From: Carcharhinus amblyrhynchos
Lineage: Eukaryota
Assembly (NCBI GenBank): GCA_965287045.1
Contig: OZ336888.1
Span: 15,934,001 to 15,998,000 of the forward strand
Direction of reading: 5' to 3'
DNA: 64,000 bases
The notes under the pieces were generated by a model. That model worked only from the letters and a program-made list of their open reading frames with translations. It was not told where the DNA came from and searched no databases. Position numbers and translations under genes: made by a program. Shown here piece by piece: positions 1 through 64,000 of this stretch (position 1 is the stretch's first letter; every line of letters begins with the position of its first letter).

Positions 1-884
1 TTCAGAGACTACTGTCAGCGGTGAGTATTGTTTTTGGCACTCTCGTGTCCTGAAATTAATTTATTTGATGGGGCGATTAATATTGTTTCAAATTTGCCCC
101 ACGACTTAGGGCCAACGGCAATGACTCCATCAGGTGTACCAACTGTTCCTGAGACAGCAATTACTGGTGAGTAGATCTCCTTACACATTATAGCCTGATA
201 TTAATTTCAAGCTATTTGTAATTTAACACTCTGCAGCATTTTTTTCCTGTTACCTTAAACCAGCATGAACTGGAATGATAGTAAATCCCATTGTTTCTGA
301 AACGAAGAGTAATGATGTATGTATTCATTCACATTGTCACAATAGTATTTCAAAACCTCGAATAATTAGTTTTCAAAAGCAAACAACATTTGAAACTTAT
401 GAAATTTAATGTTGCGTTTGCTGAGAGCTGGACAATTATATTGTTATTCCTTTAGTCAACATGCCTGAGGAATTATTCTGGAGGGAAACCTCAGAATTTG
501 AGTGAGAGAATTATTACTGATCTGCGAGATTGTTTATGGGTCATGTTTGATCCGTACTGAGGTGTAAGCAATACCTGGTTAAGAATTTGACTAAGATAAT
601 GATACTTATAGTTAAACATTTCCTTGGAAATGAATTGCAGTCGTGGTGAATAAATACTCTGTCCAAATGTCTGTGCTGTTTAGGGCCATCAAGAACTGCA
701 GGAACTGGAGGACCAACCACTTCAGAGACCACCGTCAGTGGTGAGTTTCAGTTTATCGTACTCACCACATGAAATTAATTCTTGTGCTTCCTGGACGAAT
801 GTTATTTCATATTATTTGTGCTCCTAGGCCCAGTGGCAATGACTGTGACAGGTACACTTCCTGTTTCTGAGAGCAGAATTACTG
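1..884 (+). CDS. Unit 1 micro-exons
   Basis: A (3' part) 1-20, B 110-166, C 684-740, D 828-884; AG/GT flanked, 57 nt. Confidence 0.8.
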
Positions 885-3800
885 GTGAGCAGAGCTTCTT
901 TCACATTAAAAGTTGCTATTGGTTTTGTGCTGTTTGCGGTTTTTAGCTCAACCGTACATCTACAGTTACGTTGGACCTACACGCGGGAGCAGGGCAGTCA
1001 CTCAGACAGTTTCCAAAACTGTGATTAAGAATGATTGAATCTATTCTCAGTGCCATACGGTGTTTGTGATGCCAAGGTGTCCCAGCCAAGGGATATGTTG
1101 TTGGTGCGTCATTGCAGTTCTCTGTATTTTCAGTCCATTCAGAGGAAAGGATTTGAATGTGTACCAGTTGAGTTGTTCCATATTGCTTTTGATAAGCATC
1201 TTCTTGTCAGCATGTGCTTGTTTTTGCTTTGTGGTGATGGTAGAACGGTCAACAGGTAGGAATTATTGATTGCCTTCTTTCAGTTTTAGTATACATTTGC
1301 TTCTCAGTGCAGAAACTGTAAAAACATGCACGTTGGTGTTTCTCTTGTCTTATTGCTAATTGATGCATATTCATGTTGACACTGACAGAGCTTTGCATTG
1401 AAGGGAAATTGGAATATTAAATGCTACCTGACAGAGTAGATGTCTTGCATTATCAATTCTAACGTTTGGAAGAAGATAGTTATTGAATATGATTATTGAT
1501 GAAAATGTAGGTTGCGCAACATGACCGTGAAGTCAGCTTGAGACTGCGAATGGCAGCATTTATGGATTTAAAAAAGTAATAATAAGGCAGACTGTCCAAA
1601 CTTTAATGAGCAGTCATGGATGCTGGTTTTGACATTCTGCATTGCTGTTTTGGAAGTGTATATTGAAATTTAAAATGTGATATATTTATGTTTGTGTTTT
1701 GAAGAGGTAGGATTTTGGTGCTATTGACTTCAGATCGTTAAATCCATTTATTTGCATGAATGATGATCGATAAGGCATCAGGGGATTTGAGATGTACATT
1801 AATGCATGGTTTGTCTTTGACCGAAAGGCCGAATGGAAAGCACTTCGTTTGTAGACTTGCAGAACGACAGAACCTTTAATTTTGATTTGGCAGTATGATA
1901 GACCTTGCTGGTGAAATTTATGTGCATATATAATTTTGGGAAATCTTAGTGCCTCATTTGCTGACCCCATGTTGAAGTTTTTGTAATTGCCTGAAAAGCA
2001 GCTGGTTTTTGCAGTCAACTTGGTCAAGGACCTGTTCTGAATGGTAAGCGCTGCATTTGTGGAAGGGAATGATTAATTTTGTAGTTAGTGAATGGATATT
2101 TTCCTTTCTCCTTTGCAGTGTGGACCCATTTGTCACTTGAGGCTTTGACTGACATAATGATGCTAAGATGAATAGAAAATCTTGGGAAACAATTGCAGCA
2201 TGAATGAATAAACATTCTGTACAAATTCTGCTTCTCTTTAGGGCCGACACCGTTCACAGGAACTGGAAGACCTACAACTTCAGAGACTACTGTCAGTGGT
2301 GAGTATTGTTTTTGGCATTCTCGTCACCTGAAATTAATTGATTTGATTGGTAGATTAATATTGTTTCAAATTGGCTCCTCTACTTAGGGCCAACAGCAAT
2401 GACTTCACCAGGTGTACCAGCATTTCCCGAGATGGCAATTACTGGTGGGTGGATCTCCTTACATGTTATAACCCGATGTTAATTTCAAGCTATTTGTAAT
2501 TTAATGCTCTGCAGCATTTTTTCTGTTACCCTGGACCAGTACCAACTTGGATGATAGTAATTCCCATTTGTTTCAGAAACTGGGAGTAATTATGGCTGTA
2601 TTCATTCACATTGTCACAATCATATTTCAAAATCTTGAATAATTAGCTTTCAGAAGCAAATAACATTTGAAACTTGTGAAATTTAACATTGTGTTGCTGA
2701 GAGCAGGTCAGTGATATTGTTGTTCCTTTAGGAAACATGGCTGAGGAAGTGTTCTGAAGGGAAACCTCAGCATTTGAGTGAGAGAATTATTGCTGATCTG
2801 CAAGGTGGTTTATGGGTCATGTTTGATCCTTACTGAGGTGCAAGCAATACCTAGTGAAGAATTTGACTCTGATAATAATGCTCATAATTAAACATTTCCT
2901 TGGAAATGAAATGCAGCAGTAGTGAATAAATACTCTGTCCATAATCTATGCTGTTTAGGACCAACAAGAACTGCAGGAACTGGAGGACCAACCACTTCAG
3001 AGACCACCATCAGTGGTGAGTTTCAGTTTTATCGTACTCACCACATGAAATTAATTTTGTGCTTCATGGACTCATCTTATTTCCCATTATCTCTGCTCCT
3101 TAGGCCCAATGGGAATGACTGTGACAGGTACACTTCCTGTTTCTGAGAGCAGAATTACTGGTGAGCAGAGCTTCTTTCATGTTAAAAGCTTCTGTTAGTT
3201 TTGTAGTATTTGTGATTTTTAACGCTACCCTAGGCATACAATTGTGTTGGACCTGCACCAGGTAGCAGGGCAGTTATTCAGATAGTTTCTGAACCTGTGA
3301 TTAAGAACGATTGAATGTATTCTCAATGTCATACGACGTTTGCGATGCTGAGGTGTCCCAGGGAAGGGACATGTTGTTGGTGCGTCATTGCAGTACTTTC
3401 AGTCCATTCAGATGGAAGGGTTTGAATGTGTACCAGTTGAGTTGTTCCATATTGCTTTTGGTCAGCATCTTCTTGTTTGAATGTGCTTGTTTTTCCTTTG
3501 TCCTGATGGTAAAATGGTTCACAGATAGGAATTAATGATTTCTTTATTTCAGTTTTTGTACACATTTGCTTCTCAATGCAGAAACTGTAAACACATGCAT
3601 TTTGGTGTTTCACTTGCCTCACTGCTATATGATGCTTATTCATGTTGAAACAAAAGAGCTCTTCATAGAAGGAAAATTGGAATATTAAGTGCTACCTGAC
3701 ATAGTAGACGTCTTGCATTATCAATTATGACATTCAGAAGAGGACGGTGTTATTGAATACGATTATTAATGATAATGCAGGTTGTGCGGCATGCCCCAAA

Positions 3801-6800
3801 GTCAACTTGAGACATAAACGGCAGCATTTGTGAATTTGAAAAGATAATGATAAGGAAGGCTTTCCAAACACTAATGAGCATGGGTATATCTGGTCTTGAC
3901 ATTCTGCATTTCTGTTTTAGAAGCGTATATTGAAATTTAAAATTTGATATATATATACATGTGCGCTTTGAAAAGCTAGGATTTTGGTGCTATTGACTTT
4001 AGATCGCTAAATCCATTTATTCGAATCAGTGATGACTGGTAAGGGATCAGGAGATTTGAGACGTACAATAATGCATGGTTTGTTTGTCACCGAAAGGCCG
4101 AACGGAAAGCATTTGTAGATTTGCAGAATGACAGAGTCTTTTGTTTTGGTTGGGCAGTGTGTTAGACCTTGCTGGTGAAAGTTATATGCAGACATAATAA
4201 TTCCTTCCAACAAAATAAATTTGAAGCAGTAAATGTCAATATCATAATGAATTCCTGATCTGGAATGTCACCTTTGGGATTTTTGAAAGACATGTGTTAT
4301 TCTTTGGAAAATAAATGATTTAGTCATTGTTAAAATTTAACTTTCACTGGCAAATAATATCCAAATAATTTTGAGAAAACTTGGTGACAAATTTGCTGAC
4401 TGCATGTTGAATGTTTTCTAATTGCCTGAAAAGTAGGTGGTTTTAGAAGGCAACTTGGTCAAGGACCAGTTCTGAATGGTAAGCGCTGCATTTGTGGAAG
4501 GGAATGATTAATTTTGTAGTTAGTGAATGGATATTTTCCTTTCTCCTTTGCAGTGTGGACCCATTTGTCACTTGAGGCTTTGACTGACATAATGATGCTA
4601 AGATGAATAGAAAATCTTGGGAAACAATTGCAGCATGAATGAATAAACATTCTGTACAAATTCTGCTTCTCTTTAGGGCCGACACCGTTCACGGGGACTG
4701 GAAGACCTACAACTTCAGAGACTACTGTCAGTGGTGAGTATTGTTTTTGGCATTCTCGTCACCTGAAATTAATTGATTTGATTGGTAGATTAATATTGTT
4801 TCAAATTGGCTCCTCTACTTAGGGCCAACAGCAATGACTTCACCAGGTGTACCAGCATTCCCCGAGATGGCAATTACTGGTGGGTGGATCTCCTTACATG
4901 TTATAACCCGATGTTAATTTCAAGCTATTTGTAATTTAATGCTCTGCAGCATTTTTTCTGTTACCCTGGACCAGTACCAACTTGGATGATAGTAATTCCC
5001 ATTTGTTTCAGAAACTGGGAGTAATTATGGCTGTATTCATTCACATTGTCACAATCATATTTCAAAATCTTGAATAATTAGCTTTCAGAAGCAAATAACA
5101 TTTGAAACTTGTGAAATTTAACATTGTGTTGCTGAGAGCAGGTCAGTGATATTGTTGTTCCTTTAGGAAACATGGCTGAGGAAGTGTTCTGAAGGGAAAC
5201 CTCAGCATTTGAGTGAGAGAATTATTGCTGATCTGCAAGGTGGTTTATGGGTCATGTTTGATCCTTACTGAGGTGCAAGCAATACCTAGTGAAGAATTTG
5301 ACTCTGATAATAATGCTCATAATTAAACATTTCCTTGGAAATGAAATGCAGTAGTAGTGAATAAATACTCTGTCCATAATCTATGCTGTTTAGGACCAAC
5401 AAGAACTGCAGGAACTGGAGGACCAACCACTTCAGAGACCACCATCAGCAGTGAGTTTTGGTTTTATTGTACCTGCCACATTAAATCAATTTGTGTGCGT
5501 TGTGGACTAATGTTATTTCATCTTATCTCTGCTCCCTAGGGCCAATGGCAATGACTGCGACAGGTACACTTCCTGTTTCTGCGAGCAGAATTACTGGTGA
5601 GCACAGCTTCTTTCATGTTATGAGCTGCTGTTAGTTTTGTGCTATTTGTGAGTTTTAACACTACCGTATGTCTGCAGTTACGTTGGACCTGCACCAGGCA
5701 GCAGGGCAGTCAGTCAGATAGTTTCCGAAGATGTAACTAACAATGATTGAATGTATTCTCAGTGTCATACAATGTTTGCGATTCCAAGGTGTCCCATTGA
5801 AGGGACATGTTGTCGGTGCGTCATTGTAGTTCACAGTATTTTCAGTCCATTCAGATGGAAGGGTTTGAATGTGTACCAGTTGAGTGGATCCATATTGCTT
5901 TTTTTCAGCAGCATCTTGTTTGAATGTGCTTGTTTTTAATTTGTGCTGAATGTGAAATGGTCAACAGATAGGAATTAGTGATTGCTTCATTTCAATTTTT
6001 CTACACATTGACTTCTCAGTGCAGAAGCTGTAAAGACATGCATGTTGGTGTTTCACTTGCCTGCTAATTGATGCATATTCATGTTGACACTGAAGGAGTT
6101 TTTCATGAATGGAAATTGGAATAATAAATGCTACCTGATAGAGTAGATGTCTTGCATTATCAATTATAATGTTTGAAAGTGGCAGTGTTATTGAATATGA
6201 TTATTGATCATAATTCAGGCCGTCTCTGTGATGTCCGCTTGAGACCATGAATGGCAGCATTTAGGAATTTAAAAAGATAGTAAATAATAAGGCAGACTGT
6301 CCAAACTTTAATGAGCAGTCATAGATGCCGGTTTTGACATTCTGCACTGCTGTGTTGGAAGCATATATTGAAATTTAAAATGTGATATATTTACCTTTGC
6401 GTTTCGAAGAGCTAGTATTTTGGTGCTATTGACTTCAGATCGTTAAATCCATTTATTCGCATGAATGATGATCGATTAGACATCAGGAGATTTGTGATGT
6501 ATAGTAATGCACGGTTTGTCTGTGACTGAAAGGACAAAGTTGTAGACTTGTAGAACGCCAGACTGTTTTATTTTGATTTGGCAGTATGGATAAACTTTGC
6601 TGGTGAAATGTATGTGCAGACAGGCAGAAATAATTATTCCCAACAGAATAAATTCAAAGCAGTAAATTTCAATATCATAATGAATTCCTGATGAGAAATG
6701 ACAGTGGGATTTTTGAAAGACATACCTTATTCTTTGGAAAATAAATGATTTAGCCACTGTTAAAACTTCATTTTCACTGGCAAATACTCTCCAAATAATT

Positions 6801-9800
6801 TTGGGAAAATTTAGTGCCACATTTGCTGACCCCATGTTGAAGTTTTTGTATTTGCCTGAAAAGTAGCTGTTTTTTGAAGGCAACTTGGTCGAGGACGTGT
6901 TCTGAATAGTAAGCGCTGCATTTGTGGAAGGGAATGATTAATTTTGTAGTTGCGTACCGATATTTTCTTTTCTCCTTTGCGATGTGGAAGCGTTTACCAC
7001 TGGAGGCTTTGACTGACATAGTGATGCTAAGATGAATTAAAAATCTTGGGAAGCAATTTCACAGTTAATGAATAAATACTTTTATTTATTCATTAACTGT
7101 GAGGTCACCGTCAGTGGTGAGTTTCATTTTAATCGTATTCATCACATGAAATTAAATAGTGTGCTTCATGGACTCATCTTGTTTCCTATTATTGCTGCTC
7201 CCTAGGCCCAATGGGAATGACTGTGACAGGGATACTTCCTGTTTCAAAGAGCAGAATTACTGGTGAGCAGAGCTTCTTTCTTGTTAAAAGCTGCTTTTAG
7301 TTTTGTACTATTTGTGATTTTTAACTCTACCTGAGGCCTACAGTTGCGTTGGACCTGCACCAGGTAGCAGGGCATTCCCTCAGATAGTTTCCGAAAACGT
7401 GACTAACAATGATTGAATGTATTCTCAATGACATAAGATGTTTGCGATGCCAAGGTGTCCCAGGCAAGGGACGTGTTGTTGCATTGTTGCAGTTCACTGT
7501 ATTTTCAGTCCATTCAAATGGATGTGTTTGAATGTGTACCAGTTGAATTGTTCCATCTTGCTTTTGGTCAGCATCTCTTTGTTTGAATGTGCTTGTTTTT
7601 GCTTTGCACTGATGTAAAATGGTTGACAGATTGGAATTAGTGTTTTATTTATTTCAGTTTTTCTACACATTTGCTTCTCAATGCAGAAACTGTAAAGACA
7701 TGCATTTTGGTGTTTCACTTGCCTCACTGCTATATGATGTATATTCATGTTGAGACAAAAGAGCTTTTCATTGAACGGAAATTGGAACAGTAAATGCTAC
7801 CTGACACAGTAGATGTCTTGCATTATCAGTTATAACATTCAGACCAGGACAGTGTTATTGAATACGATTTTTAATGATAATGCAGGTTGTGCGGCATGCC
7901 CCGAAGTCAACTTGAGACCATGAATTGCAGCATTTGAGAATTTGAAAAGATAATAATAAGGAAGACTTTCCAAACATTAATGAACATTGGTATATCTGGT
8001 TTTGACATTCTGCATTTCTGTTTTAGAAGCGTATATCGAAATTTAAAATTTGATATATTTTCATTTGCGTTTTGAAGAGCTAGGATTTTGGTGCTATTGA
8101 CTTCAGATCGCTAAATCCATTTATTTGCATCAGTGATGACTGGTAAGGGATCAGGAGATTTGAGATGTACAATAATGCATGGTTTGTTTGTGACCGAAAG
8201 GCCGAATGGAAATCATTTGTAGATTTGCAGAATGACAGAGTTTTTTATTTTGGTTCAGCAGTGTGATAGATCTTGCTGGTGAAATTTACATGCAGACATA
8301 GAGACATAATTATCCCTTCCAACAAAATAAATACGAAGCAGTAAATTTCAATATCATGATCAATTCCTGCTCTGGAATGTCACCTGTGGGATTTTTGAAA
8401 GACATAGTTTATTCTTTGGAAAATAAATGATTTAGTTACTGTTAAAATTTCACTTTCAAATGCAAATATTCTCCAAATAATTTGGGGAAAATTTAGTGCC
8501 ACATTTGCTGACCACATGTTAAATCTTTTGTAATTGCCTGAAAAGTAGCTGGTTTTTGATGGCAACTTGGTCGAGGACCTGTTCTGAATGGTAAGTGCTG
8601 CATTTGTGGAAGGGAATGATTAACTTTGTAGTTTGTGAATGGATGTTTTCCTTTTCTGTTCGCAATGTGGAACCATTTGCCACTTGAGGCTTTGACTGAC
8701 ATAATGATGCTAAGACGAATAAAAAATCTTGGGAAACAATTGCATCAGTAATGAATAAATATTCTGTACAAATTCTGCTTCTCTTTAGGACCGACTCCAT
8801 TTGGAGGAACTGGAAGACCTACAACTTCAGAGACTACCGTCAGTGGTGAGTATTGTTTTTTGCATCCTCGTCACCAGAATTTAATTTATTTGATGGGTAG
8901 ATTAATATTGTTTCAAATTTGCCCCACTACTTAGGGCCAACAGCAATGACTCCATCAGGTGTACCAGCTGTTCCTGAGACAGCAATTACTGGTGAGTGGA
9001 TCTCCTTATACGTCGTAACCTGATATTCATTTCGAGCTATTTGTAATTTAATACACTGCAGCACTTTTTCTCTTACCTATCAACTAGAATGATAGTAAAT
9101 CCCATTGTTTCTGAAATGAAGAGTAATGATGGGTGTATTAATTCACATTGTGACAATCTTGTCACAGTCACAGTGACAATGTTTCAGAATCTTGAATAAT
9201 TAGCTTTCGCAAGCAAACGACATTTGAAACTTATTAAATCTAACATTGTGCTGCTGAGAGCAGGTCAATGATATTGTTATTCCTTTAGTCAACATGCCTG
9301 AGGAACTGTTCTGAAGGGAAACCTGAGAACTTGAGTGAGAATTATTGCTGATCTGCGAGATAGTTTATGGGTCATGTTTGATCCTTACTGAGGTGCAAGC
9401 AATACTTGGTTTGGAATTTGACTAAGATAATGACGCTTATAAACATTTCCTTGGAAATGAATTGCAGTCATCGTGAATAAATACTCTGTCCCAATTTCCA
9501 TGCTGTTTAGGACTAACAAAAACTGTAGGAACTGGAGGATCAACAACTTCAGAGACCACCGTCAGTGGTGAGTTTCAGTTTTGTCGTATCTGCCCCATTA
9601 AATCAATTTGTTTGCTTTGTGAACTAATGTTGTTTCATCTTATCCCTGCTCCCTAGGGCCAATGGCAATGACTGTGACAGGTACACTTCCTGTTTCTGCG
9701 AGTAGAATTACTGGTGAGCAGAGCTTCTTTGATGTTAAAAGCTGCTGTTAGTGTTGTGCTATTTGTAATTTTTAACACTACTGTCAGTCTTGTTACGTTG

Positions 9801-12800
9801 GACCTGCATGAGGTAGCAGGGCAGTCGCTCAGATAATTTCCGAATATGTAACTAACAATGATTGAATCTATTCTCAGTGTCATACAACGTTTGCGATGCC
9901 AAGGTGTCTCAGGCAAGGGACATGTAGTTGGTGCATCATTGTATTTTTAGTCCATTCAGATGGAAGGGTTTGAATGTGTACCAGTTGCATTGTTCCACAT
10001 TGCTTTTGGTAAGCATCTTCGTCTGTAAATGTGCTTGTTTTTACTTTGTGCTGATGATAAAATGGTCAACAGATAGGAATTATGATTGCTTCATTTCAGT
10101 TTTTGTATACATTTGCTTCTCAGTGCATAAACTGTAAAAACATGCATGTTGGTATTTCTTATTGCAAACTGATGCATATTCATGTTGACACTGACAGAGC
10201 TTTTCATTGAAGGAAAATTGGAATAGTAAGTGCTATCTGACAGAGTAGATGTCTTGCATTATCAATTATAGCATTCAGAAGAGGACAGTGTTATTGAATA
10301 TGATTATTAATGATAATGCGGATTGTGCGGCATGCCCCTGAAGTCAGCTTGAGACCATGAATTGCAGCATTTGTGCATTTGAAAAGATAGTAATAAGGAA
10401 GACTTTCCAAACATTAATGAGCACTGGTTGAAGCTGGTTTTCACATTCTGCATTGCTGTTTTAGAAGCATATATTGAAATTTAAAATGTTTATATATTGA
10501 CATCTGCATTTTGAAGAGCAAGGATTTTGGTGCTATTAACTTTAGATTGCAAAATCCATTTATTTGCATGAATGATGATTGGTAAGAGATCAAGAGATTT
10601 GAGATGTACAACAAAGCATGGTTTGTCTGTGACCAAAAGGCTGAATAGAAAATATCTCATTTGTAGAATGACAGAGTGTTTTATTTTGGTTTGGCAATAT
10701 GATAGATCTTGCTGGTGAAATTTATATGCATACAGACAGACATAATTATTCCTTCCAACAGAATAAATTCAAAGCTGTAAACTTCAATATCATAATGAAT
10801 TCCTGATCGGAAATGCACTTGTTCAGTGGACTTCTGGGCGGCACGGTAGCGCAGTGGTTAGCACTGCTGCTTCACAGCTCCAGGGTACTGTGTTCGATTC
10901 CCGGCTCGGGTTACTGTATGTGTGAGTTTGCACATTCTCCTCGTGTCTGCGTGGGTTTCCTCCGGGTTCTCCGGTTTCCTCCCACAGTCCAAAGATGTGT
11001 GGGTTAGGTTGATTGGCCATGCTAAGAAATTGCCCCTTAGTGTCCAGGGATGTGTAGGTTAGAAGAATTAGTGGGTATAATATGTAGGGATATGGGGGTA
11101 GGGCCTGGGTGGGATTGTATTCAGTGCAGAAGGGCCTCCTTCTGCACTGTAGGATTCTATGATTCTATGACATACATTATTCTTTCGAAAATAAATGATT
11201 TAGTTACTGTCAAAATTTCACTTTTACTGGCAAATAATATCCAAATAATTTTGAGAAAATTTAGTGCCACATTTGCTGACCCCATGTTGAATTTTTTGTA
11301 ATTGCAAGAACGGTGGCTGGTTTTTGAAGGCTACTTGGTTGAGGAACTGTTCTGAATGCAAGCGCTTCATGTGTGGAAGGGAATGATTAATTTTATAGTT
11401 AGCGTATGGATATCTTCCTTTTTCCTTTGCAATATGGAACGATTTGCCACTAGAGGCTTTGACTGACATGGTAATGCTAAGATGAATCAAAAATCTTGGG
11501 AAACAATTGCAGCATCAATGAATAAATATTCTATACAAATTCTGCTTCTCTTTAGGGCCAACACCATTCACAGGAACTGGAAGACCTACAACTTCAGGGA
11601 CGACGATCAGTGGTGAGTCTTATTTTTGGCATCCTCGTCACCTGAAATTAATTGATTTGATGGGTAGAATAATATTGTTTCAAATTTGCTCGATTGCATT
11701 GGGCCAACAGCAATGACTCCATCAGGTGTACCAAACTGTTTCCGTGACAGTAGTTACTGGTGAGTAGATCTCCTTACACATTATAACCTGATATTCATTT
11801 GGGGAATTTGTAATTTAATACTCTGCAGCATTTTTTCTGATACCTTGGACCAGCAACAATGAGGATAATAGTAAATTCCATGGTTTTTGAAACAAAGATG
11901 GGTGTATTTTCTCATTGTGACAATGATATTTCAGAGCCTTAAATAATTAGCTTTCGCCAGCAAACAACATTGGAAACTTGTGAAATTTATTGTTGTATTG
12001 CTGAGAGCAGGTCAATGATATTGTTATTCTGTCATGCAACATGACTGAGGAACTATTCTGAAGGGAAACCTCAGAATTGGAGTGAGGGAATTATTGCTGA
12101 TATGCGAGATAGTTTTGTGGATCATGTTTGATTCGTACTGAGATGCAAGGAATTCCTGGTTAAGAATTTGACTAAGATCATAATGCTTATAACTAAACAT
12201 TTCCTTGGAAATAGATTGCAGTAGTAGTACATAAATAATCTATCCCAATTTTCATGCTGTTTAGGACCAACAAGAAGTGTAGGAACTGGAGGACCAACAA
12301 CTTCAGAGACCACCATTAGTGGTGAGTTTCAGTTTATCGTACTCACCACATGAAATTAATCTTTGTGCTTCCTGGACTAATGTTATTTCACATTATTTCT
12401 GCTCCTAGTCCCAGTGGCAATGACTGTGACCGGTACAGTTCCTGTTTCTGAGAGCAGAATTACTGGTGAGCAGAGCTTCTTTCATGTTCAAAGTTGCTGT
12501 TGGTTTTTTGCTATTTGTGGTTTCTGGCTCAACCATACGTCTACGGTTACGTTGGACCTGCACGTGGGAGCAGGGATGTGACTCAGATAGTTTCTGAAAC
12601 TGTGATTAACAATGATTGAATGTATTCTCAGTGCCATATGAAGTTTGCGATGCCAAGTTTGTTGGTGTGTCATTGCAGTTCACTGTATTTTCAGTCCAAT
12701 CAGATGAAAGGATTTGAATGTGTATCAGTTGAGTTGTTCCACATTGCTTTTTGTAAGCATCTTCATGTTAGCATGTACATGTTTTTGCTTTGTGGTGATG

Positions 12801-15800
12801 GTAGAATGGTCAACAGATTGGAATTATTGATTGCCTTCTTTCAGTTTTTGTTTACATTTGCTTCTCAGTGCTGAAACTGTAAAAACATGCATGTTGGTGT
12901 TTCCCTTGTCTTATTGCTAATTGATGCATATTCATGTTGACTCTGACAGAGCTTTTCATTGAAGGGAAATTGGAATATTAAGTGCTACCTAACAGAGTAG
13001 GTGTCTTGCATTATCAATTCTAACATTTGGAAGAGGATAGTGTTATTGAATATGATTATTGATGAAAATGTAGGTTGTGCAACATGACCATGAATTCAGC
13101 TTGAGACTGTCAATGGCAGCATTTATAAATTTTAAAAAATAATCTTAAGACAGACTGTCCAAACTTTAATGAGCAGTCATAGATGCTGGTTTTGACATTC
13201 TGCATTGCTGTTTTGGAAGCATATATTGAAATGTAAAATTTAACATATTTTCATTTGTATTTTGAAGAGCTAGGATTTTGGTGGTATTGACTTTAGATTC
13301 CTAAATGCATTTATTCACGTGAATGATGGTCGGTAAGGCATCAGGAGATTTGAGATGTACAATAATGCAGGGTTTGTCATTGACCGAACAGCCTACTGGA
13401 AAGCACCTCATTTGTAGACTAGCAGAATGACAGACTGTTTTATTTTGATTTGGCAGTATAGATAAACTTTGCTGGTGAAATGTATGTGCAGACAGACAGA
13501 AATAATTCCCTCCAACAGAATAAGTTCAAAGCAGTAAATTTCAATATCATAATGAATTCCTGATCGGAAATGCCAGTGGGATTTTTGAAAGACACACGTT
13601 ATTCTTTGGGAAATAAATGATTTCGCCACTGTTAAATTTTCATTTTCACTGGCAAATATTCTCCAAATAATTTGGGGAAAATTTAATGCCACATTTGCTG
13701 ACCCCATGTTGAATTTTTTGTAATTGCCTAAAAAGTAGCTAGTTTTTGCAGGCAACTTGGTCGAGGACCTGTTCTGAATGGTAAGCGCTGCATTTGTGGA
13801 AGGGAATAATTAATTTTGTTGTTTGTGTACCGGTGTTTTCCTTTTACCTTCGCAATGTGGAAGCATTTGCCACTTGAGGCTTTGACTGACATAGAAATGC
13901 TAAGATGAATTAAAAATCTTGGGAAGCAATTTCACTGTTAATGAATAAATATTCTGTACAAATTCTGCTTCTCTTTAGGGCCAACACCATTCACAGGAAC
14001 TGGAAGACCTCCAACTTCAGAGACTACTGTCAGTGGTGAGTATTGTTTTTAGCATCCTCGTCATCTGAAATTAATTGATTTGATTGGTAGATTAATATTG
14101 TTTCAAATTTGCTCAATTACGTAGGGCCAACAGCAATGACTCCATCAGGTGTACCAACTGTTCCTGAGACAGCAATTACTGGTGAGTAGATCTCCTTACA
14201 CACTATAACCTGATGATAATTTTGAGCAATTTGTAATTTAATAATCTGCAGCATATTTTCTGTTAACTTGGACCAACAACAACTCAGATGATAGTAACTC
14301 CCATTGTTTCTGACACTGGGAGCAATGATGGGTGTATTAATTCACATTGTCAGAATAATATTTCAGAATCTTGAATAATTATCTTTCACATGCAAACAAC
14401 ATTTGAAACTTGTGAAATTTAACGTTGTGTCTCTGAGAGCAGGTCAATGATACTGTTATTACTTCAGTCATCGTACCTGAGGAACTGTTCTGAAGGGAAA
14501 CCTCAGTGTTTCAGTGAGGGAATTATTCCTGATCTCGAGAATGTTTGTGGGTCATGTTTGATCCTTACTGAGGTGCAAGCAATTACTGGTTAAGAATTTG
14601 ACTAAGATAACGATGGTTATAATTGAACATTTCCTTGGGAATGAATTGCAGTCGTAGTGAATAAATGCTCTGTCCAAATGTCTGTGTTGTTTAGGGCCAG
14701 GAAGAACTGCAGGAACTGGAGGATCAACCACTTCAGAGACCACCATCAGTGGTAAGTTTCAGTTTAATCGTACTCACCACATATAATTAATTTGTGTGCT
14801 TCATGGACTCATCTTATTTCATATTATCTCTGCTCCCTAGGCCCAATGGGAATGACTGTGACCGGTACACTTCCTGTTTCTGAGAGCAGAATTACTGGTG
14901 AGCAGACCTTCTTTCATGTTATAAGCTGCTGTTAGTTTTGTGCTAGTTGTGATTTTTAACGCTACCCTAGGTCTACAGTTATTTTGGACCTGCACCAGGT
15001 AGCAGGGCGGTCACTCAGGTAGTTTCTGAACCTGTGATTAAGAATGATTGAATGTATTCTCTGTGTCATATGATGTTTGCGATGTCGAGGTGCCCAGGCA
15101 AGGGACATGTTGTTAGTTAATTGCAGTTCACTGTATTTTCAGTCCATTCAGATGGAAGGTTTAGATTGTGTACCAGGTGAGTTGTTGCCTATTGCTTTTG
15201 GTCAGCATTTTCTGGGTTGAATGTGCTTGTATTGGCTTTGTGCTGAACGTGAAATGGTCAACAGATAGAAATGAGTGATTGCTTTATTTCAGTTTTTGTA
15301 CACATTTGCTTCTCAGTGCAGAAACTGTATAGACATGCATGTTGGTGTTTCACTTGCCTCAGTGCTAATTGATGCATATTCATGTTGACACTGAAGGAGC
15401 TTTTCAGTGAATGAAAATTGGAATAGTAAATGCTACCTGATAAGAGTAGATGTCTTGCATTATCAGTGATAATGTTTGAAAGTGGGCAGTGTTATTGAAT
15501 ATGATTATTGATCATAATGTAGGTTGTGTCTGTGATATCCATGAATGGCAGCATTTATGAATTTAAAAAGATAGTAAGGCAGACTGTCCAAACTTTAATG
15601 AGCACTGGAAGATCCTGGTTTTGACATTCTGCATTGCTGTTTTGGAAGCATATATTGAAATTTAAAATTTAACATATTTTCATTTGCATTTTGAAGAGCT
15701 AGGATTTTGGTGCTATTGATTTTAGATCACTAAATGCATTTGTTCACATGAACGATGATTGATAAGGCATCTGGAGATTTGAGATGGACAATAATGCATG

Positions 15801-18800
15801 GTTTATCTGTGACTGAAAAGCCTACTGGAAAGCGCCTGATTTGTAGCCTTGCAGAACCACAGAACCATTTACTTTGATTTGGCAGTATGATAGACCTTGC
15901 TAGTGAAATTTATGTGCAGACAAACAGACATAATTACTCCTTCCAACGGAATAAATTCAAAGCAGTAAATTTCAATATCATAATGAATTCCAGATCAGAA
16001 ATGCCATTTGTTCAGTGGGATTTTTGAAAGTCAAACTTTATTCTTTGGAAAACAAATGATTTAGCTTTGAAATTTCACTTTTACTGGCAAACAACATCGA
16101 AATCATGTTGGGAAAATTTAGTGCTACATTTGCTGGCCCCATGTTGAATTTTTTTGTAATTGCCTGAAAAGTAGCTGGTTTTTGAAATAAACTTGGTCAA
16201 GGAACTGTTCTGAATGGTAAGCGCTGCATTTGTGGAAGGGAAAGATTAACTTTGTAGTTTGTGAATGGATATTTTCCTTTTCCCTTCACAATGTGGAACC
16301 ATTTGCCACTTGAGGCTTTGACTGACATAATGATGCTAAGATGAATAAGAAATCTTGGGAAACAATTGCAGCAGTAATGAATAAATATTCTGTACGAATT
16401 CTGCTTCTCTTTAGGGCCGACACCATTTGGAGGAACTGGAAGACCTACAACTTCAGAGACTACTGTCAGTGGTGAGTATTGTTTTTGGCATCCTCGTCAT
16501 CTGCAATTAATTTATTTGATGGGTAGATTAATATTGTTTCCAATTTGCCCTACTCCTTAGGGCCAACAGCAATGACTTCATCAGGTGTACCAACTGTTCC
16601 TGTGACAGCAATCGCTGGTGTGTAGATCTCCTTATACATTATAACCTGATATTACTTTTGAGCTATTTGTAATTTAATACTCTGCAGCATTTTTTCTCTC
16701 ACCTTGGACCAGCATCAAGTAGAATGATAGTAAATCCCATTGTTTCTGAAATGAAGAGTAATGATGTATGTATTCATTCACATTGTCACAATAATATTTC
16801 AAAACCTTGAATAATTGGCTTTCACAAGCAAACATCATTTGAAACTTGTGAAATTTAACATTGTGTTGCTGAAAGCAGGTCAATGATATTGTTGTTCCTT
16901 TAGGAAACATGACTGAGGAACTGTTCTGAAGTGAAAGCTCAGAATTTGAGTGAGAGAATTATTGCTGATCTGCGAGATAGTTTATGGGACATATTTGATC
17001 CTGACTGAGGTGCCAGCAATTCCTGGTTAAGAACTTGACGAAGATAATGTTGCTTATAACCAAACATTTCCTTGGAAATGAATTGCAGTTGTAGTGAATA
17101 AATACTCTGTCCAAAATCTGTGCTGTTTAGGACCAACAAGAACTGCAGGATCTGGAGGACCAACAACTTCAGAGACCACCGTCAGTGGTGAGTTTTGGTT
17201 TTATTGTAACTGCCACATTAAATCAATTTGTGTGCTTCGTGGACTAATGTTGTTTCATATTATCTCTGCTCCCCAGTGCCAATGGCAATGACTGCGACAG
17301 GTACACTCCCTGTTTCTAAGAGCAGAATTACTGGTGAGCAGAGCTTCTTTCATGTTGTAAGCTGCTATTAGTTTTGTGCTATTTTTGATTTTTAACCCTA
17401 CCGTAGGTCTATAGTTACGTTGGACCTGAATGAGGTAGCAGGGCAGTCCCTCAGATAGTTTTCGAAAATGTGACTAACAAGGATTGAATGTATTCTCAGT
17501 GTCATATGATGTTTGTGATGCCAAGGTGTCCCTTGCAAGGGACATGTTGTTGGTGCCTCATTGCAGTTCAGTATATTTTCAGTCCATTCGGATGGTTTGA
17601 ATGTGTACCAATTGAATTGTTCCATATTGCTTTTGGTCAGCATCTTTTTGTTTGAATAGGCTTGTTTTTGCTTTGTCCTGATGGTAAAATAGTTAACAGA
17701 TAGGAATTAGTTTTTTCTTCTTTTCAGTTTTTCTACACATTTGCTTCTCAATGCAGAAGCTATAAAGACATGCATTTTGGTGTTTCACTTGCCTCACTGC
17801 TATATGATGTATATTCATGTTGAGACGAAAGAGCTTTTCATTGAAGGAAAATTGGAATATTAGGTGCTACCTGACACAGTAGATGTCTTGCATTATCAAT
17901 TATAACATTCAGAAGAGGGCAGTGTTATTGAAAATGATTATTAATGATAAGGCAGGTTGTGCAGCATGCCCTGAAGTCAACTTGAGACCATGAATTGTAT
18001 CATTTGTGAATTTGAAAAGATAATAATAAGGAAGACTTTGCAAACATTAATGAGCACTGGTACATGCGGTCTTGACATTCTGCAATTCTGTTTTAGAAGC
18101 GTATATTGAAATTTAAAATTTGATATATTTACATTTGCATTTTGAAGAACTAGGATTTTGGTCCTATTGACTTTTGATCGCTAAATCCATTTATTCGCAT
18201 GAATGATGATTGGTATGTACAATAATGCATGGTTTGTTTGTGACTGAAAGACCGAATGGAAAGCATTTGTAAATTTGCAGAATGACAGAGTCTTTTATTT
18301 TGGTTCAGCAGTGTGATAGACCTTCCTGGTGAAATTTATATGCTGATAGATAATCATAATTATTCCTTCCAACAGAATAAATTCAAAGCTGTAAATTTCA
18401 ATATCATAATGAATTCCTGATCAGAAATGCAATTTGTTCAGTGGGGTTTTTGAAAGACAAACTTTATTTTTTGGAAAACAAGTGATTTAGTCAGCTTTGA
18501 AATTTGACTTTTCCTGGCAAATAACATCCAAATCATTTTGGGAAAATTTAATACTACATTTGCTGACTTCATGTTGAATTTTTTGTAATTGCCTGAAAAG
18601 TAGCTGGTTTTTGAAGGCAATTTGGTTGATGAACTGTTCTGAATGATGAGCGCTGCATTTGTGGAAGGGAATGATTAACTTTGTAGTTTGTGAATGGATA
18701 TTTTCCTTTTCACGATGTGGAACCATTTCCCAGTTGAGGCTTTCACTGACATAATGATGCTAAGATGACTAAGAAATCTTGGGAGACAATTGCAGCAGTA

Positions 18801-21800
18801 ATGAATAAATATTCTGCACAAATTCTGCCTCTCTTTAGGGCCAACACCATTTGGAGGAACTGGAAGACCTACAACTTCACAGATTACAGTCAGTGGTGAG
18901 TATTGTTTGTGCATTCTTGTCTGCTGCAATTAATTTATTTGTTTGATAGATTAACATTGTTTCAAATTTGCTTGACTTCATAGGGCCAACAGCAATGACT
19001 TCATCAGGTGTACCAACTGTTCCCGTGACAGCAATTACTGGTGAGTAGATCTCCTTAGACATTATAACCCGCTATTCATGTGGGGAATTTGTAATTTAAT
19101 ACTGTGCAGCATTTTTTCTGATACCTTGGACCAGCACCAACTAGGATGATACTAAATCCCATTGTTTCTAAAGTGAAGATGGGTGTATTTTCTCATTGTT
19201 GCAATTATATTTCACAAGCAAACAGCATTAGAAACTTGTGAAGTTTAATGTTGTGTTGCTGAGAGCAGGTCAATGATATTTTTTTTTCCTCAGGCAACAT
19301 GGCTGAGGAACTGTTCTGAAGGGAAACCTCACAATTTTAGTGAGGGAATTATTGCTGATATGCGAGATAGTTTATGAATCATGTTTGATCCTTACTGAGG
19401 TGCCAGCAATTCCTGGTTAAGAATTTGACTAAGATAATGATGCTTATAACAAAACATTTCCTTGGAAACAAATTGCAGTAGTAGTACATAAATAATCTGT
19501 CCCAATTTTTATGCTGTTTAGGACCAACAAGAACTGCAGGAACTGGAGGACCAACCACTTCAGAGACCACCATCAGTGGTGAGTTTCAGTTTATCATACT
19601 CACCACATGAAATTAATTTTTGTGCTTCCTGGACTAATGTTATTTCACATTATTTCTGCTCCTAGGCCCAGTGGCAATGACTGTGACAGGTACACTTCCT
19701 GTTTCTGAGAGCAGAATTACTGGTGAGCAGATCTTCTTTCATGTTAAAAGCTGCTGTTGGTTTTGTGCTCAACCATACATCTACAGTTACATTGGACTGC
19801 AGGCGGGAGCAGGACAGTCACTCAGATAGTTTCCGAAACTCCGATTAACAGTGACTGAATGTATTCTCAGTGCCATACGATATTTGTGATGCCAGGGTGT
19901 CCCAGGCACGGGACATGTTGTGGGTGCTTCATTGCAGTTCACTGTATTTTCAGTCCATTCAGAGGAAAGGGTTTGAATGTGTACCAGTTGAGTTGTTCCC
20001 TATTGCTTTTGGTAAGCATCTTCTTGTTTGCATATGCTTGTATCTGCTTTGTGCTGAATGTGAAATGGTCAACAGATCGAAATTATTGATTGCCTTCTTT
20101 CAGTTTTTGTATACATTTGCTTCTCAGTGCAGACGCTGTAAAAAAATGCACGTTGGTGTTTCTCTTGTCTTATTGCTAATTGATGCACATTCATGTTGAC
20201 ACTGACAGAGCTTTTCATTGAAGGGAAATTGAAATATTAAGTGCTACCTGGCAGAGTAGATGTCTTGCATTATCAATTCTAATGTTTGGAAGAGGATATG
20301 ATTATTGATGAAAATGTAGGTTGTGCAATGTGACCGTGATGTCAGCTTGAGACTGTGAATGACAGCATTTATGAATTTAAAAAAATAATAACAAGGCAGA
20401 CTGTCCAAACTTTAATGAGCAGTCTTAGATCCTGATTTTGACATTCTGCATTCCTGTTTTGGAAGTGTATATTGAAATTTAAGATTTGATATATTTACAT
20501 TTGCGTTTTGAAGAGCTAGAATTTTGGTGCTATTGACTTCAGATCATTAAATCCATTTATTTGCATGAATGATGATCCTAGAATCATAGAATCATAGAAC
20601 CCTACAGTGCAGAAAGAGGCCCTTCGGCCCATCGAGTCTGCACCAAACACAATCCCACCCGGACCCTACCCCCATATCCCTACATTAATCCCATTAACCT
20701 ACACATCCCTGGCCACTAAGGGACAATTTATGAGCATAGCCAATCAACCTAACCCGCACATCTTTGCACTGTTGGAGGAAACCGGAGCACCCGAAGGAAA
20801 TCCACGCATTGAAAAGGCATCAGGAGATTTAGAACAAAGAACAACCCAGCACGGGAAACAGGCCCTTGGGCCCAACAAGCCCGCGCCGCCGCATCACCCT
20901 ACACCTATTCTACCCTGCATGTCTACGAATAGAACCCCTGACTTAGCCAGATTCAGGGGAGAATAGTGTCAATTTGGTAAAACCAATCAGCCTAAGAGCA
21001 CATCTTTGGGGTGTGGGAGGAAACCGGAGCGCCCGGACGAAACCCACGCATCCACAGGGAGAATGCACAAACTCCCACAGACACAGGCCCAAATCCATGT
21101 ATCTGCACAGCTAGCAGTGCTAGTCACCGAGCTGTTGCGGCGCCCTTCTACTGGTCCAGGATCAAGCACACACACCGACACGAAGTACTAGGCCACTCCT
21201 GGAACCTCCAAGAGTAGCCCACGCACGACCCACCGTGTGCATGCCCCTCGTTTGACAACGAGGTGGACCTCCACCTGCGGAATAAAAGACAAAAACGTTA
21301 ATCACAAGCCTGCCTTTCCGGTCTCTCCCGAGGTTCTAACCCTTATTTAATACCCCTACCATAACCCTCCATCCTCGTTTTACTCATGTGCCTATCTAAC
21401 TGAACCTTAAACGAGTCCAACGTTCCCGCCTCCACCACCCTACTCGGTAGCGCGTTCCATACCCCCACAACTCTCTGCGTAAAGAACCTTCCTCTCATAT
21501 CCAAATTATATCTCTCCCTCCTCACCCTTAAATCATGTCCTCTTGTATTTGTTACCAATCTAGGGAGCAGTCTCTCACTATTGACTCTGTCTATTCCCTT
21601 CAGTATCTTATATACCTCTATCATGTCCCCCCTCAATCTCCGTCTTTCCAAGGAGAACAGTCCCAGTTTCTCCAACCTTTCCTCGTACCCCAGCCCCTCC
21701 ATGCCAGGCAACATCCTGGTAAACCTCCTCTGCACCCTTCCCAGAGCCTCTACGTCCTTCCGGTAGTAAGGTGACCAGAACTGGACGCAGTACTCCAAAT

Positions 21801-24800
21801 GCGGTCTAACCAACGTTCTATACAACTGAAGCATTAGACGGCAGCTTTTAAACTCTATCCCCCTTCCTATAAAGGCTAGCATTCCATAAGCCTTCCTGAC
21901 AACATTCTCCACTTGTGTTGCAACCTTCATGGATTTGTGAACCTGCACTCCCAGGTCCCTCTGTGTTTCTATACTCCTAATTTGTCTACCTTTAATCACA
22001 TAGCTCCTCTCTACATTATTCCTTCCAAAATGCATCACCTCGCATTTGTCAGGATTAAATTCCATCTGCCACCTACCTGCCCACTGCACCAACCTATCTA
22101 TATCCTGTTGTATCACCTCACAATCCACTTCGGTACCCGCCAACCCTGCCATCTTGGTGTCATCAGCAAACTTGCTGATCACACCACCTACGCTCTCTTC
22201 CAAGTCATTTATGTAGACTACAAAGAGGAGAGGTCCCAGTACTGAGCCCTGCGGCACACCACTGGTCACTGGCCTCCAGCCGGACAAAGCCCCCTCCACT
22301 ACTACCCTCTGTCTCCTATTACCCAGCCAGTTCTCAATCCACCTAGCTACCTGACCTCATATCCCATGCGCCTTAACCTTTTCTACCAGCCTACCATGAG
22401 GGACTTTGTCAAACGCCTTACTGAAATCCATATAGATAACATCAACAGCTCTCCCATCGTCAACCGTTTTTGTCACCTCCTCAAAGAATTCCACCAGATT
22501 CGTAAGGCAAGACCTCCCTCTAACAAAGCCATGTTGCGTATCCCCAATCAGACCACAACGCTCCAAATGCTCATACATCCTACCCCTAAGTACTTTTTCC
22601 ATTAATTTCCCTACCAGCGATGTCAAACTCACTGGCCTATAATTTCCAGGGTTATCCCTGCTACCTTTTTTGAACAGCAGTACCACATTTGCTACCCTCC
22701 AGTCTTCTGGGACCTCACCTGTGTCCAAAGAAGAGACAAAGATTTGCGCCAGAGGCCCAGCAATTTCATCTTTCACCTCCCTAAGCAGCCTGGGATAAAT
22801 ACCATCAGGCCCTGGAGCTTTATCCGTCCTTACACCACCTAAAAGCCCTAGCACTTCCTCCCTCGTAATAGATATTTCCTGCAGCTGATCCTCAGCTCCC
22901 TCTAACAGACCGCACGATTCCGAACCCCTCTCCTTCGTGAATACAGACGCAAAGTATTCATTCAGGAGCTCCCCCATTCCATCCGACTCAATACATATCT
23001 CCCCACTTTTGTCCCTAAGAGGACCAATTTTCCCTCTAACTAGTCTCTTGTTCCTAATATAGGAATAAAATGCCTTCGGATTTTCCTTAATCCTACCAGC
23101 CAAAGCCATTTCATGCACTCTCTTCGCCCTTCTAATTCCCCTTTTTAGCTCCCTCCTACTCTCTCTATATTCCTCCAGCGCACTCTCCGTACCCAGTCGT
23201 TTCGACCTATCATACGCCTCCCCCTTCTTCCTGACCAAGTCTTCAATACCCCCTGTAATCCACGGCTCTCTAATCCTACCTTTCCCATCCTTCCGCTTAA
23301 CCGGAACATACCTCCCCTGCAACCATTTCATTTTGCCCTTAAAAGCCTCCCACTTGCCAACCGTGGACTTGCCAGCTAACAGTCCCTCCCAATCAGTGTC
23401 CTGCAGCTCCCTCCTAATCCTGCCATAGTTCGCCTTTCCCCAGTTCAGCACACTCCCGTTCGGCCGGCACTCGTCCCTTTCCATTTTTATCCTAAAGTAG
23501 ACGGACTTGTGGTCACTATTAGCCACATGTTCGCCTACCTCTACCTCTCCCACCTGCCCCGGCTCATTACCCAACACTAAATCCAGTATAGCCCCTCCCC
23601 TAGTCGGACTAGTTACATACTGCTCTAGAAACCCTACCAAAACACATTTCACAAACTCCTCTCCCTCCGTACCCCCAGCTCTAGGCCCCCTCCAATTCAC
23701 TCCAGGAAGATTAATGTCCCCCACTACAACCACCCTATTCTTCCTGCACCTATCCAAAATGCCCCTGCAAATGCCTTCCTCCACTGACCTCGGGCTGTTG
23801 GGTGGCCTATAATACACCCCTAGCAACGTAATCTCCCCCTTTTTATTCCTCAACTCCACCCACAGTGACTCAATCCCTATCTCTTCTATATTGTCCTCCC
23901 TCTGCACTACTGTGATGCTTTCCTTGACTAACAGTGCCACCCCTCCACCTCTCTTCAACCCTCCTCTGTCACACCTAAAACACTTGTACCCAGGAACATT
24001 CAGCTGCCAGTCCTGCCCTTCCCTTAACCATGTCTCTGTTACAGCCACCACATCTAACTGCCTCACAAACATCAAGGCCTTAATCTCATCTGTTTTCCCT
24101 GCCACACTCCTAGCATTGAAACAGACACAGTTCAACCCACAAGTGTCCCTTGGAACCTCCTTCTCCCTGATACTTTTCCTTTCACCCGACTCTCTCCCAG
24201 CCACCTCCCCACCCCCCCTCCATATTAGTTTAAACCCTTCATAAACACCCCAGCTAACCTCCCCGCTAAGACATTAGTTCCCCTCCCGTTCAAATTCTCC
24301 CCACCCCTCCTGTACAATTGCCCTTCTCTCCTAAACACCTCCCAGTGATCCACAAAAGTAAAGCCCTCTACCCTACACCAATCCCTCAACCATGCATTCA
24401 GCTGCATGATATCGTCATTCTTTGCCCTGCTGATACTGGGCAACAACCCAGAGAGTGCCACCCTAGAGGTCCTACTCTTTAGTTTGGCCCCCAACTCCCT
24501 AAATTGCCTACGGACCTCTACCCTACTCCTCCTTCCTATGTCCCCCTCCCCTACATGTACTATGACCTCAGCCTGTGCCCCCTCCCCTTTCAAAATTCCC
24601 TCTACCCTGTCCGTTACATCCTTGACCCCTGCTCCAGGGAGGCAGACCACCATCCTGGAGTCACGCCTCTGTCCACAGAACCTCCTATCGATACCTCTGA
24701 CCCTCCCGTCCCCTACCACTATCACCTTGCCAGCCCCCTTCTGTCCCTCTAAGTCAGTCACCTCCTTGTGCCTATCTTTCTGTGCCCCTGTCGACGAACC

Positions 24801-27800
24801 ATGGGGGGCCTCTGGGGAGGCCGGGGGACCCCGACTACTCTTCTTCTTCCTCTTTCCCCTCCTAACAGTCGTCCATCCTCCCTTCTCTTCAGCCCTTGAG
24901 ACCTCCTCCTGCTCATGGTTCCCAGCCATTATCTCCTCGTTCTCCCTGACTAGAAACGCATCTTCCAGCCGCCCCTCGAGTTGCCTGACCCGGGCCCTCA
25001 AGCGCTGCAGTTCTAAACATTTACTGCAGATGTGGACCTTGGGGACACGTGACACCACCAGGAACTCCCACATGTGGCACCTGACGCAACTCACATTCCT
25101 CCCTATATTCCCTACCATGTCCCAACCTCCTGTAAGTGCCCAAAGGTAGAAATCTGTCTCTCACCTTCTGTAAGCCTGCACTCGCCTCAGCCCAGCGAGC
25201 CAAAGCCTTTCTGAAATGTACAATAATGCATGGCTTGTCTGTGACTGAAAGGCCGAATGGAAAGCACCTCATTTGTAGACTAGCAGAACAACAGACTGTT
25301 TTATTTTGATTTGGCAGTATGGATAAACTTTGCTGGTGAAATGTATGTGCAGACAGACAGAAATAATTATTCCCTCCAACAGAATAAATTCAAAGCAGTA
25401 AATTTCAATATCATAATGAATTCCTGATTGGAAATGCCAGGGGATTTTTGAAAGACACACCTTATTCTTTGGAAAATAAATGATTTAGCCACTGTTAAAA
25501 CTTCATTTTCACTGGCAAATATTCTCCAAATAATTTTGGGAAAATTTAGTGCCACGTTTGCTGCCCCCATGTTGAAGTTTTTGTAGTTGCCTGAAAAGTA
25601 GCTGGTTTTTGCAGGCAACTTGGTTGAGGACCTGGTCTGAATGGTGAGTGCTGCATTTGTGGAGGAGAATGATTAATTTTGTAGTTTGCCTGCTCATATT
25701 TTCCTTTCTCCTTCGCAATGTGGAAGCATTTGCCACTTGAGGCTTTGAGTGACATAGTGATGCTAAGATGAACTAAAAATCTAGGGAAGCAGTCTCACCT
25801 TTGATGAGTAAATATTCTGTACAAATTCTGCTTCTCTTTAGGGCCAACACCATTCACAGGAACTGGAAGACCTACAACTTCAGAGACTACTGTCAGTGGT
25901 GAGTATTGTTTTTAGCATCCTCAGCATCTGAAATTAATTGATTTGATTGGTACATTAATATCGTTTCAAATTTGCTTGATTACATAGGGCCAACAGCAAT
26001 GACTCCATCAGGTGTACCAACTGTTCTTGAGAAAGCAATTACTGGTGAGTAGATCTCCTTACACATTATAACCTGATGATAGTTTTGAGCTCTTTGTAAT
26101 TTAATAATCTGCAGCATTTTTTCTGTTAACTTGGACCAGCAACAAATTGGATGATAATAACTCCCATTGTTTCGGAAACTGGGAGCAATGTTGGGCGTAT
26201 TAATTCACATTGTCATTATAATGTTTCAGAATCTTGAATAATTAGCTTCCGCAAGCAAACAACATTTGAAACTTGTGAAATTTAACTTTGTGTTGCTGAG
26301 AGCAGGTCAATGATATTGTTATTCCTTCAGTCAACATGCCTGAGGAACTGTTCTGAAGGGAATCCCCAGAATTTGAGTGAGGGAATTATTGCTGATCTCG
26401 AGAATGTTTATGGGTCATGTTTGATCCTTACAGAGGTGCAAGCATTTAATAGTTAAGAATTTGACTTATTCTTATGATTTGCTTATAATTAAACATTTCC
26501 TTGGGAATGAATTGTTGTCGTAGTGAATAAATGCTCTGTCCAAATGTCTGTGCTGTTTAGGGCCAACAAGAACTGCAGGAACTGGAGGACCAACCACTTC
26601 AGAGACCACCATCAGTGGTGAGTTTCAGTTTTATCGTACTCACCACATAAATTAATTTGTGTGCTTCATGGACTCATCTTGTTTCCAATTATCTCTGCTC
26701 CCTAGGCCCGATGGGAATGACTGTGACAGGTACACTTCCTGTTTCTGAGAGCAGAATTACTGGTGAGCAGAGCTTCTTTCATGTTATAAGCTGCTGTTAG
26801 TTTTGTGCTATTTGTGTTTCTTAACTCCACCATCGGCCTACAGTTGCGTTGGACCTGTTCCAGGTGGCAGGGCAGTCACTCAGCTAGTTTCTGAAACTGT
26901 GATTAACAATGATTGAATGTATCCTCAGTGCCATACGATGTTTGCAATGCCAAGGAGTCCCAGGGAAGGGACATGATGTTGGTGTGTCATTGCAGTATTT
27001 TCAATCCATTCAGATGGAAGGGTTTGAACGTGTACCAGTTGAGTTGCTCCCTATTGCTTTTGGTCAGCATCTTCTTGCATGAACGTGCTTGTTTTTGCTT
27101 GTGCTGAATGTAAAATGTTCAACAGATAGGAATTAGTGATTGTTTTATTTCAATTTTTGTACACATTTGCTTTTCAGTGCAGAAACTGTAAAGACATGCA
27201 TGTTGGTGTTTCACTTGCCTGCTAATTGATACATATTCATGTTGACACTGAAGGAGCTTTTCACTGAATGGAAATTGGAATAATAAATGCTCCCTGATAG
27301 AGTAGATGTCTTGCATTATCAATTATAATGTTTGAAAGTGGGCAGTGTTATTGAACATGATTATTGATCAAAATGTAGGTTGTGTCCGTGATATCCATGA
27401 ATGGCAGCATTTATGAATTTAAAAAGATAGTAAGGCAGACTGTCCAAACTTTAGTGAGCACTGGAAGATCCTGGTTTTGACATTGTGCATTGCTGGTTTG
27501 GAAGCTTATATTGAAATTTAATATTTAACACATTTTCATTTGCATTTTGAAGAGCTAGGATTTTGGTGCCATTGATTTTAGATCGCTAAATGCATTTATT
27601 CACATGAACGATGATTGATAAGGCATCAGGAGATTTGAGATGTACAGTAATGCGTGGTTTGTCTGTGACCGAAAGGCCGAATGGAAAGCACCTCATTTGT
27701 AGACTTGCAGAACTGTTTGTTTTATTTTGATTTGGCAGTATGGATAAACTTTGCTGGTGAAATGTATGTGCAGACAGACAGAAATAATTATTCCCTCCAA

Positions 27801-30800
27801 CAGAATAAATTGAAAGCAGTAAATTTCAATATCATAATGAATTCTTGATTGGAAATGCCAGTGGGATTTTTAAAAGACACGCCTTATTCTTTGGAAAATA
27901 AATGATTTGGCCACTGTTAAAACTTAATTTTCACTGGCAAATATTCTCCAAATAATTTTGGGAAAATTTGGTGCCGCATTTGTTGACGTCATGTTGAAGT
28001 TTTTGTAATTGCCTGAAAAATGGCTGGTTTTCGCAGGCAACTTGGTCGAGGACCTGGTCTGAATGGCAAGTGCTGCATTTGTGGAAGGGAATGACTAATT
28101 TTGTAGTTTGCCTACTGATATTTTCCTTTTTCATTCGCGATGTGGAACCACTTGCCACTTGAGGCTTTGACTGACATAGTGATGCTAAGATGAATTAAAA
28201 ATCTTGGGAAGCAATTTCACCGTTAATGAATAAATATTCTGTTAATAAATAATTCCTTGGAAATGAATTGCAGTAGTCGTTATTAAATGCTCTGTCCAAA
28301 TGTCTGTGCTGTTTAGGGCTAACAAGAACTGCAGTAACTGGAGGACCAACCACTTCAGGGACCACCATCAGCGGTGAGTTTCAGTTTTATTGTACTCACC
28401 ACATGAAATTAATTTGAGTGCTTCATGGACTCATCTTGTTTCATATTATTTCTGTTCCCTAGGACCAATGGGAATGACTGTGACAGGTACACTTCCCATT
28501 TCTGAGATCAGAATTACTGGTGAGCACAGCTTCTTTCATGTTAAATGCTGCTGTTGGTTTTGTGCTATTTGTCATTTGTAGCTCAACCATAAGTCTACAG
28601 TTATGTTGGAACTGCACGCGGGAGCAGGGCAGTCACTCAGATAGTTCCTGAACCTGTGATTAAGAATGATTGAATATATTCTCAGTGTCATATGATGTTT
28701 GCGATGCCAAGGTGTCCCAGGCAAGGGACATGTTGTTAGTGCTTCATTGCAGTTCACTGTATTTTCAGTCCATTCAGATGGAATTGATTGAATGTGTATC
28801 AGTTGAGTTGTTCCCTATTGCTTTTGTTAAGCATCTTCTTGGTTGAATGTCCTTGTTTTTGCTTTGTGGTGATGGTGAAACAGAAAGCAATTAGTGATTG
28901 CCTTCTTTCAGTTTTTGTATACATTTGCTTCTCAGTGCAGAAACTGTAAAGACATGCACGTTGGTGTTTCACTTGCCTGCTAATTGATGCATATTCGTGT
29001 TGACGCTGACGGAACTTTTCATTGAACGGAAGTTGAAATATTAAGTGCTACCTGACAGAGTAGATGTCTTGCATTATCAATTATAATGTTTGGAAAAGGA
29101 TAGTGTTATTGAATATGATTATTGATGAAAATGTAGGTTGTGCAATGTGACCATGAAGTCAGCTTGAGACTGTGAAAGGCAGCATTTATGAATTTAAAAA
29201 AAAAATAAGGCAGACTGTTCAAACTTTAATGAGCAGTCGTAGATCCTGATTTTGACATTCTGCATTGCTGTTTTGGAAGTGTATATTGAAACTTAAAATT
29301 TGATATATTTACATTTGTGTTTTGAAGAGGTAGGATTTTGGTGCTATTGACTTCAGATTGTTAAATCCATTTATTTGCATGAATGATGATCGATAAGGCA
29401 TCAGGAGATTTGAGATGTACAATAATGCATGGTTTGTCTGTGACCAAAAGACTGAATGGAATGCACCTCATTTGTAGACTTGTAAAATGACAGAGTCTTT
29501 TATTTTGGTTTGGCAGTATGATAGAGCTTGCTGATGAAATTTATATGCAGTCATAATTATTCCTTCCAACAGAATAAATTCAAAGCTGTAAATTTCAATA
29601 TCATAATGAATTCCTGATCAGAAATGCCATTTGTTCAGTGGGATTTTTGAAAGACAAACTTTATTCTTTGGAAAACAAATGATTTAGTCAGCTTTAAGAT
29701 TTCACTTTCACTGGCAAATAACATCCAAATAATTTTGAGAAAATTTAGTGCCACATTTGCTGTCCCCATGTTGAATTTTTTGTAATTGCCTGAAAAGTAG
29801 CTGGCTTTTGAAGGCAACTTGGTCAAGGAACTGTTCTGAATGGTAAGCACTGCATGTGTGGAAGGGAATGATTGATTTTATAGCTTGTGTATGGATATCT
29901 TCCTTTTTCCTTTGCAATGCGGATCAATTTGCCACTTGAGACTTTGACTGACATAATGATGCTAAGATGAATAAAAAACTTGGGAAACAATTGCATCGGT
30001 AGTGAATAAATATCCTGTACAAATTCCGCTTCTCTTTAGGATCGACAGCATTTACAGAAACTGGAAGACCTACAACTTCAGAGACTACTGTCAGCGGTGA
30101 GTGTTGTTTTTGCATCCTCGTCCCCTGCAATTAATTTATTTGACGGGTAGATTAATATTGTTTCAAATTTGCTCAATTACATAGGGCCAACAGCAATGAC
30201 TCCATCAGGTGTTCCAACTGTTTCTGTGACAGCAATTACTGGTGAGTAGATCTCCTTACAAATTATAACCCGATATTCATGTTGGGGAATTTGTAATTTC
30301 ATACTCTGCAGCATTTTTTCTGATACCTTGGACCAGCAACAGTGAGGATGATAGTAAATTCCATTGTTTTTGAAACAAAGATGGGTGTATTTACTCATTG
30401 TGACAATGATATTTCAGAGCCTTAAATAATTAGCTTTCGCACGCAAATAACATTGGAAACTTGTAAAATTTATTGTTGTATTGTTGAGAGCAGGCCAATG
30501 ATATTGTTGTTCCATCAGGCAACATGACTGAGGTACTGTTCTGAAGGCAAACCTCAGAATTGGAGTGAGGGAATTATTGCTGATATGCGAGATAGTACGA
30601 ATCAAACATGATCCATAAACTGAGATGCAAGGAATTCCTGGTTAAGAATTTGACCAAGATCATGTTGCTTATAACTAAACATTTCCTTGGAAATAGATTG
30701 CAGTAGTAGTACATAAATAATCCGTCCCAATTTTCATGCTGTTTAGGACCAAGAGGAACTGGAGGACCAACAACTTCAGAGACCACCATTAGTGGTGAGT

Positions 30801-33800
30801 TTCAGTTTATCATACTCACCACATGAAATTAATTTTTGTGCTTCCTGGACTAATGTTATTTCACATTATTTCTGCTCCTAGTCCCAGTGGCAATGACTGT
30901 GACCGGTACAGTTCCTGTTTCTGAGAGCAGAATTACTGGTGAGCAGAGCTTCTTTCTTGTTCAAAGTTGCTGTTGGTTTTTTGCTATTTGTGGTTTTTGG
31001 CTCAACCATACATCTACGGTTACATTGGAGCTGCACGTGGAAGCAGGGCAGTGACTCATAGTTTCCGAAACTGTGATTAACAATGACTGAATGTATTCTC
31101 AGTGCCATATGATGTTTGCGATGCCAGGGTGTCCCTGACAAGGGACATGTTGTTGGTGCGTCATTGCAGTTCACTATATTTTCAGTCCATTCATATCGTT
31201 GATTTTGAGTGTGTACCAGTTGAATTGTTCCATATTGCATTTTGTAAGCATCTTCATGTTAGCACGTGCTTGTTTTTGCTTTGTGGTGTTGGTAGAATGA
31301 TCAACGGATAGAAATTTTCATGAGCAGTCATAGATCCTGCTTTTGACATTCTGCATTGCTTTTTTTTTTAAATTGCTAAATTTAAAATTTAACATATTTT
31401 CATTTGTATTTGAAGAGCTAGGATTTTGGTGGTATTGACTTTATTCTCGTGAATGATGATCGATAAGGCATCTGGAGATTTGAGATGTACAATAATGCAT
31501 GGTTTGTCTGTGACTGAAAAGCCTACTGGAAAGCACCTCATTTGTAGACTAGCAGAATGACAGACTGTTTTATTTTGATTTGACAGTATAGATAAACTTT
31601 GCTGGTGAAATGAATGTGCAGAGAGACAGAAATAATTATTCCCTCCAACAGGATAAATTCAAAGCAGTAAATTTCAATATTGTCATGAATTCCTGATCGG
31701 AAATGCCAATGGGATTTTTGAAAGACACACCTTATTCTTTGGAAAATAAATGATTTAGCCACTGTTAAAATTTCATTTTCACTGGCAAATATTCTCCAAA
31801 TAATTCTGGGAAAATTTAATGCTAAGATGAATGAAAAATCTTGGGAAGCAATTTCACTGTGAATGAGTAAATATTCTCTACAAATTCTGCTTCTCTTTAG
31901 GGCCAACACCATTCACAGGAATTGGAAGACCTACAACTTCAGAGACTACTGTCAGTGGTGAGTATTGTTTTTAGCATCCTCGTCATCTGAAATTAATTGA
32001 TTTGATTGGTACATTAATATTGTTTCAAATTTGCTCGATTGCTTAGGGCCAACAGCAATGACTCCATCAGGTGTACCAACTGTTCCTGAGACAGCAATTA
32101 CTTGTGAGTAGATCTCCTCACACACCATAACCTGATGATAATTTTGAGCAATTTGTAATTTAATACTCTGCAGCATTTTTTCTGTTAACTTCGACCAGTA
32201 ACATCTCGGATCGTAGTAACTCTCATTGTTTCTGACACTGGGAGTAACGACGGGTGTATTAATTCACATTGTCACAATAATATTTCAGAATCTTGAATAA
32301 TTATCTTTCACATGCAAACAACATTTGAAACTTGTAAAACTTAATGTCATGCTGCCGAGAGCAGGTCAATGACATTGTTGTTCCTTCAGTCATCGTACCT
32401 GAGGAACTGTTCTGAAGGGAAACCTCGGAATTTGAGTGAGGGAATTATTGCTGATCTTGAGAATGTTTATGGTTCATGTTTGATCCTTACTGAGGTGCAA
32501 GCAATTACTGGTTAAGAATTTGATTAAGGTAATGGTGCTTATAATTAAACATTTCCTTGGAAATGAATTGCAATAGTAGTGAATTAATGCTCTGTCCAAA
32601 TGTCTATGCTGTTCAGTGCTAAGAAGAACTGCAGGAACTGGAGGACCAATCACTTCAGAGACCACCGTCAGTGGTAAGTTTCAGTTTAATCGTATTCATC
32701 ACGTAAAATTAATTCGTGGGCTTCATGGACTCACCTTATTTCATATTATCTCTGCTCCCTAGGCCCAATGGGAATGACTGTGACCGGCACACTTCCAGTT
32801 TCTGAGAGCAGAATTACTGGTGAGCAGAGCTTCTTTCATGTTATAAGCTGCTGTTAGTTTTGTGCTAGTTGTGATTTTTAACGCTACCCTGGGTCTACAG
32901 TTATTTTGGACCTGCACCAGGTACCAGGGCAGTCACTCAGATAGTTTCTGAGCCTGTGATTAAGAATGATTGAATGTATTCTCAGTGTCATACGATGTTT
33001 GCCATGCCAAGGTGTCCCAGGAAAGGGACATGTTGTTGGTGCATCATTGCCGTTCTCTGTATTTTCAGTCCATTCAGATGGAAGGGTTTGATTGTGTACC
33101 AGTTGAGTTGTTCCATGTTGCTTTTGATAAGCATCTTCCTGTTTGAATTTGCTTGTTTCTGCTTTGTGGTGATGGTAGAATTGTCAACAGATAGGAATTA
33201 TTGATTGCCATCTTTCAGTTTTTTTATACATTTGAACATAAGAACATAAGAACATAAGAAATAGGAGCAGGAGTAGGCCATCTAGCTCTTCAAGCCTGCC
33301 CCACCATTCAATAAGATCATGGCTGATCTGTCGTGGCTCAGTTCCACATTCCCGCCCTCTCCCCATAACCCTTAATCCCCTCTCTTATCAAAAACCCATC
33401 AACCCGCATCTTAAAAATATTTAGTGAGGTAGCCTCCACCACTTCAACGGGCAGAGAATTCCAGAGATTCACCACCCTTTGAGTGAAGAAGTTCCTCCTC
33501 AACTCTGTTCTAAACCGCCCCCCCTTTATCTTGAGGCTGTGCCCCCTAGTCCTATTATCCTTTCTGAGCGGGAAGAGTCTCTCCACCTCTATCCTATCCA
33601 TCCCATTCATCATCTTATACGTCTCAATGAGATCTCCCCTCATTCTTCTAAACTCCAACGAGTACAAGCCTAGTTTATTCAGCCTCTCCTCATAGCTCAA
33701 CCCCCTCAACTCCGGCATCAGCCTAGTAAACCTCCTCTGCACTCCCTCCAAGGCCAAAATATCCTTGCGTAAGTACGGCGCCCAAAACTGCACACAGTAC

Positions 33801-36800
33801 TCCAGCTGCGGCCTCACCAATGCCCTATACAGCCGCAGCAAGACCTCCCTACTTTTGTATTCAATCCCCCTCGCTATGAAGGCCAGCATCCCATTCGCCT
33901 TCCTGATCACATGCTGCACCTGCAAGCTGGGTTTTTGCAACTCATGCACAAGGACCCCAAGGTCCCTCTGCACCGTCGCCTGCTGCAGTTTTTTGCCACG
34001 TAAGTGATAATCCTTCCTACCAAAGTGGACCACATGCATGTCTCTTGCTAATTGATGCACATTCATGTGGACACTGAGAGAGCTTTTCATTGAGGGGAAA
34101 TTGGAATATTAAGTGCTTCCTGACAGAGTAGATGTCTTGCATTATCAATTCTAACGTTTTGAAGAGGATAGTGCTGTTGAATATGATTATTGATGAAAAT
34201 GTAGGTTGTGCAACGTGACTGTGAAGTCAGCTTGAGACTGTGAATGGCCGCACTTATGAATTAAAAAAAAAATAAGGCAGACTGTCCAAACTTTAATGAG
34301 CGGTCATAGAGGCTGGTTTTGACATTCTGCAATGCTGTTTTGGAAGCGTACATTGAAATTTAAAATTTGATATGTTTACATTTGTGTTTCGATGAGCTAG
34401 TATTTTGGTGCTATTGACTTCAGATCATTAAATCCATTTATTTGCATGAATGATGATCGATAAGGCATCAGGAGATTTGAAATGTACAATAATGCATGGC
34501 TTGTCTGTGACTGAAAGGCCGAATGGAAAGCACTTCATTTGTAGACTAGCAGAACGACAGACTGTTTTATTTTGATTTGGCAATATGGATAAACTTTGCT
34601 GGTGAAATGTATGTGCAGACAGACAGAAATAATTATTCCCTCCAACAGAATAAATTCAAAGCAGTAAATTTCAATATCTTAATGAATTCCTGATCATAAA
34701 TGCCAGTGGGAATTTTGAAAGACACACCTTATTCTTTGGAAAATAAATGATTTAGCCACTGTTAAAACTTTATTTTCACTGGCAAATATTCTCCAAATAA
34801 TTTGGGGAAAATTTAGTGCCACATTTGTTGACCCCCATGTTGAAGTTTTTGTAATTGCCTGAAAAGTAGCTGGTTTTTGCAGGCAACTTGGTCGAGGACC
34901 TGTTCTGAATGGTAAGCGCTGCATTTGTGGAAGGGAATGATTAATTGTGTAGTTTGCGTACCGGTGTTTTCCTTTTACCTTCGCAATGTGGAAGCATTTG
35001 CCACTTGAGGCTTTGACTGACATAGTGATGCTAAGATGAATTAAAAATCTTGGGAAGCAATTTCACCATTAATGAATAAATATTTTGTACAAATTCTGCT
35101 TCTCTTTAGGGCCAACGCCATTCACAGGAACTGGAAGACCTCCAACTTCAGAGACTACTGTCAGTGGTGAGTCTTGTTTTTAGCATCCTCGTCATCTGAA
35201 ATTAATTGATTTGATTGGTAGATTAATATTGTTTCAAATTTGCTCAATTACGTAGGGCCAACAGCAATGACTCCATCAGGTGTACCAACTGTTCCTGAGA
35301 CAGCAATTACTGGTGAGTAGATCTCCTTACACATTATAACCTGATGATAATTTTGAGTAATTTGTAATTTAATAATCTGCAGCATTTTTTCTGTTAACTT
35401 GGACCAGTAACACTTCAGATGATAGTAACTCCCATTGTTTCTGACACTGAGAGTAATGATGAGTGTATTAGTTCACATTGTCAGAATAATATTTCAGAAT
35501 CTTAAATAATAATCTTCCACAAGCAAGCAACATTTGAAACTTGTGAAATTTAACCTTATGTTGCTGAGAACAGGTCAATGATATTGTTATTCCTTCAGTC
35601 AACATTCCTGAGGAACTGTTGTGAAGGGAAACACGAGAATTTGAGTGAGGAAATTATTGCTGATCTCGAGCATGTTTATGGGTCATGTTTGATCCTTACT
35701 GAGGTGCAAGCAATTCCTGGTTAAGAATTTGGCTAAGATAACAATGCTTATAATTAAACATCTCCTTGGAAATGAATTGCAGTAGTAGTGAATAAATGCT
35801 CGTCCAAATGTCTGTGCTGTTTAGGGCCAACAAGAACTGCAGGAACTGGAGGACCAACCACTTCAGAGACCACCATCAGTGGTGAGTTTCAGTTTTATCG
35901 TACTCACCACATGAAATTAATTTGTGTGCTTCATGGACTCATCTTGTTTCCTATTATCTCTGCTCCCTAGGCCCAATGGGAATGACTGTGACAGGTACAC
36001 TTCCTGTTTCTGAGAGCAAAATTACTGGTGAGCAGAGCTTCTTTCATGTTAAGAGCTTCTGTTAGTTTTGTACTATTTGTGATTTTTAACTGTAGGCCTA
36101 CAGTTATGTTGGACCTGCACCAGGTAGCAGGGCAGTCACTCAGATAGTTTCTGAACCTGTGATTATGAATGATTGAATGTATTCTCAATGTCGTACGATG
36201 TTTGTGATGCTGAGGTGTCCCAGCTAAAGGACATGTTGTTAGTGCATCTTTGCAGTTCACTGTATTTTCAGTCCATTCAGATGGAAGGGGTGAATGTATA
36301 TCAGTTGAGATGTTCCATATTGCTTTTGGTGAGCATCTTTCTGTTTTGAATATGCTTTGTGTTGAATGTGAAATGGTCAACAGATAGGAATTAGTGATTG
36401 CTTTATTTCAATTTTTGTACGCATTTGCTTCTCAGTGCAGATACTGTAAACACATGCATGTTGGTGTTTCACTTGCCTGCTAATGGATGCATTTTCATGT
36501 TGACACTGAAGGAGCTCTTCAGTGAATGGAAATTGGAATAATAAATGCTCCCTGATAGAGTAGGTGTCTTGTATTATCAATTATAATGTTTGAAAGTGGG
36601 CAGTGTTATTGAATATGATTATTGATCATAAAGTAGGTTGTGTCCGTGATGTCCATGAATGGCAGCATTTATGAATTGAAGAAAATAGTAAAGCAGACTG
36701 TCCAAACTTTAATAAGCACTGGAAGATTCTGGTTTTGACATTCTGCATTGCTGTTTTGGAAGCATATATTGAAATTTAAAATTTAACATATTTTCATTTG

Positions 36801-39800
36801 TATTTTGAAGAGCTGGGATTTTGGTGCTATTGATTTTAGATCGCTAAATGCATTTATTCACGTGAACGATGCTTGGTAAGGCATCTGGAGATTTGAGATG
36901 TACAATAATGCATGGTTTACGTGTGACCGAAAAACCTACAAACTTTTTTGTAATTGCCTGAAAAGTAGCTGGTTTTTGAAAGAAACTTGGTCAAGGAACT
37001 GTTCTGAATGATGAGCACTGCACTTGTGGAAGGGAATGATTAACTTTGTAGTTTGTGAATGGATATTTTCGTTTTCTCTTCACAATGTGGAACCATTTGC
37101 CATGTGAGGCTTTGACTGACATAATGATGCTAAGATGAATAAGAAATCTTGGGAAACAATTGCATCAGTAATGAATAAATATTCTGTACAAATTCTGCTT
37201 CTCTTTAGGACCGACACCATTTGGAGGAACTGGAAGACCTACAACTTCAGAGACTACTGTCAGCGGTGAGTATTGTTTTTGGCATCCTCGTCATCTGAAA
37301 TTAATTTATTTGATGGGTAGATTAATATTGTTTCAAATTTGCTCTACTCCTTCGGGCCAACTGTAATGACTTCATCAGGTGTACCAACTGTTCCTGAGAC
37401 AGCAGTTACTGGTGAGTAGATCTCCTTGCATGTTCTAACCTGATATTAATTTCGAGCTATTTGTAATTTAATACTCTGCAGCATTTTTTCTCTTGAGTGA
37501 GAGAATTATTGCTGATCTGCGAGATAGTTTATGGGACATATTTGATCCTGACTGAGGTGCAAGCAAAACCTGGTTAAGAATTTGACTAAGATAATGTTAC
37601 TCATAACCAAACATTTCCTTGGAAATGAATTGCAGTTGTAGTGAATAAATACTCTGTCCAAAATCTGTACTGTTTAGGACCAACAATAACTGCAGGAACT
37701 GGAGGACCAACAACTTCAGAGACCACCGTCAGTGGTGAGTTTTGATTTTATCGTAACTGCCACATTAAATCAATTTGTGTGCTACGTGGACTAATGTTGT
37801 TTCATATTATCTCTGCTTCCTAGTGCCAATGGCAATGACTGCAACAGGTACACTCCCTGTTTCTAAGAGCAGAATTACTGGTGAGCAGAGCTTCTTTCAT
37901 GTTGTAAGCTGCTATTAGTTTTGTGCTATTTTTGATTTTTAACCCTACCGTAGGTCTATAGTTACGTTGGACCTGAATGAGTCAGTTGGGCAGTCCCTCG
38001 GATAGTTTCCGAAAATGTGACTAACAAGGATTGGATGTATTCTCAGTGTCATACAATGTTTATAAGGACATAAGAACATAAGAAATAGGAGCAGGAGTAG
38101 GCCATCTAGCCCTTCGAGCCTGCCCCGCCATTCAATAAGATCATGGCTGATCTGAAGTGGATCAGTTCCACTTTCCCGCTTTCTCCCCATAACCCTGAAT
38201 TCCCTTGTCTATCAAAAGCCTATCTACCCGTGACTTAAATATATTTCGTGAGGTAGCCTCCACCGCTTCAATGGGCAGAGAATTCCAGACATTCACCACC
38301 CTTTGAGTGAAGGAGTTCCTCCTTAACTCTGATCTAAATGCCCCACCCTTATCTTGAGGATGTGCATTCTCGTCCTGCTATCCTTTCTAAGCGGGAAGAA
38401 TCTCTCTACCTCTACCCTATCCATCCCCTTCATTATCTTATATGTCTCTATAAGATACCCCCGCATCCAAAATAAAGGACTCTATCATTCTGCAAATCTA
38501 CAAATGCACTCCATTCGGCCTTCCAGTCACAAACAAACCATGCATTATTGTACATCACAAATCTCCTGATCCCTTGCCAATCATCATTCATGCGAGTTAA
38601 TGGATTTAGCGATCTAAAGTCAATAGCACCAAAATCCTAGCTCTTCAAAATGCAAATGTAAATATGTCAAATTTTAAATTTCAATATATGCAGGTTATAT
38701 GGCATCCATGTTTGTGATGCCAAGGTATCCCTGGCAAGGGACATGTTGTTGGTGCATCTTGCAGTTCAGTGTATTTTCAGTCCATTCGGATGGTTTGAAT
38801 GTGTACCAGTTGAATTGTTCCATTTTGCTTTTGGTCAGCATCTTTTTGTTTGAATAGGCTTGTTTTTGCTTTGTCCTGATGGTAAAATAGTTAACAGGTA
38901 GGAATTAGTTATTTCTTTATTTCAGTTTTTCTACACATTTGCTTCTCAGTGCAGAAGCTGTAAACACATGCATTTGGTGCTTCACTTGCCTCACTGCTAT
39001 ATGATATATATTCATGTTGAGATGAAAGAGCTTTTCATTGAAGGAAAATTGGAATATTAAGTGCTACCTGACACAGTAGATGTCTTGCATTATCAATTAT
39101 AATATTCAGAAGAGGGCAGTGTTATTGAATATGATTATTAATGATAATGTAGGTTGTGCGGCATGCCCTGAAGTCAACTTGAGATCATGAAATGCAGCAT
39201 TTGTGAATTTGAAAAGATAATAATAAGGAAGACTTTGCAAACATTAATGAGCACTGTTACATCTGGTCTTGACATTCTGCAATTCTGTTTTAGAAGCGTA
39301 TATTGAAATTTAAAATTTGATATATTTACATTTGCATTTTGAAGAACAAGGATTTTGGTGCTGTTGACTTTAGATCGCTAAATCCATTTATTCACATGAA
39401 TGATGATTGGTATGGGATCAGGAGATTTGCGATGTACAATAATGCACGGTTTGTTTGTGACTGAAAGGCTGAATGGAAAGCATTTGTAGATTTGCAGAAT
39501 GACAGAGTCTTTTATTTTGGTTCAGCAGTGTGATAGACTTTGCTGGTGAAATTTATATGCAGACAGATAGTCATAATTATTCCTTTCAACAGAATAAATT
39601 CAAAGCTGTAAATTTCAATATCATAATGAATTCCTGATCAGAAATGCCATTTTTTCAGTGGGATTTTTGAAAGACAAACTTTATTCTTTGGAAAACAAAT
39701 GATTTAGTCAGCTTTAAAATTTCACTTTCACTGGCAAATAATATCCAAATATTTTTGAGAAAATTTAGTGCCACATTTGCTGCCCCCATGTTGAATTTTT

Positions 39801-42800
39801 TGTAATTGCCTGAAAAGTAGCTGGTTTTTGAAGGCAACTTCATTGAGGAACTGTTCTGAATGGTAAGTGCTTCATATGTGGAAGGGAATGATTAATTTTA
39901 TAGTTTGCATATGGATATCTTTTTTCCTTCGCAATGTGGAACGATTTGCCACTCGAGGCTTTGACTGACATAGTAATGCTAAGATGAATAAAAAATCTTG
40001 GGAAACAATTACAGCAGTAATGAACAAATATTCTGTACAAATTCTGCTTCTCTTTAGGGCCAACACCATTCACAGGAACTGGAAGACCTACAACTTCAGA
40101 GACTACTGTCAGTGGTGAGTACTGTTTTTGGCATCCTCGTCCCCTGCAATTAATTTACTTGATGGGTAGATTAATATTGTTTCAAATTTGCTTGATTACA
40201 TAGGGCCAACAACAATGACTCTGTCAGGTTTACCAACTTTTTCTGTGACAGCAATTACTGGTGATTAGATCTCCTTACACATTATAACCCGATATTCATG
40301 TGGGGAATTTGTAATTTAATACTGTGCAGCATTTTTTCTGATACCTTGGACCAGCACCAACTGGGAGGATAGTAAATCCCATTGTTTCTAAAACTAAGAT
40401 GGGTGTATTTTCTTATTGTTACAATAATAGTTCAGAGCCTTAAATAATTAGCTTTCACAAGCAAACAACATTAGAAACTTGTGAAATTTAATGTGTTGCT
40501 GAGAGCAGGTTGATGATATTGTTATTTCCTCAGGCAACATGGCTGAGGAACTGTTCTGAAGAGAAACCTCAGAATTTTAGTGAGGGAAATATTGCTGATA
40601 TGCAAGAGAGTTTATGGATCATGTTTGATCCTTACTGAGATGCCAGCAATTCCTGGTTAAGAATTTGACTTTGCTTGTAACGAAACATTGCCTTGGAAAC
40701 AAATTGCAGTAGTAGTACATAAATAATCTATTCCAATTTTTATGCTGTTTAGGACCAACAAGAACTGCAGGAACTGGAGGACCAATCACTTCAGAGACCA
40801 CCATCAGTGGTGAGTTTCAGTTTATCATACTCACCACATGAAATTAATTTTTGTGCTTCCTGGACTAATGTTATTTCATATTACTTTTGCTCCTAGGCCC
40901 AATGACAATGACTGTGACAGGTACACTTCCTGTTTCTGAGAGCAGAATTACTGGTGAGCAGAGCTTCTTTCATGTTAAAAGCTGCTGTTGGTTTTGTGCT
41001 CAACCATACATCTACAGTTACATTGGACTGCAGGCGGGAGCAGGGCAGTCACTCAGATAGTTTCCGAAACTCTGATTCACAGTGACTGAATATATTCTCA
41101 GTGCCATATGATGTTTGTGATGCCAAGGTATCCCAGGCAAGAGACATGTCGTTGGTGCGTCATTGCAGTTCTCTGTATTTTCAGTCCATTCAGATGGAAG
41201 TATTTGAATGTGTACCAGTTGAGTTGTTCCCTATTGCTTTTGGTCAGCATCTTCTTGTTTGAATGTGCTTGTATTTGCTTTGTGCTGAATGTGAAATGGT
41301 CAACAGATCGAAATTATTGATTGCCTTCTTTCAGTTTTTGTATACATTTGCTTCTCAGTGCAGAAACTGTAAAAACATGCACATTGGTGTTTCTTTTGTC
41401 TTATTGCTAATTGATGCACATTCATGTTGACACTGGCAGAGCTTTTCATTGAAGGGAAATTGAAATATTAAGTGCTACCTGGCAGAGTAGATGTCTTGCA
41501 TTATCAATTCTAACATTTGGAAGAGGATAGTGTTCTTGAATATGGTTATTGATGAAAATGTAGGTTGTGCAACATGACCGTGAAGTCAGCTTGAGACTGT
41601 GAATGGCAGCATTTATGAATTTTAAAAAATAGTAATAAGGCAGACTGTCCAAACTTTAATAAGATCCTGATTTTGACATTCTGCATTGCTGTTAGGGAAG
41701 CCGATATTGACATTTAAAATTTGATATGTTTACATTTGCGTTTTGAAGAGGTAGGATTTTGGTGCTATTGACTTAAGATCGTTAAATCCATTTATTTGCA
41801 TGAATGATGATCCTAGAATCATAGAATCATAGAACCCTTCAGCCCATCGAGTCTGCACTGAACACAATCCCACCCAGACATACTCCCATATCCTTACATT
41901 AATCCCATTAACCTACATATCCCTGGCCACTAAAGGACAATTTCTTAGCATGGCCAATCAACCTAACCGCACATCTTTGGGCTGTTGGAGGAAACCGGAG
42001 CACCCGGAGGAAGCCCACGTGTCGAAAAGGCATCAGGAGATTTGAATGTATAATAATGCATGGCTTGTCTGTGACCGAAAGGCCAAACGGAAAGCACCTC
42101 ATTTGTAGACTTGCAGAACGACAGACTGTTTTACTTTGATTTGGCAGTATGGATAAACTTTGCTGGTGAAACGTATGTGCAGACAGACCGAAATAATAAT
42201 TCTCTCCAACAGAATAAATTGAAAGCAGTAAATTTCGATATCATAATGAATTCCTGGTCGGAAATGCCAGTGGGATTTTTGAAAGACATACCTCATTCTT
42301 TGGAAAATAAATGATTTAGCCACTGTTAAAACTTTATTTTCACTGGCAAATATTCTCCAAATAATTTTGGGAAAATTTAGTGCCACGTTTGCTGCCCCCA
42401 TGTTGAAGTTTTTGTAATTGCCTGAAAAGTACATGGTTTTTGCAGGCAACTTGGTCAAGGACCTGTTCTGAATGGTGAGTGCTGCATTTGTGGAGGAGAA
42501 TGATTCATTTTGTAGTTTGCCGACTCATATATTCTTTTTTCCTTCGCAATGTAAAAGAATTTGCCACTTGAGGCTTTGACTGACATAGTGATGCTAAGAT
42601 GAATTAAAAATCTTGGGAAGCAATTTCACCTTTAATAAATAAATATTCTGTACAAATTCTGCTTCTCTTTAGGGTCAACACCATTCACAGGAACTGGAAG
42701 ACCTACAACTTCAGAGACTACTGTCAGTGGTGAGTCTTGTTTTTAGCATCCTTGACACCTGAAATTAATTGATTTGATTGGTAGATTAATACTGTTTCAT

Positions 42801-45800
42801 ATTTGCTCGATTACATAGGGCCAACAGCAATGACTCCATCAGGTGTACCAACTGTTCCTGTGACAGCGATTACTGGTGAGTAGATCTCCTTAAACATTAT
42901 AAGCTGATTTATAGTTTAAACATTATAAGCTGATTAAATGTCTGTGCTCTTTAGGGCCAACAAGAACACCAGGAACCAGAGGTCCAACCACTTCAGAGAC
43001 CACCATCAGTGGTGAGTTTCAGTTTTATCGTACTCACCACATGAAATTAATTTGTGTGCTTCATGGACTCATCTTGTTTCCTATTATCTCTGCTCCCTAG
43101 GCCCAATGGGAATGACTGTGACAGGTACACTTCCTGTTTCTGAGAGCAGAATTTCTGGTGAGCAGAGCTTCTTTCATGTTAAAAGCTGCTGTTAATTTTG
43201 TGCTAGTTGTGATTTTTAACGCTACCCTCTGTCTACAGTTACGTAGGACCTGCACGCTGGAGCAGGGCAGTCACTCAGATAGTTTCTGAACCTGTGATTA
43301 AGAATGATTGAATGCAATCTCAGTGTCATACGATATTTGCGATGCTGAGGTGTCCCAGGCAAGGGACATGTTGTTAGTGTGTCTTTGCAGTTCACTGTAT
43401 TTTCAGCCCATTCAGATAGAAGGGTTTGAATGTGTATCAGTTGAGTTGTTCCCTATTGCTTTTGGTTAGCATCATCTTAGTTGAATGTCCTTGTTTTTCT
43501 TTGTGGTGATGGTGAAATGGTCAACAGATAGGAATTAGTGATTGCTTTATTTCAGTTTTTGTACACATTTGCTTCTCAGTGCAGAAACTGTAAACACGTG
43601 CATTTTGGTGTTTCGCTTGCCTGCTAATTGATGTATATTCATGCTGACACTGAAGGAGCTTTTCAGTGAATGGAAATTGGAACAGTCAATGCTACCTGAT
43701 AGAGTAGATATCTTGCATTATCAATTATAATGTTTGAAAGTGGGCAGTGTTATTGAATATGATTATTGATATAATGTAGGTTGTGTCCGTGACATCCATG
43801 AATGGCAGCATTTATGAGGCAGACTGTCCAAACTTTAATGAGCACTGGAAGATCCTGGTTTTGATATTCTGCATTGCTGTTTTGGAAGCATATATTTTGA
43901 AATTTAAAATTGAACATATTTTCATTTCCATTTTGAAGAGCGAGGATTTTGGTGCTATTGATTTTAGATCGCTCAATGCAATTATTCACATGAATGATGA
44001 TTGGTAAGGCATCTGGAGATTTGAGATTTACAATCATGCATGGTTTATCAGTGACCAAAAAGCCTACTGGAAAGCTCTTATTTGTAGGCTTGCAGAACGA
44101 CAGAATCTTTTATTTAGTTTGGCAGTATGACAGACCTTGCTGGTGAAATTTTTGTGCAGATTGTCAGACACAATTATTCCTTCCAACAGAATAAATTCAA
44201 AGCAGTAAACTTAAATATCATAATGAATTCCTGATCAGAAATGCCACTTCTTCAGCATTATTTTTGAAAGACACACTTTATTCTTTGGAAAACAAGTGAT
44301 TTAGTCAGTTTTGACATTTCACTTTGACTGGCAAATGACATCCAAATCATTTTGAGAGAATTTAATGCTATATTTGCTGACTTCATGTTGAATTTTTTTT
44401 GTGATTACCTAGAAAATAGCTGGCTTTTGAAGGCAACTTGGTCAAGGAACTGTTCTGAATGATAAGCGCTGCATTTGTGGCAGGGAATGATTAACTTTGT
44501 AGTTCGTGAATGGATATTTTCCTTTTTCCTTCCCAATGTGGAGCCATTTGCTACTTGAGGCTTTGAATGATATAATAATGCTCAGATGAATAAAAAATCT
44601 TGGGAAACAATTGCAGCCGTAATGAATAAATATTCTGTACAAATTCTGCTTCTCTTTAGGGCCGACACCATTCAGAGGAACAGGAAGACCTACAACTTCA
44701 GAGACTATCGTCAGTGGTGTGTATTGTTTTTGGCATCTTCATCACCAGAAATTAATTTATTTGTTGGGTAGATTAATATTGTTTCAAATTTGCTCCACTC
44801 CTTAGGGTCAACAGCAATGACTTCATCAGGTGTACCAATTGTTCCTGAGACAGCAATTACTGGTGAGTAGATCTTCTTACATGTTAGAACCTCATATTAA
44901 TTTCGAGCTATTTGTAACTTAATGCTCTGCAGCACTTTTTCCCTTGCCTTGGACCAGCATCAAGTAGAATGATAGTAAATCCCGTCGTTTCTAAAATGAA
45001 GAGTAATGATGTATGTATTCATTCACAGTGTCACAATAATATTTCAAAACCTTGAATAATTAGTTTTCACAAGCAAACAACATTTGAAACTTGTGAAATT
45101 TAACATTGTTTTGCTGAGAGTAGGTCAATTATAGTGTTATTCCTTCAGGCAACATGCCTGAGGAATTGTTCTGAAAGGAAACCTCAGAATTTGAGTGAGA
45201 CAATTATTGCTGAACTGCGCTATAGTTTATGGGTCATGTTTGTTCCTTACTGCGGCGCAAGCAACACCTGGTTAAGAATTTGACTAAGATAACGATGCTT
45301 ATAATTAAACATTTCCTTGGAAATGAATTGCAGTAGTAGTGAATAAATACTGTGTCCAAATGTCTGTGCTGTTTAGGGCCAACAAGAGCTGCAGGAACTG
45401 GAGGACCAACCACTTCAGAGACCACCATCAGTGGTAAGTTTCGGTTTTATCATACATGCCACATTAAATCAATTTTTGTGCTTTGTGAACTAATTTGTTT
45501 CATATTATCTCGGCTCCCTAGGGCCAGTGGCGATGACTGTAACAGGTACACTTCCCATTTCTGAGAGCAGAATTACAGGTGAGCAGAGTTTCTTTCATGT
45601 TGTGAGCTGCTGTTAGTTTTGTGCTATTTGTGATTTTTAATGCTACCGTAGGTGTATAGTTACGTTGGACCTGAACCAGCTAGCAGGGCAGTCTCTCAGA
45701 TTGTTTGTTACATTTTCAGAAACTATGATTGAATGTATTCTCAGTGTCATACGATGTTTGCAATGCCAAGGTGTCCCAGGCAAGGGACATGTTGTTGGTG

Positions 45801-48800
45801 CGTCATTGCAGTTCACTGTATTTTCAGTCCATTCGGATGGAAGGGTTTGAATGTGTACTAGTTGCGTTATTCCATATTGCTATTGGCAAGCGTCTTCTTC
45901 TTTGTATGTGCTTGTTGTTGCTTTGTGCTGATGATAAAATGGTCAACAGGTCGGAATCATGATTGCTTCATTTCAGTTTTTGTATACATTTGGTTCTCTG
46001 CGCAGAAACTGTAAAACATGCGTGTTGGTATTTCTCTTATCTTATTGCTAATTGCTGCATATTCATGTTGACACTGACAGAGCTTTTCATTGAAGGAAAA
46101 TTGGAATAGTAAGTGCTACCTGACAGAGTAGATGTCTTGCATTATCAATTATAGCATTCAGAAGAGGACAGTGTTATTGAATATGATTATTAATGATAAT
46201 GCGGATTGTGCGGCATGCCCCTGAAGTCAGCTTGAGACCATGAATTGCAGCATTTGTGCATTTGAAAAGATAGTAATAAGGAAGACTTTCCAAACATTAC
46301 TGAGCACTGGTTGAAGCTGGTTTTCACATTCTGCATTGCTGTTTTAGAAGCGTATATTGAAATTTAAAACGTTTATATATTGACATTTGCATTTTGAAGA
46401 GCAAGGATTTTGGTGCTATTAACTTTAGATTGCAAAATCCATTTATTTGCATGAATGATGATTGGTAAGAGATCAAGAGATTTGAGATGTACAACAAAGC
46501 ATGGTTTGTCTGTGACCAAAAGGCTGAATGGAAAATATCTCATTTGTAGAATGACAGAGTGTTTTATTTTGGTTTGGCAATATGATAGATCTTGCTGGTG
46601 AAATTTATATGCATACAGACAGACATAATTATTCCTTCCAACAGAATAAATTCAAAGCTGTAAACTTCAATATCATAATGAATTCCTGATCGGAAATGCC
46701 ACTTGTTCAGTGGATTTTTGGAAGACATACCTTATTTTTTAGAAAATAAATTATTTAGTCACTGTCAAAATTTCACTTTCCCTTGCAAATAATATCCAAG
46801 TAATTTTGAGAAAATTTAGTGCCACATTTGCTGACCCCGTGTGGAATTTTTTGTAATTGCCTGAAAAGTAGCTGGTTTTTGAAGGCAACTTGGTTGAGGA
46901 ACTGTTCTGAATGGTGAGCGCTGCATGGGTGGAAGGGAGTGATTAATTTTATAGTTTGCGTATGGATATCTTCCTTTTTCCTTCGCAATGTGGAATGATT
47001 TGCCACTTGAGGCTTTGACTGACATAATGATGCTAAGGTGAATAAAAAATCTTGGGAAACAATTGCAGCATGAATGAATAAATATTCTGTACAAATTCCG
47101 CTTCTCTGTAGGACTGACACCGTTCACAGGAACTGGAAGACCTACAACGTCAGAGACTACTGTCAGTGGTGAGTCTTGTTTTTAGGATCCTCATCACCTG
47201 AAATTAATTTATTTGATTGGTAGATTAATATTGTTTCAAATTTGCTTGATTACATAGGGCCAACAGCAATGACTCCATCAGGTGTACCGACTGTTTCTGT
47301 GACAGCAATTACTGGTGAGTAGATCTCCTTAGAAATTATAACCCGATATTCATGTTGGGGAAAATTTGTAATTTGATACTGTGCAGCATTTTTTCTGATA
47401 CCTTGGACCAGCACCAACTCGGATGATAGTAAATCCCACTGTTTCTGAAATGAAGATGGGTGTATTTTCTCATTGTCGCAATAATATTTCAGAGCTTAAA
47501 TAATTAGCTTTCACAAGCAAACAACATTGGAAACTTGTGAAATTTAATGTTGTGTTGCTGAGAGCAGCTGAATGATATTGTTATTCCCTCAGGCAGCATG
47601 ACTGAGGAACTGTTCTGAAGGGAAACCTCAGAATTGGAGTGAGGGAATTATTGCTGATATGCAAGATAGTTTATGGAACATGTTTGATTCTTACTGAGGT
47701 GCCAGCAATTCCTGGTTAAGAATTTGATTAAGATAATGATGCTTATAACCAAACATTTCATTAGAAATGAATTGCAGTAGTAGTACATAAATAATCTGTC
47801 CCAATTTTCATGCTGTTTAGGACCAACAAGAACTGCAGGAATTGGAGGACCAACAACTTCAGAGACCACCATTAGTGGTGAGTTTCAGTTTATCATACTC
47901 ACCGCATGAAATTAATTTTTGTGCTTCCTGGACTAATGTTATTTCACATTATTTCTGCTCCTAGGCCCAGTGGCAATGACTGTGACAGGTACACTTCCTG
48001 TTTCTGAGAGCAGAATTACTGGTGAGCAGAGCTTCTTTCATGTTAAAAGCTGCTGTTGGTTTTGTGCTAGTTGTGGTTTTTAGCTCAACCATACATCTCC
48101 AGTTATGTTGGACCTGCAGGCGGGAGAAGGGCAGTCACTCAGATAGTTTCCGAAACTGTGATTAAGAATGATTGAATGTATTCTCAGTGCCATACGGTGT
48201 TTGCGGTGCCAAGGTGTCCCAGCCAAGGGACATGTTGGTGCGTCATTGCAGTTCTCTGTATTTTCAGTACATTCAGCTGAAAGGGTTTGAATGTGCACCA
48301 GTTGAGTTTTTCCATATTGCTTTTGATAAGCATCTTCTTGGTTGAATGTGCTTGTATTTGCTTTGTGCTGAATGTGAAATGGTCAACAGATTGGAATTAT
48401 TGATTGCCTTCTTTCATTTTTTGTATATATTTGCTTCTCAGTGCAGAAACTGTAAAAACATGCACGTTGGTGTTTCTCTTGTCTTATTGCTAATTGATGC
48501 ACATTCATGTTGACACTGAGTTTTTCATTGAAGGGAAATTGCAATATTAAGTGCTACCTGACACAATAGATGTCTTGCCTTATCAATTCTTGCGTTTGGA
48601 AGAGGATAGTGTTATGAATATGATTATTGATGAAAACATAAGTTGTGCAACATGACTGAGACTGTGAATGGCAGCATTTATGAATTTAAAAAGAAAATAA
48701 GGCAGATTGTCCAAACTTTAATGAGCAGTTGTAGATCCTGGTTTTGACATTCTGCATTGTTGTTTTGGAAGCATATACTGAAATTTAAAATTTGATGTAT

Positions 48801-51800
48801 TTACATTTATGTTTTGAAGAGCCAGTATTTTGGTGCTCTTGACTTCAGATTGTTAAATCCATTTATTTTCATGAATGATGATCGATATGGCATCAGGAGG
48901 TTTGAGATGTACAATAATGCATGGTTTGTCTGTGACCGAAAGGCCGAGTGGAAAGCATCTCATTTGTAGACTTGCAGAACAACTGACTGTTTTATTTTGA
49001 TTTGGCAGTATGGATAAACTTTGCTGGTGAAATGTATGTGCAGACAGACAGAAATAATTATTCCCTCCAACAGAATAAATTCAAAGCAGTAAATTTCAAT
49101 ATCCTAATGAATTCCTGATCGGAAATGCCAGTTGGATTTTTGGAAGACATACCTCATTCTTTGGAAAATAAATGGTTTAGCCGCTGTTAAAACTTTATTT
49201 TCATTGGCAAATATTCTCCAAATAATTTGGGCAAAATTTTGTTCCGCATATGCTGACCCATGTTGAAGTTTTTGTAATTGCCAGAAAAGTAGCTGGTTTT
49301 TGCAGGCAACTTGGTCAAGGACCAGTTCTGAATGGTAAGCACTGCATTTGTGGAAGGGAATGATTAATTTTGTAGCTTGCGTACCAATATTTTCCTTTTT
49401 CCTTCGCAATGTGGAAGCATTTGCCACTTGCGGTTTTGACTGACATACTGATGCTTAGATGAATTAAAAATCTTGGGAAGCAATTTCACCATTAATGAAT
49501 AAATATTCTGTCCGAATTCTGCTTCTCTTTAGGGCCAACACCATTCACAGGAACTGGAAGACCTACAACTTCAGAGACTACTGTCAGTGGTGAGTCTTGT
49601 TTTTAGCATCGTCATCATCTAAAATTAATTGATTTTATTTTTAGATTAATATTGTTTCAAATTTGCTCAATTACGTAGGGTCAACAGCAGTGACTCCATC
49701 AGGTGTACCAGCTGTTCCTGAGACAGCAATTACTGGTGAGTAGATCTCTAACACATTATAACCTGATGATAATTTTGAGCAATTTGTAATTTTAATACTC
49801 TGCAGCATTTTTCTGTTAACTTGGACCAGCAACACTTCAGATGATAGTAACTCCAGTTGTTTCTGACACTGAGAGTCATAATGAGTCTGTTAGTTCACAT
49901 TGTCACAATAATATTTCGGAATCTTGAATAATTAGCTTTCACAAGCAAACAACATTTGAAACTTGTGAAATTTAACATTGTGTTACTGAAAGCAGGTCAA
50001 TGATATTGTTATTCCTTCAGTCAACATGCCTGAGGAACTGTTGTGAAAGGAAACACCAGAATTTGAGTGAGGGAATTATTGCTGATCTTGAGAATGTTTA
50101 TGGGTCATGTTTGATCCTTACTGAGGTGCAAGCAATTCCTGGTAAAGAATTTGACTAAGATAACGATGCTTATAATTAAACATTTGCTTGGAAATGAATT
50201 GCAGTAGTAGTGAATAAATGCTCTGTCCAAATGTCTGTGCTGTTTAGGGCCAACAAGAACTGCAGGAACTGGAGGACCAACCACTTCAGAGACCACCATC
50301 CGTGGTGAGTTTTGATTTTACCATAACTGTCGCATTAAATCAATTTGTGTGCTTCATGGACTCATCTTGTTTCATATTATCTCTGCTCCCTAGGCCCAAT
50401 GGGAATGACTGCAACAGGTATACTTCCTGTTTCTGAGAGCAGAATTACTGGTGAGCAGAGCTTCTTTCATGTTAAAGGCTGCTGTTAGTTTTGTGCTATT
50501 TTTGATTTTTAACCCTTCCCTAGGCCTACAGTTATGTTGGACTTGCACAAGGTAGCAGGGCAGTCCCTCAGATAGTATCTAAAAATGTGACTAACAGTGA
50601 TTGAATGTATTCTCAGTGTCATACGATGTTTGTGATACCAAGGTGTCCTTGGCAAGTTTCATGTTGTTGGTGCGTCATTGCAGTTCACTATATTTTCAGT
50701 CCATTCAGGTGGAAGGGTTTAAATGTGTACCAGTTGAATTGTTCCATATTGCTTTTGGTCAGCATCTTTTTGTTTGAATGTGCTTGTTTTTGCTTTGTCC
50801 TGATGGTAAAATGGTTAACAGATAGGAATTAGTGATTTCTTTATTTCAGTTTTTCTACACATTTGCTTCTCAATGCAGAAGCTGTACAAAGAACAAAGAA
50901 CAACCCAGCACGGGAAACAGGCCCTTCGGCCCAACGAGCCCGCACCGCCGCATCTTCCTACTCCTACCCTGCCCTTTGTGTATGTGAGTGGAACCCCTAA
51001 TGTAGTCAGATTCAGGGGAGAATAGTGTCAATTTGGTACACCAATCAGCCTCAGAGCACATCTTTGGGGTGTGGGAGGAAACTGGAGTGCCCAGAGGAAA
51101 CCCACGCAACCACAGGGAGAATGCGCAAACTCCCACAGACGCAAGCCCAAATCCATGTATCTGCACAGCTAGCAGTGATAGTCACTGAGCTGTTGTGGCG
51201 CCCGTCTGCTGGTCCAGGATTAAGCACACACAACGACATGAAGTACTAGGCCACTCCCGGAACCTCCAAGAGCAGCCCACGCACGACCCACCGTGTGCAT
51301 GCTCCTCGTTTGACAACAAGGTGGACCAACACCTGTGGAATAAAAAGACAAAACATTAACATGTAATACTACATTTCCGGTGTCGTCCCGAGGCTCTGAC
51401 CCTATTTAATACACTCTAGTATAACCCTCCATCCTTGTTTCGCTCATGTGTCTATCTACGTAAGCCTTAAACAAGTCCAATGTGCCTGCCTCCACCACCC
51501 TACTCGGTAGCGTGTTCCATACCCCCACGACCCTCTGCATGAAAAACCTTCGTCTCATATCCAAATTATACTTCTCCCCCCTCACCCTTAGATCGTGACC
51601 TCTCTAGGGAAAAGCCTACCACTGTTGACTCTATCTATTCCCTTCAGTATTTTATACACCTCTATCATATCGCCCCTTAATCTCCGTCTTTCTAAGGAGA
51701 AGAGCCCCAGTTTCTCCAACCTTTCCTCGTAACTCAGTCCTTCCATGCCAGGCAACATCCTGGTAAACCTCCTCTGCACCCTCTCTAGGGTCTCCACGTC

Positions 51801-54800
51801 CTTCCAGTAGTAAGGTGACCAGAACTGGACGCAGTACTCCAAATGCGGTCTAACCAACGTTCTGTACAACTGATGCATTAGACGGCAGCTCTTATACTCT
51901 ATACCCCTTCCTATAAAGGCTAGCATTCCATAAGCTTTCTTCACAACCTTCTCGACTTGTGTTGACACCTTCAGAGACTTGTGCACCTGCTCTCCCAGGT
52001 CCCTCTGTATTTCTATACTCTTAATCGGTCTACCTTTTATCACGTAACTCCTCCCTGCATTATTCCTTCCAAAATGCATCACCTGTAAAGACATGCGTTT
52101 TGGAGTTTCACTTGCTTCACTGCTATAGGATGTATATTAATGCTGAGACAAAAAAGCTTTTCATTGAAGGAAAGTTGGAATATTAAGTGCTACTTGACAC
52201 AGTAGATGTTTTGCATTATCAGTTATAACATTCAGGGACGTATTTTACACAGAGCGTGGTGGGGGCCTGGAATGCGCTGCCAAGCAGGTTGGTGGTGGCG
52301 GACGCACTAGGATCGTTAAGACTTACCTGGATAGTCATGTGAGCAGACTGGGAATGGAGGGATACAGAAGAATAGTCTATTTGAACCAATGAGCGGCGCA
52401 GACTTGGAGGGCCGAAGGGCCTGTTTCCTGTGCTGTTTCGTTCTTTGTCTTTGTTCTTTGTTCTCTGCATTCAGAAGAGGGCAGTGTTATTGAATATGAT
52501 TATTAATGATGATGCAGGTTGTGCGGCATGCCCCTGAAGTCAACTTGAGACCATGAATTGCAGCATTTGTGAACTTGAAGGAAGATAATAATAAGGAAGA
52601 CTTTCCAAACATTAATGAGCACTGGTATATCTGGTCTTGACATTCTGCATTTCTGTTTTAGAAGTGTATATTGAAATTTAAAATTTGATATGTTTACATT
52701 TGCGTTTTTAAGAGCTAGGATTTTGGTGCTCTTAACTTTAGATCGCTAAATCCATTTATTCGCATCAGTGATGACTGGTAAGGGATCAGGAGATTTGAGA
52801 TGTACAATAATGCATGGTTTGTTTGTGACTGAAAGGCCGAATGCAAAGCATTTGTAGATTTGCAGAATGACAGAGTCGTTTGTTTTGGCTCAGCAGTGTG
52901 ATGGACCTTGCTGGTGAAATTTATATGTAAACATACAGACGTAATTATTCCTTCCAACAAAGTAAGTTTGAAGCAGTAAAGTTCAATATCATAATTTCCT
53001 GATCTGGAATGTCACCTGCGGGATTTTTGAAAGACATACGTTATTCTTTGGAAAATAAATGATTTAGTCACTGTTAAAATTTCACTTTCACTGGCTAATA
53101 ATATCCAAATAATTTTGGGAAAATTTAGTGCCACATTTGCTGACCCCATGTTGAATGTTTTGTAATTGCCTGAAAAGTAGCTGGTTTTTGAAGGCAACTT
53201 GGTGGAGGACCTGTTCTGAATGGTAAACACTGCATTTGTGGAAGGAAATGATTAATTTTGCAGTTAGTGAATGGATATTTTCCTTTCTCCTTCTCAATGT
53301 GGAACCGGTTGAGGCTTTGACTGACATAATGATGCTAAGATGAATAAAAAATCTTGGGAAACAATTTCACTGTTAATGAATAAATATTGTGTACAAATTC
53401 TGCTTCTCTTTAGGGCCAACGCCATTCACAGGAACTGGAAGACCTACAACTTCAGAGACTACTGTCATTGGTGAGTCTTGCTTTTAGCATCTTTGTCATC
53501 TGAAATTAATCGATTTGATTGGTAGATTAATATTGTTTCAAATTTGCTCGATTACATGGGGCCAATAGCAATGACTCCATCAGGTGTACCAACTGTTGCT
53601 GAGACAGCAATTACTGGTGAGTAGATCTCCTTACACATTGTAACTTGGTGTTAATGTTAAGCAATTTGTAATTTAATACTCTGCAGCATTTTTCCTGTTA
53701 ACTTGGACCAGCACCGACTTGGATGTTGTAACTTCCATTGTTCCTGAAACGAAGGGCCTGATTTTACCATTTTCATTCTAAGTGCCGATTCTGGGCATAG
53801 TACGGATCTGACTTTGAAATCTGCTTTCAGGCGCCCCCATCCGCTCTGAGCCATCTCCAGTCCGATTCGTGTTCTGGGCAGGGCTTATCGCTTTGGGAAC
53901 CATAGGAGCTCTGAACTGTGCTTGCGCAGTTAGAAAAAAATTGGAATTGCTCCTGTGCTGCAGAAAGATGAGAAATGGGCCTGGGAGCGAAAAGCAGGAG
54001 TGAGGTTGGATCTTGGATTGGGGAGGAGGCAGGCAGGTAAGATGTATCTCGTTGGCAGGTGGATAACCGGGGGCAGTGATGTGTGTGGGTAGTGGGGGGG
54101 GTGGATAAGGAGGACACGCACACATCACCACCCTCCTTATCCACCCCCCCACTACCCAGACCGATCGCCACCCCTGCAACCCTCCCACCCGACTGATTTC
54201 CCACTGAGTGGCAGAGGACCCCCCCTAGCTCCCCCACAAGAGATCTATCTGCCATCTGCCGCACCCCCTTCTCCCCCCCCCCCCCCACAAGAGACCCACC
54301 TCCCTCCTCCCTCCTCCCACTCCCCAAGACAACGATCTGGCCTCACACCACCACCCCCCTCCCCGACAACGAACTTGTATCAGTTCCCCCCCAGCTATCC
54401 AGAAAATGGCCTGGCTTCACTCCGCCTCCTCTACAGAAGAACATCTGACCCATCTCCTCCCCCCACCACCATCAGACAATGATCAGCCTCCCCCCACCAT
54501 CAGCCCTCCCCCCGGCACCAAACAAGGAACAGCCCTCCCCCCCCACCACCAGACAACGATCAGCCCTCCCCCCCCCCACAACCAGACAACCATCAGCCCT
54601 CCCCCCCACCACCAGACAATGATCAAACCCCCCTTCCCCCCGTGATACATCTGACCCCCCCTCCTCTTCCTCCCCTCCCAACCAGACAACGATCTGACCT
54701 CACTCCCCTCCTCCCCACTCCAAGCAGAGAATGATCTGGCCCGCCTCCACCCCCACCCCCACCACTGATCTGAGTCGGAGAGCCATTGCAAACACTGAAC

Positions 54801-57800
54801 GTACTCTTCAGAGGCTGGAGCGCCTGACTCAGGCTTTTATTCAGCAGGTCCCTAAAAGCAATGTTCTGGATTGGTAACCGCGGTGGTAAAAGAGGAAATG
54901 CTGATAGAATTGGGCGGGCGGTTCATTAATTCAATTTAAATGCATGCAAATGTGGAATGGATTCCTGCCATTCACAACTCTTGGTAAAGTGGCAATCTGC
55001 GTGGACTCGGATGCAGATCGCGATAAAGGCCTCACACCCGACTTTACCACAATTTAATGTCCGAAAACGGGCGCAAATAGTTGGTAAAATTGGGCCTGAA
55101 GAATTATAAGAACATAATAAGAAATAGGAGCAGGAGTAGGCCATCTAGCCCTTCGAGCCTGCCCCGCCATTCAATAAGATCATAGCTGATCTGTCGTGGC
55201 TCAGTTCCACATTCCCGCCCTCTCCCCATAACCCTTAATCCCCTCTCTTATCAAAAACCCATCAACCCGCGTCTTAAAAATATTTAGCGAGGTAGCCTCC
55301 ACCACTTCAACGGGCAGATGTATTTTCTTATTGTCACAATAATATTTCAGAGCCTTGAATAATCAGTTTTCACAAGCAAGGAAGATTTGAAACTTGTGAA
55401 ATTTCATGTTGTGTTTGCTGAGAACAGGTCAGTGATATTGTTATTCCTTCAGGCAATATGGCTGAGGAACTGTTCTGAAGGGAAACCTCAGAATTTGAGT
55501 GAGGGAATTATTGTTGATCTGTGAAATAGTTTATGGGTCATGTTTGATCCTTGCTGAGGTGCAAGCAATTCCTGGTTAAGAATTTGGTTAGGATAATGAT
55601 GCTTATAACTAAACATTTCCTTGGAAATGAATTGCAGTAGTAGTGAATAAATATTCTGTCCAAATGTCTGTGCTGTTTAGGGCCAACAAGAGCTGCAGGA
55701 ACTGGAGGACCAACCACTTCAGAGACCACCATCAGTGGTGAGTTTTGGTGCAATTGTACCAGCCTCATTAAATTAATTTGTGTGCTTCGTGGACTAATGT
55801 TGTTTCAACTTATCTCTGCTTCCTAGCACCAATAGCAATGACTGTGACAGGTACGCTTCCTGTTTCTGAGAGCAGAATTACTGGTGAGCAGAGCTTCTTC
55901 GTGCTACAAACTGCTATTAGTGTTGTGCTATTTGTGACTTTTAACTCTTCCATGTGTCTGCTGTTAAACCAGATCCACACCAGATAGCAGGACAGTCACT
56001 TCGTTTCTGAAACTGTGATGAACAACGATTGAATGTATTCTCAGTGTCATATGAAGTTTGTGCTGCCAAGGTGTCCCAGGCAAGGGATGCATCATTGCAG
56101 TTCACTGTTGCAGTTACTGATGCATCATTGCAGTTCACTGTATTTTCAGTCCATTCAGATGGAAGGGTTTGAATGTGTATCACTTGAGTTGTTCCCTATT
56201 GCCTTTGGTCAGCATCTTCTTGTTTGAACGTGCTTGTTTTTGCTTTGTGCTGAATGTAAAATGTTCAACAGATAGGAATTAGTGATTGGTTTATTTCAAT
56301 TTTTGTACACATTTGCTTCTCAGTGCAGAAACTGTAAACACATACGTGTTGGTGTTTCACTTGCCTGCTAATTGATGCATATTCATGTTGACACTGAAGG
56401 AGCTTTTCAGTGAATGGAAATTGGAATAATAAAAGCTACCTGATAGAGTACATAAGAACATAAGAAATAGGAGCAGGAGTAGGCCATCCAGCCCTTCGAG
56501 CCTGCCCCGCCATTCAATAAGATCATGGCTGATCTGTCATGTCTCAGTTCCACATTCCCGCCCTCTCCCCATAACCCTTAATCCCCTCGCTTACCAAAAA
56601 CCCATCAACCCGCGTCTTAAAAATATTTAGCGAGGCAGCCTCCACCACCTCAACGGGCAGAGAATTCCAGAGATTCACCACCCTTTGAGTGAAGAAGTTC
56701 CTCCTCAACTCCGTTCTAAACCGCCCCCCCTTTATCTTGAGGCTGTGCCCCCTAGCCCTACTGTCCTTTCTGAGCGGGAAGAGCCTCTCCACCTCTATCC
56801 TATCCATCCCATTCATTATCTTGTACGTCTCAATGAGATCTCCCCTCATTCTTCTAAACTCCAACGAGTACAAGCCTAGTTTATTCAGCCTCTCCTCATA
56901 GCTCATCATAGCTCAACACCCTCAACTCCGGTATCAGCCTAGTAAACCTCCTCTGCACTCCCTCCAAGGCCAAAATATCCTTGCGTAAGTACGGCGACCA
57001 AAACTGCACACAGTACTCCAGCTGCGGCCTCACCAATGCCCTATACAGCCGCAGCAAGACCTCCCTACTTTTATATTCAATCCCCCTTGCTATGAAGGCC
57101 AGCATCCCATTAGCCTTCCTGACCACCTGCTGCACCTGCAGGCTGGGTTTTTGCGACTCATGCACAAGGACCCCGAGGTCCCTCTGCACCGTCGCCTGCT
57201 GCAGTTTTTTGCCCCGTAAGTAATAGTCCTTCCTACCATTATTCCTACCAAAGTGGACCACCTCGCACTTGCCAACATTACATTCCATTTGCCATTTCCT
57301 GGCCCATTCTCCCAGCATATCTAGATCCTCCTGCAGACTCTCCACACCCTCCGCGCAATTTGCCGTTCCACCAATCTTGGTGTCATCAGCAAATTTCGAC
57401 ACCATACACCATACACTACATAGAGTAGATGTCGTGCATTATCAATTATAATGCTTGAAAGTGGGCAGTGTTATTGAATATGATTATTGATTATAATGTA
57501 GGTTGTGTCCGTGATATCCATGAATGGCAGCATTTATGAATTTAAAAAGATAGTAAGGCAGACTGTCCAAACTTTAATGAGCACTGGAAGATCCTGGTTT
57601 TGACATTCTGCATTGCTATTTTGGAAGCTTGTATTGAAATTTAATATTTAACACATTTTCATTTCCATTTTGAAGAGCCAGGATTTTGGTGCCATTGATT
57701 TTAGATCGCTAAATGCATTTATTTCTATGAACGATGATTGGTAAGGTATCCGGAGATTTGAGATGCACAATAATGCGTGGCTTGTCTGTGACCGAAAAGC

Positions 57801-60800
57801 CTACTGGAAAGCTCCTCATTTGTAGCTTTGCAGAATGACTGAACCTTTTATTTTGATTCGGCAGTATGATAGACCTTGCTGGTGAAATTTATGTGCAGAT
57901 GGACAGGCATAATTATTCCTTCCGACAGAATAAATTCAAAGCAGTAAATTTCAATATTGTAATGAATTCCTGATAGGAAATGTCATTTGTTCAGTGGGAT
58001 TTTTGAAAGACAAACTTTATTCTTTGGAAAACAAGTGATTTAGTCAGCTTTAAGATTTCACTTCTACTGGCAAATAACATACAGATCATTTTGGGAAATT
58101 TAATGCTCCATTTGCTGACTCCATGTTGAATTATTTTGTAATTGCCTGAAAAGTAGCTGGTTTTTGAAGGCAACTTGGTCGAGGAACTGTTCTGAATGGT
58201 AGGTGCTGCATTTGTGGAAGGGAATGATTGATTTTCTAGCTTGCTTATGGATATTTTCCTTTTTCCTTTGCAATGTGGAACCATTTGTCCCTCAAGGCTT
58301 TGACTGACATAATGATGTTAAGATGAGCAAAAAATCTTGGGAAATTGTGAGGGAATTATTGCTGATCTGTGAGATAGTTTATAGATCATGTTTGATCCTT
58401 ACTGAAGTGCAAGCAATTCCTGGTTAAGATTTTGACTAAGATAGCAATGTTTATAATTAAACATGTCCTTGGAAGTGAATTGCAGTAGCAGTGAATAAAT
58501 GCTGTGTCCAAATGTCTGTGCTGTTTAGGGCCAACAAGAACTGCAGGAACTGGAGGACCAACCACTTCAGAGACCACCATCAGTGGTGAGTTTCAGTTTA
58601 TCGTACTCACCACATAAAATTAATTTGTCTGCTTCATGGACTCACCTTGTTTCCAATTATCTCTGCTCCCTAGGCCCGATGGGAATGACTGTGACAGGTA
58701 CACTTCCTGTTTCTGAGAGCAGAATTACTGGTGAGCACAGCTTCTTTCATGTTAAAAGCTGCTGTTAGTTTTGTGCTATTTGTGTTTTTTAACTCTACCA
58801 TAGGCCTATAGTTATGTTGGACCTGCACCAGGTAACAGGGCAGTCACTCAGATAGTTTCTGAAACTGTGATTAACAATGATTGAACGTACTCTCAGTGCC
58901 ATACAACGTTTGCAATCCCAGAGTGTCCCAGGCATGGGACATGTTGTTGGTGTGTCATTACAGTTCACTGTATTTTCAGTCCATTCAGATGGAAAGTTTT
59001 GAATGTGTACCTGTTGAGTTGTTCCATATTGCTTTTGGTGAGCATCTTCTTGTTTGAACGCGCTTGTTTTTGCTTTGTGCTGAATGTAAAATGTTCAACA
59101 GATAGGAATTAGTGATGGCTTTATTTCAGTATTTGTATACATTTGCTTCTCAGTGCAGAAACTGTAAACACGTGCATGTTGGCTTTTCATTTACCTGCTA
59201 ATTGATGCATATTCATGTTGACACTGAAGGAGCTTTTCAGTGAATGGAAATTGGAATAATAAATGCTACCTGATAGAGTAGATGACTTGCATTATCAATT
59301 ATAATGTTTGAAAGAGGGCAGTGTATTTGAATTTGATTATTGATTATACTGTAGGTTGTGTCCGTAAAGTCCGCTTGAGACCGTGAATGGCAGCATTTAT
59401 GAATTTAAAAAGATAGTAAGGAATAAGGCAGACTGTCCAAACTTTAATGAGCAGTGGAAGATCATGGTTTTGACCTTATGCATTGCTGTTTTGGAAGCAT
59501 ATATTGAAATATGAAATTTAACATATTTTCATTTCCATTTTGAAGAGCTCGGAGTTTGGTGCTATTGATTTTAGATCACTAAATGCATTTATTCACATGA
59601 ATGATCATTGGTAAGGCATCTGGAGATTTGAGATGTACAATAATGCATGGTTTATCAGTGACCAAAAAACCTACTGGAAAGCCCTTATTTGTAGCCTTGC
59701 AGAATGACAAATCTTTTATTAAATTTGGCAGTATGACAGACCTTGCTGGTGAAATTTATATGCAGATGGACAGACACAATTATTCCTTCCAGCAGAATAA
59801 ATTCAAAGCAGTAAATTTCAATATCATAATGAATTCCTGATCAGAAATGCCACTTGTTCAGTGGGATTTTTGAAAGACACACTTTATTCTTTGGAAAACA
59901 AATGATTTAGTCAGCTTTGAAATTTCACTTTTACTGGCAAATAACATCCAAATCATTTTGAGAAAATTTAATGCTATATTTGCTGACTTCATGTTGAATT
60001 TCTTGTGATTTCCTGAAAAGTAGCTGGTTTTTGAAGGCAACTTGGTCAAGGAACTGTTCTGAATGGTAAGCGCCGCATTTGTGGAAGGGAATGATTAACT
60101 TTGTAGTTAGTGAATGGATATTTTCCTTTTTCCTTCCCAATGTGGAGCCATTTGCCACTTGAAGCTTTGAATGACATAATGATGCTCAGATGAATAAAAA
60201 ATCTTGGGAAACAATTGCAGCCGTAATGAATAAATATTCTGTACAAATTCTGCTTCTCTTTAGGGCCGACACCATTCAGAGGAACAGGAAGACCTACAAC
60301 TTCAGAGACTACCGTCAGTGGTGTGTATTGTTTTCGGCATCCTCGTCACCAGAAATTAATTTATTTGATGGGTACATTAATATTGCTTCAAATTTGCTCC
60401 ACTCCTTAGGGTCAACAGCCATGATTTCGTCAGGTCTACCAATTGTTCCTGAGACAGCAGTTACTGGTGAGTAGATCTTCTTACATGTTAGAACTTCATA
60501 TTAATTTCAAGCTATTTGTAACTTAATGCTCTGCAGCATTTTTCTCTTAAGTTGGACCAGCATCAACTAGAATGATAGTAAATCCTGTTGTTTCTGAAAT
60601 GAAGAGTAATGATGTATGTATTCATTTACATTGTCACAGTAATATTTAAAAACCTTGAATAATTAGCTTTCACAAGCAAACAATATTTGAAACTTGTGAA
60701 ATTTAACATTGTGTTGCTGAGAGCAGGTCAATTATATTGTTATTCCTTCAGGTAACATGCCTGAGGAATTGTTCTGAAGGGAAACCTCAGAATTTGAGTG

Positions 60801-63800
60801 AGAGAATTATTGCTGAACTGCACGATAGTTTCTGGGTCATGTTTGATCCGTACTGAGGCGCAAGCAATACCTGGTTAAGAATTTGACTAAGATAATAATG
60901 CTTATAATTAAACATTTCCTTGGAAATGAGTTGCAGTAGTAGTGAATAAATACTCTGTCCAAATGTCTGTGCTGTTTAGGGCCAACAAGAGCTGCAGGAA
61001 CTGGAAGACCAACCACTTCAGAGACCACCATCAGTGGTGAGTTTCGGTTTTATCGTACATGCCACATTAAATCAATTTTTGTGCTTCATGAACTAATGTT
61101 GTTTCATATTATCTCTGCTCTCTAGGGCCAATGGCAATGACTGTAACAGGTACACTTCCCATTTCTGAGAGCAGAATTACTGGTGAGCAGAGCTTCTTTC
61201 AAATTGTAAGCTGCTGTTAGTTTTGTGCTATTTGTGATTTTTAATGCTTCTGTGGGTCTATAGTTACGTTGGACCTGCACTAGGCAGCAGGGCAGTCACT
61301 CAGATAGTTTCTGAAAATGTAACTAACAATGATTGAATGTATTCTCAGTGCCATACAATGTTTGCAATGCCAAGGTGTCCAAGGCAAGGGACATGTTGTT
61401 GGTGCGTCATTGCAGTTCGCTGTATTTTCTGTCCATTCAGATGGAAGGGTTTGAATGTGCACCAGTTTGGTTGTCCTATATTGCTTTCAGTAAGCATCTT
61501 TTTGTTTGATTGTGCTTGTTTTTGCTTTGTCCTGATGGTAAAATGGTTAACAGATAGGAATTAGTGATTTCTGTACTTCACATTTGCTTGTCAATGCAGA
61601 AGCTGTAAAGACATGCATTTTGGTGGTTCACATTCCGCATTTCTAAATGATGTATGTTCATGTTGAGACGAAAGAGGTTTTCACTGAATGGAAATTGGAA
61701 TAGTAAATGCTACGTGACACAGTAGATGTGTTGCATTATCAATTATAACATTCAGAAGAGGACGTTGTTATTGAATATGCTTATTAATGATAATGTTTTG
61801 CGGCATGCCCTTGAAGTCAACTTGAGACCGTGAGTTGCAGCATTTGTGAATTTGAAAAGATAGTACTAAGGAAGACTTTCTAAACATTAATGAGCGCTGG
61901 TAGATTCTGGTTTTGACATTCTGCATTGCTGTTTTAGAAGCTTATATTGAAATTTAATATCTGATGTATTTATAGTTGCATTTTGAAGAGCACCAACTCG
62001 GATGATTGTAACTCGCATTGTTTCTGAAACAAAGATGGTGCACTTTCTCATTGTCACAATAATATTTCAGAGCCTGTAATAATTAGCTTTCACAAGGAAA
62101 CAACATTAGATACTTGTGAAACTTAATGTTGTGTTGTTGACAGCGGGTCGCTGATATTGTTGCCTAGCTGAGGAACTGTTCTGAAGGGAAACCTCAGAAT
62201 TGGGCTGAGGGAATTATCGCTGATATGCGAGATAATTTATGGATCATGTTTGAGTCTTACTGAGGTGCCAGCAATTCCTGGTTAAGAATTTGACTAAGAT
62301 ATTGGTGCTATTAACTTTAGGTCACTAAATTCATTTATTCACATGAATGATGATTGGTAAGGGATCAAGAGATTTGAAATGTAGAATAATGCATGGTTTG
62401 TTTGTGACCGAAAGGCCGAATGGAAAACACCTCATTTGTCGATTTGCACAATGACAGAGTCTTTTATTTTGGTTTGGCAGTGTGATAGATCTTGCTGGTG
62501 AAATTTATATGCAGGCATACAGACATAATTTTTCCTTCCAACAAAATAAATTCAAAGCTGTAAATTTCAATATCATAATGAATTCCTGATCAGGAATGTC
62601 ACCTGTGAGATTTTTGAAAGACATACATTATTCTCTGGAAAATAAATGATTTAGTCCATGTTAAAATTTCACTTTCAGTGGCAAATAATATCCAAATAAT
62701 TTTGAGAAAATTTAATGCCACATTTGCTGACCCCATGTTGAATTTTTTGTAATTATCTGAAAAGTAGCTGGTTTTTCAAAGCAACTTGGTCAAGGACCTG
62801 TTCTGAATGGTGAGCGCTGCATTTGTGGAAGGGAATGATTAATTTTGTAGTTTGCAAACCAATACTTTCCTTTTTCCTTTGCAATGTGGAACCATTTGCC
62901 ACTTGAGGCTTTGACTGACATAATGATGCTAAGATGAATGAAATATCTTGGGAAACAATTTCAATGGTAGTGAATAAACATTCTGTACAAATTCTGCTTT
63001 TCTTTAGGGCCGACACCATTCACAGGAACTGGAAGACCTACAACTTCAGCGACTACAGTCAGTGGTGAGTATTGTTTTTGGCATCCTTGTCATCTGAAAT
63101 TAATTTATTTGATGGGTAGATTAATATTGTTTCAAATTTGCTCGCTTACATCGGGCCAATAGCAATGACTCCATCAGGTGTACCAACTGTTTCCAAGACA
63201 GCAGTTGCTGGTGAGTAGATCTCCTTACACATTATAACCTGATATTCATGTTGGGGAATTTGTGATTTAATACTCTGCAGCATTTTTTCTGATACCTTGG
63301 ACCAGCACCAACTCGATGATAGTAACTCCCATTGTTTCTGAAACGAAGATGGGTGTAATTTCTTGTTGTCACAATAATATTTCAGAGCCTGAAAGAATTA
63401 GCTTTCACAAGGAAACAACATTAGAAACTTGTGAAATTTAATGTTGTGTTGCTGACAGCGGGTCAATTACATTGTTGCCTGGCTGAGGAACAGTTCTGAA
63501 GGGAAACCTCAGAATTGGAGTGAGGGAATTATTGCTGATCTGCAAGATCGTTTATGGATCATATTTGAGTCTTACTGAGGTGCAAGCAATGCCTGGTTAA
63601 GAATTTGACTAAGATATTGATGCTTATAATTAAACATTTCCTTGGAAATAAATCGCAGCATAATACATAAATAATCCGTATCAATTGTCATGCTGTTTTG
63701 GGCTAACAATAACTGCAGGAACTGGAGGACCAACAACTTCAGAGACCACCATCAGTGGTGAGTTTTGGTTTATTGCACTCACCACATGAAATCAATTTGT

Positions 63801-63902
63801 GTGCTTCCTGGACTAATGTTATTTCATATTACCTCTGCTCCCCAGGCCCAATAACAATGACTGTGACGGGTACGCTTCCTGTTTCTGAGAGCAGAATTAC
63901 TG
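1..63902 (+). CDS. Internal portion of a giant multi-exon mucin-like (PTS-rich) gene built of tandem 57-nt phase-1 micro-exons
   Basis: 89 related exon copies, 84 with pyrimidine-tract+AG acceptors (first A acceptor outside window) and GT donors (mostly GTGAG); 57 nt each except one 48-nt in-frame variant; no in-frame stops seen; consensus 76-aa unit is 41/76 P+T+S and 12/76 G with no Cys. No start, stop or globular-domain exon in the window, so no gene name assigned. Confidence 0.85.
2242..3160 (+). CDS. Unit 2 micro-exons
   Basis: A 2242-2298, B 2388-2444, C 2959-3015, D 3104-3160. Confidence 0.8.
4677..5596 (+). CDS. Unit 3 micro-exons
   Basis: A 4677-4733, B 4823-4879, C 5394-5450, D 5540-5596. 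Confidence 0.8.
7206..7262 (+). CDS. Unit 4 exon D only (A, B and most of C deleted)
   Basis: ccctag|GCCCAATGGGA...ATTACTG|gtgagc; only the 3' remnant of C (caccgtcagtg|gtgagt, ~7106-7116) remains upstream. Confidence 0.75.
8789..9713 (+). CDS. Unit 5 micro-exons
   Basis: A 8789-8845, B 8935-8991, C 9511-9567, D 9657-9713. Confidence 0.8.
10836..11170 (+). mobile_element. Full-length HE1-like tRNA-derived V-SINE
   Basis: tRNA-like head gggcggcacggtagcgcagtggttagcactgct...gttcgattccc, V-domain gtgggtttcctccgggttctccggtttcctcccacagtccaaagatg, tail gattctatgattctatga; absent from the paralogous intron near 46720. Confidence 0.9.
11556..12465 (+). CDS. Unit 6 micro-exons (B inactivated)
   Basis: A 11556-11612, C 12265-12321, D 12409-12465. 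Confidence 0.78.
11702..11759 (+). pseudogene. Pseudo-exon B of unit 6
   Basis: Acceptor AG->TG (cattg|GGCC) and a 1-nt insertion (ccaaactg) giving 58 nt. Confidence 0.75.
13979..14897 (+). CDS. Unit 7 micro-exons
   Basis: A 13979-14035, B 14125-14181, C 14695-14751, D 14841-14897. Confidence 0.8.
16415..17333 (+). CDS. Unit 8 micro-exons
   Basis: A 16415-16471, B 16561-16617, C 17131-17187, D 17277-17333. Confidence 0.8.
18839..19722 (+). CDS. Unit 9 micro-exons
   Basis: A 18839-18895, B 18984-19040, C 19522-19578, D 19666-19722. Confidence 0.8.
20578..20808 (-). mobile_element. 5'-truncated HE1-like SINE
   Basis: Reverse complement of the 3' part of the SINE at 10836 (tagaatcatagaatcatagaa tail; ggaggaaaccggagcacccg V-domain). 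Confidence 0.85.
21343..24204 (-). pseudogene. CR1 ORF2 endonuclease/reverse transcriptase with one in-frame TGA
   Basis: APE motifs (FNARS, VAVTETWL, GVYYRPPN, VGDIN, LDLVL, SDH) and RT motifs (KAPGPDG, NYRPVSLTS, QHGF, DFSKAFDKVPH, GVPQGSVLGP, FADD). The 615-aa and 318-aa ORFs are in one frame: AHGI-TGA(22357-22359)-GQVARWIENWL, plausibly CGA->TGA. Confidence 0.93.
24225..25118 (-). CDS. CR1 ORF1 protein (zinc finger/coiled coil + SGNH esterase-like domain)
   Basis: CVRC..CSKC followed by heptad LQRLRARVRQLEGRL; VIVVGDG, VCLPGAGVKDV, VIVHVG blocks typical of the CR1 ORF1 esterase; ends GLN*. Confidence 0.85.
   Translation of the reverse strand: MVGNIGRNVSCVRCHMWEFLVVSRVPKVHICSKCLELQRLRARVRQLEGRLEDAFLVRENEEIMAGNHEQEEVSRAEEKGGWTTVRRGKRKKKSSRGPPASPEAPHGSSTGAQKDRHKEVTDLEGQKGAGKVIVVGDGRVRGIDRRFCGQRRDSRMVVCLPGAGVKDVTDRVEGILKGEGAQAEVIVHVGEGDIGRRSRVEVRRQFRELGAKLKSRTSRVALSGLLPSISRAKNDDIMQLNAWLRDWCRVEGFTFVDHWEVFRREGQLYRRGGENLNGRGTNVLAGRLAGVFMKGLN
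25842..26762 (+). CDS. Unit 10 micro-exons
   Basis: A 25842-25898, B 25988-26044, C 26561-26617, D 26706-26762. Confidence 0.8.
28317..28519 (+). CDS. Unit 11 exons C and D (A, B deleted)
   Basis: C 28317-28373, D 28463-28519; pre-A intron joins pre-C intron near 28242. Confidence 0.78.
30040..30938 (+). CDS. Unit 12 micro-exons (C shortened in frame)
   Basis: A 30040-30096, B 30185-30241, C 30747-30794 (48 nt), D 30882-30938. Confidence 0.8.
31901..32819 (+). CDS. Unit 13 micro-exons
   Basis: A 31901-31957, B 32047-32103, C 32617-32673, D 32763-32819. Confidence 0.8.
33234..34033 (-). mobile_element. 5'-truncated CR1 LINE (ORF2 C-terminus + 3' UTR)
   Basis: RDLGV, LVRPQLEYCVQFWAP, RRNFFTQRVVNLWNSLP; (aacataag)n tail. 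Confidence 0.92.
35110..36027 (+). CDS. Unit 14 micro-exons
   Basis: A 35110-35166, B 35256-35312, C 35825-35881, D 35971-36027. Confidence 0.8.
37209..37880 (+). CDS. Unit 15 micro-exons (B acceptor mutated)
   Basis: A 37209-37265, B 37355-37411 (acceptor AG->CG), C 37678-37734, D 37824-37880. Confidence 0.78.
38062..38707 (-). mobile_element. Composite insertion: CR1 3' fragment (38062-38466) + inverted copy of array intron (38467-38690)
   Basis: (aacataag)n tail and CR1 3' sequence, then the reverse complement of a D-A intron segment; whole insert flanked by atgttt direct repeats (38056-38061, 38708-38713). Confidence 0.85.
40058..40953 (+). CDS. Unit 16 micro-exons
   Basis: A 40058-40114, B 40204-40260, C 40753-40809, D 40897-40953. 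Confidence 0.8.
41813..42021 (-). mobile_element. 5'-truncated HE1-like SINE, same insertion site as 20578 copy
   Basis: Same flanks (gaatgatgatc|ctagaatcatag ... cacg..|gaaaaggcatcaggag) and same truncation point. Confidence 0.85.
42673..43157 (+). CDS. Unit 17 micro-exons (B-C intron collapsed to 79 nt)
   Basis: A 42673-42729, B 42819-42875, C 42955-43011, D 43101-43157. Confidence 0.8.
44660..45578 (+). CDS. Unit 18 micro-exons
   Basis: A 44660-44716, B 44806-44862, C 45377-45433, D 45522-45578. Confidence 0.8.
47112..48021 (+). CDS. Unit 19 micro-exons
   Basis: A 47112-47168, B 47258-47314, C 47821-47877, D 47965-48021. Confidence 0.8.
49533..50450 (+). CDS. Unit 20 micro-exons
   Basis: A 49533-49589, B 49679-49735, C 50248-50304, D 50394-50450. 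Confidence 0.8.
50887..52082 (-). mobile_element. 5'-truncated CR1 LINE of the same family as 20831-25211
   Basis: Colinear with ~20831-22040 including the long 3' UTR and (gaacaaa)n tail; possible ctgta target-site duplication. Confidence 0.92.
52236..52467 (+). mobile_element. CR1 3'-end fragment
   Basis: ttttacacagagcgtggtgggggcctggaatgcgctgcc (FTQSVVGAWNALP), gggccgaagggcctgtttcctgtgctg, (ttctttg)n tail; 7-bp TSD cattcag. Confidence 0.88.
53414..55883 (+). CDS. Unit 21 micro-exons (B acceptor mutated; B-C intron expanded by insertions)
   Basis: A 53414-53470, B 53560-53616 (AG->GG), C 55681-55737, D 55827-55883. Confidence 0.77.
53754..55097. mobile_element. Non-autonomous TIR DNA transposon (PIF/Harbinger-like MITE)
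   Basis: Imperfect ~16-bp TIRs gggcctgattttacca / tggtaaaattgggcct, 3-bp gaa duplication on both sides, no transposase ORF. Superfamily inferred only from GG-starting TIR and 3-bp TSD. Confidence 0.7.
54470..54700 (+). repeat. C-rich ~31-bp minisatellite inside the TIR element
   Basis: Repeats of ccagacaacgatcagccctccccccccacca. Confidence 0.75.
55106..55318 (-). mobile_element. CR1 3'-end fragment
   Basis: Nearly the same as ~33240-33457 (aagaaataggagcaggagtaggccatctagccc...). Confidence 0.88.
56451..57419 (-). mobile_element. 5'-truncated CR1 LINE
   Basis: SKFADDTKIGG through C-terminus; frameshift from a short duplication near 56900; 8-bp TSD atagagta; short filler at the 5' junction. 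Confidence 0.92.
58529..58730 (+). CDS. Unit 22 exons C and D (A, B deleted)
   Basis: C 58529-58585, D 58674-58730; deletion junction near 58345. Confidence 0.78.
60264..61182 (+). CDS. Unit 23 micro-exons
   Basis: A 60264-60320, B 60410-60466, C 60980-61036, D 61126-61182. Confidence 0.8.
63008..63902 (+). CDS. Unit 24 micro-exons (B and C acceptors mutated)
   Basis: A 63008-63064, B 63154-63210 (AG->CG), C 63701-63757 (AG->TG), D 63846-63902. Confidence 0.72.
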
Positions 63903-64000
63903 GTGAGCAGAGCTTCTTTCATGTTATAAGCTGCTGTTAGTTTTGTGCTATTTGTGATTTTTAACTCTACCATTGGTCTACAGTTATGTTGGACCCGCAC

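Follow-up and report, generated by a model that had tools for sequence, protein, structure and literature searches.

A predicted shark gene for a MUC19-family gel-forming mucin with a PTS region probably assembled from ~250 short exons

Introduction

Besides its central repeat exon, human MUC19 has many small exons; in mammals the gene follows LRRK2, and CNTN1 lies downstream of the MUC19 cluster. Mammalian MUC19 is described as consisting of three VWD-C8-TIL units, a PTS region and a cystine knot, with no fourth VWD in that account, and three Muc19 paralogues are reported there for the ghost shark (PMC4948705). The central repeat exon of the human gene is reported to be uninterrupted (PMC13345508). 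In chicken Muc13, the PTS region is described as deriving from multiple near-identical exons with one repeat per exon, and alternative splicing has been proposed as a length control (PMC1552070). A multi-exonic mucin domain is also reported for the skin mucin Otogl of Xenopus tropicalis, on the basis of long-read cDNA and mass spectrometry (PMC5789918).

Here we analyze a 64-kb stretch of shark DNA, the window (C19:15,934,001-15,998,000, contig OZ336888.1), which we interpret, with a probability of roughly 0.88, as the central PTS region of a gene for a gel-forming mucin of the MUC19 family; its 57-nt exons probably join into a single long mRNA for a predicted secreted protein of ~6,000 residues. 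The gene resembles the MUC19/spiggin group in its domain order, which is that given for mammalian MUC19 in PMC4948705, and in its side of the tree, its D3 motif and its adjacency to LRRK2, but differs in having a CysD remnant and no VWC found before the knot, in a PTS region distributed over ~250 equal exons, and in being the first of six paralogues. The multi-exon PTS region is shared with chicken Muc13 (PMC1552070), which is described as a transmembrane SEA mucin, whereas the product of the window gene would be secreted and of the VWD type, with 264 exon copies of four alternating types behind it. Like Xenopus tropicalis Otogl, as presented in PMC5789918, it would be a gel-forming VWD-mucin-CK protein. 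The arrangement D1-D2-D'-D3, PTS and knot with no fourth VWD is also that of MUC6. Multi-exon mucin repeats are already published (chicken Muc13, Xenopus Otogl), and it is mainly the scale that stands out here. From its RefSeq orthologues, Mustelus 'mucin-19-like' (XP_078090731.1; 1,421 aa) and Rhincodon 'mucin-2-like' (XP_048466531.1; 1,489 aa), the window gene differs in that both models have no array and no knot, and have intact CysD domains.

Results

Mini-exons in the window and in the whole array

Exon copies were searched by similarity to four seed exons, splice sites and open frame not being used as a filter. In total, 89 copies overlap the window in the gapped search (D 21, A 21, B 23 and C 24) and 87 were obtained in an ungapped scan, in agreement with the ~89 tandem 57-nt micro-exons of the initial annotation; the first copy is truncated by the window start. 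The copies belong to four related 57-nt exon types of phase 1-1, repeating in the order D-A-B-C, and encode modules of 19 residues rich in T, G, P and S. The claim that all exons are bounded by AG/GT holds for 84 of the 89, which combine these ends with a length divisible by three and an open phase 1-1 frame, and fails for five copies where the acceptor AG is lost. Together the intact copies give ~1,593 codons, close to the ~1,590 residues predicted earlier for the phase 1-1 frame, and the unit of up to four exons, initially put at ~2.5 kb, measures ~2.4 kb. The array was also correctly described as invisible to an ORF track, the longest ORFs in the window being LINE fragments on the minus strand. 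The LINE retrotransposon listed in Table 1, in which RVT_1 is interrupted by a stop, is a passenger and no component of the mucin. TRF returned no row for the array in the window, and its two rows are both unrelated to it.

The window represents the middle third of an array that, as anticipated, runs past both window ends (~118 kb upstream and ~29 kb downstream) and has a length of 211 kb. All 264 copies are located on the plus strand, and 18 of them are splice-dead. Across the array, the median introns are 89 nt (D-A), 512 nt (A-B), 89 nt (B-C) and 1,526 nt (C-D), the exonic fraction is 0.066, 93% is intron-like DNA, and no N runs were found. Among 242 intact 57-nt copies, the exon frame contains 0 stops and the other two frames contain 161 and 99; like the uniform strand, this goes beyond chance. 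The exon types are pairwise related (D-B 75% and A-C 66% identity, 51-56% across); the blocks are on average 81-83% alike, with duplicated blocks at offsets of 7.9, 8.9, 17.8 and 18.2 kb that are 95-98.6% alike.

Table 1. Coordinates of the mini-exon array and of the features of the gene model. Positions with the prefix C19 refer to the contig, all others to the window.
Feature	Position	Strand	Remarks
TATAAAA	C19 15,744,380
31 N-terminal exons	C19 15,744,450-15,806,641		signal-peptide-like start, D1-D2-D'-D3
Broken CysD exon	C19 15,807,110 to ~15,807,395
Diverged exon pair	C19 15,809,906-15,810,094		left out of gene model
Whole mini-exon array	C19 15,815,715-16,027,124	+	264 copies, 246 intact
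Last 48-nt exon	C19 16,028,214-16,028,261
First cystine-knot exon	C19 16,031,297-16,031,405
Second cystine-knot exon	C19 from 16,036,313 to the stop
AATAAA	C19 16,036,711
Mini-exon array portion	1..63902	+	89 copies, types D/A/B/C, 84 splice-intact
Type D exon, example unit	2242..2298	+
Type A exon, example unit	2388..2444	+	89-nt intron before, after D
Type B exon, example unit	2959..3015	+	514-nt intron before, after A
Type C exon, example unit	3104..3160	+	88-nt intron before, after B
Dead A copy	11702..11759	+	no acceptor AG, +1 insertion
LINE retrotransposon inside a C-D intron	21343..25160	-	ORF1-like SGNH/OSK match, endonuclease, RVT_1
Intact B exon, 48 nt	30747..30794	+	in-frame 9-nt deletion, splice sites kept
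A copy without acceptor AG	37355..37411	+
A copy without acceptor AG	53560..53616	+
A copy without acceptor AG	63154..63210	+
B copy without acceptor AG	63701..63757	+

Selection on exons and co-duplicated introns

The selection test included 55 of 57 D-A pairs and 68 of 74 B-C pairs, each compared with its own introns, giving 123 pairs spanning the array. No stop gains were observed against 22.8 expected, or 9.1 under the most cautious scaling (P=1e-4), and 288 of 459 changes were non-synonymous where 73% were expected (P=1e-6; dN/dS 0.62). At the splice sites, changes were absent from the acceptor G (20.6 expected) and the donor T (13.0 expected), and two each were found at the donor G and at donor +5 (20.6 expected at either position), while the acceptor -2 A is weakly protected (9 changes vs 17.1 expected, P=0.025). 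Frameshifting exon indels numbered at most three against ~25 expected, all of them within splice-dead copies, and four distinct in-frame exon indels were seen where ~5 were expected. Synonymous sites, too, evolve more slowly than introns, at 0.64 of their rate, so that gene conversion, splicing signals or misaligned introns may account for some of the exon conservation. These counts indicate that the exons are under purifying selection on frame and splice sites. The refuting condition named in the initial annotation, exons decaying at the intron rate, did not hold, as stops and indels gather in exons below that rate. Satellite DNA with neutral change across the whole unit was rejected, because exons have far fewer stops, frameshifts and splice changes than the intron rate predicts.

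Gene model

The flanks, also named as a check, were inspected: upstream of the array they contain a signal-peptide-like start, exons for VWD/C8/TIL and a disrupted CysD exon, and downstream of it a cystine knot. The joined model comprises 280 coding exons and 5,994 residues with zero internal stops, and assumes that the broken CysD exon is skipped. The 31 N-terminal exons (3,694 nt), whose borders were set by hand along homologues, form one open frame of 1,231 residues with three VWD/C8/TIL assemblies, and all of these exons as well as both knot exons are open and have canonical splice sites. Pfam VWD, TIL and C8 were above cut-off in three N-terminal exons, and the region also matches PDB entries of MUC2/MUC5AC/MUC5B. 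The frame aligns with Mustelus 'mucin-19-like' P0001 from residue 1 to ~1,290, and the two have a hydrophobic N-terminus in common (judged by eye). The stalk (PTS) consists of 4,657 residues, with 51% P+T+S, 38% S+T and 0 Cys.

A single start precedes the array and a single knot follows it. The C-terminal knot contains 11 Cys and was aligned with nine other knots, including those of a paralogue and of mammalian MUC19; Pfam Cys_knot/DAN matches to the two knot exons, each tested singly, were below cut-off. A fourth VWD was not found, the stretch from array end to stop yielding knot exons only. A VWC exon before the knot was not found with six homologous C-termini as queries, a search that a very diverged small exon could escape. 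A Cys-rich stretch precedes the knot in its closest homologue. In the CysD exon the acceptor is intact, but the frame is shifted and the expected donor lacks its GT; the 5' part of this exon alone gave no Pfam match.

Family assignment and paralogues

Upstream of the gene, on the same strand, we identified LRRK2 exons matching ROC (E 7e-22) and kinase (E 4e-25), the last exon candidates being ~17 kb away; LRRK2 was located via these exon candidates, as a genome-wide COR-A search missed it on C19. One exon is 88% identical to Mustelus P0001, and the best non-elasmobranch matches carry mostly the name mucin-19. In a tree of the D'D3 region (quick search, midpoint root, 45-46 rows hand-picked from 120 hits, with MUC6, VWF and otogelin absent), the gene falls within an elasmobranch clade on the MUC19 side, with an SH-aLRT of 100 for the split from MUC2/5, and forms a clade with the Mustelus and Rhincodon orthologues (SH-aLRT 100). 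The two extra cysteines of MUC2/5 are missing from the D3 C8 motif in the window gene, in both orthologues and in four of five MUC19 rows, the fifth giving no pattern match, and are present in the three of five MUC2/5 rows that matched the pattern. A MUC2/MUC5 identity was rejected because a fourth VWD assembly after the PTS region was not found and both tree and D3 motif point to the MUC19 side. AP2A2 is the neighbour of MUC6; a MUC6 identity appears unlikely from the locus beside LRRK2, from alpha-adaptin matches found solely on contig C35, and from the names of the best non-elasmobranch matches, mostly mucin-19. Judged from its sequence, the gene is a MUC19-family gel-forming mucin adjoining LRRK2, which supports and refines the earlier proposal of an elasmobranch secreted mucin with a PTS region growing by exon-intron block duplication.

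The window gene is the first of six MUC19-like paralogues, and the five others carry VWD4. On the downstream side, the sequence analyzed extends to C19:16,988,000. The PTS region is a single large exon in two of the six and a short-exon array in four, three neighbouring paralogues having short PTS exons too. The PTS region of Mustelus 'mucin-6-like' P0011 maps piecewise to separate short segments of the fourth paralogue, so short exons of this kind have already been joined in automatic annotation. A pooled 19-aa peptide HMM gave no convincing module in any of 120 proteins. In type-specific scoring, one whale-shark module exceeded every one of 1,000 shuffles with types D and B, though not with A or C; as three other proteins of 109 outscored it, module likeness alone is not specific.

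Public sequence runs

A sequence search for runs with the last exon returned no holder labelled as RNA, four guessed to be RNA and six of unknown kind, and was uninformative on expression. In a comparison of the array 3' end with Logan contigs of four runs from related organisms, none of the 15 joints listed (of 140) linked two exons, and transposon contigs dominated. The bins without cover included intron bins, the 48-nt exon bin (three of four runs) and the last C exon bin (one of four), which proves nothing either way.

Discussion

A recently dead mucin gene, whose array was once selected as exons and whose decay into a pseudogene began with the CysD lesion, would account for the frameshift and missing donor GT of that exon (acceptor intact), for the 18 splice-dead copies among 264 and for the VWC exon not found before the knot. 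We consider this improbable, as the reading frame stays open through the 31 N-terminal exons (3,694 nt) and the two knot exons, all of which have canonical splice sites, at least two lesions in ~290 nt of CysD against none in 3.7 kb fit the loss of one skippable exon, and frameshifts are confined to splice-dead copies with zero stop gains. It is slightly less probable still that the gene is live and its array mostly unused, through short isoforms of D3, a few modules and the knot, or through two transcription units (N-terminal half and array-plus-knot). Every exon is indeed skippable in frame, the RefSeq orthologue models P0001 and P0002 terminate at the array start, and one Cetorhinus model (P0121) consists of the knot only. 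However, both RefSeq models appear to read through an exon donor into the intron, like truncated models, a single start and a single knot flank the array, and constraint on splice sites and frame extends across the 123 tested pairs.

We regard as extremely unlikely a non-coding macrosatellite or an assembly artefact, with an exon-like look inherited from one ancestral copy. The intron-like 93% of the array and the blocks that are 95-98.6% alike speak for it, but the mean block likeness of 81-83% is that of old, real copies, N runs are absent, stops, frameshifts and splice changes are far rarer than at the neighbouring-intron rate, and the array is placed exactly between D3 and the cystine knot.

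For the MUC19-family gene favoured here, we infer that the array is spliced and expressed. Growth may have proceeded from one exon to a pair with an 89-nt intron, to the 2.4-kb D-A-B-C unit and to blocks of 8-18 kb, with unequal crossing-over duplicating whole exon-intron blocks. As all exons are of phase 1-1 and of a length divisible by three, the frame survives when any of them is gained, lost or skipped. A copy whose splice site is destroyed would simply be left out of the mRNA without harm, which would explain how an otherwise intact gene can carry 18 dead copies and a nonfunctional CysD exon. The known biology of gel-forming mucins suggests that the protein would enter the ER, dimerize tail-to-tail via the cystine knot, become densely O-glycosylated on the ~1,780 Thr/Ser of its Cys-free 4,657-aa stalk, and polymerize through the D domains before secretion into mucus. 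The repeat region is expected to be disordered.

More speculatively, and as a possibility that we hold with some doubt, the ~250 interchangeable exons may form a birth-and-death population in a 280-exon gene, with mucin length set per cell by in-frame exon skipping together with allele length. If so, a single gene would yield a graded series of mucins whose stalks range from a few hundred to ~4,700 residues. Few vertebrate genes would then have more exons (titin has ~360), and the hundreds of exon copies would act as replicates in a natural assay for the splice bases guarded by selection.

The locus illustrates a blind spot of annotation, in that 211 kb without a long ORF, maskable as a repeat, appears to make up most of a conserved protein-coding gene. 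The RefSeq orthologues in two sharks end where the array starts, and a full-length model is now given for a shark MUC19-type mucin. The cluster mixes two PTS solutions, large single exons and short-exon arrays, and the questions raised by chicken Muc13, whether a multi-exon PTS region is ancestral and whether its length is tuned by splicing, become directly testable in sharks.

Exon array and its constraint

The window was scanned with four seed exons, using neither splice sites nor frame as a filter, and this gave 87 exon copies without gaps and 89 with gaps (21 D, 21 A, 23 B and 24 C), in the nearly regular order D-A-B-C of the four related 57-nt exon types. The initial annotation had counted about 89 exons and 1,590 aa, and both figures were right, the intact copies comprising ~1,593 codons. 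Its statement that every exon is AG/GT-bounded and in phase 1-1 holds for 84 of the 89 copies, all of them open, but not for the other five, in which the acceptor AG is lost. TRF run on the window did not detect the array, and what the ORF track shows as long ORFs are LINE fragments lying in introns. One A exon (window 32047-32103) has T rather than G as its last base; splicing to its neighbour yields Leu, but skipping to an exon starting with GA would create a stop.

The window corresponds to C19:15,934,001-15,998,000. In the 464 kb surrounding it, we identified 264 array copies, uninterrupted by N runs; 18 of them are splice-dead and the other 246 intact. TAG acceptors occur in 237 of the intact copies and GTGAGT or GTGAGC donors in 222. 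All 41 matches scored in a genome search fell inside the array (40 of 126 candidates scored). Types D and B are 75% identical and types A and C 66%, against 51-56% between these two classes. Block identity averages 81-83% and declines weakly with distance; more recent duplicates, found at offsets of 7.9-18.2 kb, share 95-98.6% identity. In the 15 copies with dead acceptors across the array (e.g., at window 37353, 53558, and 63152), the A of the AG was changed every time and the G never, an asymmetry that may be explained in part by G-to-A at -1 creating a frameshifting AG one base on. Eight of these 15 are type A exons, most with an in-frame AG 9 nt downstream, and in 14 the first internal AG would yield a shorter in-frame exon.

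For 55 of 57 D-A and 68 of 74 B-C pairs, those with two 57-nt exons separated by an intron of 81-94 nt, parsimony changes per tree were set against the base-specific rates of the co-duplicated introns. Exons gathering stops and indels at the intron rate had been named as grounds against a gene, and they do not: 0 stop gains were observed versus 22.8 expected. As caveats, synonymous sites evolve at 0.64 times the rate of introns, the copies have mosaic histories, and misaligned introns raise the apparent neutral rate. Scaling the expectation to the synonymous (14.7, P 4e-7) or non-synonymous rate (9.1, P 1e-4) takes this into account. Non-synonymous changes made up 288 of 459 versus 73% expected (P 1e-6; dN/dS 0.62). 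At the splice sites, the acceptor G showed 0 and the donor G two changes versus 20.6 expected for each, the donor T 0 versus 13.0, and donor +5 two versus 20.6, the acceptor A being less protected (nine versus 17.1). Over 900 columns the introns carry 117 distinct indels, 19 with a length divisible by 3, which predicts ~25 frameshifting and five in-frame indels for the exons; we observed at most three frameshifting indels, all within splice-dead copies, and four in-frame ones (-9, -9, -24, and +6).

Gene model

Walking the flanks for secreted-mucin exons, as had been suggested, revealed VWD-type Cys-rich exons upstream and cystine-knot exons downstream of the array (see table). One upstream exon shares 88% identity with Mustelus asterias 'mucin-19-like' (XP_078090731.1) and 64% with Rhincodon typus 'mucin-2-like' (XP_048466531.1), and also matches solved MUC2, MUC5AC, MUC5B, and VWF. 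These two RefSeq orthologues stop where the array starts. The N-terminal exons, hand-placed along both homologues, give an open frame of 1,231 aa with canonical splice sites, and a TATAAAA lies 70 nt before the first. Joining these to the 246 intact copies of the array and the last three exons yields a full model of 280 coding exons, which encodes 5,994 aa without an internal stop. It includes a stalk of 4,657 aa (51% Pro/Thr/Ser, no Cys) and a knot whose 11 Cys align with those of knots from the paralogues and from mammalian MUC19. We found neither a VWD4 nor a VWC exon of this gene between array and stop. The model assumes that the broken CysD exon before the array is skipped, which preserves the frame; this exon is intact in the Mustelus orthologue, and the one from Rhincodon carries three CysD domains.

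Coordinates of the gene model and related loci (C19, C6: contigs; L-numbers: sub-loci of C19)
Feature	Position	Strand	Description
N-terminal exons	C19:15,744,450-15,806,641		31 exons
CysD exon	C19, from 15,807,110 (L008:3110-3400)		frameshift versus Mustelus protein; expected donor without GT
Diverged exon pair	C19:15,809,906-15,810,094		open, AG/GT-bounded; omitted from model
Array	C19:15,815,715-16,027,124	+	all copies on this strand
48-nt exon	C19:16,028,214-16,028,261		downstream of array
Knot exon 1	C19:16,031,297-16,031,405		downstream of array
Knot exon 2	C19:16,036,313 to stop		downstream of array
AATAAA	C19:16,036,711		downstream of array
LINE, nearly full-length	window 21343-25160	-	intronic; ORF1 of SGNH type, endonuclease, and a reverse transcriptase interrupted by a stop
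LINE 3' pieces, shorter	window near 33,300-34,100, 51,600-52,100, 56,500-57,400		
Five further MUC19-like genes	C19:16,136,000-16,944,000	last: -	each with VWD4 and knot
Paralogue 4	C19:16,477,000-16,681,000 (L079-L100)		3.4-kb units in tandem; several Thr-rich exon candidates of 42-63 nt per unit
Second VWD-gene cluster	C6:63.1-64.5 Mb		more distant than C19 paralogues

In each of four runs from three studies on related organisms (RNA guessed or of unknown kind), contigs covered the bins of one B exon, one C exon, and knot exon 1. Among the joints listed for these contigs on the 3' end of the array, none was exon-exon, so we infer the splicing of the array rather than demonstrate it.

Identity and paralogues

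LRRK2 is the upstream neighbour on the same strand, and in mammals MUC19 is positioned behind LRRK2. Among the best 120 of 633 hits in a D'D3 search, the best non-elasmobranch matches were mostly named mucin-19. A quick, midpoint-rooted tree was built from this gene and 45 hand-picked hits (46 rows, with neither MUC6 nor an outgroup). In it, this gene and the Mustelus and Rhincodon proteins form one group (SH-aLRT 100), nested in a clade of elasmobranch sequences; a fully supported split places that clade with MUC19 and apart from MUC2/5. In addition, the D3 C8 motif is of MUC19 type, lacking two cysteines present there in MUC2/5. The feature is real, and the most likely interpretation (probability about 0.88) is a functional mucin gene of the MUC19 family, presumably spliced and expressed.

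The gene is one of six close paralogues on C19 (15.74-16.94 Mb). Paralogues 2 and 5 have a single large PTS ORF (1,106 and 688 aa), and a crude filter gave 77, 216, and 22 short-exon candidates in paralogues 3, 4, and 6. Paralogue 4 also has 28 CysD exon copies, and its units are much more homogeneous than the paralogue 1 array; another RefSeq Mustelus protein ('mucin-6-like') already connects short segments of this paralogue. The C6 cluster is likely the MUC6/MUC2/MUC5 locus. On other contigs (C3:136.11-136.21 Mb, C596, C250, and C29), VWD hits form long tandem runs, with identical scores recurring at 8-kb intervals on C3. These runs resemble VWD repeat genes of the FCGBP type, their duplications possibly very recent or assembly-made.

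Mucin length and array growth

The gene is very large, and mucins with multi-exon PTS regions are already known. Each exon of chicken Muc13 is one PTS repeat and length control via splicing is proposed (PMC1552070), Xenopus Otogl (3,417 aa) has a multi-exonic mucin domain (PMC5789918), and the repeats of chicken MUC2 are spread over exons 32-44 (PMC3549977). The central exon of human MUC19 is uninterrupted (PMC13345508). Domain orders have been described for the mucin groups, and the ghost shark has three Muc19 paralogues (PMC4948705). In dogfish skin, muc19, paralogue unspecified, is a marker of mucosal cells (PMC13558645). A literature search, mostly outside subscription journals, found no published account of this shark array.

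Anatomy, frame, and constraint of the gene are observed. From established mucin biology, the product would be secreted, with an O-glycosylated stalk, would dimerize through the knot, and would form polymers via its D domains. The array was probably enlarged by unequal crossing-over of exon-intron blocks. That exon skipping sets mucin length within an animal is possible, if rather doubtful. Since every exon has the same phase (1-1) at both ends, a copy losing a splice site would do no more than shorten the stalk.
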